Source: Patescibacteria group bacterium
GTDB lineage: Bacteria > Patescibacteriota > Patescibacteriia > UBA1558 > GWA2-36-10
Reading direction: 5' to 3'
Length of the DNA stretch: 64,000 nt
Assembly: GCA_018819405.1 (NCBI GenBank)
Contig: JAHJQF010000001.1
Coordinates: 290,097 to 354,096 of the forward strand
In this document: positions 1 through 64,000 of the stretch, one piece after another
Layout of the letters: every line of letters starts with the position of its first letter
How positions within the stretch are numbered: position 1 is the first letter of the stretch
Notes under the pieces: model-generated
What the model saw: the letters and a program-made list of their open reading frames with translations, nothing else
Told to the model about the DNA's origin: nothing
Databases searched by the model: none
Position numbers and translations under genes: made by a program

Positions 1-17
1 TTTGAAGGATTTTTAGA

Positions 18-46
18 TTGACAGGATAGAGTATTTATGCTATACT
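18..46 (+). promoter_or_regulatory. sigma70-like promoter (TTGACA-17nt-TATACT) for the high-GC membrane-protein gene
   Basis: TTGACA at 18-23, 17-nt spacer, TATACT at 41-46. RBS GGAAGGAG lies 8 nt before ATG 118. A near-identical copy sits at 15016-15044. Confidence 0.6.
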
Positions 47-117
47 ATATTATTCACCAAAAATAGGCCAATTTCAGGCTATTGGTTGTGTTCCTCAAAC
101 TTGGAAGGAGTAACTTT

Positions 118-531
118 ATGAGTACCGCCGTTGTTTCTCAGGCCAGATTGTTCTGGCGTAAGCTTGGTTGGTGGCAAGCGTTGACCATCGTCGTGGTGCT
201 GGCCGCCTTCTTCATCGCCTTGCACTTGACGGGTCAGAAGGAATTGGCCGGACTGATCGCCGCTCTTGTTGTGGCCTTCATCATGTTTGTCAGTGGAGCT
301 TATGCCGCCTTCACAAATTCTCCGGCTCCGCTCATTCCCACCGCTGTCCTCGCTATTGGTGTTTTTACTGTCATGATCACTCAAGTCGCCATCCTCTTAG
401 TTGGTGTTGTAGGATTAGTTTTTATCATGCTTAACCTTGAAGTGAGACAGTATGGTATCAAGAAGAGAGTTGTCTGGCTCTCATCTACAGTGGAGTTCGT
501 CGCCATTCTCCTTCCCATTTTACTGGCCTAG
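118..531 (+). CDS. small polytopic membrane protein, high-GC, paralog A
   Basis: ATG at 118 follows a strong RBS. Hydrophobic 137-aa product, GC much higher than surroundings. N- and C-termini are conserved with the 15114-15548 paralog. Intrinsic terminator downstream. Confidence 0.6.
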   Translation: MSTAVVSQARLFWRKLGWWQALTIVVVLAAFFIALHLTGQKELAGLIAALVVAFIMFVSGAYAAFTNSPAPLIPTAVLAIGVFTVMITQVAILLVGVVGLVFIMLNLEVRQYGIKKRVVWLSSTVEFVAILLPILLA

Positions 532-546
532 GCCAGCCCCTGCCAC

Positions 547-583
547 GAGACCCGGGTTAGAATAGGGTCTCTTCTTTTTTTCT
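547..583 (+). terminator. rho-independent terminator (GAGACCC-loop-GGGTCTC + T-run)
   Basis: Perfect 7-bp inverted repeat followed by T8. Duplicated at 15564-15597. Confidence 0.7.
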
Positions 584-650
584 CAAAAAATTCCCAAACA
601 AAAAACAATCTCTAAAAGATTGTTTTATAATATGAATAGAAAATTCGATT

Positions 651-746
651 TCATACAACAGACAAGCGTATGCGAAGTCGTGATTGAGCCTATGTGGTAA
701 AATTCGCGTAGCGACCACATAGGCGAAAGAACGATTTGGGTGAGCG
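651..746. repeat. Site-A copy 1 (~95 bp: 5' arm CAACAGACAAGCGTATGCGAAGTC, variable covarying stem-loop, 3' box GATTTGGGTGAGCGG)
   Basis: Stem 688-697 (CCTATGTGGT) pairs with 713-722 (ACCACATAGG). The 3' box abuts the stop of minus ORF 749-1102. Confidence 0.8.
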
Positions 747-748
747 GA

Positions 749-1102
749 CTAAATATCTTCCATAATCATTTCTTCTACCGCACGTTGTAATTTAAATAAA
801 TCTATATTGTTTGTTTTAAAAGCAGGTGCAGGTTGATATACGGGATTTTTGAAATTAATTTTTTCTATATTTCCTTGCTCATCAAATTTAATATACCCTT
901 CTGTTAATGTGCTATCGGGGTCAACTCCATAATTATCTGATAAACCTTTGTGAAACTTAGAGGTTATAAATATAGTAAAATTTTCAGTAACAGAAAATAC
1001 CCAAGTCCGCTGTTCTCTATCAATATCTACTTTACGTAATTTTAATAGAGCCTTATAGTCTATTTTTTCTGGTGATGATGGATTTTCAAAATGTTCATTC
1101 AT
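749..1102 (-). CDS. hypothetical protein (array cargo)
   Basis: 117-aa ORF flanked by Site-A (3') and Site-B (5'). Confidence 0.5.
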   Translation of the reverse strand: MNEHFENPSSPEKIDYKALLKLRKVDIDREQRTWVFSVTENFTIFITSKFHKGLSDNYGVDPDSTLTEGYIKFDEQGNIEKINFKNPVYQPAPAFKTNNIDLFKLQRAVEEMIMEDI

Positions 1103-1125
1103 AGTATTTTATTTAGTCCGCGAAC

Positions 1126-1154
1126 CGCATACGCGGTGTTGGGTGATGTACGAC
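1126..1154. repeat. Site-B copy 1 (CGCGAACCGCATACGCGGTGTTGGGTGATGT)
   Basis: Reverse-complement of the Site-A 5' arm. Internal CCGC-ATAC-GCGG hairpin. Confidence 0.8.
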
Positions 1155-1168
1155 GAATTCCCAGAATT

Positions 1169-1570
1169 TTATTTATTAAAAGTTTGTTTTATTCTTTTTG
1201 CTATTTCTTCAGGATATAATAGAATATTATCTAAATTATCTAATTTTATCCATTCCAAATTATATTGGTTATTTGGATTATTTCTTCCAGTTTCAGGCCA
1301 ACCTAATTTAATTTTTCCTTCAAATGTTTTAGCTAAGAAATAATATCCGTAATGGTGCTCATCTTTATATTCCCAAAGTAATTTATCCAAAACTATGTCT
1401 AAATTAGTTTCTTCTTTTATTTCTCTAATAGCGGTTTCTTCAGATTTTTCGTTTTTTTCTATTGTTCCTCCAGGAAATGCATAATACTCGTTATCATTTT
1501 TAATTCTATGTATTAAAAGAATTTTTTCATCTTTGATTATAATTACTGCTGATCTTTTATGATATTGCAT
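1169..1570 (-). CDS. Nudix hydrolase
   Basis: Nudix box GGTIEKNEKSEETAIREIKEETNL (GX5EX7REUXEEXGU). Confidence 0.75.
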   Translation of the reverse strand: MQYHKRSAVIIIKDEKILLIHRIKNDNEYYAFPGGTIEKNEKSEETAIREIKEETNLDIVLDKLLWEYKDEHHYGYYFLAKTFEGKIKLGWPETGRNNPNNQYNLEWIKLDNLDNILLYPEEIAKRIKQTFNK

Positions 1571-1602
1571 AGTTTTAAAAAATTCTGGGAATGAGGAGTA
1601 TT

Positions 1603-1700
1603 TCGCCTAACAGACAAGCGTATGAGAAGTCACGAGTGACTGGAGGTGATAGAATCGCACGGAGTGCTATCACCGAAAGGAACGAGTGATTTGCGCGAAG
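1603..1700. repeat. Site-A copy 2
   Basis: CCTAACAGACAAGCGTATGAGAAGTC arm. Stem GGTGATAG (1645-1652) pairs with CTATCACC (1667-1674), loop AATCGCACGGAGTG. Box GATTTGCGCGAAG. Confidence 0.8.
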
Positions 1701-1713
1701 AGAAATAAAGTTT

Positions 1714-1753
1714 TTGCTTAATTATTGACTAATTACTATATAAATGATAGGGT
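1714..1753 (+). promoter_or_regulatory. putative promoter for ORF 1820-2146, with CTGGCTAGGCCAG palindrome at 1767-1781
   Basis: TTGCTT/TTGACT -35 candidates and a TATATA -10. Palindrome lies between promoter and RBS AAAGGAGGTG. Confidence 0.4.
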
Positions 1754-1819
1754 ATTTTATTAGTTCTGGCTAGGCCAGAGTAGTTCATTACTCTAAACCT
1801 CTGAAAGGAGGTGAAAAAT

Positions 1820-2146
1820 ATGTCTTCCAATTTGGTTGGTTTGAAACTCGATGGCTACACTGTCCAGAAGGTGTTCGAAGTCTTCAGGGTCGACGAAGAC
1901 GGCATGAAGGTCAAGTCAGTCGACTTCTTCATGGACGGTGGTGTAGCCACAGCTTGGACTCAAGGTCTGGCTGACCGCCACTTCCACAAGACCGTCGAAG
2001 TGCTCGTCATCAGCAACGGTGAAAGCCATTTCCTTTTCGGAGGAGAGGAAGTCAACATCCACGATGACACGAGTGCCCTTCTTCAGGTTCGACAGAAGGC
2101 TCTGTCCAAGCTGACTTCGGAAGAACGGGCTGTACTCGGCCTGTGA
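1820..2146 (+). CDS. hypothetical protein, high-GC, opposite strand to array
   Basis: ATG 1820 is 8 nt after AAAGGAGG. ~58% GC in a ~30% GC context. Own terminator at 2153-2191. Confidence 0.55.
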   Translation: MSSNLVGLKLDGYTVQKVFEVFRVDEDGMKVKSVDFFMDGGVATAWTQGLADRHFHKTVEVLVISNGESHFLFGGEEVNIHDDTSALLQVRQKALSKLTSEERAVLGL

Positions 2147-2152
2147 TCATTT

Positions 2153-2191
2153 GCCGCCTGGCCTGAAAACTGGGCGGCTCTTTTATTTTTT
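2153..2191 (+). terminator. rho-independent terminator
   Basis: GCCGCC-TGGCCTGAAAACTG-GGCGGC followed by a T-run. Confidence 0.65.
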
Positions 2192-2207
2192 AAAAAACTT
2201 TATTTCT

Positions 2208-2239
2208 CTTCGCCTCATACGCGGTGATAGATGATGACC
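2208..2239. repeat. Site-B copy 2 (variant CTTCGCCTCATACGCGGTGATAGATGATGACC)
   Basis: Shares the CATACGCGGTG core and the GATGAT/GATGT tail. Confidence 0.65.
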
Positions 2240-2251
2240 AATTCCATGGCG

Positions 2252-3004
2252 TTATAAATTATTAATTTTTTTATAGGTAGCTATACCCGTACAATGAAGT
2301 TGTTGTCCATCTAAGACATGGTCATACTTTATATTATTATTAGATATATATTCTATTAGCCAATTTTTGATGTCAGTATTTATAAATTTTAATAAATATT
2401 TAGTTTGGTTGTTTATGAAATTTATTATCTGTAGTGTCTCAACTTTTTTGCGACCTCTTTCATCAATATATGTTTTTTCTGGTCCATTACTATTTATCAT
2501 AGCAAATGACAATGGTTTCGTTCCAAATATGACTATTTGAGATTTGTAATGAATTATTTTTTCTCTTTGTTCTTTTAATTTGAAAATCCATTTTTTATTT
2601 TTGTCTAATATTTTTTTTAATGCAATGTCTATAGTAGGTTTTTTTTCTAACGATTTATATAAATCATGTATACTCATTTCTTGGTCTTGCGGATGAGCAG
2701 GGCCTGTGGGGGTTTTTAGATTTCTGGTATTTTTTGGCAATGTCTGCCATATTATATAAGCTATATCGTTTAGTAATATTCTTTGTCTTATTATAAAACT
2801 TTCTAGATCAGCTGCTATATTATAGTGGTTTGGTTCGTTTTTGTTAGTTTCAGAAATTATTCGATCGTAGTATAAAAAAAGTCTAGATAGTGACCAAAAA
2901 ATAGCATTTGTATTGAAATAATAATGTTTTTTGAAGTGTTGAAAGCCAAAATTGGTAAGCACATCAAAAATTGGCAATTCTAAATATTCATTTTTTCTTA
3001 TCAT
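2252..3004 (-). CDS. hypothetical protein (array cargo)
   Basis: 250-aa ORF with no recognisable motif. Confidence 0.5.
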   Translation of the reverse strand: MIRKNEYLELPIFDVLTNFGFQHFKKHYYFNTNAIFWSLSRLFLYYDRIISETNKNEPNHYNIAADLESFIIRQRILLNDIAYIIWQTLPKNTRNLKTPTGPAHPQDQEMSIHDLYKSLEKKPTIDIALKKILDKNKKWIFKLKEQREKIIHYKSQIVIFGTKPLSFAMINSNGPEKTYIDERGRKKVETLQIINFINNQTKYLLKFINTDIKNWLIEYISNNNIKYDHVLDGQQLHCTGIATYKKINNL

Positions 3005-3024
3005 ATATAATGGAATTGGTTTTC

Positions 3025-3120
3025 ATCTATCAGGCTAGTGTATGCGAAGTTCTGCTTGAATTTTATGCTAAAATAGCACGGAGTGCAAGCATAAAATGAA
3101 AAGTAGAATTTGGGTGGAGC
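3025..3120. repeat. Site-A copy 3
   Basis: Stem ATTTTATGCT pairs with AGCATAAAAT, loop AAAATAGCACGGAGTGCA. Box GAATTTGGGTGGAGC. Forms a ~195-bp composite with Site-B copy 3 that is duplicated at 14767-14962. Confidence 0.8.
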
Positions 3121-3186
3121 AGTGTTAGTTTAGTTTAAACTATATAAAAACAGATAAATATTACTTTACCTGTTCTTTGATATTGC

Positions 3187-3220
3187 TTCGCGAAACCGCA
3201 TACGCGGTGTTGGCTGATGT
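3187..3220. repeat. Site-B copy 3
   Basis: CGCGAAACCGCATACGCGGTGTTGGCTGATGT. Ends 2 nt before the stop of ORF 3222-4025. Confidence 0.8.
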
Positions 3221-3221
3221 T

Positions 3222-4025
3222 TTAATTAAATTTTGTCTTTAATTCTTCCAAAGTTTTTCGCATTAATTCATCTGCTTTTTTGCTTTTTTCTTGTATTTCT
3301 TCAATGGAGTTTGTTTTGTATAAATCTTCGATTTCCTGAACAACTTCTGGTGGCAAATCAACTGACGCATGTTTAAGACCTATGTTTGGCCACTGCGGAG
3401 AATAAAGAAGCCTCAATGCTTCAATAAGTTTGTCTAAAATTAGATCGTGATATATTTTGAGCGCATCAAGATAGTTTTCTCGTTTTAATTCTCGTTCTAG
3501 ACACATGTTACGAAGAGAAACTCGGGCTTCAATATTTTCGATTTGAGCTATAATATTTTTGCGTTCATTTTCTTCGCTTCCTGATTCAGTTTCTAAAATA
3601 CCTTTTTTGTCGAACAATGTGGTTTTACCCTGTGCTTTTAATTTCGTAGAGTCAGAGTATGTTTGCAGAGTAATATCGATAATTAAAAATTTTGATGTGC
3701 CCTGCACATGATAAAGCATTTTGGGCCAATCATATCCAGGTCGTGTATGTTCAAGTTTAAAATCAATATTCGACAATGCGGCTTCTATCGTTTGAATAAC
3801 GCTTTCTATATTTTCGTCTTCTATGACAAGACGTACATCGATATCAGAATATTCGTCCACGGTACCATGTACATCTGCTCCTTCAAGAAAAAAAGCAAAA
3901 ACAGATGAATTGCCTTCAAGAGCGCTATGAAGCTGATCAATAATTTCTTTTCTCTTCTCTATTGTATTTTCTGGTTTTTGTTCGTTTTCTTGCCCTATGT
4001 TTATAGGTAACTCGTTCTTATTCAT
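3222..4025 (-). CDS. nucleotidyltransferase-domain protein
   Basis: G-x(n)-DID motif (LEGADVHGTVDEYSDIDVRLV) typical of the Pol-beta-like NTase fold. Substrate unknown. Confidence 0.5.
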   Translation of the reverse strand: MNKNELPINIGQENEQKPENTIEKRKEIIDQLHSALEGNSSVFAFFLEGADVHGTVDEYSDIDVRLVIEDENIESVIQTIEAALSNIDFKLEHTRPGYDWPKMLYHVQGTSKFLIIDITLQTYSDSTKLKAQGKTTLFDKKGILETESGSEENERKNIIAQIENIEARVSLRNMCLERELKRENYLDALKIYHDLILDKLIEALRLLYSPQWPNIGLKHASVDLPPEVVQEIEDLYKTNSIEEIQEKSKKADELMRKTLEELKTKFN

Positions 4026-4045
4026 ATTTAAAATTTAATTAATAT

Positions 4046-4142
4046 TTCAGCTAACAGACGTGCGTATGCGAAGTCGTGACTGAGCGAATATGATAAAATT
4101 ATTTGAAATCATATTTGCGAAAGAATGATTTGGGTGAGCGAG
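4046..4142. repeat. Site-A copy 4
   Basis: AGCTAACAGACGTGCGTATGCGAAGTC arm. Stem AATATGAT pairs with ATCATATT. Box GATTTGGGTGAGCGAGCCC. Confidence 0.8.
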
Positions 4143-4151
4143 CCCTTTTTA

Positions 4152-4334
4152 TTATTTGTCTTTTTCTTCAGTAGGTGGCACATAAATAACATCTTTTTTA
4201 TTATTAGGATTTATGCCTTCGCTAATTAGGTAATCCTCGTGCTCTTTGTTAAGTTCAGAAACCTCTCTTGTAAAAATACGAAATCCGATATATGCCAGAG
4301 CAGGTACTATAGGTATAAGTAATTTCCAATCCAT
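4152..4334 (-). CDS. small membrane protein (60 aa)
   Basis: N-terminal TM helix. Flanked by Site-A and Site-B. Confidence 0.4.
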   Translation of the reverse strand: MDWKLLIPIVPALAYIGFRIFTREVSELNKEHEDYLISEGINPNNKKDVIYVPPTEEKDK

Positions 4335-4354
4335 ATTTTTTTGTTAATTATTTA

Positions 4355-4391
4355 GCTCGCGAACCGCATACGCGGTGATAGGTGATGTGAT
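4355..4391. repeat. Site-B copy 4
   Basis: AGCTCGCGAACCGCATACGCGGTGATAGGTGATGTGAT. Confidence 0.8.
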
Positions 4392-4409
4392 AAAAATTTT
4401 AATATTTTA

Positions 4410-5219
4410 TTACCAATAACCGTTTTGATTATTTTGCCTAGCATTCCTTTTTTTGAATTCTCTTTCTTCAATAGAATTATACAGCGCAGTTTTTAGGATT
4501 TTAATATCATTATTGTCTAGATAATTTAGAAAATCATCAATGGTCTTTTTTGATACAACATCAATTAGAAAATATTCTGGCTTGTCTTTATATGTGTATT
4601 CAACTTCAATTTCAAAATTATTTTTAATATCTTCATATTTATTACCATCACTAGCCGCTCGTTTAAATTTAGTGAAGTCAGGGACTAATATTAGTGGATA
4701 ATTTACAGTGTTGTAGTTTCCACCTCTTTTATTGGAGTAAAAGAGACTTGCATGCATGACTTCGTTTTTTGCTTTATCCAAGATCTTGTTATCATTTTCT
4801 GTACTAAATTCCTTTACGGCTTCATTATCTTTTAAATAATGGTGCATCTTATTTTCGTAATTTAGGTAAAAATCTTCTTGATTTTGAAGGATGGGATTAT
4901 TTTTTGCTAATTGTTTAGACTTTATTGGATCTTTATCTAAAAACCAAAATACTATATGTGGTTTAATATACTTACACTCTATTATTAATCTTATCGTTAA
5001 TGTCTCTGTAGAATTACTGAACATACCACCGCCAACTTGAATATTTTTTTCAGCAATTATATCAATTTCTCTAGGTTTATTTTCAACAGGATCATTATAG
5101 TGTGGGCTATTTGTCACTGTCCATTCTTTTTCTTCTAATAATTTTGAAATTGTTAAGTGAAAGTCATGTCCACTGTCTCCCATTATTTTTTCTATGATTT
5201 TACCAGTATCTTTTTCCAT
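4410..5219 (-). CDS. hypothetical protein, possible PD-(D/E)xK nuclease fold
   Basis: REIDIIAEK ... IIECKY resembles a D...ExK nuclease motif. Weak. Confidence 0.4.
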   Translation of the reverse strand: MEKDTGKIIEKIMGDSGHDFHLTISKLLEEKEWTVTNSPHYNDPVENKPREIDIIAEKNIQVGGGMFSNSTETLTIRLIIECKYIKPHIVFWFLDKDPIKSKQLAKNNPILQNQEDFYLNYENKMHHYLKDNEAVKEFSTENDNKILDKAKNEVMHASLFYSNKRGGNYNTVNYPLILVPDFTKFKRAASDGNKYEDIKNNFEIEVEYTYKDKPEYFLIDVVSKKTIDDFLNYLDNNDIKILKTALYNSIEEREFKKRNARQNNQNGYW

Positions 5220-5234
5220 AAAATTTTTATTATT

Positions 5235-5333
5235 TCATCTATCAGGACAGGGTATCCGAAGTTCCGAAGCGAATAGCGTGCTAAACTTTCTGCGAAGCAG
5301 AGCACGCAAATGAGCGAGGAATTTGGATGAGCG
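5235..5333. repeat. Site-A copy 5
   Basis: CATCTATCAGGACAGGGTATCCGAAGTTCC arm. Stem GCGTGCT pairs with AGCACGC. Box GAATTTGGATGAGCGGG. Confidence 0.75.
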
Positions 5334-5353
5334 GGTAAGAAAAATTATCCTTA

Positions 5354-5641
5354 TTAATTCCTAACAAATGAGCCTATTAAAGTAAGGATAGCCGTTATTG
5401 CATATAGAATAGAAAAGATTGTTCCGTGGGCATTTTTGATTTTCTTTTTTAAAATCAAATAAGGTATTATTTCAAGTATGAGTGTCATAAAAAGTATGCC
5501 AATAATGCCACCAAGTAATTGGAAGATATCCGAACCATTTATTGCCAGCGAAGCAATAACGGATATAATTAAGCCACTATATGCAAGGATTTTTACATAC
5601 ATAGGTGACTCTTTGAGGTTTAAATTTAGTCCCACTTTCAT
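5354..5641 (-). CDS. small membrane protein (95 aa)
   Basis: Three predicted TM helices. Confidence 0.45.
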   Translation of the reverse strand: MKVGLNLNLKESPMYVKILAYSGLIISVIASLAINGSDIFQLLGGIIGILFMTLILEIIPYLILKKKIKNAHGTIFSILYAITAILTLIGSFVRN

Positions 5642-5680
5642 AATTTTATATTAATTATTTTATTTGTAAAATTTTTCTTA

Positions 5681-5716
5681 CCTGCGAATCGGATACCCGA
5701 TGTTGGGCGATGTACA
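5681..5716. repeat. Site-B copy 5 (covarying variant TCGG-ATAC-CCGA)
   Basis: CCTGCGAATCGGATACCCGATGTTGGGCGATGTACAG. The 4-bp hairpin stem has switched from CCGC/GCGG to TCGG/CCGA while staying complementary. Confidence 0.75.
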
Positions 5717-5725
5717 GATTTTCCT

Positions 5726-6076
5726 TTAAATACCCCATTCTGATATTAGTTTTAAAATGGATGGCCATTGAGAAGTGAAGACCATAGCAATGATCACAAT
5801 TATCACACCTATAATGATTAAGCCGACGGGTCGTTCAAACCACGTTTTCATAGCATTCAAGTCCGACATAACCTTAGATGTTTTTATGTAGAGCGCAGGA
5901 TTGCTTCCAGAATTATTGATATATCCATTTGCTTTTAGAAACTCGTAGTAGATTTTTTGCGCATCACTACTACTTACATTTAAGCCATTTTGAAGGTCTT
6001 GAAAATTAAATCCAGCATCAGGTGTTTTTGAAACCCATTTAAGAATCTTTTTTATTGGAATATTTGCTATTTTCAT
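5726..6076 (-). CDS. hypothetical protein with C-terminal TM helix
   Basis: 116-aa ORF. Confidence 0.45.
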   Translation of the reverse strand: MKIANIPIKKILKWVSKTPDAGFNFQDLQNGLNVSSSDAQKIYYEFLKANGYINNSGSNPALYIKTSKVMSDLNAMKTWFERPVGLIIIGVIIVIIAMVFTSQWPSILKLISEWGI

Positions 6077-6102
6077 AAATTACACAATAAGGAAAATCTG
6101 TA

Positions 6103-6203
6103 TTTCGCCTAACAGACGTGGATTGCCGAAGTTGTGAGAGAGTGAAGTGGCTAAACTTTCGGCGGAGCCGAGCCACGAAACGAACGAGCAATTTGGATGA
6201 GCA
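6103..6203. repeat. Site-A copy 6
   Basis: CGCCTAACAGACGTGGATTGCCGAAGTTG arm. Stem GTGGCT pairs with AGCCAC, loop AAACTTTCGGCGGAGCCG. Box CAATTTGGATGAGC. Confidence 0.75.
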
Positions 6204-6205
6204 AA

Positions 6206-6694
6206 TTAATAAAAATATTTATTTAATACAAATAAACATTCAGGATGAAATTTTCCACCGTTGCTAATCATTTTTTTTATTTCCTCTTTTGTGAAAAATT
6301 GTACTTTTGTAACTTCATTAGGGTCAATATTAAATTCCCCATTATATTTTCCTTTAAAGAAAGTGCTAAAATGTTTGCGCCCATCATCAAGTTCAATGTA
6401 ATGTTTGCCCAATAATTCTAATTCAGTTTTGACACCAATTTCTTCAAAAAGCTCTCTTTTAGCACATCCAAAATAGTCTTCCCCAGAATCTACATGACCA
6501 CCGCCACTACAGTCCCAATAGGAAGGGTAGTTATAACTATTTTCCGAACGTAATTGGAGAAGAATTTCATCTTCATCATTTATAATCATAATATTAGACA
6601 CTCTCAAAATATCTGATTTTTTAGCAGACTTTCTATCGATTATTTTTAGTACTTTATCATTTTTGTCTACTACTTCTACTAGTTCTAATTTCAT
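6206..6694 (-). CDS. Nudix hydrolase
   Basis: Nudix box GGGHVDSGEDYFGCAKRELFEEIGV. Confidence 0.7.
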   Translation of the reverse strand: MKLELVEVVDKNDKVLKIIDRKSAKKSDILRVSNIMIINDEDEILLQLRSENSYNYPSYWDCSGGGHVDSGEDYFGCAKRELFEEIGVKTELELLGKHYIELDDGRKHFSTFFKGKYNGEFNIDPNEVTKVQFFTKEEIKKMISNGGKFHPECLFVLNKYFY

Positions 6695-6735
6695 ATTAAA
6701 TAATTAAGAGTTTTTTAATAAATATTTTTATAAAT

Positions 6736-6795
6736 TTGCGAATCGGCAATCCTGTGTTGGGCGACCCGATAGGGCGGAGCGAAGCGGAGAGTAAG
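6736..6795. repeat. Site-B copy 6 with appended G-rich tail
   Basis: TTGCGAATCGGCAATCCTGTGTTGGGCGAC followed by CCGATAGGGCGGAGCGAAGCGGAGAG. Confidence 0.65.
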
Positions 6796-6802
6796 TATTA
6801 AT

Positions 6803-7333
6803 TTATAATTTTATATTTTCTTTTATATCGCCAAGCGCTTTTTTGTGTTCTTCATATTTATTCTCCCAAAAATCAATATTGCTTAAAGCAAGTTGTTTAA
6901 TTGGCTCTTGTTTTATCCCGTCTTTCATAATGTTTTCTTTATTCCATTTAACTTGATTATTAAGATAATTTTCTGCAGTTAGGGAAAAATCGGAAAAAAA
7001 GTTTTTGAGTTTTGTAATATTTTCATGTTTGAGGAATTTATATACACTTCCGTCTTGTAACATGGAGTCTATTGAATAATTAAGAATTTTAGATAATTGA
7101 TAATATCCAAAATATCTAAATAGTATATCACCATTGACATGATTTCTATATACTTTAAATTCCTCAAGTATTTTTTCGACGTGTGTAATATTGTAGTCTA
7201 TTTCAAACCGGAAATTTTTTTTTCGATTTTTTTCACTAACTTTGTTTTTTATTACATCCAATAAGATATTTATTATACTGCCTGCAATTACACCGGCTAA
7301 TACCCCAAGGAACATATTCCAAAAAGTTTCCAT
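6803..7333 (-). CDS. hypothetical protein with N-terminal TM helix
   Basis: 176-aa ORF. Confidence 0.45.
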   Translation of the reverse strand: METFWNMFLGVLAGVIAGSIINILLDVIKNKVSEKNRKKNFRFEIDYNITHVEKILEEFKVYRNHVNGDILFRYFGYYQLSKILNYSIDSMLQDGSVYKFLKHENITKLKNFFSDFSLTAENYLNNQVKWNKENIMKDGIKQEPIKQLALSNIDFWENKYEEHKKALGDIKENIKL

Positions 7334-7367
7334 ATTTTTTTATTAATAAAATTTAAATTAATACTTA

Positions 7368-7405
7368 TTTCGCCTAACAGACAAGCGTATCTGATGTTTG
7401 TCCGC
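7368..7405. repeat. Site-A copy 7 (truncated; 5' arm only)
   Basis: CGCCTAACAGACAAGCGTATCTGATG present. No stem-loop or 3' box before the stop of ORF 7414-8331. Confidence 0.6.
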
Positions 7406-7413
7406 CACTGAAT

Positions 7414-8331
7414 CTAAGCTGTGTGCTTTTTATATGATTGCTCTATAAGGGTCAATATATAAGAAGTTTCATCTTTAGGAGTTATTACAATTTCATAATC
7501 ACCATTTCCCCAATGGCCAATATTTGATACATCTTTAGCAATGCCCTTTGGATCATTTAGTTGTCCCTTTTTTAGATTTATCCAAATTTTAATCTTTGAT
7601 TTTTTTAGTTCAAAATCTACAAAATTTGTATCAGCAATAAATCCTATATAATATTTTCTTGGTCTTACAGTTATATTGTCAGATATGTTTAAAATTTTTT
7701 CCTTTATTTCTTCATATTTATTTTTTACCTCTTCCGGCAGACTTTCTAAATGTTTTTCTTCCGAGTAAATTTTTATTTCTCTGCTAACTTTTTCTACGAC
7801 ATCACTTTTAGAGCTTATTTTGTTTATTGATTCGCTAGATTCAGGGGATTGTAGTTGATTATATAATATTGTATTATTTTCAAATTTTGATATCTCCCAT
7901 AATTCAATTGGTAGATCCTTAAAATTTATTGCTTGTTTTTGGTATTTTGTAAATTCAGGGGAAATAAAAATTACACGAGATTGAGACCAGTCTACATCTT
8001 CTCGTTTTAAGCTCTGATTTTTACTTTCGTTATATTCAAGTATAAAATCAGCCTTGTTATTGAGTAATAAAGAAAGATAAGCATAACCTTGATCTATTAC
8101 GCTAAAATTTCTATCCTTTTTGTATTCTATTATAACAAAAGCCTTTAGTTCATTATCAAAGGCCAGCGAATCTATTCTCAATCCATTTAGAGCAACTTCT
8201 GACTTGATAAAATCTAAGGAAAAAATTTCATTAAGATTTTTTTCAGTTGTTGACTGTATTTCCCGCTCGTTTTTAAAAGCGGATTCTTTTATTTTTTTGA
8301 GATTTGTATGAGATGTATCAAATATTGGCAT
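7414..8331 (-). CDS. hypothetical protein, possible PD-(D/E)xK-like
   Basis: LRIDSLAFD...VIIEYKKD resembles a D...ExK core. Weak. Confidence 0.4.
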
Positions 8332-8366
8332 AGAAATATATTATTATATTATTAGCGGACAAATAT

Positions 8367-8408
8367 GGGCGAAGCGTAGCGTAGCCAGATACGCGGTGTT
8401 AGACGCTG
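8367..8408. repeat. Site-B copy 7 preceded by G-rich segment GGGCGAAGCGTAGCGTAGCC
   Basis: AGATACGCGGTGTTAGACGCTG. Overlaps the stop codon of ORF 8399-8824. Confidence 0.6.
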
Positions 8409-8824
8409 TTGTCCTCGTTTTCTTTATATGGTTTTTCCAACTTATTCATTTCGTCTATTAATTGTTCTTTACTAAAATTTGATACCTCTTTGTGTTTTCT
8501 TTGAATTAACAAACTAAATATTCCCATAATTAAGAACAACAAAAAAAGCCAATAACATAAAGTTTTATTTGGGTGGTCTTTTTCCAAAATTGTTAGCCCT
8601 CCTATTAGAGCGGATAAGGCTATACCAAAAAAAGCCGGCCCTAGAACTTGCCAAAGGCTTGTTGGTGATTTTATTTTATCTGCCATGTTTTTTAATCTAT
8701 TCCAATCAGGCCAAAACATAGGAAAGCCGCGCCTTGGTTCAGGTGATTTTATCTGACAAGATTCAGAAAATTCTAAATCGCTATCATTATTATTTTTTAT
8801 CTGGCTCTTCGGCATTCTTTTCAA
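8399..8824 (-). CDS. membrane protein
   Basis: 141 aa with two TM helices. Confidence 0.45.
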   Translation of the reverse strand: MKRMPKSQIKNNNDSDLEFSESCQIKSPEPRRGFPMFWPDWNRLKNMADKIKSPTSLWQVLGPAFFGIALSALIGGLTILEKDHPNKTLCYWLFLLFLIMGIFSLLIQRKHKEVSNFSKEQLIDEMNKLEKPYKENEDNSV

Positions 8825-9071
8825 TTAAATCAAGTTTTAAGGCATTAAAAAATAGGGTATTACCACAATTTCGGCACGTTGCATAGACTACAGGAGTTAT
8901 GTTTGATTTTCCTCCTATAACCATGTTGCCTCCATGGAATTCTCTTAACTCAAATATTATATCTGATATATCCCATTCATTGTGTTTGCAAACAGAACAG
9001 GCCTTTGGCGCTGGCCAAGATTCTTGCAGTTTTTCCAACAATTTTTTTTGTTGTTCTTTGTTTAATTTCAT
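8790..9071 (-). CDS. zinc-ribbon small protein
   Basis: CSVC...CRNC four-cysteine motif. Overlaps the downstream ORF by 35 nt (co-module). Confidence 0.45.
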   Translation of the reverse strand: MKLNKEQQKKLLEKLQESWPAPKACSVCKHNEWDISDIIFELREFHGGNMVIGGKSNITPVVYATCRNCGNTLFFNALKLDLIEKNAEEPDKK

Positions 9072-9100
9072 ATTTATATTTTATCATTAGAGGACAATTG

Positions 9101-9219
9101 CGTCTAACAGACAAGCGTATCTGAAGTTTTCTGCGAAACGAAGCTGTTATAATTATTGCGCGAAGTGGAGCGTAGCGCAAGAGCAGCGGAGTTGAGTAGA
9201 AAATTTGGGTGAAGTAGGA
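9101..9219. repeat. Site-A copy 8
   Basis: CGTCTAACAGACAAGCGTATCTGAAGTT arm. Stem TTGCGC pairs with GCGCAA. Box AAAATTTGGGTGAAGTAGG. Confidence 0.7.
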
Positions 9220-9243
9220 GAGAAAAAGCCTATTTTAAAGATA

Positions 9244-9272
9244 TTGACATATTATAGATATTCTGGTATTTT
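9244..9272 (+). promoter_or_regulatory. sigma70-like promoter (TTGACA-17-TATTTT) for ORF 9326-9517
   Basis: TTGACA at 9244-9249. RBS GAGGAGG lies before ATG 9326. Confidence 0.5.
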
Positions 9273-9325
9273 ATATTGTTCGTTCCCTGCATTATTCACC
9301 ACCAACCTAGTGAGGAGGACAGCTC

Positions 9326-9517
9326 ATGTCAGTATCAGAGGAGAGGAAATTGCTCGAGAAGATCATCCGAGCGAAGGTTCGCTTGGAAGACATGAAGGTC
9401 GAGCACAAGGAGGCTTGCCCTGCCGAAGATCCATTGATGGCAGGACAGTGCACCTGTGGTGCCGATACCCTGAACGGCCAGATCAACGCCGTTCTCCGCG
9501 AACTCTCTCTCGACTAG
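9326..9517 (+). CDS. small high-GC protein (63 aa), opposite strand
   Basis: Strong RBS, ~58% GC, CxC...C motif. Terminator at 9541-9571. Confidence 0.5.
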   Translation: MSVSEERKLLEKIIRAKVRLEDMKVEHKEACPAEDPLMAGQCTCGADTLNGQINAVLRELSLD

Positions 9518-9540
9518 TGGGACAGACTCAGTCCTGTCTC

Positions 9541-9571
9541 GGCGCTCTGCAACTGCGGGGCGCTTTTTTTT
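9541..9571 (+). terminator. rho-independent terminator
   Basis: GGCGCTCTGCAACTGCGGGGCGC followed by T9. Confidence 0.6.
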
Positions 9572-9585
9572 ATTTTTCTCTCCTA

Positions 9586-9616
9586 CTTCACCAGATACGC
9601 GGTGTTAGCTGATGTA
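9586..9616. repeat. Site-B copy 8
   Basis: CTTCACCAGATACGCGGTGTTAGCTGATGTA. Confidence 0.7.
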
Positions 9617-9663
9617 TTCCTTTTCTAGAATTTACTTTTTAAATATTTAAATTTCTTTTTTCA

Positions 9664-9710
9664 ATTTGGGCGAAGGGCAGAGGGGATTAAGGGGTGAATG
9701 CCCGAGCCCA
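9664..9710 (+). repeat. G-rich element copy 1 (GGGCGAAGGGCAGAGGGGATTAAGGGGTGAATGCCCGAGCCC)
   Basis: Four G-tracts with loops of 7 nt or fewer, a canonical G-quadruplex motif, on the plus strand. Starts with the AATTTGGGCGA box like the Site-A 3' end. Confidence 0.6.
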
Positions 9711-9716
9711 AAAAAG

Positions 9717-12290
9717 TTATCTATTTTCAGAAAAACGTATATCTCTTGCATGCAACATTGTTTTTAGGCTTTCAGTAAATTTTAAGGATTCTTTTAGTGC
9801 TTCCTTCTTTGTATCTCCTTTTGGAATTGGAATTAAGAAGTATTCATTCCAAGCGTCTGTTTTTAATTCAGGTTGACTGGCTGTCTGAGCTAAATAATAT
9901 CCTTGTTTTTTGCATAAATCGCTTCTTAACGAATACCATAACAGCATACTTTCTTCTAAATTTTTTGTTTTAAATACCCAAAAGCCAGATGTACAAATAA
10001 AATTTTCCATTTCTTTTGGTACCAGCATAACAGTTCCTCGTGAACTAATGTTTATCGCCATTAGAACATCATTTTCTTGAATTTTGTATTGTCCACGCGA
10101 TGGTAGGTTTTCAAAATTGTCAGTTAAGTAGTTTATTGGCAAGCCATAGTCAGTTACGTCACTAATTTCAATATAATGAAATTGTTTGTTTTTAAATTCA
10201 TTTTTTTGCAGGCCATTAATTTTAGCTCTTTTTTTTACGTCTATACCTTTTTTAATTTCAATTTTATCTTTGTCGGCGAGCTCTAAAATTTTATTCCAGG
10301 TATTTTTTAACTCAGGCGCATAGAAAAAAGCATCTAATCTATCAATTATTAATTCTTCTGGTGGAGTAATCCAAATTTGTTCCGGACATTCTAAGTTTTC
10401 ATTTTTGTTTTGATTTTCTTTAATTGTTGGTTTCAGTATCCCTGTTCGTTTCCATTCTAAATAAGATACTAAAATATCAGTTAAATTATTACGCTCTAAG
10501 GTGTCTCTGAGGGAGTTGTCGTGTCCAATATTATTACTTATAGACATAAAAATGTGACTTTGTCGTTCATCATCATTTTGTTTTTTCCGTAGATGTAAAA
10601 TTGACGTTTTTATATTTGCCTTTGCCTTGAAGAATGCGTTAAATGGTAAAGAATGAACTCCTAAAATTATAAATTTATCTACTATCCAGTTTCGAACATT
10701 TTGTTGATTTTTCCCGTTTAATACTGTGTCGTCAAGAACCAGTAATATTTCGCCACCTGATTTCAGTAATTTCCAATATCGATCCAAAAATAAAATATTT
10801 GATTTTGCACTTTTCATCCCGTCTGCAATATGGCGCTGGTCTAATATATCTGTTTCATCTTCATTATTTCTGTCATACACCATGCTAAACGGAGGGTTTG
10901 TTAGTACCAAGTCAAAGCTATTTTCCATGATTTTTGTTTGCATTGCTTCAATTTCAGATTTTCTTTCATCTTTCATGTCTTCTGCAATTTTTGGAAAATC
11001 GTCCAATCCATCGCCGTGAAATATGTGACTACCACCATCGCCGTGTAAATACATATTAATTCTAGCAATTCTTGCAACACGTTCATTTGCTTCAATGCCA
11101 AATAATTGTTCATTACAGATCTTGTTTTTAATTATTTCTTTTTCTGTATTACTAAAGCGTGTATCATCTCTCAATCCAGATAATAAATAAGCCATAACTT
11201 CAATGAGAAAACCAGCTGTTCCTGCACATGCATCCATAACTTTTGGCGGATTTTTAATATCCACATTACATAAGGCAATTCGGGTCATAAAGTCAACAAC
11301 TGGTCGGGGTGTAAAATATTGCCCCAATGCTCGTCCTCTTACGGCAGCGTTTAAGAACACTTCAAACATTCGTCCGTTAAGGTCTTCATCAATTGAGCTA
11401 AGATTAATTTTTTCAAATATTTTTATTAGATCTTGGCAGGTGGAGGCACTCAATTTAAAAGTTTCATTTTCTTCAAAAATTCTACGTTTTTTGTCTCTAT
11501 GTATTGCAGCTTCTAAATCGTCTCGTAATTTATTAAAAAGAATGTCTCGCACAGGATGTTTTGATGTTGATTTTTGAGCATCTAACCACTCGCTGGTAAG
11601 TGGAATTTTATATGTTGGGATGTCTTCATTATTTTGTCCTCTTTTTTTATCCTCATTAATCTTAATGAATATAAATTTACAAAATTCAAAAAAAGCATCA
11701 GTAGGGCTAAGTTTTTCCCTCTTCCAAATTAAATCATGCGTTTGCTGAAAGATTTTATTCAATTCGTCAGGCGAAACGATTTCAAATTTTAATCCATCAC
11801 CGTGCACTACTTCATCAGCAGTTTTATACTTGATATAACTTCTTAGATTGGTATAGGCTGGTGAACCACTGGCAAAATCTGATAACTGTAATGTTACGAT
11901 TGGTGTACTGCTGTCCCATTTGAATAACGAAGTTATAAAACCATTACTGATTAATAACCACTTGACCTTTTCTTTGTCTAATTTATCTCGGTTATAACTA
12001 AGAGCATAGCTTGCAGCTTGTCCCCATGCTTCGTTTATGGATTTATTTGGATCCTTAGCCTCTACTACTACTTTTGCATTTCCATTGCTACCAAGTAATA
12101 AAAAATCTATTTCAATTTTTATTTTTTTGGATCCATCATTAGCCATCAAATTAAGGAGTCTTTTTTTGGGGATAACAGATTGATCTGTATAGCCGAGATC
12201 ATTAAATAATTTTGCCAAGAGCCTAGTTTCTACCTCGGCTTCGGTTTTTAAGTCTTTTAAATTAAGTTGAAATAGAGTACTTTGGCTCAT
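9717..12290 (-). CDS. Type IIG-like restriction-modification enzyme / N6-adenine DNA methyltransferase with HsdR-N-type N-terminal domain
   Basis: Motif I DACAGTAGFL, motif IV LTNPPF, an HsdM-like helical domain, an N-terminal Type-I-R N-terminal-like domain and a long C-terminal extension. 857 aa. Confidence 0.7.
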   Translation of the reverse strand: MSQSTLFQLNLKDLKTEAEVETRLLAKLFNDLGYTDQSVIPKKRLLNLMANDGSKKIKIEIDFLLLGSNGNAKVVVEAKDPNKSINEAWGQAASYALSYNRDKLDKEKVKWLLISNGFITSLFKWDSSTPIVTLQLSDFASGSPAYTNLRSYIKYKTADEVVHGDGLKFEIVSPDELNKIFQQTHDLIWKREKLSPTDAFFEFCKFIFIKINEDKKRGQNNEDIPTYKIPLTSEWLDAQKSTSKHPVRDILFNKLRDDLEAAIHRDKKRRIFEENETFKLSASTCQDLIKIFEKINLSSIDEDLNGRMFEVFLNAAVRGRALGQYFTPRPVVDFMTRIALCNVDIKNPPKVMDACAGTAGFLIEVMAYLLSGLRDDTRFSNTEKEIIKNKICNEQLFGIEANERVARIARINMYLHGDGGSHIFHGDGLDDFPKIAEDMKDERKSEIEAMQTKIMENSFDLVLTNPPFSMVYDRNNEDETDILDQRHIADGMKSAKSNILFLDRYWKLLKSGGEILLVLDDTVLNGKNQQNVRNWIVDKFIILGVHSLPFNAFFKAKANIKTSILHLRKKQNDDERQSHIFMSISNNIGHDNSLRDTLERNNLTDILVSYLEWKRTGILKPTIKENQNKNENLECPEQIWITPPEELIIDRLDAFFYAPELKNTWNKILELADKDKIEIKKGIDVKKRAKINGLQKNEFKNKQFHYIEISDVTDYGLPINYLTDNFENLPSRGQYKIQENDVLMAINISSRGTVMLVPKEMENFICTSGFWVFKTKNLEESMLLWYSLRSDLCKKQGYYLAQTASQPELKTDAWNEYFLIPIPKGDTKKEALKESLKFTESLKTMLHARDIRFSENR

Positions 12291-12379
12291 ATTGGTTTAA
12301 TTTAGTTTTTATACTATTTATAATACAAGTATAATTCATTTAAAATAAAAACACAATTCTGAGATATAAATAAATCGTT

Positions 12380-12435
12380 TCCGAAGCGTAGCGGAGGAAA
12401 CATCTGCTCCTGCCGACAGGCAGGTTCCCCTCCTA
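12380..12435. repeat. GC-rich nested hairpin (GGAGG...CCTGCCGACAGGCAGG...CCTCC)
   Basis: Perfect inner hairpin CCTGCC-GACA-GGCAGG nested in a GGAGG/CCTCC outer stem. Begins with the CGAAGCGTAGCGG segment shared with 8367-8386. Confidence 0.5.
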
Positions 12436-12514
12436 AAAAAAGAAAAAGAAATTTGTAATTTTTAAAAATAATTGTTTGTTAAATGCCGAAAAAGAAAAGG
12501 AATATTTCAGCTAA

Positions 12515-12603
12515 CAGACGTGCGTATCTGAAGTTCCGAAGCGAGTGGCGTGGTAAAATTGCGCGGAGCGCACCACGCAAACGAGCGAGGAATTTGGGTG
12601 AGT
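12515..12603. repeat. Site-A copy 9
   Basis: AGCTAACAGACGTGCGTATCTGAAGTTCC arm. Stem GCGTGGT pairs with ACCACGC, loop AAAATTGCGCGGAGCGC. Box GAATTTGGGTGAGTAAG. Confidence 0.8.
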
Positions 12604-12606
12604 AAG

Positions 12607-13065
12607 TTAAATAAAATCTTTATACTGCTCTTCAATAGGAGGATTGGAAAAATAAGCCAATACACTATTACCAGATTCCATTAATTCTATCATTTCAAAA
12701 CCGTCTCTAGGTATTAATTTAAAATTATTTTTGCCCAAATTTTCTTTTTTAAAATTTTCGTAATTTTTCACTGTAAAATCTGCATCGCCCCTTTCTTTTT
12801 TATTAGGATCAAATTCTCTAATTTTTAATACTCTAATAGTTCTTCCTATAGGCTCATTTAATATGAATATAGGGCCACTGTATGTGTCTTTCAATTTTTC
12901 ACCAAATTTTTTTACTTCTTCAATCAATTCCTTATATTCTTCTTCAGTTTGGGCAAAAATACAAGCCCAAGTCGCTATAGCACCATGTTCTTTGGTATAT
13001 TTATCTTTAAGAGCAATAGCTCTCATTAGTATTTCTTGAACGATAATTTTTTTTAAATCTACCAT
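12607..13065 (-). CDS. hypothetical protein
   Basis: 152-aa ORF. Confidence 0.45.
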   Translation of the reverse strand: MVDLKKIIVQEILMRAIALKDKYTKEHGAIATWACIFAQTEEEYKELIEEVKKFGEKLKDTYSGPIFILNEPIGRTIRVLKIREFDPNKKERGDADFTVKNYENFKKENLGKNNFKLIPRDGFEMIELMESGNSVLAYFSNPPIEEQYKDFI

Positions 13066-13087
13066 AGTTTTATAAAGATTTTATTTA

Positions 13088-13124
13088 ACTTACGAACCAG
13101 ATACGCGGTGATAGGTGATGTACA
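13088..13124. repeat. Site-B copy 9
   Basis: ACTTACGAACCAGATACGCGGTGATAGGTGATGTAC. Confidence 0.75.
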
Positions 13125-13182
13125 TTTTTTCTTAAACTTTAAAGAGTTTTATTTCTTAAAAGTAGAATTTGATTTTTATCAA

Positions 13183-13240
13183 TTTTGGCGAGGGCGCAGA
13201 GGGGGTTAGGGGGTGAATGCGCCCGAGCCAAAGGCGCTTT
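13183..13240 (+). repeat. G-rich element copy 2 (GGCGAGGGCGCAGAGGGGGTTAGGGGGTGAATGCGCCCGAGCC)
   Basis: Homologous to 9664-9710. Preceded by an AAGTAGAATTTGA box remnant. Confidence 0.6.
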
Positions 13241-13255
13241 GTCTAATTTATAATT

Positions 13256-14077
13256 TTATTTTGCTTCTACACTTTTTATTATTTGTTTAGTTAACTCATT
13301 AAAGATTACAAAAAACATTTGAGAGTCCTGTGGTTCTAAAAAGATTTTTAATCTTAATTGTTTTTCGGGGTGTATTAGATTTCTATATTCCATTATAGTA
13401 GTGCCTATGTCTTTTGCTGGTTTTCTCACCCAGCCCATAGAGAATGATACATCAATAAAATTACTTAGTGTCCACTCCGATAAATTACGAGGTTTTTTAG
13501 TTTTTGGGTCTATTGGGGTTGTTTTTTGTTTAAAAATAGTACTTTTATCTGTTAATTTATTTATGCGCGCAAGAAAAAATGCTTCCAGTAATCCACCCAT
13601 CATTACTGTGGCAGCAAGAGGTGCTACATTGATGCAGTTTTGGATTTCATCGAAACGACTATATATGATTTGTTGCATGTAGTCATCTTGTACAAGATTT
13701 TCTAATGAAGTAATATTTTTATTTTCTACTTTTGGTTTTTGGTTTGTTATTGTTTCGGATTGCAATTTTATTAGTTTACCTCTTAATCCCTTAATAAGGG
13801 ATAGGTATTTATTTTTACTAGTAGCTGAATGCGACCATTCATTTATTAGTAGATAGTCATCATTAATTTTAGTATATAGTTCAGAATCTACGCATAAAGG
13901 AGAAAAAATATTTTTATATTTTTCGAACCACGCTAAAGAAATTGTTCTTATAAACTCACGTGTAGATTTTGAACGTATTTGATCTCCGCTTTCTTTTCGC
14001 AATATTTTTTTAAGACGTTCAGCTTCATCTAGTAAGGTAATTAAAATATTTGAAATATTGCTGTCGTTAATTGCCAT
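13256..14077 (-). CDS. hypothetical protein
   Basis: 273-aa ORF. Confidence 0.45.
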   Translation of the reverse strand: MAINDSNISNILITLLDEAERLKKILRKESGDQIRSKSTREFIRTISLAWFEKYKNIFSPLCVDSELYTKINDDYLLINEWSHSATSKNKYLSLIKGLRGKLIKLQSETITNQKPKVENKNITSLENLVQDDYMQQIIYSRFDEIQNCINVAPLAATVMMGGLLEAFFLARINKLTDKSTIFKQKTTPIDPKTKKPRNLSEWTLSNFIDVSFSMGWVRKPAKDIGTTIMEYRNLIHPEKQLRLKIFLEPQDSQMFFVIFNELTKQIIKSVEAK

Positions 14078-14088
14078 AGCTAGAGTGA

Positions 14089-14643
14089 TTATTTTTTCTT
14101 TTTAGTATTTCTTACAATTTTTTTTCTTTTCTTTGATGTAGTTGCAGTACTTTCTGTATTTGGAAGAACCATTGCAACAAGATTTTCTCCAACACTGTTT
14201 AATCTGTATGCACCTCTTGAAATATTGTCTAAATACCCAGCTTTAGTTGCATTTACTAAAGTTTGATCTGGACGTTTTATCCTAGTTCTCCCCACAAGTC
14301 TTGTGGCCTCTATTAAATCATTCATTGATATGGTGTCCTTTTTTTCACTTGCTTCAAATTGATAATAGTAGGCAACAGCGGCAGCAAAATGATTATCGGA
14401 AGATGGTTTTTTTCCATCAATAAAAGTTTTTATATCTCTAGATGTTGTATGTTGAGTCGATGCATTTTGAGTTATGTTATTAAGGATATCAGGCTTTATC
14501 TCTTGTGTAATTCCGGGTATATTAATATTTAATTTTTCGCATGCCCATCGCATGGTTTGTAGTTGTTCGTCTTCTGGAAGTGTTTGTATTAAGTTGACGA
14601 TTTCACGCAATACGTCATAGGAATCTTTTTTTTGATCACTCAT
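14089..14643 (-). CDS. hypothetical protein with lysine-rich C-terminal tail
   Basis: 184 aa ending KKRKKIVRNTKKKK. Co-modular with 13256-14077 (11-nt gap). Confidence 0.45.
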   Translation of the reverse strand: MSDQKKDSYDVLREIVNLIQTLPEDEQLQTMRWACEKLNINIPGITQEIKPDILNNITQNASTQHTTSRDIKTFIDGKKPSSDNHFAAAVAYYYQFEASEKKDTISMNDLIEATRLVGRTRIKRPDQTLVNATKAGYLDNISRGAYRLNSVGENLVAMVLPNTESTATTSKKRKKIVRNTKKKK

Positions 14644-14766
14644 ATTGTTTAGTTGTTAGTTAATATTATATTTATTTATTTCAACCCCCTAACTAAAATA
14701 GATAAAAATCAAATTTGTATAATTTAAATTTTAGCTTATCTTAGCCAAAAAGGAAAAATGTATGTC

Positions 14767-14868
14767 ATCTATCAGACGTGCGTATGCGAAGTTCTACTTG
14801 AATTTTATGCTAAAATAGCACGGAGTGCAAGCATAAAATGAAAAGTAGAATTTGGGTGGAGCTGTTTT
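14767..14868. repeat. Site-A copy 10 (duplicate of copy 3)
   Basis: Identical stem-loop ATTTTATGCT-AAAATAGCACGGAGTGCA-AGCATAAAAT. Confidence 0.8.
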
Positions 14869-14929
14869 AGTTTAGTCTAAACTATATAAAAACAGATAAA
14901 TTTTACTTTACCTGTTCTTAAATAATGCT

Positions 14930-14962
14930 TCGCGAAACCGTATACGTAGTGTTGTCTGATGT
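14930..14962. repeat. Site-B copy 10 (degenerate: CGCGAAACCGTATACGTAGTGTTGTCTGATGTCG)
   Basis: Position-equivalent to Site-B copy 3 inside the duplicated composite. Confidence 0.65.
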
Positions 14963-15015
14963 CGAATTTTCTTAGACATTTACTATTATTTAGGGGAATT
15001 TTTGGGTTTTTAAGG

Positions 15016-15044
15016 TTGACAAGATATAGTGTTTATGATATATT
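15016..15044 (+). promoter_or_regulatory. sigma70-like promoter (TTGACA-17-TATATT)
   Basis: Paralogous copy of the promoter at 18-46. Confidence 0.6.
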
Positions 15045-15113
15045 ATTTTGTTAACTAAAATCGGTCAATTCAGGCCATTGGTTGTGTTCCTCAAACTTGG
15101 AAGGAGTAATTTC

Positions 15114-15548
15114 ATGACTACCACCGTTGTTTCCCAGGGTAGCTTGTTCTGGAACAAGCTCGGCAAGTGGCAGATGCTGGCAGTTCTGTTAACTTTGGTG
15201 GTTTTCTTCGTTGCCCTAGGAATGGGTAATAAGGAGACTGCCGGCACCATCTCTGCTCTCACGCTTGCTGCCGTCACTCTGACTGTTCTCACTGTCGCCG
15301 CCCTCGTTCTCGCTGTCCCTTCCGCCGTTCCCTTCGTATTCCTTTTCGCTGCTGCTACTGCCAGCATCGCCTTCGCTTTCGTTAAAGGTGTTGCCATTAT
15401 TCCCGGCATCGCCTTCGCCGTCGCTGAAGGAATTGCTGTCACCCTTGCCGTCGCTGAGGTGAAGAAGTACGGCATCAGGAAGAGGATTGTTTGGTTTTCC
15501 TTCGCGGCGGAGTTTGCGTGTATCGTCCTTCCCATGTCACTGGCTTAG
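15114..15548 (+). CDS. small polytopic membrane protein, high-GC, paralog B
   Basis: N-terminus MTTTVVSQGSLFWNKLGKWQ matches paralog A's MSTAVVSQARLFWRKLGWWQ. C-terminus KKYGIRKRIVWFSFAAEF matches RQYGIKKRVVWLSSTVEF. Alanine- and valine-rich core. Confidence 0.6.
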   Translation: MTTTVVSQGSLFWNKLGKWQMLAVLLTLVVFFVALGMGNKETAGTISALTLAAVTLTVLTVAALVLAVPSAVPFVFLFAAATASIAFAFVKGVAIIPGIAFAVAEGIAVTLAVAEVKKYGIRKRIVWFSFAAEFACIVLPMSLA

Positions 15549-15563
15549 GCCAGCACCCTCCAC

Positions 15564-15597
15564 GAGACCCGGGTTAGAATAGGGTCTCTTTTTTTCC
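15564..15597 (+). terminator. rho-independent terminator
   Basis: GAGACCC-GGGTTAGAATAG-GGTCTC followed by T9. Confidence 0.7.
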
Positions 15598-15664
15598 AAA
15601 AAATTCCCAAACAAAAAACAATCTCTAAAAGATTGTTTTATTATATGAATAGAAAATTCGATTT

Positions 15665-15703
15665 CATACAACAGACCGCCATATGCGAAGTTGCGCAGGC
15701 CGC
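15665..15703. repeat. Site-A copy 11 (truncated variant CATACAACAGACCGCCATATGCGAAGTTGCGCAGGCCGCC)
   Basis: Arm present, no 3' box. Confidence 0.55.
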
Positions 15704-15722
15704 CTACCTTTAACTTAGGCAC

Positions 15723-15968
15723 TTAGTTAATTATAATAGCAATGAATTGTAAACAAAATCCTATACTATATAGAGTGAAGGCTAATAATCCAACCATTTT
15801 ATCTTTTAGATGTTTAATTTGTGTATAATTTCCTTTATCGTCCATTTTTATAATATAATCATCATTAACATTTCTAGTAATGTTAAGATAGGAAATTAAC
15901 AATATTAAAGAAGCTCCAGTATTTATTATTAAGCCAATTAGGTTTAGTATATTTGAAGAATTAGTCAT
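15723..15968 (-). CDS. small membrane protein (81 aa)
   Basis: Two TM helices. Confidence 0.45.
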   Translation of the reverse strand: MTNSSNILNLIGLIINTGASLILLISYLNITRNVNDDYIIKMDDKGNYTQIKHLKDKMVGLLAFTLYSIGFCLQFIAIIIN

Positions 15969-16026
15969 ATTTTATTAGTTAGTTAAAGAATTAGGCCAAG
16001 CAATTTTGGTGAAGCGCCTGACAAGG

Positions 16027-16063
16027 CGCTGAACCGCATATGGGGTGTTAGCTGATGTAAATA
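16027..16063. repeat. Site-B copy 11
   Basis: GCGCTGAACCGCATATGGGGTGTTAGCTGATGTAAAT. Confidence 0.7.
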
Positions 16064-16098
16064 AATTCAACGAGCATAGCGAGTTGTTTAAATGAATT

Positions 16099-16710
16099 TT
16101 ATTTTTTTGGTTTTATTGACCCTAAAACAATATAATAAAAAATTCTTTGTATAAATACGAATATTAGGATTATTATAATATTAGTCAGTAAAAAAGATTT
16201 TAAGAAATTTTCAGAAGAATATACTGGAGTTATATCGAATAGATGGTTGGTGTAACTTATTGGTGAGTTAATAGATTTTTCCTGGTCAATTCTATTTTGC
16301 CACTTTTGATCATCATTACTTGCATCAAATAATGGCTCATCATTTTTTATGTCAAAGTATCTTTGTAAATCGTAGATACTAATGTTTGCTGTAAATTTAG
16401 AATTACATTTTTTTAATATATTTTCTATGGCATATTCATTACTTGGTTCCGAATAAAAAGTTTTATAATTGTAGTTTTTTAAACTATTTTCTAGGCCATA
16501 ATATATTGACAGTTCATTTAATTTATAAGTTACTTTACCAGTGCTTCTATTGCATGTCAGAGTAGATTTTTCTAAGTCTAATTTATTATATTTATTCTGA
16601 AAGACTTCATAATTACCGATGCTAATTGTTATGACAAAAACAATAATAAATATTACTTTTATAAGTCTATACCAAGCCTTATTATTTAGGTTTAAAATGG
16701 TTTTTTCCAT
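16099..16710 (-). CDS. membrane protein (N- and C-terminal TM helices)
   Basis: 203-aa ORF. First module next to the recombinase. Confidence 0.5.
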   Translation of the reverse strand: MEKTILNLNNKAWYRLIKVIFIIVFVITISIGNYEVFQNKYNKLDLEKSTLTCNRSTGKVTYKLNELSIYYGLENSLKNYNYKTFYSEPSNEYAIENILKKCNSKFTANISIYDLQRYFDIKNDEPLFDASNDDQKWQNRIDQEKSINSPISYTNHLFDITPVYSSENFLKSFLLTNIIIILIFVFIQRIFYYIVLGSIKPKK

Positions 16711-16774
16711 ATTTATTAAGGTTAAAAAATAAAATTCATTTAAATATTCGGCGTTAGCCGAATAAAGTTATTTA

Positions 16775-16795
16775 TTTCAGCTAACAGTGTGTTTG
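16775..16795. repeat. Site-A half-site next to the recombinase gene (ATTTCAGCTAACAGTGTG)
   Basis: Only the conserved TTTCAGCTAACAG core is present. Lies 70 nt upstream of the recombinase ATG. IR ATTCGGC-GTTA-GCCGAAT at 16747-16764 and a TTGACA at 16831 are in the same intergenic region. Confidence 0.5.
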
Positions 16796-16862
16796 TGCAC
16801 CTATTGACATCGTAGCTCAAATTAGCCAATATGTAAATATTAAGCATTAATCACAAAGTATT

Positions 16863-17729
16863 ATGAAAAGCGATGAAAAGGGGCTACAAAAGTCCCAGTT
16901 TTTAGCCAATAGTCATCCTCTGGCTAGCCTGGCTCAGGAGCTCATTATCAGGGGGTTTTCTGGGCGCACCATCAAGAGCTATTTGTCTCACAACCAGCGA
17001 TTTTTGGACTGGACTGGCAAGTCGGCTAGAGATATTAGTAGTCAGGACGTCAAAGATTATCTCCTGTATCTCAAAAGCCAAAATTATTCCAATACCTCCT
17101 TAAATAGTGTTATCTCATCTCTCAAGTTTTATTATGGACAGATTCTGCATCGGAAGCTGTTTTTTAGTATTCGTCGGCCGAAAAAAGAAAAATTTTTGCC
17201 GATTGTTTTGACGCGTCAGGAAATCATCAAAATTATCAACTGCGCGCACAATCTAAAACACAAATTATTATTGTCACTTCTCTATGGTTCTGGTCTGAGA
17301 GTGTCAGAAGTAGTCAAAATAAAAATAAGTCATTTAGATTTGCAGAGCAGGAGTCTCTTGGTCAAAGATAGCAAAGGTGCCAAAGACAGATATACATTGC
17401 TAAGTGGCATAAGCATAAAATTTTTAAATATTTATTTACCAAAATTACCAGCCAACCAAAAATATCTATTTAGTGGACAGTCTGGTCAAAGTCATTTGAG
17501 TCAAAGAAGCGCTCAAAAAGTATTTGATCAGGCCCTTGAAAAATCAGGTCTAAAAAAAGACGCCAGTTGCCACAGCCTGCGTCATTCCTTTGCTACTCAT
17601 CTTTTGGAAGCGGGGACAGATATCAGGTATATCCAAAAATTACTTGGTCATCAAAATATCAAAACAACTGAAATCTATACTCAGGTGGCTCGTGATTTTT
17701 TTCGGGGCATCAAAAGTCCACTTGATTAA
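16863..17729 (+). CDS. tyrosine site-specific recombinase (XerC/XerD-like, phage-integrase family)
   Basis: Box I GLRVSE, HSLRHSFATHLL (HxxR), catalytic Tyr in TTEIYTQV. 288 aa. Transcribed divergently from the cassette-like array. Confidence 0.85.
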   Translation: MKSDEKGLQKSQFLANSHPLASLAQELIIRGFSGRTIKSYLSHNQRFLDWTGKSARDISSQDVKDYLLYLKSQNYSNTSLNSVISSLKFYYGQILHRKLFFSIRRPKKEKFLPIVLTRQEIIKIINCAHNLKHKLLLSLLYGSGLRVSEVVKIKISHLDLQSRSLLVKDSKGAKDRYTLLSGISIKFLNIYLPKLPANQKYLFSGQSGQSHLSQRSAQKVFDQALEKSGLKKDASCHSLRHSFATHLLEAGTDIRYIQKLLGHQNIKTTEIYTQVARDFFRGIKSPLD

Positions 17730-17785
17730 ACAAAAACCCGACAGCTATGTCGGGTTTTATTATTTACTTTAATACAGTCAAAAAC

Positions 17786-20740
17786 TTATTTCATATCACA
17801 GCTGCCTTTGAAGCCACATTGTTTGGAGCATTCAGTGCAGCCACCAAATTTGACCATCACCCCTTGGTGGCACTGCGGGCAAATCTTGCCTACTTCTGGA
17901 CCGTATTTACTTGGATCCAACTCGGCTTCACCTGGCTCTGGGATTTCCAAATCAGCGTGTTTGCGAGCATTTTGCATTTCTGGGATTTCCGCTTTGACGG
18001 CTTCTTTAAATGTTGGGATTTGTTCTTGGATTTTTGGTTTTCTTTCACCATTGTAGGCTAGATTTTTTTCTTCAGTATTAGCATCAGTAGTCAGTACTTG
18101 CTCATCACGACTAGAGTCACGATAAATAGTCACTCCTTTACAGCCTAGCTCATAGGCTTTTTCATAGAGCTGAGCAGTTTGCTCTACTGTGAAGTCAGCT
18201 GGAGCATTGGCCGTTTTACTGATAGAGGAGTCAGTCCATTTCTGTACTGCAGCTTGGACTTTGATATGCTCGAGTGGTGTCAGCTCCATAGCCGAGGTAA
18301 AAAATTCCGGCAAAGAGCCATTGTGGCGGTATTCTTCAGCTATTGGAATATATACTTCATGAAAGCCTAATCTAGATTGGCGATAAAATTTGAAGGCATA
18401 GTATGGCTCTATTCCAGTTGAAGTTGAGAGCATTGAGCCGACAGTGCCAGTTGGAGCTTGGGTAGTCAAAGTGACATTTCGGATGCCATTTTCTCTTATC
18501 ATCTGGCGGACATCTTCAGGCATTGTTTTCATAAAGCCTGAGTCTAGGAATTTGTCAGCGTCAAATTTTGGAAAAGCACCTTTTTCTTTGGCAATGCGCG
18601 ATGATTCTTTATACATTTCTACGGCGATGGTCTTGTAGAGCTGCTCAATAAAGTCCAGCGACTGGTCAGAGCCGTAGCGCATACGCAATTTGATAAGCAG
18701 TTCGCCTAGTCCTAGAGTACCACCACCGACTCGGCGTTCATTTTTTTGATTATCTTCATTTTCTTGAAAGTGATATGGAGTCAAATCTATGACATTGTCC
18801 AAAAATCTGGTCAGAGTACGGGCCGCTTTTTTCAGTTCGTCCCAATTGACTTCATACAAAGGTCCCAAGTCATCTTGGCCAATCTGACTGGTAAAGCTGG
18901 CTAGATAAAGATGGCCTAGATTGCAGACTCCCCAGCCTGGTAGGCCCTGTTCACCGCAAGGATTGGTACAGATTACTTGGTTGAAATAATATGAATTGGA
19001 TAGTTTATTGTATCTTTCCATAAAGACCACGCCCGGCTCAGCACTACTATGGGCGCTAGCTACTAGCTTGTTCCACAAATCACGAGCCTTGAGTGTTTTG
19101 TAGACTTTGGTTGGGTAGCCAGCGGCTTTCCAAGCATGGAGATCGCCTTTCCAAGTCTTGTCGTAGATATCGGCATAGGCTGGATTTTCATAATCAGGGA
19201 ATTCTAGATTCCAGTTTTCGTCATTTTTGACGGCTTTCATAAAAGAGTCAGAGACCATGACCGAGATATTAGCATTTTCTATTTGGCCGGCTACTGTTTT
19301 GGAAGATATAAATTCTATCACATCTGGATGCCAGTCCCATTGCATTAGCATTAGAGCACCGCGGCGGCTGCCACCTTGCTCAATCAGTCCAGTGGCATAG
19401 CTAAACAATCCAGCCCAAGATACAGAGCCTGAGGATTTGCCATGTACACCTTTGACATAAGCATAGCGGGGTCGTAGAGCCGAGAGGCTCATACCTACTC
19501 CGCCGCCACGACTCATTACTTCTACCATTTGATGCAAGCTGTCTTTGACTATGGCTTTACGGCTGTCCAAGGGGCTTGGTAGGACATAGCAGTTAAACAA
19601 AGTCAAGTTGGAAGTATAGTTGCCGTGTTGGTCTACATTGGCACCAGTCATGATACGACCGCCTGGCTGAATATATTTATTTTGTAGAGCTTCAAAAAAT
19701 TCTTCAAAGTATTTTGTCCTATTTTCTTCTTCAGTTTCTACTGAGGCTACTGCCTTGGCAATTCTTCTATGAGCATCGTTGATTGATTCGCGTGGTTTGT
19801 CACATTTGAAAATATCTTGGACAAATTCAAAATTATTTTCGCGGTCAGCGTATACTCCAGTTAGCATATAGAGTCTGGCTTTTTCATCAGCTAGCATTTC
19901 TTGGATAATACCCAAATCTTTTTTTGGATATTTGCGATCCTCTTTGGTAATGACAATGACCAAATCGCCGGTGGTAATATCGGCTCTTTTATCTTTGATA
20001 GAATAGCGATCCAAAAAAATAATTCTGCCTAATTCATCAAAGTTGGTAGAATTATTCAAAATATGTTTGGCTTGCTTGCTCAGTAGTATGCCTTTTTCCT
20101 GAAGAGATTTTACTTCTTTACTGGTAATGTCTTTGCCTTGTTCTAGACGGATTTTTTTTCTTTGTTCGCGGTAGAGGATAAAGTGCTTGGCAGTTTTGGC
20201 CCAGTTGGATTGGATAAGGATGATTTCAATGATATCCTGAATCTGCTCTACAGTTGGTATTAAGCGTTGGTTGAATTTGTGTTCCAAAATAGCGGTCACT
20301 ACATCAGCTAGACGGCGGGCTTCTTCACGACCAAATTCATTACTGGCTTCACCAGCTTTAAAAACGGCGTTGAGGACTTTATTTTTATCAAAATCTACAA
20401 TGGAGCCGTCTCTTTTTTTGATTTGTTTGAGTCCGGGACTGATATTGGTCTGGGTATTTAGCTTTTTGCCCCTCATTTTAAAGTAAACCTTGGCCACTTC
20501 CGGATAGTCGTTTTCCAAAAGCACTATATTGACTGCACTTCTGATATCGTCAGTCGTAATCTGATCAAAATTATGATAAGTTTCTTCCAAATAATCAGTA
20601 ACTTGCTTGGTAATTTTGTTGGAAATAGGATTGTCTTTCAATCCAACAGAGATAATGGATTGAGAAACGGATTTTCTTATTTTATCTTGGTCAAATTTTT
20701 CTAGGCGACCATCTCTTTTTTTGATTTTGTTGGCTGGCAT
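17786..20740 (-). CDS. nrdJ: class II (adenosylcobalamin-dependent) ribonucleotide reductase with two N-terminal ATP-cone domains and C-terminal zinc ribbon
   Basis: Tandem ATP-cone motifs (KRDGRLEKFDQDKI and KRDGSIVDFDKNKV). Single-chain class II core, not class I or III. C-terminal CPQC...CTEC...C. Confidence 0.8.
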   Translation of the reverse strand: MPANKIKKRDGRLEKFDQDKIRKSVSQSIISVGLKDNPISNKITKQVTDYLEETYHNFDQITTDDIRSAVNIVLLENDYPEVAKVYFKMRGKKLNTQTNISPGLKQIKKRDGSIVDFDKNKVLNAVFKAGEASNEFGREEARRLADVVTAILEHKFNQRLIPTVEQIQDIIEIILIQSNWAKTAKHFILYREQRKKIRLEQGKDITSKEVKSLQEKGILLSKQAKHILNNSTNFDELGRIIFLDRYSIKDKRADITTGDLVIVITKEDRKYPKKDLGIIQEMLADEKARLYMLTGVYADRENNFEFVQDIFKCDKPRESINDAHRRIAKAVASVETEEENRTKYFEEFFEALQNKYIQPGGRIMTGANVDQHGNYTSNLTLFNCYVLPSPLDSRKAIVKDSLHQMVEVMSRGGGVGMSLSALRPRYAYVKGVHGKSSGSVSWAGLFSYATGLIEQGGSRRGALMLMQWDWHPDVIEFISSKTVAGQIENANISVMVSDSFMKAVKNDENWNLEFPDYENPAYADIYDKTWKGDLHAWKAAGYPTKVYKTLKARDLWNKLVASAHSSAEPGVVFMERYNKLSNSYYFNQVICTNPCGEQGLPGWGVCNLGHLYLASFTSQIGQDDLGPLYEVNWDELKKAARTLTRFLDNVIDLTPYHFQENEDNQKNERRVGGGTLGLGELLIKLRMRYGSDQSLDFIEQLYKTIAVEMYKESSRIAKEKGAFPKFDADKFLDSGFMKTMPEDVRQMIRENGIRNVTLTTQAPTGTVGSMLSTSTGIEPYYAFKFYRQSRLGFHEVYIPIAEEYRHNGSLPEFFTSAMELTPLEHIKVQAAVQKWTDSSISKTANAPADFTVEQTAQLYEKAYELGCKGVTIYRDSSRDEQVLTTDANTEEKNLAYNGERKPKIQEQIPTFKEAVKAEIPEMQNARKHADLEIPEPGEAELDPSKYGPEVGKICPQCHQGVMVKFGGCTECSKQCGFKGSCDMK

Positions 20741-20851
20741 GGGGTTTTATATTAACTAAAATTTTGTTAGTTAGATAAAAAAAGGACAAAAATTGTATGT
20801 TTTGGCACAACATCTTGTGTCCCAAATCATTATAGCACACAAGATTGCGCT

Positions 20852-21196
20852 TTGCCAAATTTTTGTCTTTTTATGTTTGTTTTAAGCTTATCTATTATAA
20901 GACCTATTCAAAAAATTGTCCAATTTATGTATTTTATCCAAAAATATTGGCCTATTGTCAGCCAAAAAACTATCTGCTATGATACTTTCATGGGAAAATT
21001 CTTCAAAAGAAACAAAAAATCAGCTCTACGTAGCGACAAAGTGCATCCGCCCAAGCCACGCAAAGTGGATGAGCGTGATTTGGTAGACCCGATTTATTAT
21101 ATTGGTGATTTGGACGGTCAAAAATATCCGTCTTTGCCTTTGGAAAATGAAAAAAAGCCCGAAGAGGATGTAGAAAATCCATTGAACAAAAGATAG
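20852..21196 (+). CDS. hypothetical protein (start uncertain)
   Basis: ORF only. N-terminus may start at MGKFFKRNKK. Confidence 0.3.
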   Translation: MPNFCLFMFVLSLSIIRPIQKIVQFMYFIQKYWPIVSQKTICYDTFMGKFFKRNKKSALRSDKVHPPKPRKVDERDLVDPIYYIGDLDGQKYPSLPLENEKKPEEDVENPLNKR

Positions 21197-21231
21197 AATT
21201 AAAAAATCAACCCCTAGGGTTGATTTTTGTT

Positions 21232-22608
21232 TTAGAGCAGTTCTATAGGGCTGTTATTTTTTATTATTTCAGTTTTTAGCTGGAGTTTGTCTTGTATTTC
21301 TTTGGCAAAATGCTCCATCACTGTTTTGTCACCATGACTGAGGATAATTTTTTTTGTTTTTCCTGCCTTGCCGGTAGGCAGGTTGAAATTACTTAGCCAT
21401 TTGATCAGGGATTTTTGGTCAGCATGAGCAGAAAAGCCGTCTATTTGATCAGTCTGGCATTTGATGGGTATTTTTTGGCCGTAGTAGTCAAAGTCAAAAG
21501 TGCCCTGGAGTATTTTGTGCCCTAGCGTACCAGGCACCTGAAAGCCCATAAAGAGCATGGTGTTTTTTGTTTCCGGTGCGTAGCGAGCCAGGTGGTGAAT
21601 CATACGGCCGCCTTCCATCATACCCGAGCCGGCTAGAATTATTTTGGGCGGACTGGCTAGATTGATTTGTTTGGACTGGCGGATATTGTTGGTTATTTTT
21701 AGATGGGGAAAGTTAAAAATATTATTATCATGACTAAGATCATCTTGAGCAGCTTTGTTGAGATACTCTAGATGCTTTTGGTATATCTGGGTAGCTTGAG
21801 CGGCCATGGGGCTGTCCAGATAAACCGGTACGGTAAAGTCCAGATGCTTTTCATAGTAGTCATTGAGGACCTTCAAGATGTCCTGAGTACGCTCTAGGGC
21901 AAAGATAGCTATCAAGAGGGTAGAATGATTGATGGTGACTCTTTTGACTGCCTCTAGTAGTTTTTTGTCGCGGGTTTTGGTGTCTTCGTGTACGCGATCA
22001 CCATAAGTACTTTCACAAATTACATAATCTGCCCCTTGGATTGTATCTATATCTTTGACCAAAGGCATGTTTTGCCCGCCGATATCACCGGAAAAGACAA
22101 TAGTCTGGTGGCCAGCTTGTATTTCTACAAAAGCCGAGCCCAATATATGAGCGGCATTGTGTAGTTTGAAAGATATATTTTCGCTGAGTTTGGTTTTTTG
22201 GTCGTATTTTATAGGGACAAAGTTTTTGTAAGTTTTGTTGAGATCTTCCAGGCTATTGAGTTTGGGTAGTTTTTTCTTAAAGGCTTTTTCATTCATGATA
22301 TAGAAACTGTCGTCCAAGACAATTTTGGTCAAATCAATAGTGGCGTCAGTGGCATATATTTTGCCTTTGTAGCCGGCTTTGACGAGCTTGGGTAGGCGTC
22401 CGCAGTGATCAAGGTGAGCGTGAGTGAGAATCACCGCATCAAGGTCTTTGGCGTCAAACAAAAAATCATCCCAATTTTTGAGATAATTTTCCCAACTACC
22501 CTGAAACATACCGCAGTCAATCAAAATACGATAGCCATTAATATTGAGAAGATGACAGGAGCCGGTCACTTGTTCGGCCGCTCCATAGGATGTAAGTTTG
22601 ATATTCAC
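21232..22608 (-). CDS. MBL-fold beta-CASP ribonuclease (RNase J / CPSF-like)
   Basis: HAHLDHCG motif and beta-CASP-like C-terminal region. 458 aa. Confidence 0.7.
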   Translation of the reverse strand: MNIKLTSYGAAEQVTGSCHLLNINGYRILIDCGMFQGSWENYLKNWDDFLFDAKDLDAVILTHAHLDHCGRLPKLVKAGYKGKIYATDATIDLTKIVLDDSFYIMNEKAFKKKLPKLNSLEDLNKTYKNFVPIKYDQKTKLSENISFKLHNAAHILGSAFVEIQAGHQTIVFSGDIGGQNMPLVKDIDTIQGADYVICESTYGDRVHEDTKTRDKKLLEAVKRVTINHSTLLIAIFALERTQDILKVLNDYYEKHLDFTVPVYLDSPMAAQATQIYQKHLEYLNKAAQDDLSHDNNIFNFPHLKITNNIRQSKQINLASPPKIILAGSGMMEGGRMIHHLARYAPETKNTMLFMGFQVPGTLGHKILQGTFDFDYYGQKIPIKCQTDQIDGFSAHADQKSLIKWLSNFNLPTGKAGKTKKIILSHGDKTVMEHFAKEIQDKLQLKTEIIKNNSPIELL

Positions 22609-22884
22609 CCAGTTAGAAATTAATTATTAAATAATTTCTCCAATTAGAAAAATCATATAATGATTCATTATGCTTTATTACTTTAGTTTTGTTGAGGGAA
22701 TTTCTAATTGGGCACATTTTTGTTTTACTATTTTTGTTTGATATAAAAAGTATAACATTTTTTTGCCAATAAAAAAACCGCTATTATTTTTAAGTCATTG
22801 CGAGGAGCCGAAGGCAACGAAGCAATCCACAAGCTAGGAGATTGCTAGGCAATGACAATGACCTGCGAGGTTGGTTTAAGCAAA

Positions 22885-22908
22885 AACCGCTGATTTCAGC
22901 GGTTTTTT
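22885..22908. terminator. bidirectional intrinsic terminator (AAAAACCGCTGATTTCAGCGGTTTTTT)
   Basis: Hairpin with an A-run on one side and a T-run on the other. Flanked by an 18-bp direct repeat. Confidence 0.6.
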
Positions 22909-22930
22909 GACTTTAACCTGCGAGGTTGGT

Positions 22931-23587
22931 TTATATTTTCCCGACCAAATCCATACCAGGTTTTAGAGTATCTTTACCAGGTTCCCAGTTGGCTGGGCAG
23001 ACCTGATCACCATATTTGGCGACAAATTGAGCGGCTTGCAATTTGCGAAGTAGCTCATTACCACTTCGTCCTACACCGTCGCCGTGGATTTCAATGGTCT
23101 TTATTTCACCGTCTGGTGAGATGATATAAGTGCCTCGCAAAGCTATGCCCTCTTCTTCTATCAAGACGCCATACTTGCGGCAAATCTCATGAGTAGGATC
23201 AGCTACCATGGGAAATTTTATTTTTTGGATAGTTTCTGAAGCATCAAACCAAGCTTTGTGTACGGGGATAGTATCGGTTGAGACAGAAAGTACTTCGGTA
23301 TTTAGTTTTTTTAGCTCTTCGTATCTATCAGCCAAATCTCCCAATTCAGTTGGGCAAACAAAGGTAAAATCTTTGGGATAGAAAAATAAGATTAGCCACT
23401 TACCTTTATAGTCTGATAAGCTAATTTTTTTTTCTTCATTTTGATAGTAGGCTTGAGCTGTAAACTCGGGGGCTTTATGATCTATTTTTGGGGCACAGTT
23501 GCCGCAACAGCAAGACTCTTCTTGACAACAGCCGTCACCGTCGCCACAACATTCATTAACGGGGTTAGAAATATTTGATTTTGGCAT
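22931..23587 (-). CDS. 2-Cys peroxiredoxin (AhpC/TSA family) with cysteine-rich N-terminal extension
   Basis: FTFVCPTE peroxidatic Cys motif. N-terminal CCGDGDGCCQEESCCCGNC segment. Confidence 0.8.
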   Translation of the reverse strand: MPKSNISNPVNECCGDGDGCCQEESCCCGNCAPKIDHKAPEFTAQAYYQNEEKKISLSDYKGKWLILFFYPKDFTFVCPTELGDLADRYEELKKLNTEVLSVSTDTIPVHKAWFDASETIQKIKFPMVADPTHEICRKYGVLIEEEGIALRGTYIISPDGEIKTIEIHGDGVGRSGNELLRKLQAAQFVAKYGDQVCPANWEPGKDTLKPGMDLVGKI

Positions 23588-23605
23588 GTTCGTAAAATTT
23601 AATTA

Positions 23606-24496
23606 TTAATATTTGATATGGTTTAATTTTTTCAAAACATTTTCACCTTGTCGGATGCCGTGTTCATATGATTTGATAATTCTTTCTCGGCTTCTTTCAC
23701 GCTTACTGGTATTGACTGTGTCATAGAGTACATGGACGTGTTTGTATTTTTTCAAAGTTACTACATAAGGGTAGTTGAAGATACTAAATAAGTGTTTGAT
23801 GCCATATCTAATGCCCAAATACCTAGTCTTAAATAAAACATCCAAAAGATCCCAAGGTAGATACTGCAAAACTCTTTTGACAGTTTTTTTGTCGTTGAAA
23901 ATATAGATGATTGTCTTGTCTGGAAATTTTTTGACGACATTTTTGATAAAATCTCTGGTCGGCATTATGCCACCATCAAGATATTTGTCATTTTTTATTT
24001 TGGTAAAGGCATAAGGGGGGACTTTGGCCGATTGTATCAATCGGCTGATAGTGTCCACTTTGCCGTCCAGATATTCCAGTTTTAGTGTTTTAGGATTAAA
24101 GACCCGGACATAAAAATTAATAGGGGAATTTTTTATTTTTTCAACATCTAAGGGGATTTCTTTACGTTCTATATTTTCTACATAATCTAGATCAACGATA
24201 TCAAAGCTTTTATTATGGATAAAAAGATCCCAAAATTTTCTACAGATTATTTTAAAAGATAAGTCTTTTAAAAAACTGTGTTTTTTGTAGAGTCGATCAT
24301 AATAGACACTGGCAGCCTCATGTGATTTTTTACTTAGAAAATAGGCGGCATTATGAGCGCCGGAAGACACAGCATAGATAGAGTGGATGCGCGGATAGAG
24401 ATTGTGTCTTTGAAAAGCGACCATAACTCCGGAGCCAAAAACTCCTTGTATAGTCCCACCTTTTATTATTAATACTATGTCTCTATCTGGTTGCAT
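23606..24496 (-). CDS. patatin-like phospholipase
   Basis: Gly-rich oxyanion loop IKGGTIQGVFGSGV. Nucleophile pentapeptide VSSGA. Confidence 0.6.
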   Translation of the reverse strand: MQPDRDIVLIIKGGTIQGVFGSGVMVAFQRHNLYPRIHSIYAVSSGAHNAAYFLSKKSHEAASVYYDRLYKKHSFLKDLSFKIICRKFWDLFIHNKSFDIVDLDYVENIERKEIPLDVEKIKNSPINFYVRVFNPKTLKLEYLDGKVDTISRLIQSAKVPPYAFTKIKNDKYLDGGIMPTRDFIKNVVKKFPDKTIIYIFNDKKTVKRVLQYLPWDLLDVLFKTRYLGIRYGIKHLFSIFNYPYVVTLKKYKHVHVLYDTVNTSKRERSRERIIKSYEHGIRQGENVLKKLNHIKY

Positions 24497-24502
24497 CTGT
24501 AT

Positions 24503-25147
24503 TTATTTATTTTCGCTGTATTTTTTTGAAACTGCCTTCCAGTTTATGACTTGCCAAAAGTTTTGGACAAATTCTAGACGTCTGTTTTGATATTTTAGAT
24601 AATATGAATGTTCCCAGACATCAATACCCATGATAGGTGTGTGTCCCAGAGAAAGAGGACTATCTTGGTTGGATGTTTTTTCAATAATTAGTTTTTTGTT
24701 TTCATCAAGGGACAACCAGGCCCAGCCGGCTCCAAACACAGTCATAGCGGCCTGTTCAAATTGGGTTTTGAATTCATCAAAAGAACCAAAGGTTTCATCT
24801 ATTATTTCCAAGAGTTCGCCTTCTAGCTGGCCATTTTGTTCAACTGGTCCCATTATTTCCCAAAATAGACTGTGGTGGACATGTCCGCCACCGTGGTTTT
24901 TGACTGCCATCTTAATATCATCTGGTACTGAGGCTAAGTCTCTGAGTATTTCTTCGGCTGATTTGGCAAAAAGCTCAGGATGAGATTCTAGGGCTTTGTT
25001 AAAATTGGTAGTATAAGCAACTTGGTGCTTATCATGATGAATTTTCATTGTTTCCTCGTCAATGTATGGTTCAAGTGCATTGTAAGGATATTGTAAGTCG
25101 GGGGTTTTAAATTCGGTCACCCCGTTAGAAATATTTGGATTTTGCAT
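24503..25147 (-). CDS. sodA: Fe/Mn superoxide dismutase
   Basis: HHDKHH...DVWEHSYY metal-ligand motifs. Confidence 0.85.
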   Translation of the reverse strand: MQNPNISNGVTEFKTPDLQYPYNALEPYIDEETMKIHHDKHQVAYTTNFNKALESHPELFAKSAEEILRDLASVPDDIKMAVKNHGGGHVHHSLFWEIMGPVEQNGQLEGELLEIIDETFGSFDEFKTQFEQAAMTVFGAGWAWLSLDENKKLIIEKTSNQDSPLSLGHTPIMGIDVWEHSYYLKYQNRRLEFVQNFWQVINWKAVSKKYSENK

Positions 25148-25256
25148 ATAGTGTAAATTTAATGTTTAAATAGTATATATTTTACCTCGTTAGATTATTG
25201 TAATATTTCTAACGGGGTGAATATAATTAATATATTAATTGTTAGCGTATGTTAGG

Positions 25257-25964
25257 CTACCCAAAATATTTTTCGGTGTAAAATCTAATCAGTTGTTCTA
25301 CTTCGGGAATGACAGCTGGATTGCCGACGCCGACTTTGGTTTTTTTCTGGACATCTTCCAAAGTATGGGCGCCTTCAAGCACTGCTTCTTCTATATCATG
25401 GTCAGTTACCTTGGCAATTTTATCTATGATACGGATCTGCTCTTTGATAATCCTATCTTTTTGATTTGATTTTATAAAGTAATTGTTGACAGCACTCAAC
25501 AAGGCCTTGTCACCTAGGACTGAGCAGTGAATTTTTCTAGTTGGTAGGTCACCTAATCTTTGGGTAATATGTTGAGGTTTTATTTCCAAGGCGTCGTCTA
25601 TTTTCATACCACCATTTTCGGTGACCATGACCGAAAGCATAGAGGTAGCAGCAATTGCTGATCCGCAACCAAAGGTCTGCCATTTCATTTTTTTTATTTT
25701 ATCATTTTTTTTGTCGACCCAAATCCATATTTTCATCATGTCGCCGCAGGCTGGACTTCCGACCATGCCCAGACCATCATAATCTTTTACTTTGGAAGCA
25801 TCCATTATTAGGTTTTTGGGATGGAAGAAGTGCTCTTTGACAATATCTGTATATACCCAGACGTCATTGGTGCCTTTGGGTACGACATCTACGCCAGCTG
25901 CGGCGCTGGGCTTGCTATGGGTTTTTGCTTCTCTCGACTTCGCTCGAGATCTTTGATTTGGCAT
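25257..25964 (-). CDS. NifU/IscU-like Fe-S cluster scaffold with extra C-terminal domain
   Basis: GSPACGDMMKIWI motif. Confidence 0.7.
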   Translation of the reverse strand: MPNQRSRAKSREAKTHSKPSAAAGVDVVPKGTNDVWVYTDIVKEHFFHPKNLIMDASKVKDYDGLGMVGSPACGDMMKIWIWVDKKNDKIKKMKWQTFGCGSAIAATSMLSVMVTENGGMKIDDALEIKPQHITQRLGDLPTRKIHCSVLGDKALLSAVNNYFIKSNQKDRIIKEQIRIIDKIAKVTDHDIEEAVLEGAHTLEDVQKKTKVGVGNPAVIPEVEQLIRFYTEKYFG

Positions 25965-26013
25965 ATATATAATTTAGTTAAATTTATTATTTTTTCTCCC
26001 AATGACGGGCTTT

Positions 26014-27258
26014 TTATAATTCCTTGATTTCTCGGACAGCATTTTTTACAGAGTTGGCTACTTCTTTCATATCAATTATTACCGGAGAGGCGTGGCGTAA
26101 ATGGTCTACTATTTTTGGCAACTGACTCATCAAATATTTGAGGTCTTCTAGCTTGGTATATTTACCTAGAGTAAAACGCATAGAACCGTGGGCGGCTTCA
26201 TAGGGACAGCCTAGCGCGGTAATGACATGGCTGGGATCCAAGGTAGTAGAAGTACAAGCTGAGCCAGTTGAAGCTTGTATACCGACTTCATCAAGATAGA
26301 GGAGCATAGCTTCGCCTTCTATATCCATAATAGAAATATTGATGTTGTTTGGCAGTCTTTTGCTGGGATGTCCATTCAATCTAGTTTTTGGTATTTTGGT
26401 CAGTATTTCTTTGATCAACCAATCTCGTAGTTTTGTCAGACGGGCATTTTCTTTTTTCTTTTCCTGATGAGCTAGCACGACGGCTTTAGCAAAACCAACA
26501 ATACCGGGGACATTTTCAGTGCCACTTCTTAGGTTTTTTTCTTGTCCACCACCATCAACCAGGGCTTTTAGTTTGGTACCATTTCTGATATACAATGCCC
26601 CGACTCCTTTGGGACCGTATATTTTGCTGGCGTTTATAGTCAGAAGATCCAAATGCATTTTTTGGACATCGATATCTATTGCTCCTGTTGCCTGACAGGC
26701 ATCAGAGTGAAAATATATTTGCGGTAGGTCTTTAGCTACTCTTTCTTTGTTAATTTTGCTAATTAACGCCCCGATTTCTTGAATGGGCTCAATAGTGCCG
26801 ACTTCGTTGTTGGCCATCATGATAGATATTATGACTGTATTGTCTTTGATGGCTTTTTTGACGTCGTCTAGTCTGACTAGACCAAATTCATCAACTGGCA
26901 AAATAGACACTTCATGCCCAAATGAGCGATTGAGCTTTTCAGCAGAGTGGAGTACGGCGTGGTGCTCAATAGCGGAAGTGATAATATGACCTTTTTCAAT
27001 ATTGGTCAGCACACCTTTGAGTGCCAAATTGATACTTTCTGTACCGCCGCCAGTAAAAATTATTTCATCAGCCTGACAATTTATGATTTTGCTGATATTG
27101 TAGCGGGCTTCATTGATGGCCAATTTATTTTTGAGGCCCAATTTGTAGAGACTAGAGGGGTTACCAAAATTTTTGGTAAAATACGGTTCCATAGCCGAAA
27201 AAACTCGCGGGTCAACCGGAGTGGTTGAGGCGTAGTCTAAATATACATTTCTTTTCAT
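26014..27258 (-). CDS. cysteine desulfurase (NifS/IscS family)
   Basis: PLP lysine region SASKIYGPKG. Active-site loop SGSACTS. Confidence 0.85.
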   Translation of the reverse strand: MKRNVYLDYASTTPVDPRVFSAMEPYFTKNFGNPSSLYKLGLKNKLAINEARYNISKIINCQADEIIFTGGGTESINLALKGVLTNIEKGHIITSAIEHHAVLHSAEKLNRSFGHEVSILPVDEFGLVRLDDVKKAIKDNTVIISIMMANNEVGTIEPIQEIGALISKINKERVAKDLPQIYFHSDACQATGAIDIDVQKMHLDLLTINASKIYGPKGVGALYIRNGTKLKALVDGGGQEKNLRSGTENVPGIVGFAKAVVLAHQEKKKENARLTKLRDWLIKEILTKIPKTRLNGHPSKRLPNNINISIMDIEGEAMLLYLDEVGIQASTGSACTSTTLDPSHVITALGCPYEAAHGSMRFTLGKYTKLEDLKYLMSQLPKIVDHLRHASPVIIDMKEVANSVKNAVREIKEL

Positions 27259-27261
27259 AGA

Positions 27262-27480
27262 CTATTTCTTAGGAGGATAAAGCTGATTACCATCATCATC
27301 ATAGATAATAATGGCATTTACCGGGCAGCTTTGGGCAGCCTGCATAATAGTCTTTTCGTCATCTCCTTTTGGGTTTTTGACAATGGCAATGCCCTCGTCA
27401 TCAAGCTCAAAGGTACCAGGAGCCACATCAATGCAAGTGGCCACGCTAGTACAAGCTTCTCTGTCTACTTCTATTTTCAT
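27262..27480 (-). CDS. ferredoxin, single [4Fe-4S] cluster
   Basis: CTSVATCIDVAP...CPVNAI motifs. 72 aa. Stop is adjacent to the NifS start. Confidence 0.6.
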   Translation of the reverse strand: MKIEVDREACTSVATCIDVAPGTFELDDEGIAIVKNPKGDDEKTIMQAAQSCPVNAIIIYDDDGNQLYPPKK

Positions 27481-27770
27481 ATATATAAGTGATTAATTTA
27501 TTATATTTTAGATACTTATTATAACATACAAGATATAGATAAAAAAGTAAATAAATTGGTATTGAAAGTTGACAAAAGCGTTTTTTTGTGCTATCCTTAA
27601 GACATGTAAGTTGAAATTGGCGTTGATCCGCAAAGGCGGTCAGCCAATTTTTTTGTTTTATAGCTAAAGATAAAGGTTATAAAGCTCCAATAAGTCCCCA
27701 AACTTACATTTTTAAAAAAGCTTCCACAAAATTTAATTTTTAATTAGTAAAGTGGTGGGAAAGGATGGTT

Positions 27771-27914
27771 ATGCTTAACAATAATGTCGAATCATTCAAA
27801 CTGGTTATAAAACCAGGCGACAAAGAATTGCGTTCAAGTGACTATTGGGCAGTATTTGTTCTTTGCGCAGTAGGCGCATTTGTTCTACTTGTGGTCGTAG
27901 GCAAAGCTGTTTAA
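27771..27914 (+). CDS. small membrane protein (47 aa), not in ORF track
   Basis: RBS GGGAAAGGATGG before the ATG. C-terminal TM helix. Structured leader upstream. Confidence 0.3.
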   Translation: MLNNNVESFKLVIKPGDKELRSSDYWAVFVLCAVGAFVLLVVVGKAV

Positions 27915-28290
27915 TTATTAATAATCATTTTTATGAAAAAGATAAAATCTTTTAGGCTCTCGCCGTGGCGATGCAATCCTACAGTCGAGAGTCATGAGAA
28001 CTGGGCAACTCTTTGTCTATTTCTCTTAGGGCTTGTCTATTTGACCTATTCATTTAGTGTTTGATCTCTATCAAACAAAAGTTAGCTCAAAAAATATCTC
28101 TCGACTCTTGGAGTTTACTCAGGGCTCGAGATAAAACAAAAATAAAAACAAAAAAATGCATCAAACCTATTATGTATTGCTCGTGTTTTCATGGGCACCG
28201 CTTACCTTGTACTGCTAGCCAAGTAGTATAAGAATCTCTGGCTTTTGTTCAGAGATAGAAAAACAAAAATAAAAAGTAAAAATTGAGTTA

Positions 28291-28467
28291 TGTCATTTTG
28301 GAAAAACTTATTTGGTTCTTCGGGCAATAATAAGAATTTGCCAATGCAAGAACCTGAGCATGAGATAATGCAGGCGCCACCTGATGATCTAATGGTGACT
28401 GATGATAAACAATCAGATCAAAATATAACAAAAGAAGACTCATTAAATAATAAAGATTCTCCCTGAG
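28291..28467 (+). CDS. small acidic protein (58 aa), not in ORF track
   Basis: ORF followed by an intrinsic terminator at 28509-28537. Confidence 0.3.
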
Positions 28468-28636
28468 AGAAATAAAAAATATACTTTTTTGTAGTGAGTG
28501 TATTTTACCCAGCCGGACTCTTTCGGCTGGTTTTTTATTTTAAGCTAAAAAATGTTATAATAAAAGTAAAGTTTTTTAATACTAAAAAATGGGGTGTATC
28601 AAAATAAAAAGTAAAATTATTCTATAAGGTTATATT

Positions 28637-30409
28637 ATGTTAAAAAAACAAAAGAAAATTATTACTAGGGTGAAAACAAAAAATAAGCTTAGTTGGAAAA
28701 TTTGTGGTGAGGCTGGATTTGGCATCAAGTCAGCCGGTATGATGCTGGGCAAAGTTATGATGAGGGCAGGTTATGAATTATTTGATTATACAGAGTATCC
28801 TTCACTTATTCGTGGTGGACACAATGTTTTTCAGTTAATGGCTGATACTAGACCAGTCAACAGTGTGACCAAACAGGCAGATATTTTGGTAGCCCTAAAC
28901 CAAAATACAATCAGCAAGAATTTTGCTGATTTATATCACGGCGGGATTTTGATATATGATCAGGAAAAAGTAAAAATATCTCCTGCTAAGTTGCAAAAAA
29001 ATAATATTCACGGCTTGCCCATGCCACTGACCAGTATGGCCAAGTCAGCGGGCAGTGATTTGATGAGGAATGTGGTTTCTATCGGAGCAAGTCTTTATTT
29101 GATAGGACAAAATCTTACTATTGCCAATGCTGTAGTCAGACAAAATTTTGCCAACAAGGGCAAAAAAATAATTGATGGTAATCTCAAGGCTTTAAAAGAC
29201 GGCTATGATTTTGCGGCCAAAAATTTTAAAGGAGATTTGATCTGTCATTTACCAAAACTGGAAAGTAAAAACAATATTTTAATCTCAGCCAATGAGTCTT
29301 TAGCTTTGGGAGCACTAGCTGGGGGGCTCAATTTTTATGTGGCCTATCCTATGACTCCGTCTTCTTCAATTCTTCATTATCTAGCCGAAGTAGCGGAAAA
29401 AACTGGTATTGTAGTCAAGCACGCTGAAGATGAAATAGCCGTAGCCAATATGGCACTGGGAGCATCACATGTCGGAGCTAGAGCAATGGTCGGCACTTCA
29501 GGCGGGGGATTTTCTTTAATGACCGAGACACTGGGCTTGGTTTCTTTGACCGAAACGCCGCTAGTGATGATAGATGTCCAGAGATCAGGGCCAGCTACTG
29601 GGCTGCCTACTTGGACAGAGCAAGGTGATTTGCAATTTATGCTCCACGCTGCTCAAGGGGATTTTCCTAGGATTATTTTGGCACCAGGTGATGCTCAGGA
29701 GGCTTATGATTTGGCTCATCAGGCTCTCAATCTAGCTGATATTTATCAGTTGCCAGTAATTATTTTGTCAGACAAATTTATTGCCGAAGGAAATACCACT
29801 GTGCCTGCCTTTGATACAAAAAATGTCAAAGTAGACAGAGGAAAATTGTTGACTCAAGCTCAACTAAATAAAATAAAAAAATATTTGCGCTATATGGTGA
29901 CCAAAGACGGTATTTCGCCACGTGCTTTGCCGGGTATGAAAGGTGGTCTTTATATTGCCAACAGCGATGAGCACAATCCGTATGGTTTTTCTTGGGAAGA
30001 GGCTGATAATCGTATTGAGCAAGTCAATAAGCGCCAGAGAAAACTAGATACCTTTCAAAGTATTATGCCACAGCCTTTGGTCTACGGCAATCCTAAGGCC
30101 AAAAAGACAGTGGTTATTTGGGGTTCTACCAAGGGTGTGGTGCTTGATTCTTATGTATCATTGCCGGACAAGATAAAATCCAAAATAAAAATAATGCAGT
30201 ATCAATATCTATGGCCTTTGGCTGATAAATTCAGCAAGCATATTTTGGGCAGGTCAAAAGATATTTTACTTATTGAAAATAATAGTAATGGTCAATTAGG
30301 AAATTTGATTGCTCAAGAGACTGGTATAAAAATAAAAAATAGACTACTCAAATATGACGGCCGACCTTTTTTCAGAGAGGAAATAATTAGTGCTTTAAAG
30401 AAATTTTAA
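28637..30409 (+). CDS. 2-oxoacid:ferredoxin oxidoreductase, fused gamma/alpha subunit
   Basis: N-terminal gamma-like domain and alpha core domains. Followed by the TPP-binding beta subunit. Confidence 0.75.
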   Translation: MLKKQKKIITRVKTKNKLSWKICGEAGFGIKSAGMMLGKVMMRAGYELFDYTEYPSLIRGGHNVFQLMADTRPVNSVTKQADILVALNQNTISKNFADLYHGGILIYDQEKVKISPAKLQKNNIHGLPMPLTSMAKSAGSDLMRNVVSIGASLYLIGQNLTIANAVVRQNFANKGKKIIDGNLKALKDGYDFAAKNFKGDLICHLPKLESKNNILISANESLALGALAGGLNFYVAYPMTPSSSILHYLAEVAEKTGIVVKHAEDEIAVANMALGASHVGARAMVGTSGGGFSLMTETLGLVSLTETPLVMIDVQRSGPATGLPTWTEQGDLQFMLHAAQGDFPRIILAPGDAQEAYDLAHQALNLADIYQLPVIILSDKFIAEGNTTVPAFDTKNVKVDRGKLLTQAQLNKIKKYLRYMVTKDGISPRALPGMKGGLYIANSDEHNPYGFSWEEADNRIEQVNKRQRKLDTFQSIMPQPLVYGNPKAKKTVVIWGSTKGVVLDSYVSLPDKIKSKIKIMQYQYLWPLADKFSKHILGRSKDILLIENNSNGQLGNLIAQETGIKIKNRLLKYDGRPFFREEIISALKKF

Positions 30410-30505
30410 TATTTTTATTTACCATTTTTGCGTACGCGGTAATTATATAGTTTAATTTGAAAAAGTAATTTAGATTCCGGATCGAGTCCGGAATGACAAA
30501 AACAT

Positions 30506-31363
30506 ATGAAACAAAAAGATTGGGATACAAGCTACAAAAATACTTGGTGCCCTGGTTGTGGAAATTTTGGCATTATTATTGCTCTTAAAAATGCTTTAAT
30601 AGAATTGGGTCTAAAGCCGGAAAATGTGCTTTTGGTGGCTGGTATAGGCTGTAGTGGTAATGGGGTAAATTTTTTGAAAGCTTATGGCTGGCATTCTTTA
30701 CACGGCCGGGCGCTGCCTACGGCAGTTGGTGCTAAATTGGCCAACAAAGATTTGACAGTAATTGTCATGGCCGGAGACGGTGATGGTTATGGCGAGGGTA
30801 TGGGTCATTTTATTCATGCTGTCAGGGGTAATGCCAATATTACTTATATTACTCATGACAACAAGCTCTATAGTCTGACAACAGGCCAAGCTGCTCCAAC
30901 AACTGACAAAGGCACTAAGACAAAATCCACTCCGGAAGGATTGATAGAGGTCTCAGCCAATCCAATAAGCTTGGCTTTGTCAGCTGGCGGTACATTTGTG
31001 TCTCGTGGTTTTGCCGGCAATGCTGATCATCTTAAAGAACTTTTGAAGCAAGCTATCAATCATCCAGGATTTTCTTTGGTGGATGTTTATCAGCCTTGTG
31101 TGACTTTCAATAAAATCAACACATTTAAATTTTATTTTGATAGGCTTTACAATCTGGATGAAAACAAAGAATATAATCCAGCTAATATTGAAATGGCTTT
31201 CAAAGAATCATTGATCTGGGGAGACAAAATTCCTTATGGTTTGTTTTACAAATCAAGTCGTCCCAGCTATGACAATTTTTTGCCTCAGTTAAATGGCAAA
31301 GCTTTGGTCAAGCGCCCAATGGGAGTTAGAAATATTAGTAGTTTGGTAAAATCTTTTGCTTAG
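30506..31363 (+). CDS. 2-oxoacid:ferredoxin oxidoreductase beta subunit (TPP-binding)
   Basis: TPP-binding motif AGDGDGYGEG and conserved N-terminal CxxC. Confidence 0.8.
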   Translation: MKQKDWDTSYKNTWCPGCGNFGIIIALKNALIELGLKPENVLLVAGIGCSGNGVNFLKAYGWHSLHGRALPTAVGAKLANKDLTVIVMAGDGDGYGEGMGHFIHAVRGNANITYITHDNKLYSLTTGQAAPTTDKGTKTKSTPEGLIEVSANPISLALSAGGTFVSRGFAGNADHLKELLKQAINHPGFSLVDVYQPCVTFNKINTFKFYFDRLYNLDENKEYNPANIEMAFKESLIWGDKIPYGLFYKSSRPSYDNFLPQLNGKALVKRPMGVRNISSLVKSFA

Positions 31364-31368
31364 TTGTA

Positions 31369-32168
31369 TGAAAAAAATCTCTTCCCAAGGAATTAGTATG
31401 ATACAACTGATAATTACAGTAGCAGTTATTTTGATAATAGGTGCATCAGTTTTTGTCTGGATTGATCCAACTGCTAGGATAAATGTCGCCAAAGATAAAA
31501 AAAGGCAAGAGGCGGTTATGGTTTTGTCAGCCGCTATATCAGACTACACAAAAAATAATGGCGGGGCTTTGCCAGTTTTGGGGGTAATCACTACCGGCAA
31601 AAAAGTATTGTGTACTGTCCAAGGCGGGGGCAATTTGAGCTGTGACGGCAGCAGCTTACCGTGTTTGCGTATTGCGGATCAGGATTTTTATAATGATTAT
31701 TTGCCACAGTTACCAATAGATCCTGACAAGACCGCAAATACCGATACTGGCTATTATGTAAAAAAAACCAGTGATAATAAATTGGTAGTGGGAGCTTGCA
31801 CCAATGGTGGCTCAACCGCTATTGCCAATACTTCCACTATTGATATAAATTGTAGCGCCTATGCCGGCGGACACTGTTGGATCTTGGACGATGCCTTAAA
31901 TCAAAATTGTAATACAGCTTGTGCTGATGTGGGCCTAAGGTGTGTGTCAGGCGTAAGTTATGGACCAGATGTTGACTCGGGAGGTAGCGCTTATTGTGCT
32001 TTGGCCAAGAATTTGTCAAGTGGTTGTAGTTCTAGTTGCTCCGAGGCAACTAGCGGCTATCCACCTTATACTAGTGACGACTGGGCTGATTGTTGGACTC
32101 AAGACACAGTAGTTTTGTGTAATCAAGCGCCCGGAGCCAGTCGTTTTGCAATTTGCCCTTGTCAGTAA
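31369..32168 (+). CDS. pilin-like protein (class III signal-peptide-like N-terminus, Cys-rich C-terminal domain)
   Basis: SQG|ISMIQLIITVAVILII hydrophobic N-terminus with AISDYTKNNGG pilin-like region. Gln rather than Glu at +5. Confidence 0.4.
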
Positions 32169-32254
32169 TAGATGTTTTTTAACCCGCCGCGGCCTTTGGC
32201 CGCGGCGGGTTATTTATGTTATAATAATAAAAGTTAAATTACTTATAAAAACAA

Positions 32255-35200
32255 ATGACACTTGAGAAAATACAAAATCATTTAGCTCTACTTTTTTTTA
32301 GTATTTTGGTAGTTTTGCAAGCTTTGGTTTTTGTGGCCGTCAGAGCCAATGATAACAGTCAAGATTTGCAGGCAGTATTTGTCAATCCATCTATTGGTCA
32401 GTCTCTGGAAGCTGGCGAGGCTTTTTATATCCAAGCTCAATTGAGTTCTGATAAATACCAGGACTTGGTTGGCGCTTATTTTGTTTGGTACGACTTAGCT
32501 ACTAATCAGAGATTAAATTTTGAAGCAGACAAACAAAGCGACGGCACCTGGAAAGCTCAGGCTATACTTGATGTCAGTCAGTTTGTACCGGGCACTTATT
32601 ATCTGCAAGCTGTAGTGCCTATTTTTGACAAGGGAATTTTTGTAGAAAACGAAGTATCAATACCACAGGTAGTAAATATTGTTGGTGAGCTTGCGGCTTC
32701 GCTTGAGGGTGTAAATTCAACAGATATTTTTCAGGTTGCTTTTATCTCTCCAATGGAGGGTAAATATTATCCAAATAATATCAATCTAGATATAGATGTT
32801 CAGTTGACGGGTAATGAGATGGTTTATGAAGATTTTGATATGGATGTTGCCAGGTTTACAGTTAGAAGCTTTGAGGAAGCTAATAAGGTCATTGCTACAG
32901 CCAGTGCCAATTATACGGCGGCTTCCTATACAGGTACAGGTGTATTGGATTTGTCTCCTTTGCTTGCTGGCACTTATTATTTAGCGTTGGAAGTCCAAGC
33001 AATTAGTACTAGGCAATATATAACTGTAGCCAGTATAATTTTTAATATAATTGAACCATCATTGGTAGATCAAGAAGATATATTAAATTTGCAAATTAAT
33101 GTTTTGTCTCCTCGAAATAATTCCACTGTGTCAGGCGACTTACAAATTGATGTAGTGCCAAGCTATCAACTCCAGCTACCATCGGAGCGTGTGGCTGTGA
33201 TTATAAACAACAATGCTAGAATACTATTAGAATTGGCTGCAGATGGGCACTTGAAAAAAACAATAGATACTACAGCCCAGCTTAATGGTGAGCCGGTTTA
33301 TCCAAATGGTGATTATACCCTGAGCTTTATGTATTATTTAGAAGATCAAACTGTGATTGATCCTATTGAATTGGCTACTACAACAATAATCATAAACAAT
33401 ATTAATGAGCCTGAGGAAAAAGATCCAGTATTTTTGTTTAATGCACCTCAAGACGGGCAGGTCATTAGCCAAAATTCTTTTACATTAAATGTTCAGACAA
33501 ATTTTGAGACAGAAGCGGTAAAATATGAAATCTATGATAGCCAAAATCCTTCCATTACTATCGGAGAAACAACTGTACCAAAAACAGATGGTCTTAATTG
33601 GGTAAGAGAAGTTATTTTGGATGATTATTTACCAGACGGAGAAAATTATGTTTTACATGTGGAAGCTCTTTATCAAGGCGAGACAATCGCTAGTGATCTT
33701 TCTATTGTTTTAGATAGGATAGAAGAACAGGCACCAATCCCAGCGGAAACAAATTTATATTTACACGGCATATCTACCAATTTGGAACCACAGAGTGTAT
33801 TGATAGGTAGTGGTAATATTTTAGGAGACTTATCATTTGTTTTTCATAATACAGCTACCGAAGAAGAAATCATTTCTCCGGCTCAGCTAATTAACTGTGA
33901 TCAAAGTGTAATAAATAATACTATTAGGCAGGAAATTCAAAATTTGGGTAGTACATACTGTTTTTACAAAGTTGTAGCCGGTGATTTGCAGGATGATTTG
34001 GAAAATGGCAATTATGAAATAAGTCTTAGTTATAATGGTGATACTATTATAAATAGTCAGACCAAACTAATTTCATATTTTAATTCGGAAAATCAATCGA
34101 CAGAAGAAGTAGAAGAAGAGGAAGTAATAGTAAAAATTTTTGGACCCATACCTATAGTTGAAGCTCAAAATCAACGTCTATTATTTTATGTGGCTACTAG
34201 TATTAATCCTATTGATTATGATCAAATTTTAAGTTTTTGGATAAAAGATAGTCAGGATAGAGAAGTACTTAGTGGGGCACTATCCAGATCAAACTGGGAT
34301 AATGCCGCTGTCAGGGGAATATTTTTGGGAGACAATCCAGAGACACCTTATCTTTTTGATACTTTCAGAGATACATCTGGCAATTCAATTTTGTCTCAAG
34401 ATGGTACTTATAAAGCTTATGTAGAGTTGGCTTTAAATGATAGTACTATTATCAAGAGTAATGAGCTTACTTTTGAAATAATAAATAGTTATTTAGCTGG
34501 TTATGCTCCAACAGATCAAGAAGAATTAGAAGATCAAGTAGAAGAAAATAAACAACCACAACAGATTAGATCCGGTGGTGGATCAGATGTGGCCATTGGT
34601 CTGTATACTAGTTGTTTAGAAGCGGGTATTATTGATGAAAATACTTGTCTGCGCTTTAGAGCAGTGATGGATTCTTTGGATAACAGATGTATTAATCAGG
34701 ATATTTATGAAGAAGTGGCTTGTGAGGATTATCTAAATAGGATAGAAGTGGACAAGGAATGTCAGGATCAAAGTATAATAGACAAAGAACAATGCAAAGA
34801 TTATCTTTTGGAAAAATACGGCAGTCAGGTTGATTGTCAGTTGGTAGATACTGGCCTTTGTACTGATATTTTGAGAAATAGCTATCTCAATCGTTTGGTA
34901 GTAGCTCAAAAAAGAAGTATTATGATAAATGAAGCTATTGCACCTTTGATTGGTAAAAATTTAGAAATTTTGGAAGTCAGTAATGAGCTAGAAAATAAAG
35001 GAATTAGCTTGGAAGATTTGTTGCCAATTAAAAAAGAAGATAGTTATAAAGTTTTGGTTGCACCATCAACTAAGGAAACCGTGCTAGAAGACACCAATAA
35101 ACTGACCGTTATCAATCAAGCAGTTATGATAGCAGATAGTGATGGAGATGGGTTGGTTGATGATTTAGAAGGATATTATGGAACTGATCCAAACAATAGT

Positions 35201-35788
35201 GATAGTGATGGTGACGGCTATTCGGATGGTATGGAGATAAATAATGGTTACGATCCTTTGGGTCCGGGAGCTTTAGTCAGAGAAAGGACTAATTTGGACA
35301 AGATTATTTTGTCAAAAATCAATCTGGAACAACCCAAAGAAAAATCAAAAAAGATAGACAAAAGTTTCAAAGTAGCTTCTGTTAATTCTCAAGAGAAAGA
35401 AGTGGAATTAAATGGTCAGGCTGACCCCAATACTTGGGTAAACATTTATTTGTATAGTTCTTTGCCACTAGTTATGACTACCAAAACAGACGCCAGTGGT
35501 AACTGGTCATATGATATAAAACATTCATTGGCTGAAGGACACCATAGGGTATATGTGACAGTCAATGATGACACTGGTAAAATAGTCAAACAATCTCAGC
35601 CTATTTCCTTTTTAATCAAAGAAGCTCAGGCTGTGACAGCAGATAGCTATTTTGATGAAAGTGAAGTGCCTGATAGTGTCAACAATTTACTCGTTTATTA
35701 TATTTTGGGAGCAGCATTCTTAATATTTTTTGCGCTGGGTATTATACTATTTCTTCATAGAGGCAAGAGGCCTGATCTAGAGGCATAA
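32255..35788 (+). CDS. large surface-anchored extracellular protein (1177 aa) with thrombospondin-type-3 Ca-binding repeats and C-terminal TM anchor
   Basis: Signal peptide. DSDGDGLVDD / DSDGDGYSDG repeats. C-terminal hydrophobic anchor followed by HRGKRPD. Confidence 0.6.
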   Translation: MTLEKIQNHLALLFFSILVVLQALVFVAVRANDNSQDLQAVFVNPSIGQSLEAGEAFYIQAQLSSDKYQDLVGAYFVWYDLATNQRLNFEADKQSDGTWKAQAILDVSQFVPGTYYLQAVVPIFDKGIFVENEVSIPQVVNIVGELAASLEGVNSTDIFQVAFISPMEGKYYPNNINLDIDVQLTGNEMVYEDFDMDVARFTVRSFEEANKVIATASANYTAASYTGTGVLDLSPLLAGTYYLALEVQAISTRQYITVASIIFNIIEPSLVDQEDILNLQINVLSPRNNSTVSGDLQIDVVPSYQLQLPSERVAVIINNNARILLELAADGHLKKTIDTTAQLNGEPVYPNGDYTLSFMYYLEDQTVIDPIELATTTIIINNINEPEEKDPVFLFNAPQDGQVISQNSFTLNVQTNFETEAVKYEIYDSQNPSITIGETTVPKTDGLNWVREVILDDYLPDGENYVLHVEALYQGETIASDLSIVLDRIEEQAPIPAETNLYLHGISTNLEPQSVLIGSGNILGDLSFVFHNTATEEEIISPAQLINCDQSVINNTIRQEIQNLGSTYCFYKVVAGDLQDDLENGNYEISLSYNGDTIINSQTKLISYFNSENQSTEEVEEEEVIVKIFGPIPIVEAQNQRLLFYVATSINPIDYDQILSFWIKDSQDREVLSGALSRSNWDNAAVRGIFLGDNPETPYLFDTFRDTSGNSILSQDGTYKAYVELALNDSTIIKSNELTFEIINSYLAGYAPTDQEELEDQVEENKQPQQIRSGGGSDVAIGLYTSCLEAGIIDENTCLRFRAVMDSLDNRCINQDIYEEVACEDYLNRIEVDKECQDQSIIDKEQCKDYLLEKYGSQVDCQLVDTGLCTDILRNSYLNRLVVAQKRSIMINEAIAPLIGKNLEILEVSNELENKGISLEDLLPIKKEDSYKVLVAPSTKETVLEDTNKLTVINQAVMIADSDGDGLVDDLEGYYGTDPNNSDSDGDGYSDGMEINNGYDPLGPGALVRERTNLDKIILSKINLEQPKEKSKKIDKSFKVASVNSQEKEVELNGQADPNTWVNIYLYSSLPLVMTTKTDASGNWSYDIKHSLAEGHHRVYVTVNDDTGKIVKQSQPISFLIKEAQAVTADSYFDESEVPDSVNNLLVYYILGAAFLIFFALGIILFLHRGKRPDLEA

Positions 35789-35790
35789 AA

Positions 35791-37173
35791 ATGGCAAAAA
35801 TAAAAACCACTTTTTTTCTAAAACAATATCAGCAGGTGATATATGCTATTATCCTGATTATTTTAATTCCTTTGGCTATTATTTTAAATACAATTTGGTC
35901 GGTCAAATCTTTTCAGAGAAATATTGATATTAGTTTGCAGAGACAGGCGCTGCTTATTGGACAGGTGTTTGATGCTACTGTATATCAAGACATAGCTGAT
36001 ACCAATGAATTGCAAGCCAAAGTAGAATCACTAGCTCAATCCAATATAGGGCTGACTACTTTTGATGTGTTGGCCAAAGAGGGAGAAAATTTTAAGACAA
36101 TAGCCAGTTTGCAAGCGGAAAAAGTCGGGAATTCAGCTAATGATCTAAATTATATAATAGCTTGGCATCAGGATGAGGCAATTGCTACATTAGTATCTGG
36201 TTTGGCTGAGACCGGTAGAGCTGACGAACGTTTTTGGGAATTGGCTATGCCTCTTCATTCCAAAACAGGTGATAAGGAAGCGATACTCAGCTTACGTCTG
36301 TCGCTCAAATTGATTGATGACTTGGTCAAAGGAACGCTGACCAATTCTTATATTATCCTAGCTATTACCATAATGATTGTAATTTTGCTCTTGGCTTTGA
36401 ATACTCGTCTGTTTGAGCACGCGATACTTTTTAAAAAACTCAAAGAGGTAGATCAGATGAAAGATGAATTTATTTCTATTGCTTCTCATGAGCTTAGAAC
36501 TCCTATCACAACACTCAAAGGTTTTGTGTCTATGGCTTTGGAAGGTGACTATGGCAATTTGAATGAACAGGGTACCAAAGGTTTTAAAATCATGGAAGCG
36601 TCTATCAATCGTCTAGGTAGCCTGGTGGAGGATCTTTTAAATGTCAGTCGGATTGAACAAAACAGGTTGATTATCAAAAGGCTACCATTAGACACTAAAG
36701 CAATCCTAAATAGCTTGGCTGATGAATTTGAATTTAGAATAAAAGAAAAAGGACTGATTTTTAAAAAAGATCTAGCTGATGATTTGCCTCGTATTTGGGC
36801 TGATGAAGACAGGTTTAGGCAGGTGGTCATAAACTTAATGGGTAATGCGGTCAAATATACCAAGCAGGGTGAGATAGAGCTTACTGCTAAGGCCAGTGAT
36901 AAAAAATTTGTCACTATTACTGTCAAAGATAGCGGTATTGGTATGACAGCTCAAGAAAGACAAAGTCTTTTTGAAAAATTTTATAGAATACAAAGTGATG
37001 ATACCAAAGGTATTGTGGGCACTGGTCTGGGTTTATGGATTACCAAGCAAATTGTAGAAATACTAGGTGGTCAGATATTTGTAGATAGTATCAAACATGT
37101 GGGCAGTCAATTTTATTTTACAATACCAATATATAATCCATTGACTCATAAACAAGAGGAAAATAAAAAATAA
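35791..37173 (+). CDS. sensor histidine kinase
   Basis: H-box SHELRTPIT, N-box, G-boxes GIGM / GTGLGLWI and two TM segments. Confidence 0.8.
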   Translation: MAKIKTTFFLKQYQQVIYAIILIILIPLAIILNTIWSVKSFQRNIDISLQRQALLIGQVFDATVYQDIADTNELQAKVESLAQSNIGLTTFDVLAKEGENFKTIASLQAEKVGNSANDLNYIIAWHQDEAIATLVSGLAETGRADERFWELAMPLHSKTGDKEAILSLRLSLKLIDDLVKGTLTNSYIILAITIMIVILLLALNTRLFEHAILFKKLKEVDQMKDEFISIASHELRTPITTLKGFVSMALEGDYGNLNEQGTKGFKIMEASINRLGSLVEDLLNVSRIEQNRLIIKRLPLDTKAILNSLADEFEFRIKEKGLIFKKDLADDLPRIWADEDRFRQVVINLMGNAVKYTKQGEIELTAKASDKKFVTITVKDSGIGMTAQERQSLFEKFYRIQSDDTKGIVGTGLGLWITKQIVEILGGQIFVDSIKHVGSQFYFTIPIYNPLTHKQEENKK

Positions 37174-37178
37174 ATTTT

Positions 37179-37793
37179 ATGTATTTTAGAAGTATAGTCA
37201 GATCAATTGGTCATTACAAAATAAATATTATAATCAAAATACTTATAGCTTCTGATTTTATATTTTGGTCTTCTTATCAACTTTTTGCTCCTTTTTTTGC
37301 TATTTTTGTGACTGATAAAATTGCCGGTGGTGGTATAGAAACAATCGGTATTGCCGCCGCCCTTTATTTGATTTGTAAATCTTTATTTGAGATACCAGTC
37401 GGCATGTATATTGATCGGTCAAAATCTGAGAAGGATGATTTATTTAGTGCTTTTTTGGGCACTTTTTTAATAGGAATTTTATATTTAGGCTATTTGTTTA
37501 TTACTAGTGTTTGGGAGCTTTATTTACTTCAGGTGTTGATGGGAATAGCGGCGGCCATTTCTTATCCGGGCTGGTGTGCTATTTTTACTCGTCATATAGA
37601 CAAGGGTAAAGAAGGTTTTGAGTGGAGTTTATACGACATCTTGTCAGGGATTGGTATGGCTGGAGCGGCGGCTTTGGGCGGGTTTATTATAGAAAGTTTT
37701 GGTTTTAATTCGTTGTTTGTTTTGATTTCTATTATTTCTATTTTCAGTAGCTTTTTGTTGTTACTTATCAAAAATCAGTTATATAAAAAATAG
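37179..37793 (+). CDS. membrane protein (MFS-like half-transporter or fragment)
   Basis: Six predicted TM helices, 204 aa. Confidence 0.35.
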   Translation: MYFRSIVRSIGHYKINIIIKILIASDFIFWSSYQLFAPFFAIFVTDKIAGGGIETIGIAAALYLICKSLFEIPVGMYIDRSKSEKDDLFSAFLGTFLIGILYLGYLFITSVWELYLLQVLMGIAAAISYPGWCAIFTRHIDKGKEGFEWSLYDILSGIGMAGAAALGGFIIESFGFNSLFVLISIISIFSSFLLLLIKNQLYKK

Positions 37794-37796
37794 CCT

Positions 37797-38441
37797 TTAG
37801 GCTATTTTTTTGAGGGATTCTTTTATATTTTTAGACTTTTGAAAGTATGATCCGGGGCAAACTATATTGGCACCGGCATATTTAATTGCCGGGAAAGTTT
37901 GCTCATTTACGGCGCCATCTACTTCTATATTTAATTTGGGATATTTACTGCGCAGGGCTTTGATTTTTTTTAATGATTTGGGCTGGAATCTTTGACCTTG
38001 CTTGCCAGGGGTGACACCCATGACTTGGATAGTATCAAAATATTTTATTAGGTCTTTTATTTTATAGAGCGGTGTATTGGGGTTGATAGCTAGCCCTGTT
38101 TTTATTTTTTTTGCCTTTAGGAATTTATTGATAGCCAGGATTCGGTCATGGTCAGTATTGGCCTCATAGTGCCAAATTATTTTTTTGACATTTTTGAGTT
38201 TGACCCAACGAGTGACATATTTACTAACGCCATCTACCATTAGATGAATTTCTAAATTATGTTTTTTAGTTAGATATTGGACTACATCAGGAGTGATAGA
38301 GTTTTTTTCTTTTACAAATTGACCATCCATAATATCAATTTGAACATAGTTAAAATAGGGGCTGATTTTTTTGAAGTGTTTGGTGAATTCAGCTTTATTT
38401 TTTGATAATATAGAGGGGATTATTTTGATTTTTTTAGACAT
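37797..38441 (-). CDS. rpe: ribulose-phosphate 3-epimerase
   Basis: N-terminal IIPSILS...QIDIMDG and C-terminal VDGA motifs. Confidence 0.75.
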   Translation of the reverse strand: MSKKIKIIPSILSKNKAEFTKHFKKISPYFNYVQIDIMDGQFVKEKNSITPDVVQYLTKKHNLEIHLMVDGVSKYVTRWVKLKNVKKIIWHYEANTDHDRILAINKFLKAKKIKTGLAINPNTPLYKIKDLIKYFDTIQVMGVTPGKQGQRFQPKSLKKIKALRSKYPKLNIEVDGAVNEQTFPAIKYAGANIVCPGSYFQKSKNIKESLKKIA

Positions 38442-38874
38442 TTATTTTTTTAATTCGTCTTTTGTAGCGCGTTAAATTACCAAAGTCTGTAGCGAGCCAG
38501 GCTCTGACTACTTGTAGAGATTTTTCATTGTTTAGTCTCCAAGCGGGCAGACAAATAATGTTGGCATCATCATCGTGGCGAGCTCGACGAGCCGCAGCAG
38601 ATGACCAGCCTAGAGCGGCTCGGATGTTTTTGAATTTGTTGGCAGTCATACACATGCCTTGTCCAGAGCCACAGAGCAAAATGCCAGTAGCATTTTTATC
38701 TTTTTGGATTTTTTTGGCCACAGCTTTGGCAAAGCCTGGATAATCATCGGAGGCTTGAAATTTTTTGTTTCCCAGATCGGTATAGGTAATATTTTTTTTA
38801 TCAAAATATTCTTTTAAATATTCTTTACTTTTAAAGCCATTGTGGTCGGCCGCGATGTAGATGATTTTAGTCAT
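38434..38874 (-). CDS. rpiB: ribose-5-phosphate isomerase B
   Basis: LCGSGQGMCMTANK motif. Translationally coupled to rpe. Confidence 0.8.
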   Translation of the reverse strand: MTKIIYIAADHNGFKSKEYLKEYFDKKNITYTDLGNKKFQASDDYPGFAKAVAKKIQKDKNATGILLCGSGQGMCMTANKFKNIRAALGWSSAAARRARHDDDANIICLPAWRLNNEKSLQVVRAWLATDFGNLTRYKRRIKKINV

Positions 38875-38893
38875 AATTTTGTAACCCTAGGGG

Positions 38894-39286
38894 TTATTTA
38901 TTTTTTAAACTTTTTGACTTAAGTGATATAGCAAATACGCCTAGGATAGAAAGATAAGTAGCGGTAAATTGGGAGTATAGCTGATATCTTTTATCAATAG
39001 CACTAATGACAATAAATATAAGCATCAGTATTGTCCAGGTCACTATAAATATCTCACCGTTGTAGCGGGAAAAGAAATCTTTGTTTTTCCAACGGCTGTA
39101 TTCTTTGACGCCGGTAAAAATAGAGAGGATAGATAGGTAGATGATAGTGATGTCAGTCAGCAGATAGCTCATATCCCAAATTTTGAAAAAAGTGAGCAAA
39201 AAGATAAGGGAAGTAATAATACCCCAAAAGTTGGTTAGTCCCTTCCAGAACACTAGTTCGGCTTTTGTTTTTTTATGGTTTTTCAC
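38894..39286 (-). CDS. membrane protein
   Basis: Four TM helices, 130 aa. Confidence 0.4.
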   Translation of the reverse strand: MKNHKKTKAELVFWKGLTNFWGIITSLIFLLTFFKIWDMSYLLTDITIIYLSILSIFTGVKEYSRWKNKDFFSRYNGEIFIVTWTILMLIFIVISAIDKRYQLYSQFTATYLSILGVFAISLKSKSLKNK

Positions 39287-39450
39287 TTAGTTAGAAGTTA
39301 ATATTATAATATTTTGCTCAGTTAGACCCGTTAAAAACTCACTATTAATTTTTAATGGGCTTAGCTGGACTGGTAGCTTTATTTTACCATATTTTGTAAT
39401 TGATATAAAATTATATTGATGTTAAGATTAGTTTCTAAAATATATTTTAT

Positions 39451-41199
39451 ATGAAATTATTATTTAGATATATAAAAGATTACAAAAAAATGCTCACCGG
39501 AGTCTTGATTTTGGCCGCTATAAATCAGATTTTTTCTCTGTTGGATCCGCAGATTTTTCGACTATTGATAGATAATTATGCCTCCAAGGTAGACCAGCTG
39601 ACCAAGCAGGAATTTTTTCGTGGCTCTGGTCTTTTACTTTTGGCCTTTGTCGGCGTGGCTTTGGTGTCTAGGATAGCCAAAAATTTTCAGGACTATTATG
39701 TCAATGTGATTACCCATCGTCTGGGCACCAAGCTTTATGCTAGGAGCGTGGAACATTCTTTTTATTTGCCTTATTCTGTCTTTGCCGATCAAAGTTCGGG
39801 TGAGATACTACAAAAAATGCAAAAAGCCAGAGATGATTTACAAAGATTGATTACGGGCTTGGTCAATTTACTCTTTGTTTATTTACTAGGTATTATTTTT
39901 GTACTTATTTATGCTTTTTTTGTTCATTGGATAATAGGAGCTAGCATTGCTCTTATTGTACCGACATTGGCTATTACTATATTTTTTATATCTCGCCGTA
40001 TCAAGCTGGTCCAAAATCAAGTAGTCAAAGAGCAGTCTGCTTTGGCCGGAGCTACTACCGAGACTTTGAGAAATGTAGAGCTGGTCAAAAGCTTGGGTCT
40101 AGAAGACCAAGAGATAAAAAGACTCAATGATGTCAATGAACATATTCTTTCTTTGGAACTAAAAAGAGTCAAACTAGTCAGGACGCTGAGTTTTATCCAA
40201 GGTACTTTGCTCAATGGTCTACGAGCCTTGATCATGTTTATTATGTTATATTTGATGTTTGATCACCTTATCAGTTTGGGACAATTTTTTACATTGTTGT
40301 TTTATTCATTCTTTTTATTTAGTCCTTTGGCTGAGCTGGGCAACTTGGCTGAGCAATATCAGCAAGCCAAAAGCAGCAGCGAGGCTTTAGAAAAAGTCTT
40401 GGCTATGGAACCGGAAAAGCAGATAGACAATCCCATAGTAGTAGACAATGTGGAGTCTATCTCTTTTGAGGATGTGGTCTTTACCTATCAGGGTAGTCCC
40501 AAACACGCTCTCAATAGCATCAGTTTGGACATCAAGGCTGGGCAAAGCGTAGCTTTGGTCGGACCGTCTGGAAGCGGCAAAAGTACAATCGTCAAGCTGC
40601 TACTCAAATTGTATCAGCCACAATTTGGTAAAATAAAAATAAATAAAAAAATAGATATAGCGGATACAGAAAATAAAAGTTTTAGACAAAAAATTGGTCT
40701 GGTTTCTCAGGATACTCAGCTTTTTTCTGGTACCATTCGTGAAAACCTTTTATTTGTCAGTCCTGGTGCCACAGAAGATGATTGCTATAGGGTGATGCAG
40801 ATGGCCGCAGCCAGCAGTGTTTTGCAAAGAGCAGAGAGCGGATTGGACACCAAGATAGGCGAGGGAGGTATCAAGCTTTCGGGTGGAGAAAAACAAAGGC
40901 TAGCTATTGCCAGAGCACTATTACGTAATCCAAGTATTTTGATATTTGACGAGGCGACCTCCAGTCTTGATTCATTGACAGAGTTGGAAATTACTAAGAC
41001 TATAAAAAATATTGCCAAAGAGCGTCCTAGTCTTATCACAGTTTTAGTCGCTCATAGGTTGTCTACTATATCGCACGTCAAAAATATTTATGTTTTGGAA
41101 AAAGGCAAAGTAGTAGAAGAGGGTAGTCATGAAGAGCTAGTCAAACAAGGTGGACTTTATAGTGCTTTATGGAAACAGCAGTCAGCTAGCATAGATTAG
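39451..41199 (+). CDS. ABC transporter, fused permease/ATP-binding (MsbA-like exporter)
   Basis: Six-TM domain plus Walker A GPSGSGKST, signature LSGGEKQRLAIARAL and Walker B ILIFDEATS. Confidence 0.85.
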   Translation: MKLLFRYIKDYKKMLTGVLILAAINQIFSLLDPQIFRLLIDNYASKVDQLTKQEFFRGSGLLLLAFVGVALVSRIAKNFQDYYVNVITHRLGTKLYARSVEHSFYLPYSVFADQSSGEILQKMQKARDDLQRLITGLVNLLFVYLLGIIFVLIYAFFVHWIIGASIALIVPTLAITIFFISRRIKLVQNQVVKEQSALAGATTETLRNVELVKSLGLEDQEIKRLNDVNEHILSLELKRVKLVRTLSFIQGTLLNGLRALIMFIMLYLMFDHLISLGQFFTLLFYSFFLFSPLAELGNLAEQYQQAKSSSEALEKVLAMEPEKQIDNPIVVDNVESISFEDVVFTYQGSPKHALNSISLDIKAGQSVALVGPSGSGKSTIVKLLLKLYQPQFGKIKINKKIDIADTENKSFRQKIGLVSQDTQLFSGTIRENLLFVSPGATEDDCYRVMQMAAASSVLQRAESGLDTKIGEGGIKLSGGEKQRLAIARALLRNPSILIFDEATSSLDSLTELEITKTIKNIAKERPSLITVLVAHRLSTISHVKNIYVLEKGKVVEEGSHEELVKQGGLYSALWKQQSASID

Positions 41200-41312
41200 T
41201 GTTGACTAATTGAGTAATTATTGTTATACTTTGGCGTGCCTAATTAATCGTATAATAGTTTAATTGCATATTAGATTAATAGGGTAAATTATTTGAAGAA
41301 GAAGAGCGATTT

Positions 41313-41594
41313 ATGAAGTATAGCGAACATCAAAGTTACAAAATTGGCTTTGAATTATCCAATATTGTTTGGAAAATAGTAAAAGGTTGGTATAGGTATT
41401 ATAAGAAAGATAAAATAGTATTTTTCAATTATGCCAAAGCTTCTTTTTATGAATCAGTTGATTGGATAAATAAAGCCATACAAAGGGGTCTTATAAAAAA
41501 GACAGAGGCGGATAGATTAAGGACTTTGATAATAAAATTTCCTAAAGAGATAAACGGCTTAATAAAAGGCACAAGGATAAATTTGAAAAAATAA
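41313..41594 (+). CDS. hypothetical protein
   Basis: 93-aa basic protein. Confidence 0.35.
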   Translation: MKYSEHQSYKIGFELSNIVWKIVKGWYRYYKKDKIVFFNYAKASFYESVDWINKAIQRGLIKKTEADRLRTLIIKFPKEINGLIKGTRINLKK

Positions 41595-41639
41595 TCAATT
41601 AACCTATTGACCAATTAGTCTATTAAGCTATTATTTTAT

Positions 41640-41714
41640 GCCCCGGTAGTTCAACGGATAGAATAGAAGCCTTCTAAGCTTTAGATTCAGGTTCGATTCC
41701 TGGCCGGGGTACCA
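41640..41714 (+). tRNA. tRNA-Arg (anticodon TCT)
   Basis: Acceptor GCCCCGG pairs with CCGGGGT. Anticodon loop CTTCTAA. T-loop TTCGATT. CCA encoded. Confidence 0.75.
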
Positions 41715-41807
41715 GATTAATTGTATAATTGTTCAATTGAATAATAGTTTAATTGAATCAAACAATTAGACAAATAGGCAATTAGTCTATTAAGCAATTA
41801 TTTCCGT

Positions 41808-41883
41808 GGTGCCCATAGTGTAATGGTTAACACAGAAGCTTGTGGAGCTTTTAATGAGGGTTCAATTCCCTCTGGGCACCCCA
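41808..41883 (+). tRNA. tRNA-His (anticodon GTG) with encoded G-1 and CCA
   Basis: G-1 pairs with C73. Acceptor GTGCCCA pairs with TGGGCAC. Anticodon loop TTGTGGA. T-loop TTCAATT. Confidence 0.75.
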
Positions 41884-41983
41884 TGAAAATATCGCTAATT
41901 TTAGCGGTGTTTTTGTTTAACCAAAGAAGGGAATAGAACTAAAATGAAAGAGCCTCCAAGTCCGTAGACTTGAAGGCTCACTT

Positions 41984-43492
41984 TTACAACCCCCAGTTTT
42001 TGGTTTCTTTGGCGACCATCATACAGTCGCCGTTGACTTCTTGCATCCATTGGAATCGAAGCTTGGTTAGCTCCTCAGGAGTCAAACCACCTACAGGGAA
42101 TGCCGCTCGTTCGTGGCTCGTTCGGAGATCAAGATCAGGGAACAAAGACTGAAATTTGTTGTAGGCCATGGTACCAGGAATGGCTGTAACGATGAAAATC
42201 ATCGCATAAGCCAACCCAACTTGCTTCAATTTTATGGCGTATTCTACCGTCCTTTCCATGTCTTGCAGAGACTCGTTTTGAAAGCCAACCATGAAGCCAC
42301 CGACTACTTCAATACCAGAATTGGTAGCGTAGCGGACAATTTCTTCAGCTGGTTCTACTCTGGTGTTGATGTGGGGCTTATGACTTTCTATCAAGGATTG
42401 AGGATTTGCCGACTCAATAGCTAAGTAGAAGCGGTAGCAACCAGACTCGGCAAGCTTGTTTAAGACTTGCTTATAAGTCAGGTTATGTCCCGGCTTCATA
42501 AACTTGAACATTGAGAGGCCACCCTCTTCAAACCAGCTCATGCTGTGTTTTTTCAGGATGTCACAGATAGCCATTGCTCTCTGCATGTCAGCAAAGAACA
42601 TGTCGTCTTCGACAACTAGCTCAGTGACACCAGCTGCTTTTAGAAGCACGACTTCTTGTTCAAATCTAGCTAGGCTGTAGTAGCGAATGTTTCCCGCCAT
42701 AATATGAATATGGCAGAAGTCACATTTCAGCGGACAACCTTGGCTAGACATGATGTAAGCAAGTCTTCCTTCTTTCTGGTGGCGACTCCCACCTGTATGC
42801 TCGGGCGTGTCATACATTGGGTGAAGTGGGATTTCCAAACGGCGCGGTGCCAGAAGGTCCAGATCGGGTAGTAATCCACGACCAGGATTGTCTACTGGCT
42901 TACCAATCGAATCTTTATAACTTACTCCGAGAACGGGAGTGAAGTTACGTGATGATTGGTTGGATTCCAGGGAGTAGCAGAGCTCAGGAAAGCTCACAAC
43001 TCCTTCTTTTCGAATTACCATGTCAACGTTTGGATCCTCTAATACCCTTTCTATATCACCAGTGGCATTGGAGCCACCTTCGGTGATAATTGCTTTGGGG
43101 TAGGCCTCTTTGGTTAGGGCAGCGACTCGGGCGACATTGTTTGCTTGGTTGCTAAACAAGCTAGTAATGCCGACAATGTCAGGATTGAATTGACTTAGCA
43201 GTTTTCTTAGCTGCTGGTCAGTTAATCCATAGCGGATACTGCCGTCATCTTGTGGGGTGAATTGGTTATAGGCAGCCATGCAGGCATCAATGAAAATTAC
43301 ATTGAAACCTTTGGCAACCAATTCAACAGCAATGAGCTCTAATCCTAGGGGGCAACCAGCTCTACGAGTTTCATATTTTTCAAAGAAACTATAGAATGGC
43401 ACTAGAAGAAGTACAGTCAAACGACTTTCTTCTTCGTTGTTGTAAATAACACCCTCGGGGATTATTTTTACCGACATTTTCGGATTCATCAT
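41984..43492 (-). CDS. B12-binding radical SAM enzyme
   Basis: N-terminal cobalamin-binding Rossmann segment. CPLKCDFCHIH (CxxxCxxC). GC ~50%, above genome background. Confidence 0.7.
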   Translation of the reverse strand: MMNPKMSVKIIPEGVIYNNEEESRLTVLLLVPFYSFFEKYETRRAGCPLGLELIAVELVAKGFNVIFIDACMAAYNQFTPQDDGSIRYGLTDQQLRKLLSQFNPDIVGITSLFSNQANNVARVAALTKEAYPKAIITEGGSNATGDIERVLEDPNVDMVIRKEGVVSFPELCYSLESNQSSRNFTPVLGVSYKDSIGKPVDNPGRGLLPDLDLLAPRRLEIPLHPMYDTPEHTGGSRHQKEGRLAYIMSSQGCPLKCDFCHIHIMAGNIRYYSLARFEQEVVLLKAAGVTELVVEDDMFFADMQRAMAICDILKKHSMSWFEEGGLSMFKFMKPGHNLTYKQVLNKLAESGCYRFYLAIESANPQSLIESHKPHINTRVEPAEEIVRYATNSGIEVVGGFMVGFQNESLQDMERTVEYAIKLKQVGLAYAMIFIVTAIPGTMAYNKFQSLFPDLDLRTSHERAAFPVGGLTPEELTKLRFQWMQEVNGDCMMVAKETKNWGL

Positions 43493-43689
43493 GGGCTCCC
43501 TTCGGGGGGGATTGTTGATTGTTAAAGGACTGGTGATCTAAAACATAAAATTATAACAATTTTTGCCTATTATGTCAACGATACTCGACAGTTTTGTCGA
43601 GTAAATTCAGCCTATTATTAAAAGGGCTATTGACTAAAGGGGAATTATGTATTATAATGATGACGAAAGATTCGACATAATTTAAAAAT

Positions 43690-44424
43690 ATGGAAAGTAT
43701 ATTAAAACAACTAGGTTTTTCTGATAATGAAGCTAAGGTCTATTTAGCTGCTTTAGGCTTAGGAAAAGCTTCAGCACAGGACATTGCTAAACAAGCTAGT
43801 CTAAAGAGAACTACAGTTTATTCAGTTTTAGACTATTTAATAGAGCGAGGTGTGATTGGTAAAAGCACTGAACGTGGTAAAACTCGTTTTGTAGCTGAGG
43901 CACCAGACAAACTATTAGCAATGACTGATCAATTACGGGAAAAAATAAAAAAAGCCCTACCAGAATTGGAGGCTGTATATAATAAAAGCGAGTCAAAACC
44001 AAAAATTGTGTTTTATGAAGGCAAAGAGGCTATTCAAAACATTTATGATGACACTTTGCGAGAAAAACCAGATGCTATTTTAGAATGGAATACCAATGCT
44101 TACTTTGAACGTTTTCCTAAAGACCACGCTTATATTGATAAAAGAGTAAAACTCAACATTCAAGCAAGGCGTATTGCTGGTGAAGGATCAGTTTGGCACA
44201 CTAAACATAAAGGATATGATAAATCAGAGCTCTCTGAGACTATTGTTGTACCAAAAGATAAGTTTTGGCCAATGATTGAAGTTAATATTTATAATAATAA
44301 AGTTGCTTTTATGAATTACGCCGATGAGATGTCAGTTGTTATTGAAAACAAGGCTATTGCCGAAGCAATGAAACAGATTTATGAACTTTCTTGGCAAGGT
44401 GCTAAGAAGATTGAAGTAAATTAG
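43690..44424 (+). CDS. TrmB-family transcriptional regulator
   Basis: N-terminal wHTH ILKQLGFSDNEAKVYLAALGLGKASAQDIAKQASLKRTTVYSVLDYL. Confidence 0.65.
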   Translation: MESILKQLGFSDNEAKVYLAALGLGKASAQDIAKQASLKRTTVYSVLDYLIERGVIGKSTERGKTRFVAEAPDKLLAMTDQLREKIKKALPELEAVYNKSESKPKIVFYEGKEAIQNIYDDTLREKPDAILEWNTNAYFERFPKDHAYIDKRVKLNIQARRIAGEGSVWHTKHKGYDKSELSETIVVPKDKFWPMIEVNIYNNKVAFMNYADEMSVVIENKAIAEAMKQIYELSWQGAKKIEVN

Positions 44425-44530
44425 GAATATAAACATCATTTTTTGCAATTATTTATAGCTAGTATATTCTCTCTAACATTAGCCATGTATTCTTTATCTG
44501 AGAGAATAGTTATAATATCGTTCTGAGACT

Positions 44531-44598
44531 GACCCCATAGAAGAAATCGCTCTAAAAGCGGTTTTTTGATATAATGATAATGTTATTAAAATAAAAAT
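44531..44598 (+). promoter_or_regulatory. conserved promoter/leader module (GACCCCATAG...hairpin...TTTTTTGATATAATG...GTTATTAAAATAAAAAT-ATG)
   Basis: Near-identical to 54047-54100. Extended -10 TGATATAAT. AT-rich conserved leader with no SD. Confidence 0.6.
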
Positions 44599-44787
44599 AT
44601 GGAAGAGAAAAAAATAAAACAAGAAAATATAACTATTCCTAAAAAGGCAATGTACGGTATTGCGCCAGTTATTGCTATATCTGCAGTATTAATTTCTAAA
44701 GATCAACCTGGGCCATTGCTTTTATTTTTTATTGGCATTAGCGCAGGAGTATTTATTGGTAAAGGATTTTTTGAAAATAAGAAATAA
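44599..44787 (+). CDS. small membrane protein (62 aa)
   Basis: Sits immediately behind the conserved leader. Confidence 0.4.
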   Translation: MEEKKIKQENITIPKKAMYGIAPVIAISAVLISKDQPGPLLLFFIGISAGVFIGKGFFENKK

Positions 44788-45116
44788 ATAATATGAAAAT
44801 ACAAGACACATTAGGAGCTGGCTTGGTTGTAGTAGGGATTATCTTTTTAAATAGTAATCCAACCATTGGAATGCTGTTTGTTGGATTTGGGTTAGGTTAT
44901 AATGTGCGTCCTCATCTACAAAAAATGTTTAAAAAGAAATAATTAGAATACAGGAATGTAAATATTTTCTTTTTGTTGTTGTATTTGAGTTCTAACTTTC
45001 TGTATTGTGCCACAATCATTTTTAGGGGTAGTAGCGAGAAGATATTAGAAATAAAATAATAAAAAAAGCAGGCCCAGATCACTGAATGTGATCTGGGCCT
45101 TTTCCGTCTATGCAGA

Positions 45117-46031
45117 TTATCTTGCCTGGTAGTTGGGGAGACCAACTACGCAAGGCAAAGCGGTGTCTGCGACGTGAAGCATTTCCGAAGTGATGTCTTG
45201 ACCTCCGCCGATGGTGGCATTGAACACCTTCACTTCCTGCTGGACGTCTACCTGGAGTGTCAGTCGTTGGTAGTGTTCAGCAAGGTGAAGAAGCGTGTGC
45301 AATATGTTGCCTGCCATCTTGCCGAGTGAAGGGACATCCTGCAGTGGATGAACTCGCTCGTCGAGAAATACTTGGGTGATTCGCTCTGATCCATATTCGA
45401 GTACTGCTTGGAGCAGTATAGCGACCTCTACGCTGTAACCAGAATAGAAGGTTGCTTTCTCGAGGAACTTGCGAGTCCCAGCATATTCTCCAGCCAGGGG
45501 CTGTATGAAATCGGCGGTTTCGGGAAATAGCATATTGAGGAAAGGTCGAGCTAGAAGCTCGGTTACCCTAGCGTCACCTTTGGGTCGCTTGTAGTATCCC
45601 TTGGTAAAGACTACCTCAGGATCCATCAGGAAGGGAGCGATAATTCCCAAGATGAAACGGGGGTGGATGTTCTCTATGTCGGTGTCAATCCAGGCGACGA
45701 CATCGCCAGTGGTATAGTACACACTACTCCATAGATTCCAGCCTTTTCCTCTTGCTAAGGGGATAGATATGGCCTTGGCAGTATGCTCATCTTGAATTGC
45801 TTTGAAGCCAAGCTGAGAACACATATCCAAGGTGTTGTCGGTTGATCCGCTGTCGAGCACGATGATCTCATCGACCAATGGCTGACATGACATAGCACAC
45901 TCGATGACACGAACAACTGTTGTCTCCTCATTTTTGACGGGGAGAGCCAAGCTGATCGTTATTTGGCGCTCTTGTTTGAGAGCCAAGAGGTGCGCCATGT
46001 CAGCGGCGTCTAAGTACGACATATATTTCAT
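45117..46031 (-). CDS. family-2 glycosyltransferase
   Basis: GT-A fold motifs VKNEE...LDSGSTD. GC-rich. Confidence 0.65.
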   Translation of the reverse strand: MKYMSYLDAADMAHLLALKQERQITISLALPVKNEETTVVRVIECAMSCQPLVDEIIVLDSGSTDNTLDMCSQLGFKAIQDEHTAKAISIPLARGKGWNLWSSVYYTTGDVVAWIDTDIENIHPRFILGIIAPFLMDPEVVFTKGYYKRPKGDARVTELLARPFLNMLFPETADFIQPLAGEYAGTRKFLEKATFYSGYSVEVAILLQAVLEYGSERITQVFLDERVHPLQDVPSLGKMAGNILHTLLHLAEHYQRLTLQVDVQQEVKVFNATIGGGQDITSEMLHVADTALPCVVGLPNYQAR

Positions 46032-47203
46032 GATTCACCTCCTATCATAGCACTACAGACCTTGCGGACAGCAGTGCAGCAGACGTCAACGAAATGACTG
46101 GTCACGTCGGGGTTGGTGTATAGGTTAAACAGCGATGTTGTCACCCGGTGTGAAACTACAGGCTGGTTGGAACCAGCAAATACCGCAGTTCTAGAAAGTG
46201 CTACTGGGTAAAGACAATTGACCATGGCTCCTTCAGCCCTTACAGCCTTAAGAAACCATTCTCGATGTGCTGATAGTTTGGTCATAAGGACTGCAGTCAG
46301 GCAGTGATTGACGTGACCATCTGCATCATCTTGGAACTGTAGGTGAAGTTCGTTCAGACCGTCACGATAGAGCGCAGCGTTATAACAGCGCGAGCGATTG
46401 AGGTCCGGCAGCTTACGCAGTTGGACAAGCCCAATAGCCGCCTGTAACTCTGTCATTGCGTAGTTGTAGCCGAGTTTATCGTAGTCGTATACGGCCAGGT
46501 TATCACTGGTCAATCCGTGTCGGGTCAGCGATCTACACCGCCGAGCCAACTCTTCATTTCTAGTGACAACCATTCCACCCTCTCCGCAGCTCATGTTCTT
46601 CGTTTGGTAGAAACTATAGCAGGCAATGTCTCCGAAGGTACCTACTATTTGCCCACTAATAGTAGCTCCATGAGCTTGGGCGCAGTCTTCTATCAGACGG
46701 ATTCCACGTTCTTTCACCAGGGACACGATTTGATCCATATCGGCAGGCATGCCGTATAGATGGACCACGATCACCGCCTTGGTGCGATTGGTTATTTTGG
46801 AACGCAGATCACGGACTGACAGGTTGAAGGTGTGGGGGTCAATGTCGCAAAACACGACTTTCGCCCCGGTTTGTAGAACTACCGAAGCGGTGGAAACGAA
46901 GGTCAAGTCAGGGACAATTACTTCGTCTCCATGGCCTATCTGCAAAGCATCGACAGCCGTATGAAGGGCAGTGGTGCCAGACGTAGTTGCAATCGCATAG
47001 GGCAAGTCGTGGTACGCAGCGAACGCTTGTTCAAACTGTTGTACCATTTCGCCCATGCCTGCTCTTGAAACTACACCTCTTCCCATTACCTCCCAGACAG
47101 CTTGCCGCTCTTCTTCGCCGAAGACCCGACCTCGTTTGAGACCTGCTGGATAAACGGCTTGACCACCGTTTATTGCCAGTGAAGGTTCTTCGAACATAAT
47201 CAC
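46028..47203 (-). CDS. DegT/DnrJ/EryC1/StrS-family PLP-dependent sugar aminotransferase
   Basis: Family-typical fold and conserved active-site Lys region. 4-nt overlaps with both neighbours. Confidence 0.8.
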   Translation of the reverse strand: MIMFEEPSLAINGGQAVYPAGLKRGRVFGEEERQAVWEVMGRGVVSRAGMGEMVQQFEQAFAAYHDLPYAIATTSGTTALHTAVDALQIGHGDEVIVPDLTFVSTASVVLQTGAKVVFCDIDPHTFNLSVRDLRSKITNRTKAVIVVHLYGMPADMDQIVSLVKERGIRLIEDCAQAHGATISGQIVGTFGDIACYSFYQTKNMSCGEGGMVVTRNEELARRCRSLTRHGLTSDNLAVYDYDKLGYNYAMTELQAAIGLVQLRKLPDLNRSRCYNAALYRDGLNELHLQFQDDADGHVNHCLTAVLMTKLSAHREWFLKAVRAEGAMVNCLYPVALSRTAVFAGSNQPVVSHRVTTSLFNLYTNPDVTSHFVDVCCTAVRKVCSAMIGGES

Positions 47204-48375
47204 TCCTTGATGTTGTCGGCGAAACTTTCGCCAAGAGGAATAGGATTGGCTCCTATTAGGTGACAGACGGTCTGTCCTAGATCGGCGAAGCTCGCTCGGG
47301 TTCCCAAGTTTGAGCCTGGTCGATCGCCACCGTTCAGTGCCAGAAGAGGTACGTACTCTCGCGTATGTCCCCGGATCGCTATGACTGGATCGCAGCCATG
47401 GTCGGCTACAATCAGCAGAAGATCGTCACGACCGATCATCGGCAGAACTTCGCCAAGTCTTTGGTCGAAGTACATAAGATCACGGGCATATTGACGTGGC
47501 TTACGCGCGTGGCCGGACATATCGAAGTCCGGCACAACGAACATGGCCGCGCCATCACCACCGGTTCCTAAGTGTCTAAGGACAGCGTCCATGACACCAG
47601 CCGAGTCCATGACACCGGGAATTGTCTCGGTGACGAACTCATCGCCTATCACTGAAGCGAGGTGTTCGGTAACCGTGAAAGGCATTCCGACTTCTCGTAT
47701 TCGGCGGAAGAGGTGTTCACGGTTCTTATCAAGTGGCACGACAATATCAGCTCGGTTCTCGGTGCGGACAAAGTCGCCTTTTTCACCGATGAAGGCTCGA
47801 GCGATGATTCTCGTGACATTTTTCCCGATGAAGAAACGAGACATCTTCCAGGCAACGTCATGTAGCCTGGCGGGCGGAACAACACTTTCGTGAGCCGCCA
47901 CCAAGACTACACCGTCATCGCAGGTGTAGACGATTGGCTGGCCTGTTGCGAAATGTTGGTCAGCGCATTCGTCAAACACCTTGAAACCGGAAACGTAGGC
48001 ATTACACAGTGTTAGGGTGCCTATGGCCTGTTGCATTTGCCGCACCAGGTCAGCTGACATCCTAGGGTAGAACGACGCGAATCGTTCTGCGAAGGTAACG
48101 CCTGCCATTTCCCAGACACCAGCAAAGGTGTCGTTTCCTGAGGTTATCTCGGTCATGCGTCCGTAGTGAGCCAGGGGATAATCAACCGTCGGTACATTAT
48201 TGACGCCGACGATATTACCAAAGCCTAGCCTCTCCAAGTTGGGAACTCGGAAGTCCGGGAGCGATTCAGCTGCGTGATGGAATGTGTTAGCGCCAACGCT
48301 CTTGTAGTCTGCTGCGTCAGGCTGAGCGCCGATGCCGACGCTATCCATCACTAGGATAATTATGCGTCGAAACAT
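47200..48375 (-). CDS. deoB: phosphopentomutase (DeoB family, alkaline-phosphatase superfamily)
   Basis: LVMDSVGIGA, SGNDTFAGVWEMAGV, RIIARAFIGEKGDFVRTENR and VADHGCDP blocks match E. coli DeoB. Confidence 0.75.
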   Translation of the reverse strand: MFRRIIILVMDSVGIGAQPDAADYKSVGANTFHHAAESLPDFRVPNLERLGFGNIVGVNNVPTVDYPLAHYGRMTEITSGNDTFAGVWEMAGVTFAERFASFYPRMSADLVRQMQQAIGTLTLCNAYVSGFKVFDECADQHFATGQPIVYTCDDGVVLVAAHESVVPPARLHDVAWKMSRFFIGKNVTRIIARAFIGEKGDFVRTENRADIVVPLDKNREHLFRRIREVGMPFTVTEHLASVIGDEFVTETIPGVMDSAGVMDAVLRHLGTGGDGAAMFVVPDFDMSGHARKPRQYARDLMYFDQRLGEVLPMIGRDDLLLIVADHGCDPVIAIRGHTREYVPLLALNGGDRPGSNLGTRASFADLGQTVCHLIGANPIPLGESFADNIKE

Positions 48376-48396
48376 CGTTCTTTCCTTTCCGACTTT

Positions 48397-49479
48397 TCAG
48401 TCGAGCGCCACTGGTTGCCCAGTTTTCGCCGAAAGATAGATGGCATCAACGATGCTCATCAGTCTGCAGGCCTCCAGAGGGCTAGTCAGTGGTTCATCCT
48501 CTCCTTGTAGTGATCTAACGAAGTTGATTGCAGCAGCTACGCGTCCCATCGTATTATCGAAGGGGACAGAGATGTTCTGGTTATTCGGCTGACCATCTTC
48601 CTGTGAGTATACCTCACAGGTGCCGGTAATTGTATCACCGGCGTTATCTTGGAACAGTCTAGAAACCATAGCCCCAGCTTTCTGCCCTTGCAGGGTCACA
48701 AAGCATTTTTCTTCTCGAACCATTTCGGCCCAAGAAATGTGGAGCGTGAGCACTTGCCCAGTTTCGAAGGTGATGGTGGCGTGAGCACTTGATTCAACAT
48801 CCGTGACACCGTCTCCGTTTGGTACTCCGTAGGGACCTCTGCGCGAGGGGTCATCCATGAAGTCGTTGAAGGTTTGACCCAGCACATGTTTCGGTTTGGG
48901 GTAGCCCATAAAGTATAGGGCTAAGTCTAGCATGTGCATCAGATCCATTAGCGCTCCGCCACCGGCTATTTTCTGGTTGGTGAACCAGTTTCCGTATCCC
49001 GGAATACCTGATCTACGAACCCAAACAGCTTGGGCAGAATTGATCCGGCCAAAGAATCCACTGTTGATACGTTGGATGATCTCCAGTGATTCTGGCCGTG
49101 CTCGATTGTTGAAGTCAAACAGGAGTTGCCTGCCGGATGCGCGAGAAGCCGAGAACATCTCTTGAGCTTCATACGCGTTCATTGCCGGGGGCTTTTCACA
49201 GAACACGTGCTTCCCAGCTCTCAGAGCCTGAATAGTAAGTGTTTTGTGGTGTGCTGGAGGTGTGAGAATGCTGACAGCGTCAACATCCGAAGATGCTAGA
49301 GTCAGCATTTCCTCAAGTGAAGTGAAAACTCGTGGTATCTTCCACTCAGTTGCGGCTTTTTGGGCCGCGACTGGATTCGTGTCGGCAACGCAGGTTATCT
49401 CAGCACCAGCTGAACGGAATCCGTTAGCTTGGTACTTGAGCATTACGCCTGCACCGACGATGCCGATTTTTAGAGACAT
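48397..49479 (-). CDS. Gfo/Idh/MocA-family NAD(P)-dependent oxidoreductase
   Basis: N-terminal Rossmann motif IGIVGAGVM. EKP motif. Confidence 0.75.
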   Translation of the reverse strand: MSLKIGIVGAGVMLKYQANGFRSAGAEITCVADTNPVAAQKAATEWKIPRVFTSLEEMLTLASSDVDAVSILTPPAHHKTLTIQALRAGKHVFCEKPPAMNAYEAQEMFSASRASGRQLLFDFNNRARPESLEIIQRINSGFFGRINSAQAVWVRRSGIPGYGNWFTNQKIAGGGALMDLMHMLDLALYFMGYPKPKHVLGQTFNDFMDDPSRRGPYGVPNGDGVTDVESSAHATITFETGQVLTLHISWAEMVREEKCFVTLQGQKAGAMVSRLFQDNAGDTITGTCEVYSQEDGQPNNQNISVPFDNTMGRVAAAINFVRSLQGEDEPLTSPLEACRLMSIVDAIYLSAKTGQPVALD

Positions 49480-49491
49480 CGTTTTCTCCTT

Positions 49492-50298
49492 CTAGGTTTT
49501 GGTGCAGACGAAAGTTCCGCGTGATCTGTCCAATACGATTGGCAGCTCCCTGCTGGACAACAGATTTCTCATTTCTGCTGCCAGGGCAGATTTTGTAGCT
49601 GCATCGCTGGTCGCTTCTTGGAAACTTGGCAGGGTAGTGTAGTACAGCATGAAGCTGTCTACGTCAGGAAACACCATTTGGAAACCATAGAAGTGGTACC
49701 TTACATCTCCGAAGAGATTATCGAGGTACTCTCTGGCATTTCCGCAGTGGAAAGGTGAACGAGAAAGGCGTACGTTGGTTTCGATGCCAACGCGAGATAT
49801 TGCTTCTTGATGGCATACTCTCAGTAGGTCATCGTCAGGAGTTTTTACTCCAGTTGTAATAATCACCTTTCCCTTTTTTCTGACTACTCGTAGTGATTCT
49901 CTTAACCCATGTTCAAGATCATCCACGTGATTCAGAACGTGTTTGGCAACTACCACATCAAATTGATCATCGCCGAAAGGCAGATTTTCAATTGACGCAA
50001 TAGCGCACAGGGGTGTGCTGATCGTGTTACAAGCTCTCTGGCAAGTGATACTCAACAGTGCTTGTGAAATATCTACGGCAAAGACTTTCCCGCCTTTGTT
50101 CAGTCGTTGGGTGATTATGGCAACATCTCTTCCGGTTCCCGAGCCAGCATCTAATACCAGCTCATCGCCCTCGAAGTGGATGAAGTCTATGCCATATTTA
50201 CCAGCGCCGACGCCGTATCTATCCCAAGCAAGCTCTCTGTTGAGTAGATTGCGCGCAGTCCCGTACTGGGCCTGCGGATCACTGTATTTGATCCTCAT
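49492..50298 (-). CDS. class I SAM-dependent methyltransferase
   Basis: Motif I VLDAGSGTGRD. Acidic-loop motifs. Confidence 0.7.
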   Translation of the reverse strand: MRIKYSDPQAQYGTARNLLNRELAWDRYGVGAGKYGIDFIHFEGDELVLDAGSGTGRDVAIITQRLNKGGKVFAVDISQALLSITCQRACNTISTPLCAIASIENLPFGDDQFDVVVAKHVLNHVDDLEHGLRESLRVVRKKGKVIITTGVKTPDDDLLRVCHQEAISRVGIETNVRLSRSPFHCGNAREYLDNLFGDVRYHFYGFQMVFPDVDSFMLYYTTLPSFQEATSDAATKSALAAEMRNLLSSRELPIVLDRSRGTFVCTKT

Positions 50299-50385
50299 GT
50301 CTATCTACTCCTTGTCAAGGTACAGCGTCAAACAATTTTGACTTTACAAAGTACCAGAAAACGGTTATTATGTCAACATAAGAAT

Positions 50386-50781
50386 ATGACTAAAAAGACG
50401 CAAAAAACAACTGTAAAAGCACTATTTGAGAAGGATAAAAGAATCCTTCTTGTTAAAGACCCTAAAGGTGTTTGGGAGATGCCCGGTGGTCGTATAGAGC
50501 ATGGTGAAACTCCAGAAAAAGCCCTAAAAAGAGAACTTAAAGAAGAGCTTGGCTGGAATAATGTAGATATTAAAAATATAGTTGACTCATGGACATTTTC
50601 TTCAGAAGTTGATGATACTAATTACCATTTTATTATTTTGACTTATGTTTGTGATTTTGGTGAAGAAGAAATAAAAGAAAATGACGAATATACAGAGTAT
50701 AGATGGGTGCCAGTTGATGAGATTGATGGGCTGAATATGAGGGATGGTTATAAGAAAACAATTAAGAAATTTATAGGTTAG
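50386..50781 (+). CDS. Nudix hydrolase
   Basis: GGRIEHGETPEKALKRELKEELG Nudix box. Low-GC. Start set at MTKKTQ. Confidence 0.7.
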   Translation: MTKKTQKTTVKALFEKDKRILLVKDPKGVWEMPGGRIEHGETPEKALKRELKEELGWNNVDIKNIVDSWTFSSEVDDTNYHFIILTYVCDFGEEEIKENDEYTEYRWVPVDEIDGLNMRDGYKKTIKKFIG

Positions 50782-51039
50782 TTCTAACCTAAAATAATCA
50801 AATACTACTCAGTGGCATTTCCATAGCAGGGGATGTCATTTTTGGTATGTCACCCAGCCCCTCGCGAGGAGCTGGGTCAAAATCGTTTAAATTAGAATAT
50901 AAAAAACCGAGAGATTATTAGGTATAATAAATCATTTTTATGGTATTTTTGCTATTTGACAAATATATATATAGTTTATAGTCTTAAGATGATCATCGTT
51001 ATTTCCGTGGGTTGCTAAAGCAAAGGAAGGAAGCGGATT

Positions 51040-51435
51040 ATGACACTCCAAAAGTTTAGCGAGTTGGTGCTCAAGGTTTTTGGTCACGCAACAGACTTTG
51101 AAGATGTTACCGACAGAAGTCCCGTGTATTATCCTGACGATTTTACCTGTTGGGAGACACATCTGAGGGCAAGCGTTGAGGTGGCTGGTGGGCCCGTTGA
51201 AGTGCACGCCTACTATCTTGGCGGATGTATCACTTGGACTGGGAAGGATGACTGGTATGGATTTAGAAAACATAATGCCATCCAGCGTGATGATACTGAA
51301 ACTGCCTTACGTACTTTGCATTGTATGTTGCATTTTGGTTATAGCCAGTCAAAAATTCTCCATTTACCAGATGGAAGCACCTTGGGACCCATTTGGGGGA
51401 CCAGCCATGAAGATTTGCGAGCTGAGATTACATAG
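51040..51435 (+). CDS. hypothetical protein
   Basis: RBS GGAAGGAAG. 131 aa. Terminator-like hairpin follows. The opposite-strand ORF 50938-51273 is judged spurious. Confidence 0.45.
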   Translation: MTLQKFSELVLKVFGHATDFEDVTDRSPVYYPDDFTCWETHLRASVEVAGGPVEVHAYYLGGCITWTGKDDWYGFRKHNAIQRDDTETALRTLHCMLHFGYSQSKILHLPDGSTLGPIWGTSHEDLRAEIT

Positions 51436-51689
51436 CCAGCTGGCAACTCAGACCGTGGTGGCCTCGTCAATTCGGACGGGGCCTTTCATTTTATAAAGCT
51501 ATGTTTAATTCTAACGCTCCAAAAATAAAAAATAATTTAAAATATCTTTGCATTACAAAATTGTCAGTTCAGCTATATAAACATCAGTTCAGTTCCGATA
51601 CGCTCCCTGCCCGCCATCGCTACGCCCAGGCGTAGCAGGCGGGTACTGTGGCACCCCAGTCAAAAGCTCCCAATTTCATTGGGGATTTT

Positions 51690-51754
51690 TGATACCCAGA
51701 AATAGAGTTAGAATTGGCAATGTGGTATAATGAATGTGTTATTAAAATAAAAAT
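51690..51754 (+). promoter_or_regulatory. conserved promoter/leader module (AAATAGAGTTAGAA...TGGTATAATGAATGTGTTATTAAAATAAAAAT-ATG)
   Basis: Same leader as at 44.5 kb, 57.0 kb and 59.0 kb. Preceded by the GC-rich nested hairpin at 51607-51648 and the CACCCCA box at 51647-51662. Confidence 0.6.
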
Positions 51755-52813
51755 ATGAAACTAAATCAAAAAGGATTCAATGATGTTATAATGGTAACTA
51801 TCATTGGAGGAATAATAGGGTCTTTGTTTATCACAGGAGTTTTTGTCTGGAAAGAGATAGATAAACAAAATACTTTAAATAATTTGTATAATCAATTATC
51901 TAGAGTTGTTAAGGTTAATAATGAGAAAGACAAGGAGGTTGCTACAAAAGATAAACAAGAGATAAATATAGATGATTGGATAAAATATAATGATTCTATA
52001 AATAAAATAAGTTTTGAGTATCCCCCAACTTATGAGATTCGCAATAAAGAAGAATCAGGAATTATTATGGTGGGCTTAATTGGTAGTTTTGACAGAGAAA
52101 CAGAGATTTTTCCATTAGCTAGTATATACACAGTTGAAGAATACAATCCAGAAATAAAAGGAGAAAAGTTTAATTCTTTAGAGGGCATTAAAAAGGCATT
52201 TAATTCTTTAAAAGAAAGGTGTAATAGTCCCGAGATATGTGATGTTACATATATTGAAGATATACAAGTAGATAATAGGCCTGGCTTAAAAGTTGGTCGT
52301 GAAGGAGTTATGGAAGATATAATTATAATTATTTCAACTCCAAGTGATAATTTTATAGTGATATATAGTTATTCAGATTTACCTGATATTTTTAACTCTT
52401 TTATTAAAACTTTCAAATTTTTAGATGGAGAGGAGCGGCCAGTTTATAATTTAAAAAATTTTAATATCAGTTTATCTGTGCCTAGAGATTATGTATCATC
52501 AGATGATTTTAATAAAACAGACATAAAGTTTTACGGCTTTTGTAAACAGGGGTGCATTACAATTAAACAAATAGATGAAAATTTAGAGGATTATATTAGT
52601 AATGTGACAGAAGGTCCATTTTCAGAGCTAATAAGTAGAGAAGTCGTAACGGTTGATGGAATTGAGGCAACAAAATTTGTTGCTAGCTCTGATATAGGTA
52701 TTGATTATAATTACGTTTATTTTATAAAGGGCGATAACAAATATGTAATATCAAGTCAGGATTTTATAAATGAATTTGACGACGTTATTGATTCAGTTAA
52801 ATTTTTAAAATAA
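51755..52813 (+). CDS. secreted/anchored protein, N-terminal paralog of 59072-59989
   Basis: MKLNQKGFNDVIMVTIIGGIIGSLFITGVFVWKEIDKQNTLNNLYNQLS is nearly identical to the N-terminus of ORF 59072. Confidence 0.55.
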   Translation: MKLNQKGFNDVIMVTIIGGIIGSLFITGVFVWKEIDKQNTLNNLYNQLSRVVKVNNEKDKEVATKDKQEINIDDWIKYNDSINKISFEYPPTYEIRNKEESGIIMVGLIGSFDRETEIFPLASIYTVEEYNPEIKGEKFNSLEGIKKAFNSLKERCNSPEICDVTYIEDIQVDNRPGLKVGREGVMEDIIIIISTPSDNFIVIYSYSDLPDIFNSFIKTFKFLDGEERPVYNLKNFNISLSVPRDYVSSDDFNKTDIKFYGFCKQGCITIKQIDENLEDYISNVTEGPFSELISREVVTVDGIEATKFVASSDIGIDYNYVYFIKGDNKYVISSQDFINEFDDVIDSVKFLK

Positions 52814-52994
52814 ATTATTTAAATCTCCAACAAATAATCTAATCTTCGCAAATCATCATCGTCATACTTATCATAAAAAGTTCTGAAAGTGTCCCATATG
52901 CGATCCTATCAAAGAATCATTCCAAAATGAATGGTTTTTTGATATCCCTAAAATAGAGTTAGAACTAAAAGTATAAATTTGTTATAATTATGTT

Positions 52995-53987
52995 ATGAAA
53001 ATAATTTTTCCAAAAAAACTTAGCCAAGGCGATGAAGTAAGGGTCATAGCCCCTTCACGTTCTATGGCTATTATATCCGATCAATTAAAAAGTATAGCCA
53101 ATAAACGTTTTGCTGGTCTTGGTTTAAAATTAAGTTTTGGAAGAAACATAAATAAAAAAGACACATTCCTCTCATCTAATATAAAAGATAGAGTCAGTGA
53201 CTTGCACCAGGCATTTTCTGACAAAAATGTTAAAGCTATTATTACAGTAATAGGGGGATTTAGTAGTAATCAGTTATTGGATTATATAGACTGGCAATTG
53301 ATAAAAAGTAACCCTAAAATTTTATGTGGTTATTCTGATATTACTATTTTGAACAATGCTATTTTTCAAAAGGCAGGGTTAGTAAGTTATTATGGGCCAC
53401 ATTATTCTACATTTGGTCAAGAGTTATATTTTGATTATACATTAGATTATTTCAAGAAATGTTTGATGCAAAAAGACACTTTTAAAATTATACCCAGCAA
53501 AAACTGGAGTGATGATGAATGGTATAAAAATCAAAAAGGGAGAAAGCTAGTAAAAAACACTGGTTGGAAGATAATAAACAGTGGTAAGGCGAAGGGCACT
53601 TCTTTAGGTGGTAATTTATGCACCTTTAATCTACTACAGGGCACATCTTATTTTCCCAACATTAAAAATAGCATTTTATTTTTTGAAGATGATGAATTCG
53701 GTGGAAGTTATTCGGCTGTAGAGTTTGATCGAAATTTACAATCAGTAATTCAGCAACCAGGATTTAGCGGAGTAAAAGGAATCATTATTGGTAGGTTTCA
53801 AAAAGCCAGCGAAATGGATTTGATAAAAATTAGGCATATAATAAAATCAAAAAAAGAATTATCAAAGATACCAGTTATTTGTAATGTAGATTTTGGGCAC
53901 ACTGATCCCAAGATAACCTTTCCTATAGGTGGTACAGTAGAAATTGTTGCTAGTAAAGCACCAAGAATTGAATTTATAAAACATTAA
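52995..53987 (+). CDS. LD-carboxypeptidase (peptidase S66; LdcA/MccF-like)
   Basis: GDEVRVIAPS and GYSDIT serine-nucleophile motifs. Confidence 0.7.
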   Translation: MKIIFPKKLSQGDEVRVIAPSRSMAIISDQLKSIANKRFAGLGLKLSFGRNINKKDTFLSSNIKDRVSDLHQAFSDKNVKAIITVIGGFSSNQLLDYIDWQLIKSNPKILCGYSDITILNNAIFQKAGLVSYYGPHYSTFGQELYFDYTLDYFKKCLMQKDTFKIIPSKNWSDDEWYKNQKGRKLVKNTGWKIINSGKAKGTSLGGNLCTFNLLQGTSYFPNIKNSILFFEDDEFGGSYSAVEFDRNLQSVIQQPGFSGVKGIIIGRFQKASEMDLIKIRHIIKSKKELSKIPVICNVDFGHTDPKITFPIGGTVEIVASKAPRIEFIKH

Positions 53988-54046
53988 GCATAGGGATTTT
54001 TATATTATCCATTACAAAGAACGAAGTCCTAATACGCTCCACAGTG

Positions 54047-54121
54047 CGACCCCATAGAAGAAATCGCTCTAAAAGCGGTTTTTTGATATAATGAAAATAT
54101 TAATTTATTTAAAATATAATT
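54047..54121 (+). promoter_or_regulatory. conserved promoter/leader module (copy of 44531-44598)
   Basis: GCGACCCCATAGAAGAAATCGCTCTAAAAGCGGTTTTTTGATATAATGA is ~95% identical to 44528-44584. Confidence 0.6.
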
Positions 54122-54454
54122 ATGAATATTTTAATAACAGGGGCAGCTACAGGAATAGGGAAATCTTTGGCAGATAAATTTTCTAAAGAAGGGTATACAG
54201 TTATAAGCACTTATCATACCACCAAAGGACCTGGCTATCATTTGGATTTATCAAATGAGTCAGATATTAAAACATTGGTCAATAATATAGGTGTGTCTAC
54301 TGATAAGGTGGTCGAGGTAGTGTATAACACGGCGATGAATAAATATAAGTTAAAAAATGGAGCAGATATCAAAGTAAGAGATTATAGATTTGGTACATAC
54401 TTACGTATTCCTTTTATTGTAGCTAGAAAAGTTAAAAAATTAGCATTTAGTTAA
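54122..54454 (+). pseudogene. short-chain dehydrogenase/reductase N-terminal fragment
   Basis: TGAATGIGKS Rossmann motif. Only 110 aa, lacks the catalytic YxxxK region. Confidence 0.5.
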
Positions 54455-54588
54455 GAAAAAAGTTCTAATATCCCTGACTATGTCAACCCATCAAATAATT
54501 ATTCCATCAGTCAGTGGGTAGAGGAATGGTTTTTTGATTGTAAAATAAAAATTATGAGCGCGAGACATAACATCTCGCGCTCGTTTTT

Positions 54589-54969
54589 TCAGTTTATGCT
54601 CAGAGCCCATCGCACAAAGGGGTGAGTTTCTTCTTCGATAAGGTGTCGGATTTCGGGAATTTGGAGAAAATTGGGATCAATTTTCTCCAGCGAAAGCACA
54701 GCGTGACCGCGAGCCAGGTAGTGGTTGTCAGACAGTGCCTTGATGAGGCATTCCTTGGATCGGACCAGACCCAGATCACCTAGGCAGCGTATAGCATCGC
54801 AGCGGATGTAGTCGGTGTCGTCGGTGAGCACCAGATGTTCAACCAACACCACCACCCCCGGATCAGCGATTTTATCGTGCCAGACAATGTTGACAGCCGT
54901 ACCTTTCTGGTAAGGATCTGGGCAAACTAGCCAAGCTTTGAGTTTCACGGGGTCAAAATTCCTCTTCAT
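54589..54969 (-). CDS. HEAT/PBS-lyase-like repeat protein
   Basis: DxxxxIRxxAxxxLGxLG repeat pattern. Confidence 0.45.
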   Translation of the reverse strand: MKRNFDPVKLKAWLVCPDPYQKGTAVNIVWHDKIADPGVVVLVEHLVLTDDTDYIRCDAIRCLGDLGLVRSKECLIKALSDNHYLARGHAVLSLEKIDPNFLQIPEIRHLIEEETHPFVRWALSIN

Positions 54970-54973
54970 GGCT

Positions 54974-55480
54974 TTACCTTTCTAGCAGCTCTCTTAACTG
55001 CTTTAGCGTGTCTTCCATTTGGTAGAGTCGGATGCCAATCATAGGCACCCTTAGGCTTTGTTTATGCATCAAAGACTGCAATTCCTCAACGAAAATACCA
55101 CTACCTCTTAGGTGTTGTCTTTTTTCTCCGTAAATCAGATCTACGGCACAGGAAGGAGAAAAATCGATGCCTAAGACAGCCATCAGCTCGTTGCCGTTGT
55201 CTTTAAACAAGATCATCTGGCCTACTACTGTCTGAGCTAGTTGGCGACATACTGCCCGGTTACTTACCTTGTCATAGTGGGTCTTATGACAAGGCCTACG
55301 ACAAAAGCCGTCAAATATCAGCTCCGGACAGGGCATTTGTACCATGTTTATTTTATGCCTCGTAAGCATTTCTGTGACAGGGGTTATTATAGCCGGGTAT
55401 TTTCGGACAATACCTTGAGCCCTTACCCCTTGAGCTGTAGCACAAAAGGACAAAAAGACAAACCTTTTGCTTCTGTTCAT
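54974..55480 (-). CDS. DUF523-family protein (TudS-like [4Fe-4S] desulfurase family)
   Basis: Conserved Cys ligands including an MPCPE motif. Confidence 0.5.
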   Translation of the reverse strand: MNRSKRFVFLSFCATAQGVRAQGIVRKYPAIITPVTEMLTRHKINMVQMPCPELIFDGFCRRPCHKTHYDKVSNRAVCRQLAQTVVGQMILFKDNGNELMAVLGIDFSPSCAVDLIYGEKRQHLRGSGIFVEELQSLMHKQSLRVPMIGIRLYQMEDTLKQLRELLER

Positions 55481-55500
55481 AGCCGGCCTCCTGTTAAGGT

Positions 55501-55968
55501 TTAGTCCAATTCCTCTATTTCAATTCCATGGGCTTGTAAAAGAGCCGCGAAGACTCCTAGACCTTTCTTTTTTTGTCCTGAGAAGTCCCCGGTATATATG
55601 TGAAGTGCCCCACAAGTGGGGCTACCGGATTTAAGTAACACTTTTTTTATTTCGTTTTTTTGAATAATATCCAAAGCAAGTTTTGCTCCCTTGATAAATA
55701 CTTCAGTGTAATCAATACCATATTTATCTACTATTTTGGCTTTACCAGCCAATACATCTTTGCCATCGCCGCTTGATATTTCGCAAGCAGGCCTGGGAGT
55801 TGGCAATCCAGCTAGCACTTCCGGGCATATTATCAGAGATTTGCCTTTTAAAAATTCTTTTATAGCTTTAGGATTATTTTTACCTTTTTCATTCCAGCGG
55901 CAGGGTATACCTAAGAGGCAAGCGCTTATTGCTTGATTTAAATTATCTTTGTTTTTATTGTCCTCCAT
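55501..55968 (-). CDS. DUF523-family protein (TudS-like), second paralog
   Basis: SACLLGIPCRWNEKG and ICPEVLAGLPTPRP motifs typical of DUF523. Start placed at MEDNKNK. Confidence 0.55.
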   Translation of the reverse strand: MEDNKNKDNLNQAISACLLGIPCRWNEKGKNNPKAIKEFLKGKSLIICPEVLAGLPTPRPACEISSGDGKDVLAGKAKIVDKYGIDYTEVFIKGAKLALDIIQKNEIKKVLLKSGSPTCGALHIYTGDFSGQKKKGLGVFAALLQAHGIEIEELD

Positions 55969-56036
55969 ATATTTTAGCAAACTATTATTTTTGCTGGAGA
56001 GGGGAGATTTTTCATCACCCCTCTCTGGGGGATTGA

Positions 56037-56804
56037 CTAAGGCTGCAGAGTGCTCTCGCAGGCCATGATGCGTTTCAGGACTTCGGCCGTATAGCGGGTG
56101 ATCTCCTCGGGTTTGGCCGTGGAAAATGAGTCGGACCACATGCAGACCGGTTCCTGCTTGGGAATGTAGACACCAAGTTCGGCGAGCATTTGGTTGACCA
56201 CCGGCTTGTCGGCCAGGATATCATAGAGAGGCGAGAGGTAGGTCAAGCCGAAGTCGGCATAAATTTTCTTGAGGGGGACCATAAATTCATCGGTCTGTTC
56301 GGGGTAGTCCTTCTGGCGTTCGGCATAGCCGTCGAGGATCAGATGGATGCCGAGCTCCTGGGCGTATCGGGCGGCGGAGTAGTTCATGATCAGCTTGCAG
56401 GCCAGGCAGATCAGCAGTGTGCTGAAGCTGCGTTCTCTGAAATCGGCTTCAATTTGCTGCATACCGACTTGGCGCATCATCATGCTAACGCGTTTCATCT
56501 CGAAGATGATGTCGTTTCCAGGGTTGAGGTCTTGGATTATGCGCAGCTGCCGCTTGGTGGAATCCAGTCGACTGAGCAGGCCGTTGTCGATCAGGAGAAG
56601 ATGGAGTTGGCTGGCCGGAAAGGCCTTACAGAAAGCAGCGGCCACAGCACTGCTGTCACGTCCGCCGGAAAAAAGCAGGACAGCGCGTCCGTCAAAGTCG
56701 GGGACAGAGTTTATGATCCTTTCATGCACCAGCTGGATAGCTTGAGTCGCTAGTTCCTTCATTTCGTGCTCCAATCGTTGGTGTTGTTGATTGTGGGTGA
56801 ACAA
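56037..56804 (-). CDS. PP-loop superfamily ATPase (adenine nucleotide alpha-hydrolase)
   Basis: SGGRDS PP-motif. 255 aa. GC-rich. Confidence 0.6.
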   Translation of the reverse strand: MFTHNQQHQRLEHEMKELATQAIQLVHERIINSVPDFDGRAVLLFSGGRDSSAVAAAFCKAFPASQLHLLLIDNGLLSRLDSTKRQLRIIQDLNPGNDIIFEMKRVSMMMRQVGMQQIEADFRERSFSTLLICLACKLIMNYSAARYAQELGIHLILDGYAERQKDYPEQTDEFMVPLKKIYADFGLTYLSPLYDILADKPVVNQMLAELGVYIPKQEPVCMWSDSFSTAKPEEITRYTAEVLKRIMACESTLQP

Positions 56805-56999
56805 AGTGCTGTTGTCTGAACTTTACTTGAAATTAGCAAAAAAATCAAGTTAAATTTTTGGTAAAAAAATATCGTTCAAAACAAACTACAACGCATTTAC
56901 TATTTGTTCTACTGTGCCACCCCATCCCGTATAGCTACTTCGTAGCCACGGGACGCGGTCAAAAAGTGAGCTTCCGCCAGCTGGCGGATAGCTCGTTTT

Positions 57000-57040
57000 T
57001 TGATTTTTTGATATAATGAATTTGTTATTAAAATAAAAAC
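57000..57040 (+). promoter_or_regulatory. conserved promoter/leader module in front of a degraded gene
   Basis: TTTTTTGATATAATGAATTTGTTATTAAAATAAAAAC-ATG. Confidence 0.55.
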
Positions 57041-57420
57041 ATGAAGCTAGATAAAAAAACTTATTTATTGTGTTAGTATCTTTTCTTGCATTTCTTATAG
57101 TTAGGAATACTTATGACCCTAGTGTTAAATTACAAGTTATAAAAGTCGCATTACTTTTAACAACTTTAACATTTATTATAAAAGAAGCCTTTTTTAATCT
57201 AAAAGAATTAAAAAATCCTTTCAATACCCCTACTCTATATTTTTAATTATATTAGGATCTTTAGGATTCTTTTTATTTGTGTTTAATAAATCTAAAAAAT
57301 TTCAGAAGTTTATTATTAAAAGGTATCAGTCTTTTTCAAAAATTATTTTTTATACTTTTATGCTGGCTTTTATTTTTTTAATTACATCTATGATTACTCC
57401 ATTTATTTGGGGCTAGGATA
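57041..57420 (+). pseudogene. degraded membrane-protein gene (multiple stops and frameshifts)
   Basis: Conserved leader and ATG followed by a stop after 11 codons. Hydrophobic coding potential scattered across frames. No ORF of 60 aa or more. Confidence 0.4.
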
Positions 57421-57651
57421 TTTTTTTTCTTTATTAAAAATGTTAAAAATTAAGAATACTATATTGTAATTTTCCCCAATCCATGGTTCCCGCCTACGCT
57501 TTCGGGAGGCGTTTTTATTTAGCTTAAAATAGAGCTAGGTTTGAAAATACGATATAATTACAGCTAGTATAAAACCATTTAAATAGCCATAATAGTAGCT
57601 TTGTGGTATATTATGTCTATAGACATAGCATAACTATTAAATAAAAATATT

Positions 57652-57987
57652 ATGAAACTTTTAATAAATTGGTTAATTTTGACCTTAGCGGTGTTAGGGA
57701 CTTCGTATATTTTACCAGGCGTTTCTATTGGTGGTTTTTGGGCGGCTTTGATAACAGCTTTGGTGTTGGGTGTTGTAAATGCATTTATCAAGCCGATATT
57801 ATTGTTTTTGACTCTACCGATAAATATTTTGACACTAGGGCTTTTCACTTTTGTTATAAATGCATTATTAATACTTTTGGTATCAGCCATTGTTTCTGGT
57901 TTTAGTGTAGCAAATTTTTGGTGGGCACTTCTATTTAGTATAGTGATAACAGTTTTAGTTTATATTTTGAACAAAATAGTTAAATAA
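57652..57987 (+). CDS. phage-holin-4_2-family (YvlD-like) small membrane protein
   Basis: Three or four TM helices, 111 aa. Characteristic GGFWAALITALVLGVVNAFIKP segment. Confidence 0.55.
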   Translation: MKLLINWLILTLAVLGTSYILPGVSIGGFWAALITALVLGVVNAFIKPILLFLTLPINILTLGLFTFVINALLILLVSAIVSGFSVANFWWALLFSIVITVLVYILNKIVK

Positions 57988-58296
57988 TCTTTTAGCTTAT
58001 AATCAAGATCCGTAATGGACACCAATCAAAGATTCCCAGTTTTATTGGGGATTTTTGTTTGATTAAAATATGGTATAATCCAGAGTGTTATTAAAATAAA
58101 ATTATAAAATTATTAATTGTAATATTTGTTTTGATTGTAATATTTTTATTGTTGCTATCAATGGGTTTGCTTTCTAGGTATGATCTTGGTCCAGAAGAAA
58201 TACTTTTAAAATTATTTGGCAATTAAATTTATATAAACCTATTTTTGTTTTGAGTTTTTTGATATAATAAGCTTAATATTATTTAAACTAAAAAAC

Positions 58297-58920
58297 ATGG
58301 ATGTAAAAAATAGTCCGGCGAAACATTTTATTGTTAGTTTTTTTTCACTGTGCTTTGTTCTTATTATGCATTTTTTGTTTAATATAGAATGGACAACATC
58401 TTTTGCTCGTACGGCCTTTATTCTCTTATTTATTATTCTCATTATTGGACCTTTATTTAGAATAAAAGTTCCCAGCAAAAAAATGTCCCCGATGATGAAT
58501 CCATGGAGCTGGCGTGGTGAATTAGGTATTTGGTTTACTATTATGGCCTTAGCTCATTTTATATTACTACTTATTGAGCAACCACTTACCCAACTAATAA
58601 AAATAGGTGGATCTGGATATAGCCTGACAAATTTTATTGGCTTAATTGCTTTGATTATATCAATAATATTATCCTTTGCTTCTTTGGGAAAAGTAATTAA
58701 ATTTTTGGGTGTTATATCATGGAAAGTATTGCATAGTCTGACTTATGTAGTTTTTTATCTAGTTGCTTCTCATTTGATTTATTTTCAATTTTTCTCAAGC
58801 TATGGAAAAGTAGGTCCTGATTGGTTTGGGTGGATATCGGTGGTTGCTATGACTTTAGTCGTTATATTACAAATAATAGCTTTTGTTAAAATAGTTACTA
58901 AACAAAACAAAATTCGATGA
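58297..58920 (+). CDS. polytopic membrane protein
   Basis: Six TM helices. Conserved promoter at 58250-58296. Confidence 0.45.
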   Translation: MDVKNSPAKHFIVSFFSLCFVLIMHFLFNIEWTTSFARTAFILLFIILIIGPLFRIKVPSKKMSPMMNPWSWRGELGIWFTIMALAHFILLLIEQPLTQLIKIGGSGYSLTNFIGLIALIISIILSFASLGKVIKFLGVISWKVLHSLTYVVFYLVASHLIYFQFFSSYGKVGPDWFGWISVVAMTLVVILQIIAFVKIVTKQNKIR

Positions 58921-59024
58921 TATAATTTAATCCTAAGGTTTTAAACTTATTCCACCTCCTCATTTCACTGCTACGTTGGGAGGTGGGTTGCGGTAATATT
59001 ATTTTAATCAAAGCATTCCTTTTC

Positions 59025-59071
59025 TAGGGGATGGTTTTTTGATATACTGAATATGTTATTAAAATAAAAAT
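59025..59071 (+). promoter_or_regulatory. conserved promoter/leader module
   Basis: GGTTTTTTGATATACTGAATATGTTATTAAAATAAAAAT-ATG. Confidence 0.6.
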
Positions 59072-59989
59072 ATGAAACTATTTAAAAATCAAAAAGGATT
59101 CAATGATGTAGTTACTATCACTATATTAGGAGGAATAATAGGAGCTTTATTCATTCTAGGAGTATTTGTCTGGAAAGAGATAGATAAACAAAATACTCTC
59201 AATGATTTGTATAATAAGTTGTCTGGCGTTGTTAAGGTTGAGGAAGAAAAAGTTGAAGTAGAGGAAGAATGGTTAACTTATACTAGTGAAGAATTGGGTT
59301 TTAGTTTTGATTATCCAAGTAAACTCGGTGTATTTAATTTAAACATTTATAAAGATTTAGAATTAAATGAAGGGTCTGGTGCTACGGGTAGCTCTTTTAT
59401 TGCTTTTGATGAAAATAAAAATATTTACTTTGGAGGTGCTAGCGATAATTTTTCTGCGGGTAGAGGGGCATCTTTATTAGACTCCAGAGGTTATATATTA
59501 AAAGACGATAATTATTTTTTAAAATTATATACATTAGATAGAGACCCAATTTCTATAGAGCCAGTGAAAATTATAAATACAAACGATGGCACAGAAATAT
59601 TATTGTTAAAAAAAGATTCATTTGATTCTCCACAACTTTTAATAGATGATAACGAAGTGGTAGCTGTTATTAACCTTAATAATAATACATTTAAGGGCAT
59701 AATTTTCAGAGATTCAGATTGGGGTTTATTTTCACAAGAAGAATTTGAAGAAATGTTAATTAGTTTTAAATTTTTAGATAATAATATGGCTATTGATTAC
59801 TGTGAGTCAGACGACGATTGTGTGCCGGCCACATGTTGCCACCCTACAAGGGTCGTAAATAAAAATTATGCACCTGACTGTGCAGCTGTAGCTTGTACAT
59901 TCTCTTGTGAGGGACCGTTAGATTGTGGTGCTGGGCATCCTGCATGTGAAAATAATAAATGTGTAATTGCTGAAGGTCGCTTAGAATAG
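59072..59989 (+). CDS. secreted protein with Cys-rich C-terminal domain, N-terminal paralog of 51755
   Basis: N-terminal 50 aa nearly identical to ORF 51755. Eight-Cys C-terminal module. Confidence 0.55.
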   Translation: MKLFKNQKGFNDVVTITILGGIIGALFILGVFVWKEIDKQNTLNDLYNKLSGVVKVEEEKVEVEEEWLTYTSEELGFSFDYPSKLGVFNLNIYKDLELNEGSGATGSSFIAFDENKNIYFGGASDNFSAGRGASLLDSRGYILKDDNYFLKLYTLDRDPISIEPVKIINTNDGTEILLLKKDSFDSPQLLIDDNEVVAVINLNNNTFKGIIFRDSDWGLFSQEEFEEMLISFKFLDNNMAIDYCESDDDCVPATCCHPTRVVNKNYAPDCAAVACTFSCEGPLDCGAGHPACENNKCVIAEGRLE

Positions 59990-60017
59990 AGGTTTATATA
60001 TTATTGTAAATAAAGTT

Positions 60018-60764
60018 ATGAAAGCAGAAGAAATAAAAAAAGTAGTTCAAGATAATTACGGCCAATTAGCCAAACAATCTACCGGTTGTGGTTGCAAATG
60101 TAGTTGCAGTTCAGATACTAGTCAAACAATTTCCAAAAGCATTGGTTATTCGGATGAAGATATAGAGTCTGTGCCCGAGGCTAATATGGGTTTGGGTTGT
60201 GGCAATCCAATTGCTATTGGCAACATCAAAGAAGGAGATGTTGTTTTGGATCTTGGCTCGGGAGCAGGTTTTGATGCTTTTTTGGCCGCCAAAAAAGTTG
60301 GCAAAACTGGCAAGGTTATTGGCGTGGATATGACCCAAGAAATGATTGCCAAAGCTACTATATTGGCCAACAAGTATAAATATCAGAATGTAGAATTCAA
60401 ATTGGGGGAAATTGAAAACCTACCAATAGAGGACAATTCTATTGATATTATCATTAGTAATTGTGTGATAAATTTGGCGCCAGATAAATTAAAAGTATTT
60501 CAGGAAGCTTATCGAGTTTTAAAGCTAGGTGGAAAAATGTATATTTCCGATATTGTTTTACTTGAAGAACTATCAGAAGAGCAAAAAAACAATAAAGACT
60601 TGATAGCCGGCTGTGTGGGGGGCGCTCTTTTAAAAGATATTTATATTGCCAAAGTAAAACAAGCTGGTTTGCAGGTAAAAATTTTAGGAGAAAACAAAGA
60701 AATTAGTAAAGAGCAATATCATGGCATTCCACTGGAAAGTCTATCTTTAGAGATTAGTAAATAG
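60018..60764 (+). CDS. ArsM-like SAM-dependent methyltransferase
   Basis: Motif I VLDLGSGAGFD. N-terminal Cys cluster GCGCKCSC. Confidence 0.55.
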   Translation: MKAEEIKKVVQDNYGQLAKQSTGCGCKCSCSSDTSQTISKSIGYSDEDIESVPEANMGLGCGNPIAIGNIKEGDVVLDLGSGAGFDAFLAAKKVGKTGKVIGVDMTQEMIAKATILANKYKYQNVEFKLGEIENLPIEDNSIDIIISNCVINLAPDKLKVFQEAYRVLKLGGKMYISDIVLLEELSEEQKNNKDLIAGCVGGALLKDIYIAKVKQAGLQVKILGENKEISKEQYHGIPLESLSLEISK

Positions 60765-60816
60765 CTTAAATTAAAAAACTATTCTAAACAGAATGGTTTT
60801 TTGATATACTTAATTT

Positions 60817-61905
60817 ATGAAAAAATTATTTTTGTTATTATTACTAATTTTACCAATTTTTTCCTTTGCTCAGGAACAAGTAAGAGAAGAAATGTTTAAG
60901 GCTCGTGTTATTGAGGTTGTTGATCAAAAAGAAATCACTGATGAAGCCGGTAGTATTATACAGCAAAATTTAAAATTAAAAGGTTTGGATGGCAGCTTTG
61001 AAGGCAAAGAAATATTTTTTGAGGGAATTAGTGAATTTCAAATTCTATCATCTCATACTTATAAATTAGGCGACAAGGTTATAGTTAGTTATAGTCAAGA
61101 TGTTGGAGGAAATGACGTATTTTTTATTTTGGATTATGATAGAAGTGGTCCTATTATATGGTTGGCTATAATTTTTATTTTTAGTGTTTTAGCTATTGGT
61201 AGATGGAAAGGGTTCCGTTCGTTGATTGCTTTGGCACTTAGTTTTTTGGTGATTTTAAAATTTATAATTCCCCAGATACTCAATGGAGCCAATCCAGTCA
61301 TGATTAGTGTCGTAGGGGCAATCATGATTTTGATTTTTGCTATTTATTTTACCCAAGGTATAAATAAAAAAGCTCATATAGCCAACTTATCACTGGTTAT
61401 TTCTTTGCTTTTTATAGCCTTACTGTCATTCTGGTTTACAAAGTTGGCTCAATTGACTGGCTATTCAGAGGAAGCTTCTTATTTGGTAGGTATAAATCAA
61501 GGTAGTTTAAACTTACAGGGTTTATTGTTGGCGGGCATACTAATTGGTACTTTGGGAGTTTTGGATGATGTAATAATAAGTCAAGTATCTACCGTAGAGC
61601 AACTGAAGCAGGCTAATCCTCAGTTGACTAATAAGCAGATATATACCAGAAGTTTGAAAGTGGGCATTGATCATATTAGCTCTATGATAAATACTTTATT
61701 TTTTGCTTACGCTGGGGCTTCTTTACCTTTGCTTATGTTGTTTACCCAAAGTGATATTAGTGGTCTTAGTTTTTCTCAAATAGTGAATAATGAGTTTATT
61801 GCTACCGAGATAATTAGAACATTATTGGGTAGTATAGGTATTATATTATCTGTTCCTATTGCCAATTATTTGGCCAGTTATTTTTTGAAATCAGAAAAAC
61901 TTTAG
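60817..61905 (+). CDS. YibE/F-family membrane protein
   Basis: Signal peptide plus periplasmic domain, then 7-8 TM helices. Confidence 0.6.
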   Translation: MKKLFLLLLLILPIFSFAQEQVREEMFKARVIEVVDQKEITDEAGSIIQQNLKLKGLDGSFEGKEIFFEGISEFQILSSHTYKLGDKVIVSYSQDVGGNDVFFILDYDRSGPIIWLAIIFIFSVLAIGRWKGFRSLIALALSFLVILKFIIPQILNGANPVMISVVGAIMILIFAIYFTQGINKKAHIANLSLVISLLFIALLSFWFTKLAQLTGYSEEASYLVGINQGSLNLQGLLLAGILIGTLGVLDDVIISQVSTVEQLKQANPQLTNKQIYTRSLKVGIDHISSMINTLFFAYAGASLPLLMLFTQSDISGLSFSQIVNNEFIATEIIRTLLGSIGIILSVPIANYLASYFLKSEKL

Positions 61906-62002
61906 GTATATAAAATATAGATGATTGATATTTTAGATTGGTGGTTTATAGCTATAGACTATTTATGAAGTGTGATATACTATATATATTAATAAAAATA
62001 TT

Positions 62003-62545
62003 ATGGTAATGAAAAAAAATCAGGCGTCCCAGGACATATTTACTGAGACAGGTAGACATATTATAAATCAATCTGTAGCCATACTCTGTGATGGAAATAA
62101 TATTGAAAGAAGTATTCATGATATTTCCAAAAATCAAAATGCCATGATTGATTTTGATAAGGTCATACCCAAACTATTAAATGGTAGGGGTCTAAATAGG
62201 TTGTTATATTTTCGTGAGGGCAAATCTATCTCTTCCAAATTTGCCGAAAGACTGCACGAAAATTATTATGGCTCAGTTATACCATGTCATAAATCAGCTG
62301 ATATTCCTCTGACAATCAAAGCTACTCAGCTATCCTCAAAGGTGGATACTATCATCATAATGTCAGGTGATTCTGATTATGTAGATTTGGTGGATCACCT
62401 AAAGGGCGAAGGTGTAAGAGTAGAGATAGCAGCTGTCAAAAAAACCGCTGCAAAGATACTTATTGATGAAGCAGATTATTTTTATGAGATTACCAAGGAA
62501 GACTGGTTTGTTTATAAGGCTCCAAACAAATATAGCAATAGGTGA
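62003..62545 (+). CDS. NYN-domain (LabA-like) protein
   Basis: ILCDGNNIER and IIMSGDSDYVDLV motifs. Confidence 0.6.
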   Translation: MVMKKNQASQDIFTETGRHIINQSVAILCDGNNIERSIHDISKNQNAMIDFDKVIPKLLNGRGLNRLLYFREGKSISSKFAERLHENYYGSVIPCHKSADIPLTIKATQLSSKVDTIIIMSGDSDYVDLVDHLKGEGVRVEIAAVKKTAAKILIDEADYFYEITKEDWFVYKAPNKYSNR

Positions 62546-62619
62546 TAGTATAAATGAGATATTATAGAGAGTATATAAAAATCATTCCAAAGTGGATGAT
62601 TTCTTGGTATAATATATTT

Positions 62620-63999
62620 ATGATAATGAGAAAAATTTTTCTTATCTTAGGATTATTAATATCAACTTATCTTTTTACTGCATCTGTCATCGGCTATGCA
62701 GCTGATGACAATTTGAGTAATAGACTCAAAGGCTATGTTCTTCTTCAAGTAGAAGAACATGGCGAAGCTTGGTATGTAGAGCCTAATGATGCCAAAAGAA
62801 TATACATGAAAAATGGAAACGTTGCCTATGATGTTATGGGTGATTTTGGTCTAGGAATTACTAATGCTGACTTAGCTAAAATACCAGTAGGCTTTGAAGA
62901 TAGATTTTTTTGTATTGATAATGACAACGATGGATTATGCAATAAATTAGAAGAAGGTTTAGAAACAGATATTAATAATCCAGATTCTGACGGCGATGGG
63001 TATACTGACAGGATAGAAATAGAAAGCTTATATAATCCTTTGGGAGAAAGTAAGATAAAATATGATTATCAACTGGCTAACAGACTAAGAGGTTATATAG
63101 TTTTGCAGGTAGAAAAAAATGGTCAAGCTTGGTATATCAATCCCCAAGATGCCAAAAGATATTATATGACGGATGGCGAAGCCGCTTATCAAATTATGCG
63201 CTATTTATCATTGGGAATCACTAATGCAGATTTGGCTAAAATAGATATATCAGACTACAAAATAGTAGAAGATATTCCGGCTCCAACTCAATATTGTGGA
63301 GATAATATTTGCAACAACAACGAAACATGTAATACCTGCGCGCCTGATTGTGGAGTGTGTCAAGCTGCAGTTTGTGGTAACAACAAAAAAGAAGCAGGTG
63401 AAGAGTGTGATGGCAGTCAAGGTGTAGCAGAAGGTTATATTTGTAATAGTAGTTGCCAACTTGAACAGATAACAGATACTCCTGAATGTGGCAACAATAT
63501 ATTAGAAACTGGAGAAGAGTGCGATGGTACAGCAGGCATAAGTCAGGGCTATGTTTGTAATAATTTTTGTAATTTGGAAGCCGTCTCATATTGCGGTGAT
63601 GGAGCTTGTGATTTTCCTAGTGAAGACCAAAGTAGTTGCTCGGCTGATTGCAGTTTGGAGGGGCCAGAGGATCTTTTTAATATGGATGACATGCTAGATG
63701 TTTCAACATTAAATACTCAGATAAAAGATGTTTATACTGTGTTTACTGATTTAGGAGAATTGAGAGCAGCAGATGTACAATATTATGTAGGTAATTGGTA
63801 CGGAGTTGATATATATAATACTGGCACAGTTTATTTTCCGAGAAACATCCCAACTCAAAATCTTGGCAAAGCAGCTATAATGCAAGGTTATTCTAAAGAT
63901 GTCCAGACCGGCCCCAATTTTCTAGAAGATTTTGCTCAAAATACTGCTTTGATTTTTGGAATTCCTGTTTATTCATGTTCTTGTGGTTATCCGGCCGAA
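62620..63999 (+). CDS. secreted repeat protein, partial (runs off window end), with internal ~58-aa duplication, thrombospondin-type-3 motif and Myxococcus-type Cys-rich repeats
   Basis: Open frame from ATG 62620 to the window end; not in the ORF track because no stop is present. LANRLxGYxxLQVE...GITNADLAKI repeated twice. NPDSDGDGYTD. CGNNxxExGEECDG repeated three times. Confidence 0.55.
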   Translation, partial: MIMRKIFLILGLLISTYLFTASVIGYAADDNLSNRLKGYVLLQVEEHGEAWYVEPNDAKRIYMKNGNVAYDVMGDFGLGITNADLAKIPVGFEDRFFCIDNDNDGLCNKLEEGLETDINNPDSDGDGYTDRIEIESLYNPLGESKIKYDYQLANRLRGYIVLQVEKNGQAWYINPQDAKRYYMTDGEAAYQIMRYLSLGITNADLAKIDISDYKIVEDIPAPTQYCGDNICNNNETCNTCAPDCGVCQAAVCGNNKKEAGEECDGSQGVAEGYICNSSCQLEQITDTPECGNNILETGEECDGTAGISQGYVCNNFCNLEAVSYCGDGACDFPSEDQSSCSADCSLEGPEDLFNMDDMLDVSTLNTQIKDVYTVFTDLGELRAADVQYYVGNWYGVDIYNTGTVYFPRNIPTQNLGKAAIMQGYSKDVQTGPNFLEDFAQNTALIFGIPVYSCSCGYPAE

Positions 64000-64000
64000 A

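Follow-up and report, generated by a model that had tools for sequence, protein, structure and literature searches.

The array and its recombinase

The window, which is the whole 64,000-nucleotide stretch analysed, contains a cassette array extending over 1..16801 (+) and continuing past the window's left edge. The range originally reported (651-12603) was too short, and units at 14762-14962 and 15661-16058 lie outside it. Two repeats, Site-A and Site-B, alternate strictly across the array and form 11 A/B units in the window, so that L-modules (A_i to B_i) alternate with R-modules (B_i to A_i+1). The array is chromosomal and lies beside a single recombinase gene. All of its AT-rich ORFs are on the - strand, and its cargo consists of small, diverse genes, defence genes among them; nine of the 11 window units have a whole gene inside their loop. 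The orientation of the Site-A hairpins is fixed (43/43 and 7/7 on the recombinase strand, upstream of its gene), and the same hairpin search found none in ~230 kb of unrelated DNA. No inversion was seen in 50 hairpins or in any AT-rich ORF, and 11 genomes showed neither orientation polymorphism nor - strand hairpins.

The recombinase gene (16863..17729 (+)) is divergent from the cassettes and encodes a 288-aa, XerA/IntI-like tyrosine recombinase with a complete catalytic set, R-K-H-R-H-Y. Its nearest solved relatives are IntI4, which is the top Foldseek match, and archaeal XerA, and its C-terminal GIKSPLD tail resembles that of IntI. The IntI-specific I2 insertion is absent (28 residues vs 69 in IntI4), the model lacks the extra helix, and the TIGR02249 score of 203.8 is under the cut-off of 265. 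The I2 helix is held responsible for single-strand recombination and for the block on second strand exchange (PMC7790495).

An attI-like, dif-like 28-bp site is found at 16774..16801 (-), reading GGTGCACAAAC-ACACTG-TTAGCTGAAAT on the - strand (11-6-11). In a comparison with published dif sequences (PMC3025954), 16/22 positions agree with the E. coli dif arms, the best match in the whole window; a match of this quality arises about once per 64 kb by chance, and its weight comes from its position and from the relatives. The homologous site matches the E. coli dif arms at 18/22 positions in L007 and L015, and attI is the best dif match of its locus in eight related loci as well. The R arm (+ strand ATTTCAGCTAA) is supplied by the first cassette and the other arm and the spacer are kept in relatives: across 15 loci, the R part differs between genomes and the remainder is conserved. 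A candidate promoter into the cassettes, identified by consensus match only, is located at 16809..16837 (-) (TTTACA-17-TACGAT).

Pairing within and between the repeats

The original prediction described eight covarying Site-A stems, all of which are present in the window as written and where described. The covariation of this stem, P3, is real and lies far above shuffled and slid controls. The test used 12 copies in an unfitted MAFFT alignment, half of them from the window and half from other genomes, with the near-duplicate copy excluded. Here 94% of P3 cells are paired, vs 70% in shuffles and 33-44% with a slid partner. Removing the shared history of the duplicates does not abolish the signal, as the same alignment contains 52 double-change cells vs 17 expected, a number reached by 0 of 500 shuffles. 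RNAalifold also recovered the stem from it, with two-sided changes in five of seven pairs. A covariance model search returned 43 Site-A copies in 11 Patescibacteria genomes with the same behaviour and with P3 95% paired.

What had been taken for a conserved loop in fact comprises two elements, an unpaired hexamer, TAWAAT, kept in 40 of the 43 copies, and after it another covarying mini-stem, capped by a GNA triloop; folding the 43 copies gave GGA 15 times, GAA 7 times and GTA twice. GNA triloops are a motif of great stability in DNA. A further covarying stem, P2 (AAGT.../...ATTT), surrounds P3 and is 99% paired. P3 is only a branch within a more extensive structure, proposed to be a folded-DNA recombination site, in which Site-A pairs with the next Site-B.

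This long-range pairing is the main feature and was overlooked in the original prediction. For every Site-A, the Site-B that follows contains a box reverse-complementary to the 9-nt L box; the match is exact in nine of 11 window units, with 3 mismatches over 99 positions (A_i vs B_i; permutation p ~5e-6, window only). Site-A L boxes do not match the Site-B on their other side in the window. Fifteen distinct L boxes occur among 37 units from 10 genomes, with double changes at seven of nine pairs; pairing is 99.7%, partly by construction, since units were selected with at most one L-box mismatch. The 7-nt R boxes (RYYYAAC/GTTRRRY) match over the other interval, with 8 mismatches for B_i vs A_i+1 and 27 for A_i vs B_i (p ~5e-6, window), and the B_i/A_i+1 R stems reach 19-38 nt. 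This match is the signature that would be expected of a crossover inside the R box. The small-scale covariation ascribed to Site-B itself (CCGC-ATAC-GCGG) is a by-product: that hairpin is intact in only 4/11 window copies and 12/37 overall, and its bases instead pair perfectly with Site-A in the nine exact window units, giving the 3 mismatches in 99 positions noted above.

With these pairings, each A/B pair folds into two arms on either side of an internal loop of 6x3 and also forms a three-way junction; the “empty” units of ~140-225 nt fold in the order R stem, internal loop, L stem and three-way junction. In the R arm, ATTTCNNCTAA pairs with TTRGNNGATGT (+ strand). The centre between the arms is unpaired and asymmetric, with 6 nt vs 3 nt, and the L arm consists of the 9-bp covarying L box stacked on P2, with no extrahelical bases in the L box in the window. 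A second ATTTC... arm is rebuilt from the ATTT of P2 and CNNATAC of Site-B. The three-way junction bears P3, and a further stem closes a small hairpin or a whole gene. Folded in this way, the A/B pair mimics a dif-type core site, in which each of the two arms is 11 bp long.

All units are given on the + strand. Unit 1 (648..1149) has R'' at 653-659, a spacer at 660-665, L'' at 666-674 and the P2/P3 hairpin at 675-737, with P3 at 689-698/714-723; these are followed by an outer stem arm (744-755), a loop with an ORF (749-1102 (-)), L' (1126-1134), GGT and R' (1138-1144). In unit 2 (1600..2237), L'' GCGTATGAG (1618-1626) pairs with L' CTCATACGC (2214-2222) through compensatory change; P3 is at 1645-1652/1667-1674, the 21-bp outer stem has an arm at 1695-1715, and the loop holds a GC-rich + strand gene (1820-2146). 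Unit 3 (3020..3220; P3 3060-3069/3088-3097) is “empty”, with 201 nt and no ORF, and its + strand folds into R stem, internal loop, L stem, P2-P3 hairpin and P4 hairpin at -29.9 kcal/mol (z -3.9), vs -25.5 for the - strand. Unit 10 (14762..14962) is an “empty” near-duplicate of unit 3, with the stem copy at 14802-14811/14830-14839 and an L' decayed by 2 mismatches. Unit 4 (4044..4388) has L'' at 4062-4070, L' at 4365-4373, P3 at 4087-4094/4108-4115 and an ORF at 4152-4334 (-) in its loop. Unit 5 (5232..5713) pairs L'' GGGTATCCG (5250-5258) with L' CGGATACCC (5690-5698) around P3 (5276-5282/5301-5307) and an ORF (5354-5641 (-)), and the minimum-energy fold of its 495-nt + strand (z -5.2) includes both the L stem and the outer stem together with P2/P3. 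Unit 6 (6102..6767) pairs L'' GGATTGCCG (6120-6128) with L' CGGCAATCC (6744-6752), has P3 at 6147-6152/6171-6176, and encloses a NUDIX ORF (6206-6694 (-)) with a closing inverted repeat of ~25 bp.

Units 7 and 11 lack the P2/P3 branch. Unit 7 (7367..8409; L'' 7385-7393, L' 8386-8394) has a second stem, TTTGTCCGC/GCGGACAAA, and the ORF in its loop (7414-8331 (-)) is a PADLOC PDC-S18 defence candidate (E 8e-131). Unit 11 (15661..16058) pairs L'' CCATATGCG (15679-15687) with L' CGCATATGG (16035-16043) around an ORF at 15723-15968 (-). Unit 8 (9097..9615) has a variant hairpin with its stem at 9156-9161/9175-9180 and a GC-rich + strand gene at 9326-9517 in its loop. Unit 9 (12504..13121) has P3 at 12548-12554/12572-12578, an arm of a 23-bp outer stem at 12602-12624 and, in the loop, an ORF at 12607-13065 (-).

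The folded strand and the cassette junctions

Mismatches in the R stems of the + strand are G·T in 60 cases and A·C in none (8 and 0 past the conserved first 12 nt). Departures from standard pairs in the L helix are G·T in 7/7 cases, with one more non-standard cell of the 333 being of a type not listed. A T·G wobble is conserved at the second outer position of both arms (29/30 R arms and 41/42 P2 stems), and such a wobble exists only in folded DNA. As G·T and never A·C is found on the + strand, what folds is the DNA strand that is antisense to the cassette genes, and not the mRNA. Of the two possibilities raised earlier, the wobbles thus favour folded single-stranded DNA, and a 3' UTR RNA, in which they would be A·C, is disfavoured. 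The + strand folds better than the - strand in 14/14 “empty” units; that the - strand also folds well counts against the folded-site reading proposed below.

At the junctions, the cassette end GATTTCATACAA, followed by C, is joined in the window to two L halves that differ from each other and, as a third partner, to attI in L012. One L-module is common to three genomes and has different neighbours on both sides, and single modules reassort at both junction types.

A proposed folded recombination site and its alternatives

We propose, with a probability of roughly 0.6, that each Site-A and the Site-B following it contribute one half each to a single recombination site, which acts as folded single-stranded DNA. 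The system is best read as an integron-like, CTXφ-attP(+)-like cassette platform on a Xer-type enzyme; we did not find a description of such a platform in the searchable literature. The sequence analysis establishes the structure with its strand and covariation, where the junctions lie and what kind of protein is encoded; catalysis by the adjoining recombinase, the single-strand exchange and the source of the single-stranded DNA are inferred. The Xer/IntI-like recombinase would bind the two arms of the folded A/B site, the + strand would be cut between CTAA and C and exchanged with the double-stranded dif-like site beside the recombinase gene, and replication would complete the exchange, in the manner of integron attC x attI and of CTXφ attP(+) x dif recombination. 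Every such event would place one L-module and one R-module at the recombinase-proximal end, and this joint addition would produce the strict A,B,A,B order.

Several observations count against the folded site. The recombinase lacks the I2 helix held to be needed for such recombination (PMC7790495), and one crossover per site does not predict single-module reassortment at both junctions. The extra bases (6 nt vs 3, and an extra G or T in some lineages) are on the arm presumed to be cut, whereas canonical attC has the opposite arrangement. Long single-stranded stretches are needed for loops that reach 2.7 kb, and once the array is integrated the imperfect A_i/B_i R pairing faces competition from the perfect R stems. 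Finally, Site-B alone, as double-stranded DNA, is also dif-like (11-6-11).

The comparison with integron attC sites made in the original prediction is apt in kind: the sites conserve structure and not sequence, and a cassette array has a divergent tyrosine recombinase, with an adjoining attI, at one end. Both systems also have R''/R' boxes with AAC...GTT, covarying L''/L' boxes, an unpaired centre with variable distal structure, a folded strand opposite to the cassette ORFs, an R box matching the start of the same cassette, and small, diverse cargo including defence genes. The claim of exact identity goes too far. Unlike attC, the site here is bipartite, with repeats 90-2700 nt apart and a three-way junction often carrying an ORF; its asymmetry lies in the central loop, on the arm presumed to be cut, and not in extrahelical L-box bases (window); its R stems extend to 19-38 bp; two alternating module kinds reassort singly; and the recombinase has no IntI-specific domain.

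Like CTXφ-type IMEX, in which an attP(+) hairpin is recombined by XerCD at dif (PMC7790495, and as reported by Val et al. 2005), the “empty” units have two inverted dif-like half sites ~90-170 nt apart. In both, single-stranded DNA folds to mimic dif and has mismatches at its centre, the enzyme belongs to the Xer type and has no I2, and the target is a double-stranded dif-like site at which tandem copies accumulate. The array differs in its cargo of single promoterless genes instead of a phage genome, in having a dozen or more units and a recombinase gene adjoining the site, in arm sequences that covary freely, and in its TAWAAT/GNA-hairpin branch, which has no CTXφ counterpart.

An unlikely alternative is that these are ordinary double-stranded Xer sites in alternating orientation, as in the dif modules of Acinetobacter plasmids, with the hairpins incidental; two module kinds would then have to alternate, and their movement would rely on A x A and B x B recombination or on cointegrates. 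In that system, sites alternate in orientation, two obligately alternating classes (C-modules and D-modules) are each flanked by the same arm kind, single modules are replaced between relatives, and the cargo includes toxin-antitoxin and accessory genes (PMC13141974). The strict alternation of two kinds with inverted arms, the exchange of single modules at both junction types, the Xer-like recombinase without I2, the 11-6-11 reading of Site-B and the dif-like attI all fit. However, dif modules are double-stranded and plasmid-borne, with equal 6-bp spacers, observed inversions and host XerC and XerD (PMC13141974), whereas the array is chromosomal, beside one recombinase, with no inversion in the 50 hairpins or AT-rich ORFs. 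Its spacers in the dif frame are unequal (9 bp in Site-A vs 6 bp in Site-B), so that the two sites are not equivalent as duplexes. Its arms are module-specific and covary over 9-38 bp, well past a protein footprint, and its pairing is strand-specific: the 60 to 0 ratio of G·T to A·C and the conserved T·G wobbles would be meaningless in duplex DNA.

It is improbable that the covariation reflects RNA folding in the cassette transcripts, in a 3' UTR or intergenic terminator, stabiliser or processing site. In - strand transcripts the hairpins do follow directly on the 3' side of the ORFs, most pairs of P2 and P3 are Watson-Crick, so that both stems can form in mRNA too, and the P4 hairpins of some empty units are terminator-like. 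Nevertheless, the + strand G·T wobbles, conserved and sporadic alike, would be A·C in mRNA, pairing partners are separated by as much as 2.7 kb, with whole ORFs between them, R-box identity tracks cassette junctions, no Rfam family matches, and GNA triloops are a DNA motif.

A canonical but divergent integron, with true attC and true IntI, is very improbable. The RYYYAAC/GTTRRRY-type boxes with their R/L logic, the divergent integrase and adjoining attI, the promoterless cassettes in one orientation, the GIKSPLD tail and the IntI4 match speak for it, but it fails on the defining protein feature, the missing IntI-specific domain, and on the sub-threshold TIGR02249 score (203.8 < 265), and the sites are bipartite, 201 to >1000 nt long and ORF-bearing, and in the window their L boxes have no extrahelical bases. 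Equally improbable are invertible segments or MITE-like elements, a reading that makes every ORF with flanking inverted repeats a DNA switch or transposon remnant: inverted repeats of 9-38 bp do bracket every ORF, but 11 genomes show neither orientation polymorphism nor - strand hairpins, target-site duplications and a transposase are absent, and where neighbouring modules meet, only linkers of constant length, 6 nt and 3 nt, separate their repeats.

Paired repeats and the folded unit

The array runs from the left edge of the window to 16801 and is built from two repeat types, both on the + strand: Site-A (~100 nt, starting ATTTCNNCTAAC-AGACAA-GCGTATGCG-AAGT) and Site-B (~30 nt, GAAC-CGCATACGC-GGT-GTTGGGT-GATGT). 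The two alternate strictly, forming 11 A/B pairs in the window, and nearly every interval, both A-to-B and B-to-A, holds one AT-rich − strand ORF. The source is a Patescibacteria (CPR) chromosome, with the protein of the adjoining recombinase gene recorded on a 1.04-Mb contig.

A 9-nt box in Site-A, which follows a 6-nt spacer, is the exact reverse complement of a 9-nt box in the next Site-B rightward. These L-box pairs change jointly between units: the first is GCGTATGCG / CGCATACGC, followed by GCGTATGAG / CTCATACGC, GGGTATCCG / CGGATACCC, GGATTGCCG / CGGCAATCC, GCGTATCTG / CAGATACGC and CCATATGCG / CGCATATGG. When the window sites were located through independent motifs, making no use of complementarity, the L boxes showed 3 mismatches in 99 positions (permutation p ~5e-6) and no match to the left-hand Site-B. 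The 7-nt RYYYAAC/GTTRRRY boxes (R boxes) match across the B-to-A interval instead, with 8 mismatches between each Site-B and the following Site-A vs 27 between each Site-A and its own Site-B (permutation p ~5e-6 in the window), and this complementarity runs on for 19-38 nt. ORFs in A-to-B intervals are closed by an additional stem of 9-37 bp, such as the 23 bp at 12602-12624 (partner before 13098) and the 21 bp at 1695-1715. Since both kinds of interval are closed by complementary stems, a long hairpin encloses each gene of the array in its loop, and neighbouring hairpins abut at their bases via constant 6-nt and 3-nt linkers. Site-A was rejected as a complete attC in itself, since no pairing links its 5′ boxes to its 3′ tail (TTTGGGTGAGCG); Site-B is the partner.

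The same pairing recurs in relatives. Among 37 units from 10 genomes there are 15 different L boxes, and when the units are aligned without gaps, pairing in the L helix reaches 99.7%, with double changes in 7 of its 9 pairs; the units were chosen at no more than one L-box mismatch, so that the 99.7% is partly by construction, which the diversity of L boxes is not. All 37 share the innermost C·G pair, and they carry AAC/GTT or its ATC/GAT variants. An ORF is missing from 12 of the 37, the “empty” units, in which 90-170 nt separate the L boxes; in relatives such units span ~140-225 nt with 6-nt flanks. Window sites are 201-1043 nt long and enclose an ORF in 9 of 11 cases. We folded the + strands of 14 “empty” units, including the two-mismatch window unit 10, with DNA parameters. 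The folds consist of an R stem, an internal loop, an L stem and a three-way junction with the P2/P3 branch and a further hairpin, P4. When both strands were folded as ssDNA, as the attC-like prediction called for, the + strand was the more stable in 14/14. In other units the P4 tip is replaced by an ORF of up to 2.7 kb, and a 495-nt unit keeps the fold (z −5.2). Some relatives have compact ~85-nt units or L boxes with one extra base (L010 2444-2531 and 3737-3824; L016 3226-3400); the extra G or T lies on the Site-A arm (GGGT[G]ATCCG, GGAT[T]AAGCG).

The original prediction concerned the Site-A branch of this fold, and all eight of the stems it described, perfect within each copy and different between copies, were recovered in the window. 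That these stems covary held when the near-duplicate copy at 14762 was omitted: from an unfitted MAFFT alignment of 12 copies, 6 from the window and 6 from other genomes, RNAalifold predicts the described stem (P3a) and an enclosing one (P2), with both-side changes in 11 of 17 pairs. Paired cells in this alignment amount to 94%, vs 70% when shuffled and 33-44% with slid partners, and there are 52 double-change cells vs 17 expected, a number reached in 0/500 shuffles. A covariance model built from it retrieved 43 copies in 11 genomes, with P2 98.7% and P3a 95.4% paired and 181 double-change cells vs 53 expected; being fitted to the model, the 43-copy alignment is biased towards the structure, a bias of which the unfitted 12-copy result is independent.

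The loop, described as conserved, is so in its unpaired hexamer TAWAAT (TAAAAT 21, TATAAT 14 and others 5 in the 43 copies). It is not a single loop: it also includes a mini-stem of 3-5 bp, the third stem to covary, which ends in a GNA triloop (GGA 15, GAA 7, GTA 2). TAWAAT occurs in 40/43 Site-A copies at the P3a/P3b junction (window 12554-12559, 3069-3074 and 5282-5287, for example), with the first T paired and AWAAT single-stranded, arranged like a −10 promoter element at a fork junction of the + strand; it could be an ssDNA promoter, a primer site or a protein landmark. Runs of similar mini-hairpins (GCGAAGC / GCGTAGC / GCGGAGC) are also found outside Site-A, at 6770-6790, 8365-8385 and 12378-12400, where they adjoin Site-B copies or sit upstream of the large methyltransferase ORF. 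The local Site-B hairpin, thought to behave like the Site-A stem, was rejected as a functional stem because just 4/11 window copies have it intact. Rfam returned no match at gathering thresholds in the whole window, and chance-level matches only (E > 0.1) in 1-17000.

The recombinase gene and the neighbouring dif-like site

The tyrosine recombinase gene (16863-17729, + strand, 288 aa) is divergent from the cassettes with a dif-like site, attI, between them, the same layout as the integrase gene, attI and cassettes of integrons. The protein matches Pfam Phage_integrase (3e-38), and its score of 228.6 with NCBIfam NF040815 (XerA_Arch / integron integrase; cut-off 220) makes it a member of the Xer family; with TIGR02249 (integron integrase) it scores 203.8, in two stretches and under the cut-off of 265. 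Its alignment with Pyrococcus abyssi XerA (4a8e) is a single stretch over the full length. The alignment with Vibrio cholerae IntI4 (2a3v) falls into two blocks, with residues 181-208 (28 aa) opposite IntI4 170-238 (69 aa), so that the gap corresponds to the region of the IntI-specific domain. No helix equivalent to I2 appears from residue 195 to 213, near patch III, in the AlphaFold model (pLDDT 82); the window recombinase thus differs from IntI, in which the I2 domain is present. The top Foldseek matches are IntI4 (2.5e-16) together with archaeal XerA structures (3e-15, 4.5e-15). R146, K171, H237, R240, H263 and Y272 are invariant in 20 homologues, and the C-terminal GIKSPLD resembles the IntI tail. 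The window holds no second tyrosine recombinase.

The attI site (16774-16801, − strand) reads GGTGCACAAAC-ACACTG-TTAGCTGAAAT, an 11-6-11 arrangement like that of bacterial dif. It consists of an orphan R box and a conserved arm, separates the last cassette ORF from the recombinase gene, and is conserved in 15 loci. Its arms are identical to those of E. coli dif (GGTGCGCATAA-TGTATA-TTATGTTAAAT; PMC3025954) at 16/22 positions, which ranks first in the window. The homologous site also ranks first within its own locus in 8 related loci, and it scores 18/22 in L007 and L015. A match of at least 16/22 is expected ~1.15 times per shuffled 64-kb window, and the dif argument therefore rests on position, register and recurrence. 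Across the 15 loci the recombinase-side arm and spacer are conserved and two variable R-arm bases differ, as expected if the latest-inserted cassette supplies the R arm. In the 64 kb visible, where the array distorts the skew, GC skew goes from negative to positive across the array, unlike a terminus pattern.

The folded repeats contain a similar core. The Site-B strand reads 11-6-11 in the dif frame, and P2 stacks on the L helix; the P2 3′ strand (ATTT) and the first Site-B box bases (CGCATAC) together give ATTTCGCATAC, close to the R arm ATTTCGCCTAA, with a T·G wobble at the second outer base of both arms. This stacking and the rebuilt arm explain the conserved AAGT/ATTT flanks pointed out earlier. 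The right end of the cassettes with small GC-rich genes, ...GAAAATTCGATTTCATACAAC, is joined to three different partners, AGACAA-GCGTATGCG at 660, AGACCG-CCATATGCG at 15673 and AGCTTG-TTTGTGCAC at the attI of L012, which places the crossover at or beside CTAA|C. This is the arm/spacer boundary in the dif frame and the same point as the G|TT of integrons. An L-module (Site-A to its Site-B) with a 109-aa ORF is common to L063, L004 and L010 at 86-91% identity, with homology from just past R″ to ...L′-GGTG; the three R″ boxes and both neighbours differ. Modules thus reassort singly, with exchange beyond the CTAA|C junction, like the C and D dif modules of Acinetobacter plasmids (PMC13141974). A distant homologue with no array (L044, 48% identity) has a palindromic motif, GCGAAGTACTTCGTAT, repeated just upstream of its gene (9649-9674 and 9914-9939), which may be that enzyme's own site.

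Strand of the fold and readings of the array

Mismatches in the 30 true R stems are strongly asymmetric: 60 are G·T, none is A·C and 37 are other, and past the conserved first 12 nt the numbers are 8, 0 and 12. Seven departures from standard pairs in the L helix are all G·T, with one more non-standard cell of a type not listed, and the outer stems have 7 G·T vs 3 A·C. The G·T excess comes largely from conserved positions: R-arm position 11 is T·G in 29/30 stems, its neighbour at position 10 has either G·T or T·T in 27/30, and an invariant G·T in P2 occurs in 41/42 copies. Such wobbles can form in the folded + strand only; the − strand, and hence the cassette mRNAs, would have A·C or A·A. The + strand lies opposite the ORFs and is the counterpart of the integron “bottom strand”, and the strand-specific G·T pattern is indirect evidence that the putative integrase may recombine a folded bottom strand.

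The fold, its strand and covariation, the junction positions, the dif-like target and the adjoining intact Xer/IntI-like enzyme are shown, all by computation. In the boldest reading, to which we give roughly one chance in three, the array is a natural Xer/dif-based integron, widespread in Patescibacteria. The cell would have this recombinase as its own Xer, possibly its only one, and the conserved site as its dif; cassettes would be captured there as ssDNA hairpins without I2, and the system would be either a living relative of the Xer-like integron ancestor or an independent second invention of the integron principle. In the scheme of exchange proposed as the best explanation, with moderate confidence, a circular or imported single strand with one L-module and one R-module (Site-B to the next Site-A) would fold into a dumbbell with both arms perfect, because R″ would then meet its own R′. 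The recombinase would bind the two arms and, at CTAA|C, swap the + strand with the double-stranded site next to its gene, and replication would resolve the junction, adding the unit at the recombinase-proximal end and regenerating the target site. Proximal insertion of this kind would yield both the A,B,A,B order and the pattern in which L boxes match the right and R boxes the left neighbour. The scheme equals integron attC × attI and CTXφ attP(+) × dif recombination (PMC7790495). In CTXφ-type IMEX, too, two inverted dif-like halves fold as an ssDNA dif mimic with a mismatched centre; those elements are phage or plasmid genomes replicating as ssDNA, whereas the modules here are single accessory genes. 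Swaps of single modules might occur by full two-strand exchange between two hairpins, swapping their tips, which an I2-less enzyme might permit; extra duplex B × B events or homologous recombination are other options.

Of the alternatives, a purely duplex dif-module mechanism goes furthest, accounting for the alternation and for single-module exchange. It does not explain everything: pdif modules have equivalent 28-bp duplex sites, 6-bp spacers and inversions, whereas the spacers here, in the dif frame, are 9 bp in Site-A vs 6 bp in Site-B, and 50/50 hairpins have one orientation. Left unexplained are the lack of inversions, the difference in spacer length, the asymmetric wobbles and the 9-38-bp stems that are specific to each module. 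A canonical integron would share the AAC/GTT-containing imperfect palindrome R″(RYYYAAC)-L″...L′-R′(GTTRRRY) of attC with the A/B units, but fails because the defining protein domain is absent and the site anatomy differs. attC sites are compact (~57-141 nt) and each cassette has one, placed after its single ORF, whereas the window sites are larger and mostly enclose the ORF; attC has extrahelical L-box bases opposite the cleaved arm, whereas 0/11 window L boxes have a bulged base, and the extra bases of L010 and L016, which resemble them, sit on the opposite arm. A structured RNA in the 3′ UTR of each module, put forward to fit the same covariation, is contradicted, as an mRNA structure, by the strand on which the wobbles lie. 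Invertible segments are contradicted by the uniform hairpin orientation, with no − strand hairpins found.

The Xer/dif-based integron reading bears on the origin of integrons, where gain of the I2 helix by an Xer-like ancestor is held to have created single-strand (attC) recombination and intermediates are not known (PMC7790495). Here, folded, covarying, strand-specific sites lie beside an I2-less enzyme as close to IntI as to archaeal XerA. If the enzyme recombines hairpins, that origin would be directly testable in a natural system. Structure-specific recombination would then use other landmarks, namely the T·G wobbles, the 6×3 loop and the stacked three-way junction, and small CPR genomes would turn out to have a major way of acquiring genes, with defence genes and a diversity-generating retroelement among them.

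Distribution and cargo

Patescibacteria commonly encode homologues of the recombinase at 55-91% identity, and the same array is found on the same strand wherever sequence upstream of the gene exists (L002, L004, L007, L008, L010, L012, L014, L016, L026, L037, L041 and L063; for L016 and L037 the support is motif matches and one weak model match each). Arrays are absent beside homologues at 45-48% identity outside the clade (Brevinematales, metagenome contigs). Contigs of many relatives, including L001, L005, L009, L011, L013, L015 and L062, break 100-260 nt upstream of the gene, and that of the closest relative begins 105 nt upstream of it, as a repetitive, variable array would lead one to expect. 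Such arrays, breaking assemblies at the recombinase gene, are thus probably under-reported and under-represented in MAGs. The searchable literature, outside which most subscription journals fall, yielded no account of cassette arrays or integrons in Patescibacteria/CPR, nor of I2-less integron-like systems. A viral origin was considered and rejected: a Site-B 16-mer gave 29 single matches in IMG/VR, about the estimated chance number and none with a Site-A hairpin, and a 20-base Site-A pattern gave no match there.

Small GC-rich genes lie on the + strand at 118-531, 1820-2146, 9326-9517 and 15114-15548, and in relatives at L012 9450-9749 and L063 5713-6333 and ~1770-2070. They have ~55% GC in an array of ~30% and are antisense to every other cassette ORF, each with a strong sigma-70-type promoter, a Shine-Dalgarno sequence and an intrinsic terminator; L012 has a different GC-rich ORF within the same frame of promoter, 5′ UTR and terminator. 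A stabilising role or high expression is possible for these cassettes, none of whose GC-rich genes has a Pfam match.

The − strand ORF at 7414-8331, inside a hairpin loop, matches PDC-S18, a defence candidate in PADLOC, over its full length (E 8e-131), and that at 9717-12290 (−) encodes an 857-aa N6-adenine methyltransferase of the type I/IIG kind as cassette cargo. In L002 (Ca. Nomurabacteria, GCA_020632415.1) the module beside the attI-like site (6994-9922) contains a diversity-generating retroelement, which thus appears to travel as cassette cargo; its parts are a pair of 134-nt repeats (7798-7931 / 8314-8447), bAvd (8455-8808) and RVT_1 (8853-9839). A 46-nt G-rich repeat, GGGCGAAGGGCAGAGGGGATTAAGGGGTGAATGCCC, is present just right of two Site-B copies, at 9656-9701 and 13175-13220, at the 3′ ends of large − strand ORFs, and is conserved in L002 at 3556-3674.

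Follow-up and report, generated by a model that had tools for sequence, protein, structure and literature searches.

The stretch of Patescibacteria (CPR) chromosome analysed here (64 kb, "the window") carries an array of genes that we read, with a probability of roughly 0.65, as an integron-like gene-cassette platform, in which the 5′ arm of an element A and a second element, B, are the complementary strands of one attC-like folded site. The + strand, bottom strand relative to most cassette genes, would fold when single-stranded: A (5′-R box–6 nt–L box) would pair with B (L′ box–3 nt–R′ box-3′) into two duplex boxes of 9–10 bp, with an asymmetric unpaired spacer between them, and the fold would be closed by a three-way junction composed of a hairpin (P2), a conserved single-stranded box (ATTTGGGTGA) and a second hairpin (P3). 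No description of this system was found in the literature.

Site geometry and cargo

Fuzzy and PWM scans of the 64 kb located 11 copies each of A and B, sharing one strand and following each other without exception in the order A, B, A, B, in a single array (651–16055) beside a recombinase gene, and none elsewhere in the window. The array exceeds the range first noted, with A1 at 651 and an attI-like site at 16777; upstream of the window, the source contig carries three further A/B pairs. The layout of A is R(9)–spacer(6)–L(9) and that of B is L′(9)–spacer(3)–R′(9), inverted and complementary; the spacer lengths, 6 nt for A and 3 nt for B, do not vary across more than 75 sites from nine arrays. 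The L box GCGTATGCG occurs 7 times (0.11 expected). The sites are as follows, with the CTAAC start of each A 5′ arm.

A1, 651..743 (+): R 651–659 TCATACAAC, spacer 660–665, L 666–674 GCGTATGCG, hairpin P2, 3′ box ATTTGGGTGA 734–743; CTAAC 655
B1, 1126..1149 (+): L′ 1126–1134 CGCATACGC, spacer GGT, R′ 1138–1146 GTTGGGTGA, TGT
A2, 1603..1698 (+): R TCGCCTAAC, L GCGTATGAG; CTAAC 1607
B2, 2214..2237 (+): L′ CTCATACGC, R′ GATAGATGA
A3, 3023..3117 (+): R TCATCTATC, L GTGTATGCG; CTAAC 3027
B3, 3197..3220 (+): with A3, gene-less unit
A4, 4047..4137 (+): R TCAGCTAAC, L GCGTATGCG; CTAAC 4051
B4, 4365..4388 (+): R′ GATAGGTGA
A5, 5235..5330 (+): R TCATCTATC, L GGGTATCCG; CTAAC 5239
B5, 5690..5713 (+): L′ CGGATACCC, compensatory partner of A5
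A6, 6105..6200 (+): L GGATTGCCG; CTAAC 6109
B6, 6744..6764 (+): L′ CGGCAATCC, spacer TGT, R′ GTTGGGCGA
A7 5′ part, 7370..7405 (+): R, spacer, L GCGTATCTG, P2 5′ strand ATGTTTGTCCGC; gene splits P2; CTAAC 7374
A7 3′ part and B7, 8355..8409 (+): P2 3′ strand GCGGACAAATAT, box GGGCGA, joined directly to B7 (8386–8409)
A8, 9100..9212 (+): R GCGTCTAAC, perfect partner of B7 R′ GTTAGACGC; CTAAC 9104
B8, 9592..9615 (+)
A9, 12507..12601 (+): CTAAC 12511
B9, 13098..13121 (+)
A10, 14765..14859 (+): CTAAC 14769
B10, 14939..14962 (+): with A10, gene-less unit
A11 5′ part, 15664..15706 (+): R TCATACAAC, L CCATATGCG, P2 5′ strand; gene splits P2; CTAAC 15668
A11 3′ part and B11, 15992..16058 (+): P2 3′ strand, box TTTTGGTGA, compact P3 hairpin 16013–16030, GAAC, B11 (16035–16058)

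The original prediction that B repeats the A arm in inverted form, that the two alternate, and that modules are bounded by inversely oriented sites is borne out, the last for every gene or gene pair, with half-sites as the bounds. Two modules are indeed empty (3023–3220 and 14765–14962, 92% identical to each other), and A is composite, comprising 5′ arm, hairpin and 3′ box. The proposed arms of 11 nt around GCGTATGCG give way to R and L boxes of 9–10 bp. The A 3′ box, said to recur in B, does resemble it at consensus level (TTGGGTGA); however, the A 3′ box covaries with no partner, whereas the B R-box covaries with its partner.

The commonest L box is near-palindromic, and the inversion might be an appearance created by the near-palindrome CCGCATACGCGG, A and B really sharing one orientation; a one-base shift does bring GCGTATGCG and CGCATACGC into agreement at 6 of 8 positions. 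The chance of this is negligible: the non-palindromic L types (GGATTGCCG/CGGCAATCC, GGGTATCCG/CGGATACCC, CCATATGCG/CGCATATGG) and all R boxes, likewise non-palindromic (TCGCCTAAC/GTTGGGCGA), can be matched only as reverse complements, B has its boxes in the opposite order, and sliding the partners by 1–3 columns lowers pairing to 20–49%.

The cargo falls into genes between B and the next A (X) and genes in the P3 (Y) or P2 (Z) loops.

X1, 118..531 (+): GC-rich small membrane protein; own promoter and terminator; reverse orientation
Y1, 749..1102 (-): 117 aa; P3 loop between A1 and B1
X2, 1169..1570 (-): NUDIX hydrolase
Y2, 1820..2146 (+): 108 aa, GC-rich; P3 loop closed by 18-bp stem AAGAGAAATAAAGTTTTT/AAAAAACTTTATTTCTCTT
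X3, 2252..3004 (-): 250 aa
X4, 3222..4025 (-): 267 aa; weak nucleotidyltransferase match
Y4, 4152..4334 (-): 60 aa
X5, 4410..5219 (-): 269 aa
Y5, 5354..5641 (-): 95 aa, membrane
X6, 5726..6076 (-): 116 aa
Y6, 6206..6694 (-): NUDIX hydrolase, 162 aa; inside A6–B6 site
X7, 6803..7333 (-): 176 aa
Z7, 7414..8331 (-): 305 aa, DUF5655; P2 loop of A7
X8, 8399..9071 (-): two overlapping genes, 141 and 93 aa
Y8, 9326..9517 (+): 63 aa, GC-rich; reverse orientation
X9, 9717..12290 (-): 857 aa, N6 DNA methylase/Eco57I-like restriction-modification protein
Y9, 12607..13065 (-): 152 aa; P3 loop closed by stem of at least 19 bp
X10, 13256..14643 (-): two genes, 273 aa and 184 aa, the latter with weak AbiEi match
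X11, 15115..15548 (+): X1 paralogue, ~80–83% DNA identity over aligned stretches; R boxes and P4 stem as X1
Z11, 15723..15968 (-): 81 aa; P2 loop of A11
X12, 16099..16710 (-): 203 aa; adjoins attI-like site

As in chromosomal integrons, these are mostly unknown small proteins, accompanied by two NUDIX hydrolases, a restriction-modification enzyme and the weak nucleotidyltransferase and AbiEi matches, and genomes have hardly any cargo in common.

Covariation and the folding strand

Within A_n/B_n units, 98.9% of the cells of the L helix are paired, 7 of 9 pairs being compensatory (both sides changed), versus 77.8% for the non-cognate R helix of the same units. Conversely, the R helix formed by B_n and A_n+1 is 96.2% paired (6 of 9 compensatory), versus 77.1% for the non-cognate L helix. 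Cognate Watson-Crick pairing in the window averages 8.73/9 for L (non-cognate 6.49) and 8.27/9 for R (non-cognate 6.48), and none of 100,000 within-window permutations reaches the observed value. The partners of the two boxes of a site differ, L covarying with the B on one flank and R with that on the other. A crossover at AA|C, as in integron cassettes, would produce this shift by one site: each A would have an R box that belongs to the neighbouring cassette, which accounts for the perfect pairing of that box with the previous B, the L box pairing with the next. The base preceding the C covaries with the cassette partner as well (GTT/AAC versus GAT/ATC), so that the crossover would fall 3′ of this base, in line with AA|C in integrons.

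Read on the + strand, almost every non-Watson-Crick pair is G·T (G·T to A·C 24:3 in R, 11:1 in L and 51:2 in the stem P4), so that this is the folding strand. P2 covaries, with an invariant G·T in AAGT/ATTT; all gene-bearing loops are closed by P3 and P4 stems, and in four compact units the + strand folds better by 2.8–3.9 kcal/mol (z -4.5 to -8.7). A C-GNA-G mini-hairpin, a motif of exceptional stability in DNA, is present at 17 of 26 P2 apices, versus 2% of shuffles.

The repeats might instead act in RNA or transcription, as terminators, insulators, RNase III-type processing stems flanking genes or REP-like elements. A stem brackets every gene, the compact P3 hairpins resemble bidirectional terminators (A-run, stem, T-run), and the P2 loops carry a TAAAAT/TATAAT motif; however, the G·T bias is on the strand antisense to most genes, so that mRNA stems would carry A·C mismatches, and Rfam returned no match. 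The sites are, moreover, restricted to a single array next to the recombinase, and two observations are recombination footprints: the covariation of R versus L in shifted register, and the break at AAC in the conservation of the attI-like site adjoining the recombinase gene. This explanation is very improbable.

The recombinase, the attI-like site and the relatives

The features at this end of the array are as follows, the recombinase gene being divergent from the cassettes.

16777..16862 (+): attI-like site; variable R box TCAGCTAAC 16777–16785, followed by AGTGTGTTTGTGCACCTATTGACA..., which 12 genomes conserve
16809..16837 (-): weakly supported candidate for a cassette promoter, promoter-like TTTACA-17-TACGAT directed into the array
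16863..17729 (+): XerA/IntI-like tyrosine recombinase of 288 aa

The attI-like site has an R box, which is the perfect partner of B11 R′ (GTTAGCTGA), and no L box; its conservation among the 12 genomes stops exactly at A(A/T)C. The recombinase scores 228.6 bits against NF040815, "tyrosine recombinase/integron integrase" (cut-off 220), and 203.8 against TIGR02249, below the cut-off of 265. The IntI-specific additional domain (I2 helix) is missing, with 28 aa in place of the 69 aa of VchIntIA; the literature regards this domain as a requirement of attC recombination (PMC9668308, citing Messier & Roy 2001; PMC7790495).

In Patescibacteria MAGs with integrases 64–84% identical, the same sites lie upstream, mostly as compact units of 108–190 nt which fold into R stem, spacer, L stem and three-way junction; next to a Parcubacteria integrase of 46% identity, repeats of ~170 nt have the same architecture. 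A and B are usually contiguous in the Patescibacteria relatives, forming one hairpin of 110–190 nt, while in the window genes fill the hairpin loops. The alternation of A and B thus arises because every site has two halves, and the halves lie far apart in this genome because genes sit in the P3 or P2 loop.

The original prediction had likened the modules to pdif modules. On such a reading, A and B would be one double-stranded Xer-type site in two orientations, and modules would move by site-specific recombination of duplexes, for example exchanging cassettes between two site pairs. The architecture fits well: inverted sites in strict alternation bound every gene, modules take their adjacent arms with them, partial dyad symmetry (TTCGC...GCGAA) is present in the A arm, and the enzyme is Xer-like. 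The mechanism fits poorly, as spacers of invariably 6 and 3 nt make A and B different sites as duplexes. Crossover regions of tyrosine recombinases measure 6–8 bp, for which a central region of 3 bp is too short. For duplex sites, the bias of G·T over A·C and the DNA-type GNA mini-hairpins would be meaningless, and the boxes covary with different partners; in Patescibacteria relatives A and B are halves of one hairpin. The array has a single dedicated recombinase and an attI-like site at its end rather than a XerC/XerD pair of the host, and the site sequence tested had no match in the plasmid collection. The duplex reading is hence disfavoured, and improbable.

Homology breakpoints and mode of exchange

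The arms that travel with X genes are R arms, and those that travel with Y units are L arms. A five-member X family (X1 and X11 of the window and members in the arrays L046, L009 and L001) keeps GGT-R′-P4...P4-R beside four to five unrelated site interiors; its homology begins at the L′|GGT boundary of B, from whose L′ box outwards the flanks are unrelated. X1 and L046 have the A-side unit in common but not the B-side one, whole A..B units recur in different genomes beside unrelated X genes, and the same Y gene has different neighbours in L001 and L007.

These breakpoints hint that B may be a second exchange point. X units (with R arms) and Y units (with L arms) would then be independent modules, and a full exchange of both strands between two hairpin sites carried by the same single strand would swap loops, exchanging cargo without excision. 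With folded sites, each strand would have its exchange point, A at R|spacer and B at L′|spacer, in a complete Xer/Cre-type reaction; this alternative, a variant of the folded-site reading and the closest to the original prediction, we consider unlikely, though not far-fetched. Besides the breakpoints, the coexistence of loaded and empty versions of one site type speaks for it, as do the lack of I2 in the Xer-like enzyme and of extrahelical bases in the boxes, I2 and extrahelical bases being held to block second-strand exchange in integrons (PMC7790495). However, the sites themselves are conserved, so that homology ends cannot be placed to the nucleotide, and X could become uncoupled from the site interior through concerted evolution of attC-like sites within a genome (compare Vibrio repeats) or through short-homology recombination, for which X copies only ~80% identical leave time enough. 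The attI-like site, moreover, has the A-type (R) junction only, and we know of no precedent for a loop swap.

The attC-like reading has its own difficulties. A single crossover at A does not predict the break at L′|GGT, the boundary between A 3′ box and P3 is another point at which many homology blocks stop, and the missing extrahelical bases and I2 domain set the system apart from IntI/attC. Neither an excised circle nor an empty-site allele nor a rearranged array turned up, the exact-protein look-ups giving the same gene order only. Loops of 300–1000 nt within a folded site, which would be expected to fold poorly, are to our knowledge without precedent.

If IntI/attC and Xer/CTX-phi are taken as models, the preferred reading of an attC-like folded site would have the neighbouring recombinase bind the R and L boxes as a dimer and cleave the A strand at A(A/T)|C; this strand would be exchanged with the attI-like site or another folded site, and replication would resolve the junction. 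An ordinary cassette gene (X) would be closed by its gene-specific stem P4, extending the R helix, and the excised single-stranded cassette would be a dumbbell, a rod of 40–50 bp (P4-R-L-P3) with cargo in both lobes. If this is true, a recombinase lacking a domain thought essential acts on folded sites that carry genes in their hairpin loops.

Paired half-sites and the strand predicted to fold

The array is composed of two kinds of site, A (an R box, a spacer and an L box, followed by the hairpin P2 and a 3' box) and B (an L' box, a spacer and an R' box), and is flanked directly on its right by a recombinase gene that runs divergently from the cassettes:

16863-17729, + strand, tyrosine recombinase of 288 aa

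The alternation of the two sites, as put forward in the original prediction, is borne out by sequence reading and scans, which locate 11 A and 11 B sites between 651 and 16058, all of them on one strand. Their order is strictly alternating and no further copies are present in the 64-kb window; beyond window position 1, the array extends by at least three more A/B pairs on the 1.04-Mb source contig. The arm of A has a fixed geometry, with a 9-nt R box ending in A(A/T)C, the spacer, and a 9-nt L box followed by AAGT, while B consists of a 9-nt L' box, the spacer and a 9-nt R' box, usually followed by TGT. Because these geometries mirror each other, B is indeed an inverted copy of the A arm with the box order reversed. 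The objection that the inversion might be an artefact of the near-palindrome CCGCATACGCGG fails, since the non-palindromic L types (A/B: GGATTGCCG/CGGCAATCC, GGGTATCCG/CGGATACCC, GCGTATGAG/CTCATACGC and CCATATGCG/CGCATATGG) and all of the R boxes match only as reverse complements; sliding the partners by 1-3 columns as a control leaves only 20-49% paired. Read by eye, the core is AAC/GTT in 8 of the 11 window sites and ATC/GAT in 3, and the strict 7-mer attC consensus (RYYYAAC/GTTRRRY) fits only 4/11.

With the sites numbered along the window, the L box of A_n forms 8.73 of 9 Watson-Crick pairs with the next B site, B_n, compared with 6.49 for non-cognate combinations, and the R' box of B_n forms 8.27 of 9 pairs with the R box of A_n+1, compared with only 6.36 for that of A_n; neither cognate value was reached in 100,000 permutations. 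The same register is found in a covariation set of nine arrays, made up of the window genome and the related loci L001, L004, L005, L007, L009, L011, L046 and L145. There, the cognate L helix is 98.9% paired, with compensatory double changes at 7/9 positions, and the cognate R helix is 96.2% paired, with 6/9 positions compensatory; non-cognate helices are paired to ~77%. Spacers are 6 nt in A (9-6-9) and 3 nt in B (9-3-9) at every site of these nine arrays. The L helix keeps a fixed 9-bp register without a bulge, and one copy in the distant Parcubacteria locus L013 has a bulged G. By this pairing, the R and L boxes of any one site have different partners, as would be expected if DNA were cut and rejoined between them.

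An integrase scan of one genome per species retrieves relatives of 64-84% identity from Patescibacteria MAGs, some of which are recorded as Gammaproteobacteria. All relatives for which upstream DNA is present have the same A and B sites, likewise on one strand, at a distance of usually only 108-190 nt. The + strand of such a compact unit folds as R stem, unpaired spacer, L stem and a three-way junction, in which P2 meets a single-stranded ATTTGGGTGA box and P3, a short hairpin. Given this contiguity within one fold, A and B are to be regarded as the two halves of one attC-like site; in the window they look like separate, alternating sites because genes sit inside the site loops. The R-box rule linking B_n and A_n+1 holds in the relatives as well, including rare types, e.g., GTTCTGCGA/TCGCAGAAC, and a Parcubacteria integrase of 46% identity (L013) is accompanied by four ~170-nt repeats of like architecture together with an attI-like junction.

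The junction box ATTTGGGTGA, i.e., the 3' box of A (e.g., 734-743, 4128-4137, 12592-12601), lies single-stranded between P2 and P3 and is kept down to the relatives of 46% identity, with no covariation partner. It resembles the consensus R' box of B and could be a decoy or an accessory binding site. Judged by eye, the 3' box does not covary with its own R box or with B. The reading of A alone as a complete attC, in which the R box would pair with the 3' box, was rejected because the complementarity of these boxes is poor.

Several features bear on the strand that folds. Relative to most genes and to the attI-like end, the + strand is the bottom strand. Non-Watson-Crick pairs in the cognate helices are biased towards G·T over A·C on the + strand (R, 24:3; L, 11:1; P4, 51:2, P4 being the stem that extends the R helix), and the + strand of four compact units folds better by 2.8-3.9 kcal/mol (z -4.5 to -8.7). 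The base of P2 is an invariant G·T, and compensatory covariation is seen at 8/14 of its pairs. At 17/26 P2 apices a C-GNA-G mini-hairpin is formed, compared with 2% of shuffles, and this only in the + sense. Hairpins of the d(GCGAAGC) type are exceptionally stable in DNA. Variants in P2 are GCGGAGC, GCGAAGC and GCGTAGC, and in most P2 loops (e.g., 697-712, 12553-12571) the mini-hairpin is preceded by a conserved TAAAAT/TATAAT motif, which looks like a -10 box and may be a promoter element or a protein contact.

Taken together, these indirect lines of evidence point to single-stranded DNA of the + strand as the folding molecule. A role at the mRNA level is argued against by the G·T bias, the + strand folding and the mini-hairpins, because most genes are on the - strand; Rfam, at both permissive and gathering thresholds, yields no RNA family on the array, and elsewhere in the window two tRNAs (41640-41711, 41809-41880) and no rRNA. 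The G·T strand bias, the folding preference of the + strand and the + sense of the mini-hairpins likewise count against purely duplex sites. Of the earlier interpretation, the inverted, module-bounding half-sites are thus retained, and the duplex Xer site, for which the spacer would be 6 nt in one orientation and 3 nt in the other, is given up.

The recombinase, the attI-like junction and the proposed cassettes

The recombinase passes the NCBIfam model NF040815 ("site-specific tyrosine recombinase/integron integrase"; 228.6 bits, cut-off 220) and fails the IntI model TIGR02249 (203.8 bits in two stretches, cut-off 265). Among solved structures, Pyrococcus XerA (4a8e) is the best match and Vibrio IntI4/VchIntIA (2a3v) is about equal. 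The alignment with the latter is split, with 28 aa of the query (181-208) in place of the 69 aa (170-238) that include the IntI-specific domain; the C-terminus, ...GIKSPLD, is IntI-like. On these sequence grounds, the enzyme is a recombinase without the IntI-specific additional domain (I2). A second tyrosine recombinase is not present in the 64-kb window. The recombinase gene is abutted by that of a class I/II-type ribonucleotide reductase with an ATP-cone (984 aa, 17786-20740, - strand), a synteny that is not kept in the relatives.

The attI-like site consists of a variable R box and the conserved sequence AGTGTGTTTGTGCACCTATTGACA... that follows it. In the window, this last R box of the array, TCAGCTAAC (16777-16785), forms 9/9 pairs with B11. 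In place of an L box comes sequence that is conserved in 12 genomes, the conserved stretch having its exact limit just after A(A/T)C. Covariation with the cassette partner (GTT/AAC versus GAT/ATC) is also seen at the base preceding the C, and this places the crossover 3' of that base. The predicted crossover corresponds to the position between AA and C in integron bottom strands, and the register shift of the R boxes and the attI break fit it.

We consider the array, with a probability of about 0.65, to be an integron-like platform for the structure-specific recombination of cassettes as single strands, which relies on an I2-less recombinase and has gene-bearing site loops. This reading starts from direct observations, namely the anatomy, covariation and strand bias of the sites, the recombinase with its attI-like site, and their conservation, and it takes folding in action, binding, cleavage, exchange and resolution from the precedents of IntI/attC and Xer/CTX-phi. 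By analogy, the + strand would fold when single-stranded, and its R and L duplex boxes would be occupied by two recombinase monomers; cleavage of the A strand between A(A/T) and C would be followed by strand exchange, either with the attI-like site or with a second folded site, and replication would resolve the junction. In the excised cassette, the R box of A_n+1 would be joined to the spacer and L box of A_n, and this joined sequence pairs perfectly with B_n, by which both covariation registers would be explained. The cassette would thus resemble a dumbbell, in which a rod of P4, R, L and P3 connects two cargo-bearing lobes, and the clamps P3 and P4 would let a site with kilobase loops fold.

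Cassettes predicted by the model (window positions)
15672-16784, predicted cassette
14773-15671, predicted cassette
12515-14772, predicted cassette
9108-12514, predicted cassette
7378-9107, predicted cassette
6113-7377, predicted cassette
5243-6112, predicted cassette
4055-5242, predicted cassette
3031-4054, predicted cassette
1611-3030, predicted cassette
659-1610, predicted cassette

As found, the system is confined to CPR relatives with an integrase identity of at least 46%. Distant homologues of 29-47% identity and 322-323 aa (L014 from Brevinematales, L021 from Bacteroidales, and L025) have no upstream repeats. Among 120 stretches from a metagenome scan with CATACGCGGTGTTG, nearly all were chance single matches, and only two short contigs, L046 and L145, had real A/B sites. 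The one site sequence queried has no match in a plasmid collection (DNA), and a search of a phage collection (protein) gave no close integrase. When the integrase and three cargo proteins were looked up as exact proteins, only the same genome or gene order came back, with no rearrangement, empty site or circle. In five MAGs labelled as "uncultured Gammaproteobacteria" (L001, L002, L003, L017, L019), the integrases are 78-81% identical to that of the window, and L001 has an A/B array as in Patescibacteria MAGs; these labels are probably binning or taxonomy errors.

Genes within the sites and a possible second breakpoint at B

A gene is contained inside the site in nine of the 11 window units. 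Seven of these genes (Y1, Y2, Y4, Y5, Y6, Y8, Y9) are located in the P3 loop, with stems of ~6-24 bp that are mostly gene-specific, and two (Z7, Z11) in the P2 loop; the units A3-B3 and A10-B10 are gene-less. The X genes, situated between B_n and A_n+1, are closed by P4 (typically ~10-18 bp and often gene-specific), which comes after the R helix, past a T·T mismatch and a conserved G·T. P4 is found in most of the arrays examined but not in all, and is not clear at window X7 and at the gene-less units of L007. Gene-less X units, with ~95 nt from B to the next A or attI-like site, are present at 2508-2612 and 3801-3905 of L007 and at 21-140 of L006; they contain a perfect 12-bp hairpin, GATAAGTGGAAA-GAGCGAAGCGAA-TTTCCACTTATC, in which the R box is paired with an adjacent copy and not with B.

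In every position, the cargo is of the usual cassette type. The window cargo includes NUDIX hydrolases in one X and one Y position, an 857-aa methylase/restriction protein, a DUF5655 protein, and weak nucleotidyltransferase and AbiEi matches; many cargo proteins are small and without known function. In the relatives, motifs recognised in the translations presumably represent Fic, SET, GrpB and a nucleotidyltransferase. Almost no cargo is common to different genomes. Four cargo genes (118-531, 1820-2146, 9326-9517, 15115-15548) lie on the + strand, opposite to the rest, with a GC content around them of 0.40-0.41 compared with about 0.27-0.34 elsewhere in the array. At least two of them, encoding membrane proteins, have their own TTGACA/TATACT-type promoter and a terminator hairpin, and 118-531 and 15115-15548 encode paralogous small hydrophobic proteins, of which more copies are found in L046, L009 and L001. 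In this they are reminiscent of reversed cassettes in chromosomal integrons, which drive their own expression and often encode toxin systems.

Further elements are associated with P4. At 9655-9715 and 13185-13245, towards the B end of X9 and X10 and just within P4, there is a conserved GC-rich element of ~55 nt (TTTGGGCGAAGGGCAGAGGGGATTAAGGGGTGAATGCCCGAGCCCAAA), downstream of the - strand genes. The insert CCCGATAGGGCGGAGCGAAGCGGAGAGTAAG (6765-6795) comes immediately after the R' box of B6 and shifts P4 out of place, and a near-identical string is found after the fourth repeat of L013 (~4040-4075). At a larger scale, 45000-49000 and 56000-57000 of the window have ~50% GC, compared with 26-43% elsewhere, and may represent foreign or highly expressed genes.

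A simple integron model does not accommodate an enzyme without I2 and boxes without extrahelical bases, and the homology breaks within the arrays point to a further peculiarity. An X family (window X1 and X11, L046, L009, L001) keeps GGT, R' and P4 on one side and P4 and R on the other, and on its left it is joined by L' boxes and complete site interiors of four or five unrelated kinds, with the break falling between L' and the GGT of B. Window X1 and L046 have the A-side unit in common but not the B-side unit, and whole A-to-B units are found between unrelated X genes; one such pair, in L011, bears genes and is 88% identical. B accordingly acts like a second breakpoint, between L' and the spacer, at the point where a complete Xer/Cre-type reaction on the folded site would cut its second strand.

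These breaks could be taken to mean that an I2-less, Xer-like recombinase handles genes as hairpin loops on a single strand and that both strands of the R/L site are exchange points, a reading we regard as rather improbable. If it were true, complete recombination of two folded sites on one strand, in two exchanges, would swap hairpin loops. X and Y modules would then be reassorted independently of each other, and an "empty" hairpin would be turned into a "loaded" one, with no excised circles and no resolution by replication. Gene shuffling by site-specific recombination would thereby gain a new mode, in a living relative of the pre-I2 integron ancestor or as an independent invention, and pdif-type modules, whose movement is unexplained, might be moved by the same mechanism. 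Alternatively, the breakpoints at B may arise from concerted evolution of the sites within a genome or from short-homology recombination; when homology blocks are compared, the breakpoints are not placeable to the nucleotide, given that conservation extends to the sites.

The boundary of the 3' box and P3 is also where many homology blocks end, and the P3 base GCGGACTAAAT/ATTTAGTCCGC encloses at least four unrelated genes; hence, exchange of cargo seems to take place inside a conserved hairpin scaffold. In L011 (Komeilibacteria; 1079-8215), two site types alternate several times, one with L = GGATTGCCG and a gene inside and a compact one with L = CCATATGCG, which hints at larger repeating units or recent duplications.

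Relation to known systems and implications

In its working, the platform proposed here is most like a sedentary chromosomal integron. Features in common are a divergently transcribed recombinase gene that borders the array, next to an attI-like junction; sites composed of R and L boxes, mostly with an AAC/GTT core, around a central spacer that is unpaired; predicted folding of the bottom strand, with conservation of structure rather than sequence; a footprint that fits a crossover between AA and C, with the first bases of a cassette complementing its own R'' box; mostly promoterless small genes without known function, together with a few reversed cassettes that have their own promoters; and cargo that is hardly ever common to two genomes. 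However, two defining integron features, the IntI additional domain and the extrahelical bases, are lacking: the recombinase has no I2, and the R/L boxes are perfect 9-10-bp duplexes, the asymmetry of which resides in the 6/3-nt spacer. Further differences are the terminal structure, a conserved three-way junction (P2, ATTTGGGTGA, P3), the genes inside the site (P3 or P2 loops), the gene-specific P4 extending the R helix, the hints of a second breakpoint at B, and the CPR host. In integrons, recognition of the folded site and the block on second-strand exchange are ascribed to I2 and the extrahelical bases (PMC4792948, PMC7790495).

In shufflons (Rci/sfx), too, inverted asymmetric sites bound segments beside a tyrosine recombinase gene, but these segments invert and switch protein C-termini, whereas here complete, unrelated genes are found in fixed orientation, the sites pair as hairpin halves, and no inversion variants are seen. 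The pdif modules of Acinetobacter, according to Blackwell & Hall and later work, are reportedly bounded by 28-bp duplex sites (XerC-6 bp-XerD), identical in both orientations, that are located on plasmids and said to use the host XerC/XerD. As there, inversely oriented sites bound the modules and alternate along the DNA, the arm adjoining a module travels with it, and empty or short modules occur; in contrast, the two orientations differ here by 3 nt in the spacer and covary as paired partners with a strand bias, and one dedicated recombinase and an attI-like site are present on a chromosome.

The architecture also matches the attP(+) of CTX-phi and IMEX, in which two inverted half-sites on a single strand fold with an unpaired centre. 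In CTX-phi, only one strand is exchanged, by a Xer-type enzyme that lacks I2, and replication resolves the product (PMC7790495). That reaction, however, is a one-off phage integration at dif by the host XerC/XerD, with no array, attI-like platform, loop cargo or dedicated recombinase, and phage genes and a dif target are absent here. Full-text literature searches found no description of integron-like arrays in CPR/Patescibacteria or of I2-less integron systems; a "Cand" Xer-related subgroup has been taken as a presumed Xer substitute (Smyshlyaev 2021, PMC8138268).

Integron biology builds on two connected ideas, namely that attC sites are recombined as folded single strands and that this was enabled when a Xer-like ancestor gained I2, which reads the extrahelical bases and blocks the second exchange (PMC4792948, PMC7790495). 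The array described here bears the full genomic signature of single-strand, structure-specific cassette recombination without I2 and without extrahelical bases, and does so in several CPR lineages. This signature beside an I2-less enzyme would therefore represent either a surviving pre-I2 stage or an independent solution, and either way, what I2 is needed for becomes directly testable with a small and well-defined pair of enzyme and site. Because standard integron finders of the IntegronFinder type demand an I2 profile and a compact attC, such platforms are probably invisible in current surveys, and integrons may be under-counted in the CPR radiation, where the mechanisms of gene flux are poorly known. 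The genes in loops, with their own stems and sometimes a common stem base around unrelated genes, offer a rare structural clue to the long-standing question of how cassettes are assembled, and the array also bears, in an experimentally tractable form, on the evolution of integron recombination.

Follow-up and report, generated by a model that had tools for sequence, protein, structure and literature searches.

The gene and the elements around it

The window analysed here, a stretch of 64,000 nt from a Patescibacteria genome, carries a gene for a predicted restriction-modification (RM) enzyme of 857 aa within an array of short alternating sites, named A and B (Table 1). The open reading frame and its LTNPPF motif had been picked out in an earlier sequence-only reading, and both are as described: the frame is intact, and the motif occupies residues 463-468. 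The product is full-length in comparison with more than 100 homologues, each of 855-865 aa, and is one of over 1,800 family members that public annotation names only as 'N-6 DNA methylase'. No consensus sigma-70 promoter was found upstream of the gene on the minus strand.

The same reading placed Site B and a G-element on one side of the gene, and a GC hairpin with Site A on the other. These flanks are real, and all of them could be located. The R box of Site B (9588) matches Site A at 12504 perfectly, and lies within a longer inverted repeat that is specific to this cassette. One other copy of the G-element lies at 13184-13240, with compensatory changes in the stem, and there are no further copies. 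The GC-rich hairpins may act as a transcriptional insulator. A search of the whole window against Rfam at gathering thresholds returned only two tRNAs, and the G-element, the hairpins and the sites are therefore not known RNA families. Two further ideas were dropped on inspection by eye: a hammerhead ribozyme at Site B, where the motifs are out of register, and a hairpin formed by Site A with itself, for which there is no within-site covariation.

Next after the gene, read along the minus strand, comes an attC-like site that has, besides its terminal boxes, an inner stem of 19 bp (9209-9227 with 9573-9591). The stem encloses a plus-strand mini-gene of 63 aa (9326-9517), which has its own promoter-like site and terminator. 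On the other side of the gene, the attC-like site begun by Site A spans 12504-13121 and contains an ORF of 152 aa.

Table 1. Positions of the gene, its domains and the surrounding elements in the window.
Feature	Position	Strand	Description
RM gene	9717..12290	-	857 aa, ATG start, intact; NCBI MBU1202714.1, annotated 'N-6 DNA methylase'
PD-(D/E)xK nuclease domain	11886..12290	-	Residues 1-135, N-terminal; HSDR_N profiles, BsaXI alignment
Gamma-class N6-adenine methyltransferase domain	10443..11390	-	Residues 301-616; Pfam, PDB matches, Foldseek
Type-I-like target recognition domain and C-terminal helix	9720..10373	-	Domain ~residues 640-823, helix 825-856
G-element	9666..9711		Structured motif just 3' of the RM gene stop codon
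Site B	9588..9615	+	L' box CCAGATACGCGG and R' box GTTAGCT (9604-9610) of an attC-like site
Left arm of cassette-specific extended inverted repeat	9604..9626	+	Pairs with 12493-12515 at 21/23 positions
Right arm of extended inverted repeat	12493..12515	+	Ends in R'' box AGCTAAC (12509-12515)
Two GC-rich hairpins	12377..12424		GTTTCC..GGAAAC and CCTGCC..GGCAGG, between Site A and the RM gene upstream region
Site A	12504..12534	+	R'' box and L'' box GCGTATCTG of the next attC-like site
attC-like site after the RM gene on the minus strand	9097..9615		Site A 9097-9127 pairs with Site B 9588-9615
Mobile unit (cassette), predicted	9108..12514	-	3,407 nt; RM gene and downstream attC-like site, assuming a crossover at G|TT as in integrons
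attI-like half-site	16774..16785	+	ATTTCAGCTAAC, R box only, recombinase-proximal end of the array
XerA/IntI-like tyrosine recombinase	16863..17729	+	288 aa, divergently transcribed, without the integron-integrase additional domain

Domains and class of the RM enzyme

Profile, sequence and fold comparisons resolve the protein into an N-terminal PD-(D/E)xK nuclease, a helical connector, a gamma methyltransferase and one Type-I-like recognition domain with a helix at its end. This agrees with the earlier proposal, made from the sequence, that a single chain joins a nuclease of the HsdR-N type to an N6-adenine methyltransferase and a recognition region. The best sequence match in the PDB is the RM subunit of BsaXI (1.4e-31, residues 8-577). 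The AlphaFold model has a pLDDT of 75, with low confidence at residues 1-30 and 136-160, and Foldseek matches it to BsaXI (2.8e-19), BpuSI and DrdV.

A Pfam scan of the whole protein gives N6_Mtase at 1.9e-39 (residues 302-616) and Eco57I at 7e-12, and PDB sequence matches of the methyltransferase part are to HsdM proteins and BsaXI. Motif I is DACAGTAGF (residues 353-361) and motif IV is NPPF (465-468). In 21 homologues NPPF is invariant, and DACAGTAGF is invariant or nearly so.

Absence of the nuclease domain was the result that had been named as pointing to a solitary methyltransferase. The domain is recognised: when residues 1-194 are scanned alone, HSDR_N (26.6 bits) and HSDR_N_2 (26.1 bits) pass the Pfam cut-off of 25, which supports reading the protein as an RM enzyme. 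These scores are marginal, and in the full-length scan both profiles are sub-threshold, at 20 bits. The residues D62, E77 and K79 are invariant in the 21 homologues, and in the sequence alignment stand opposite D90, E105 and K107 of BsaXI. In BsaXI, cleavage is abolished by alanine mutation of any of four residues, these three and E73 (PMC11997821). The fourth residue, E73, aligns with K42 of the present enzyme; the invariant E17 and E21 may substitute for it. By comparison, the PD-(D/E)xK catalytic residues thus appear intact, with D, E and K matched and the fourth unmatched.

It could be argued that the protein functions solely as an orphan adenine methyltransferase, its nuclease-like domain being vestigial or only binding DNA. 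The public annotation would fit, as would the marginal HSDR_N scores and the lack of an aligned acidic partner for BsaXI E73; moreover CamA, a monomeric orphan methyltransferase with one such recognition domain, is a strong Foldseek match to the methyltransferase and recognition parts. We nevertheless consider this decidedly unlikely, given that D62, E77 and K79 are invariant in the family and aligned to proven catalytic residues, that the best 120 homologues all retain the full length, and that the nuclease domain is nearly as conserved as the methyltransferase (average identities in the family of 65% and 72%), which is not expected of a decaying relic.

The recognition region resembles the specificity subunit HsdS of Type I systems. 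Residues 631-857 scanned alone score 22.7 bits with Methylase_S, against a cut-off of 22, and the HsdS chains 5ybb_D and 3okg_A match the region at 3e-5. The secondary structure of the model has a C-terminal helix (825-856) that resembles the conserved-region helix of HsdS. The protein has a single Methylase_S-like domain and a single terminal helix. It is worth adding that the specificity domains of such RM enzymes are normally variable, and that the recognition domain of this family, at 60% average identity, is unusually conserved.

One may ask whether the protein is only one component of a system encoded by several genes (Type I, Type ISP, MADS or BREX), with partner genes elsewhere. The highest NCBIfam match is MADS MAD2, followed by HsdM and, weakly, PglX, and the PADLOC matches include many MTase_I models and mad2. 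All of these NCBIfam scores fall far under their curated cut-offs, and Type I, MADS and BREX membership were rejected on that basis: HsdM reaches 71 bits against 243, MAD2 181 against 720 (in the methyltransferase part only, and with no MADS partners in the window), and PglX 24 and 20 against 500 and 900. A profile search gave no match of the protein to helicase or ATPase families, and there is no such gene in the cassette, in which the RM gene stands alone. Seven unrelated genomic contexts of homologues share no conserved neighbouring gene. A role as one subunit of a larger system is thus very improbable.

Since there is neither a motor domain nor a conserved partner gene, the enzyme is best placed among the single-chain enzymes of the Type IIG class. 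We think it likely that it is an ATP-independent RM enzyme with the R, M and S functions fused, carried in an integron-like cassette. The sequence has the features of Type IIG, with nuclease and methyltransferase in one polypeptide and an alignment to the BsaXI RM subunit that covers both. It lacks the two recognition domains of Type IIB, either as a separate S subunit or as a fused TRD1-CR1-TRD2-CR2 module, and no S gene was found in the cassette or beside the homologues. 'Type IIG' is the safe class, because the closest solved relative is Type IIB and the single recognition domain with its helix suggests a dimer; IIB-like behaviour is possible. As an enzyme it is unremarkable within a large known class; the unusual part is its setting, as one cassette of an integron-like gene-capture array in a tiny Patescibacteria genome.

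The RM subunit of BsaXI, a Type IIB enzyme (PDB 8w0p/8w2p), has the same order of nuclease, helical connector and gamma methyltransferase, and is the best match in both sequence and fold; the identity is only ~21%. BsaXI carries its two recognition domains on a distinct S subunit and has a C-terminal 'paddle', whereas in the present enzyme a single recognition domain with its helix is fused to the chain and there is no paddle. Nuclease, methyltransferase and Type-I-like specificity are fused here as in AloI, PpiI, TstI, CjeI and HaeIV, the single-chain RMS enzymes of Type IIB, in which R, M and S form one polypeptide (PMC1892151; PMC11997821). Most of the RMS enzymes modelled in the latter work have a complete TRD1-CR1-TRD2-CR2 module, in contrast to the half module (one domain and one helix) found here. 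The Type IIG enzymes BpuSI, MmeI and DrdV likewise combine R, M and S in a single chain, the PD-(D/E)xK nuclease being N-terminal and the methyltransferase of the gamma class, but their recognition domains are not of the HsdS kind, and their identity to the present enzyme is 11-14%. The methyltransferase core and recognition domain resemble those of the Type I HsdM2-HsdS assembly; unlike Type I systems, the enzyme has no HsdR motor subunit and its nuclease is joined straight to the methyltransferase, for which reason cleavage would be expected near the site and without translocation.

These comparisons suggest how the enzyme would work. The recognition domain would read a short sequence, the methyltransferase would flip out and methylate an adenine of the host DNA using S-adenosylmethionine, and the tethered nuclease would cut unmethylated incoming DNA at a fixed short distance from the site. 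One recognition domain with one helix amounts to half of a Type I specificity subunit, and half-size HsdS proteins dimerise and read symmetric sites. On this basis we think it most likely that the enzyme acts as a homodimer in imitation of the (RM)2S assembly of BsaXI, in which the partner chain could supply the second recognition domain; such a dimer would read a symmetric bipartite site and, by analogy, could cut on both sides of it in the manner of Type IIB. We note that the fold match to CamA, which is a monomer with one recognition domain, counts against a dimer.

The site array and its recombinase

The A and B sites are confined to 1-16.8 kb of the window, in a single orientation and in strict alternation, far beyond what chance would give. 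Apart from the half-site at 16774-16785 there are 11 A sites; the B sites also number 11 when a degenerate copy near 6737 is counted. The boxes pair from site to site. For the L box of each A site and that of the next B site, 264/270 positions form Watson-Crick pairs (180/225 in the control); for the R box of each B site and that of the next A site, 170/175 form Watson-Crick or G·T pairs (control, 136/210 Watson-Crick). Thus the L boxes covary across A..B intervals and the R boxes across B..A intervals. Among non-Watson-Crick pairs between partner boxes, read on the plus strand, G·T outnumbers A·C by 20 to 2, a strand bias that implies selection on a folded single strand rather than on duplex sites.

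This arrangement has much in common with an integron. The sites follow the R''-L''...L'-R' pattern of attC, an imperfect palindrome in which neighbours swap their R boxes and retain their L boxes, and an attI-like half-site lies beside a divergent recombinase, 77 nt upstream of its start. The ORFs are mostly co-oriented, 18 of the 21 being on the minus strand. Two features differ. Integron attC sites are roughly 55-150 nt long, whereas the attC-like sites span 201-1043 nt in the window, and many of them, at 0.3-1 kb, have ORFs of their own. In related loci the span is 98-1373 nt, with half of the sites at or below 221 nt; short A..B units (98-221 nt) occur often in these arrays and fold as attC-like hairpins (z = -4.7). 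The second feature is the recombinase, which aligns to VchIntIA residues 6-169 and 239-317, with 28 residues in place of the 69 of IntI; it is without the IntI-specific additional domain, which is regarded as essential to integron recombination and to the recognition of folded attC sites. It scores 204 with TIGR02249, against a cut-off of 265, and 229 with the XerA model, against 220.

The size of the recombinase, the missing domain and the XerA model as top score suggest an alternative, in which the modules are comparable to the pdif modules of Acinetobacter plasmids, Xer-type and double-stranded, with each A..B and B..A interval, flanked by recombinase sites in inverse orientation, independently mobile through an Xer-like enzyme. 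Recombinases of candidate phyla have indeed been classed as Xer-related (PMC8138268). Any interval of either kind can carry genes, and in one related locus (L015) 'empty' B..A units of 124 nt lie next to gene-bearing A..B units. We regard this alternative as unlikely, if less so than those considered for the enzyme, because the excess of G·T over A·C on the plus strand, the attC-like folding of the compact A..B units and the integron layout of a half-site with a dedicated divergent recombinase all speak against it. The positive GC skew is maintained in the right flank, which implies that the right edge of the array is not at the position of a terminus dif site; an explanation of the array through dif and the terminus was judged unlikely on these grounds.

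We return to the integron-like reading. Taken together, the covariation of the boxes, the bias of G·T pairs to one strand and the half-site resembling attI predict the mobile unit listed in Table 1, the RM gene with its downstream attC-like site. The neighbouring tyrosine recombinase would excise and reinsert this unit through folded single-stranded attC-like sites, and from the sequence patterns the gene could probably be excised and reinserted as a whole. We infer this integron-type mobility rather than assert it, since the recombinase lacks a domain held to be essential and the attC-like site of the gene is ~500 nt long.

The same arrays are found beside recombinases of 64-84% identity in other Patescibacteria genomes. 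When all the array proteins were compared by tblastn with 31 related recombinase loci, the RM enzyme did not turn up again in a related array; only NUDIX cassettes and two others recur. A fuzzy search around seven RM homologues found no A or B sites, save in L001, which is the window sequence itself. The literature searched does not describe integrons from Patescibacteria. Integrons with cassettes for phage defence have been documented (bioRxiv 10.1101/2024.07.02.601719), and share with the present locus a site-bounded defence gene beside a tyrosine recombinase. They differ from it in that here the host is a member of the Patescibacteria, the additional domain of IntI is missing from the recombinase, the attC-like sites, often with ORFs, extend to 0.3-1.4 kb, and the cassette, at 3.4 kb, is large for an integron. 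As a tentative proposal, plausible and still short of probable, the array would be a previously undescribed and possibly ancestral form of integron in Patescibacteria, with an Xer-sized recombinase without the additional domain and gene-bearing attC-like sites of more than 1 kb, which has captured the RM enzyme as a complete 3.4-kb defence cassette.

Other genes of the array and wider meaning

The modules had been described as a defence or accessory island. Four of the ~21 array ORFs have defence-related matches, namely the RM enzyme, PDC-S18 (8e-131) and two NUDIX proteins (PDC-S07), and to that extent the description holds; the remainder have none, and the sequence patterns suggest that the modules are better described as an integron-like cassette array. 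The two-gene module at 13256-14643, put forward as a possible defence or toxin pair, is a conserved operon, and the searches on it gave no evidence of a toxin or defence function. Its 273-aa protein is modelled with a pLDDT of 87, and Foldseek finds nothing in the PDB below E = 0.6. A HEPN/Csm6 reading of this protein was rejected, as the weak rows are no evidence and the invariant R-N-x-x-H is one residue short of the classical HEPN Rx4-6H. The pair at 8399-9071, suggested in the same way, has no matches in PHROGs, Pfam, NCBIfam or PADLOC.

The family of ~855-aa single-chain RM enzymes is large and uncharacterised. The enzyme described here adds a candidate to it and might provide a compact new specificity, and one characterised member would give a name to more than 1,800 proteins now called 'N-6 DNA methylase'. 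The context matters more than the enzyme: tiny Patescibacteria genomes keep recombinase-linked cassettes that stock at least some defence genes. Standard integron finders generally require the IntI additional domain, so arrays whose recombinase lacks it would probably escape them. Should the array function in the way its sequence patterns indicate, it would have a bearing on the evolution of integron recombination out of Xer-type recombinases.

The enzyme and its relationship to BsaXI

The ORF for the 857-residue protein is intact, with an ATG start, and its product is identical to a public entry (MBU1202714.1) named "N-6 DNA methylase [Patescibacteria group bacterium]". The sequence-only reading had taken it to be a restriction-modification (R-M) enzyme fused into a single chain, and this is supported by domain, alignment and fold matches; the flanking features claimed around the gene were each found in place (see table). 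In a Pfam scan of the full-length enzyme, N6_Mtase matches residues 302-616 (1.9e-39) and Eco57I also matches (7e-12), while two HsdR N-terminal nuclease models score 20 bits each, below the cut-off of 25. Scanned by themselves, residues 1-194 pass with both models (26.6 and 26.1 bits), bearing out the proposed HsdR-N-type nuclease domain. Residues 631-857 alone give one stretch matching the Type I specificity-domain model Methylase_S (22.7 bits, cut-off 22), and the C-terminus resembles the first recognition domain of the HsdS chains 5ybb_D and 3okg_A (3e-5).

Among solved structures, the RM subunit of BsaXI, a Type IIB enzyme, is closest in sequence (8w0p, 1.4e-31), aligning with residues 8-577, these being the nuclease, connector and methyltransferase. 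The alignment numbering was counted by hand, and recovers every acidic or basic residue mutated by the BsaXI authors. In the BsaXI nuclease domain, changing D90, E105, K107 or E73 to alanine abolishes cleavage (PMC11997821). The first three lie opposite D62, E77 and K79 of the enzyme. E73 lies opposite K42, and its role may fall to E17 or E21, two invariant residues of the first helix. Foldseek comparison of an AlphaFold2 model built from 21 homologues (mean pLDDT 75, pTM 0.67) with the PDB placed BsaXI top (2.8e-19), followed by CamA, BpuSI (Type IIG), DrdV and HsdM proteins. Helices 825-846 and 848-856 of the model follow the recognition domain at the C-terminal end, and are read as the likely counterpart of the HsdS conserved-region helix.

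The enzyme has over 1,874 database matches at E <= 1e-10. The best 120 of these come from many phyla (Flavobacterium and Bacteroidales being examples), have 842-882 residues (mainly 855-865) and full-length identities of 60-69%, and are labelled just "N-6 DNA methylase" or "type I restriction enzyme M protein". D62, E77, K79 and NPPF are unchanged in all 21 aligned members; motif I (DACAGTAGF) is largely unchanged. Mean identity to the enzyme is 65% for the nuclease domain, 66% for the connector, 72% for the methyltransferase, 60% for the recognition domain and 34% for the terminal helix. The nuclease domain thus appears to be constrained like the methyltransferase, and the nearness of the two identities argues against its being vestigial. 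The conservation of the recognition domain is unusual for such enzymes, and suggests a close family with one common specificity. No conserved neighbour gene was found in seven unrelated genomic contexts of homologues. One homologue, in a Flavobacterium, adjoins an integrase-Rep island; another, in a metagenome-assembled genome, lies beside AbiC-like and HigB-like genes, and a third, in another such genome, sits amid housekeeping genes. The enzyme gene appears to be a stand-alone system.

As far as sequence can tell, the enzyme has every feature of Type IIG. Type I and Type ISP are ruled out (no motor domain; HsdM 71 bits, cut-off 243), as are MADS MAD2 (181, cut-off 720) and BREX PglX (24, cut-off 500). 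A single chain falls short of Type IIB, having one recognition domain and no S gene. Half-size HsdS proteins dimerise. Because of this, and because one chain has half the content of the BsaXI (RM)2S assembly and two chains the whole, we favour a homodimer on a symmetric bipartite site, which would possibly cut on both sides of it. We keep open a monomer acting on an asymmetric site, which would accord with the good fold match to CamA, a monomeric methyltransferase. The evidence supports an uncharacterised addition to the single-chain Type IIG-class R-M enzymes, kin of the Type IIB BsaXI and having half a specificity module.

Paired sites along the array

The enzyme gene lies in an array that fills the left quarter of the window and extends past its left end. 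Its modules are bounded by two short repeated sites, A (consensus ATTTCGCCTAACAGACAAGCGTATGCGAAGT) and B (consensus GAACCGCATACGCGGTGTTAGCTGATGT), which are confined to 1-16.8 kb of the window, in a single orientation and strict alternation. There are 11 of each, the B count taking in a degenerate copy near 6737. Both sites have two boxes, R (…CTAAC / GTTAG…) on the outside and L (GCGTATGCG / CGCATACGC) on the inside; B is A inverted-complemented, and its boxes are closer together. The L box of an A site covaries with that of the following B (examples being GGGTATCCG/CGGATACCC, CCATATGCG/CGCATATGG and GGATTGCCG/CGGCAATCC), and the R box of a B site covaries with that of the following A, over the gene-bearing interval. 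The enzyme cassette has R boxes GTTAGCTGA at 9604 and TCAGCTAAC at 12507, with an extended match at 21/23 positions. Counted over the window and the related loci having such sites, L boxes of A(i) and the next B give 264 Watson-Crick and 4 G·T pairs in 270 (control pairing: 180 and 9 in 225), and R boxes of B(i) and the next A give 154 and 16 in 175 (control: 136 and 23 in 210).

This two-way covariation is the signature of integron attC sites, in which the L box is kept with its own site and recombination divides the R box, whose halves move with the cassette. Among non-Watson-Crick partner pairs on the plus strand there are 20 G·T against 2 A·C. Duplex sites would give no such bias, and the plus strand therefore appears to be selected to fold. 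Covariation and bias together indicate that the A..B stretches are putative attC-like sites, folded as single strands; as in integrons, the strand that folds is the bottom one with respect to the cassette ORFs. One compact A..B unit folds as a long hairpin (z = -4.7).

Crossover at G|TT would give an enzyme-bearing mobile unit of 3,407 nt. Its contents, in minus-strand order, are a pair of GC hairpins, the gene, then the G-element (a structured motif) and a ~500-nt attC-like site. In that site an inner 19-bp stem surrounds a plus-strand 63-aa mini-gene with a promoter-like site and terminator of its own. The G-element is present in two copies, each directly 3' of a cassette-operon stop codon. 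Both its stems have compensatory changes, the loop GAGGGGRTTARGGGGTGAA is kept, and its start AATTTGGGYGAR is common to a motif inside most attC-like sites; it has no match in Rfam.

The attC-like sites of the window are 201-1043 nt long, and 7/11 contain an ORF, with an extra stem of 8-23 bp around the ORF in 6/7. One of these ORFs encodes a NUDIX hydrolase and another a PDC-S18 defence candidate. We know of no precedent for genes within attC sites. The plus-strand mini-genes, in an otherwise minus-strand array, are far richer in GC than their surroundings, and each comes with a Shine-Dalgarno sequence, an intrinsic terminator and a promoter-like site that is strong.

Coordinates of features in the window
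Feature	Position	Remark
Array	1-16860	
Mini-gene	82-531	Ala/Val-rich membrane protein
ORF-bearing attC-like site (0.4-1 kb)	648-1149	
ORF-bearing attC-like site	5232-5713	
ORF-bearing attC-like site	6102-6764	
ORF-bearing attC-like site	7367-8409	
PDC-S18 gene	7414-8331	305 aa
Gene pair	8399-9071	
ORF-bearing attC-like site	9097-9615	
Enzyme-bearing unit	9108-12514	predicted
Mini-gene	9326-9517	63-aa Cys-containing peptide
Site B	9588-9615	
G-element	9666-9711	
Enzyme gene	9717..12290	minus strand
Two GC hairpins	12377-12424	
Site A	12504-12534	
ORF-bearing attC-like site	12504-13121	
G-element, second copy	13184-13240	
Two-gene module	14643..13256	184 aa, 273 aa
Compact A..B unit	14756-14965	
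Mini-gene	15048-15548	paralogue of 82-531
ORF-bearing attC-like site	15661-16058	
R-box-only half-site	16774-16785	
Tyrosine recombinase	16863-17729	288 aa
Repeat-bearing region	44559-59088	
Sugar-modification operon	45117-50298	minus strand

Defence cargo and other genes

The array had been proposed as a defence/accessory island. PADLOC supports the enzyme as a defence gene, and gives a strong PDC-S18 match (8e-131) for the product of 7414-8331 and moderate PDC-S07 matches for two NUDIX proteins; the remaining array ORFs have no defence match in PADLOC. The proposal thus holds for some of the proteins, and a fair description is an array of accessory cassettes with some defence cargo. Defence genes in integron cassettes were documented previously (bioRxiv 10.1101/2024.07.02.601719). 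The PDC-S18 protein, encoded inside an attC-like site, has DUF5655 at its C-terminus and a nuclease-like motif, D..EYK.

The two-gene module, suggested as a defence or toxin pair, is a conserved operon. At least 365 proteins belong to the 273-aa family, and in two distant genomes the gene again follows a homologue of the 184-aa gene (53% and 42% identity), adjoining a serine recombinase in one of them (L040/L041, the other being L042). The 273-aa protein has an invariant Y-R-N-x-x-H-P motif and a confident all-alpha model, which has no significant structural match. The other suggested pair, judged by eye, is a zinc-ribbon-like 93-aa protein and a two-helix membrane protein, with no matches in PADLOC or other profile searches.

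Elsewhere in the window, a sugar-modification operon (GT2 glycosyltransferase, DegT aminotransferase, metalloenzyme, GFO/IDH oxidoreductase and methyltransferase) has 50-52% GC in a genome of ~35%, and was probably horizontally acquired. Five copies of a ~57-nt repeat, containing the extended -10-like TGATATAAT, lie upstream of plus-strand genes, each ending at ATG, and there are matching terminator-like repeats at 52908, 60770 and 62573.

The recombinase and related arrays

A XerA/IntI-like tyrosine recombinase, divergently transcribed, is separated by 77 nt from the half-site that closes the array on the right, which is the attI/intI layout of integrons. The recombinase aligns with Vibrio cholerae IntIA at residues 6-169 and 239-317, to the C-terminal SPL motif, but at the place of the additional domain specific to integrons it has 28 residues against 69 in IntIA. 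It scores 204 bits with the integron-integrase model, failing the cut-off of 265, and 229 with the XerA model, just above the cut-off of 220. In a survey of tyrosine recombinases, candidate-phyla enzymes were classed as Xer-related, and the integron insertion was described as essential to integron function (PMC8138268).

Relatives of the recombinase, 64-84% identical (51% at locus L031), are found in other Patescibacteria metagenome-assembled genomes, several carrying a Gammaproteobacteria label that is probably due to mis-binning. Alternating A/B arrays precede the recombinases wherever upstream sequence exists (L009, L012, L013, L015, L017, L019 and L031), with A..B spans of 98-1373 nt, half of them <=221 nt. 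Cassette content varies from array to array, which fits the expectation for a gene-capture platform. No description of such arrays was found in the searchable literature. An Xer/pdif-type system, with both interval types as independent modules, would account for the A..B units bearing genes and for the "empty" 124-nt B..A units in L015, but the attI-like half-site and the strand bias of the G·T pairs speak against it, and we consider it unlikely.

The carrier array, integron-like but having long attC-like sites that bear genes and a recombinase without the hallmark domain of integrons, is more unusual than the enzyme. Its putative integron-like function goes beyond the scope of the sequence-only reading.
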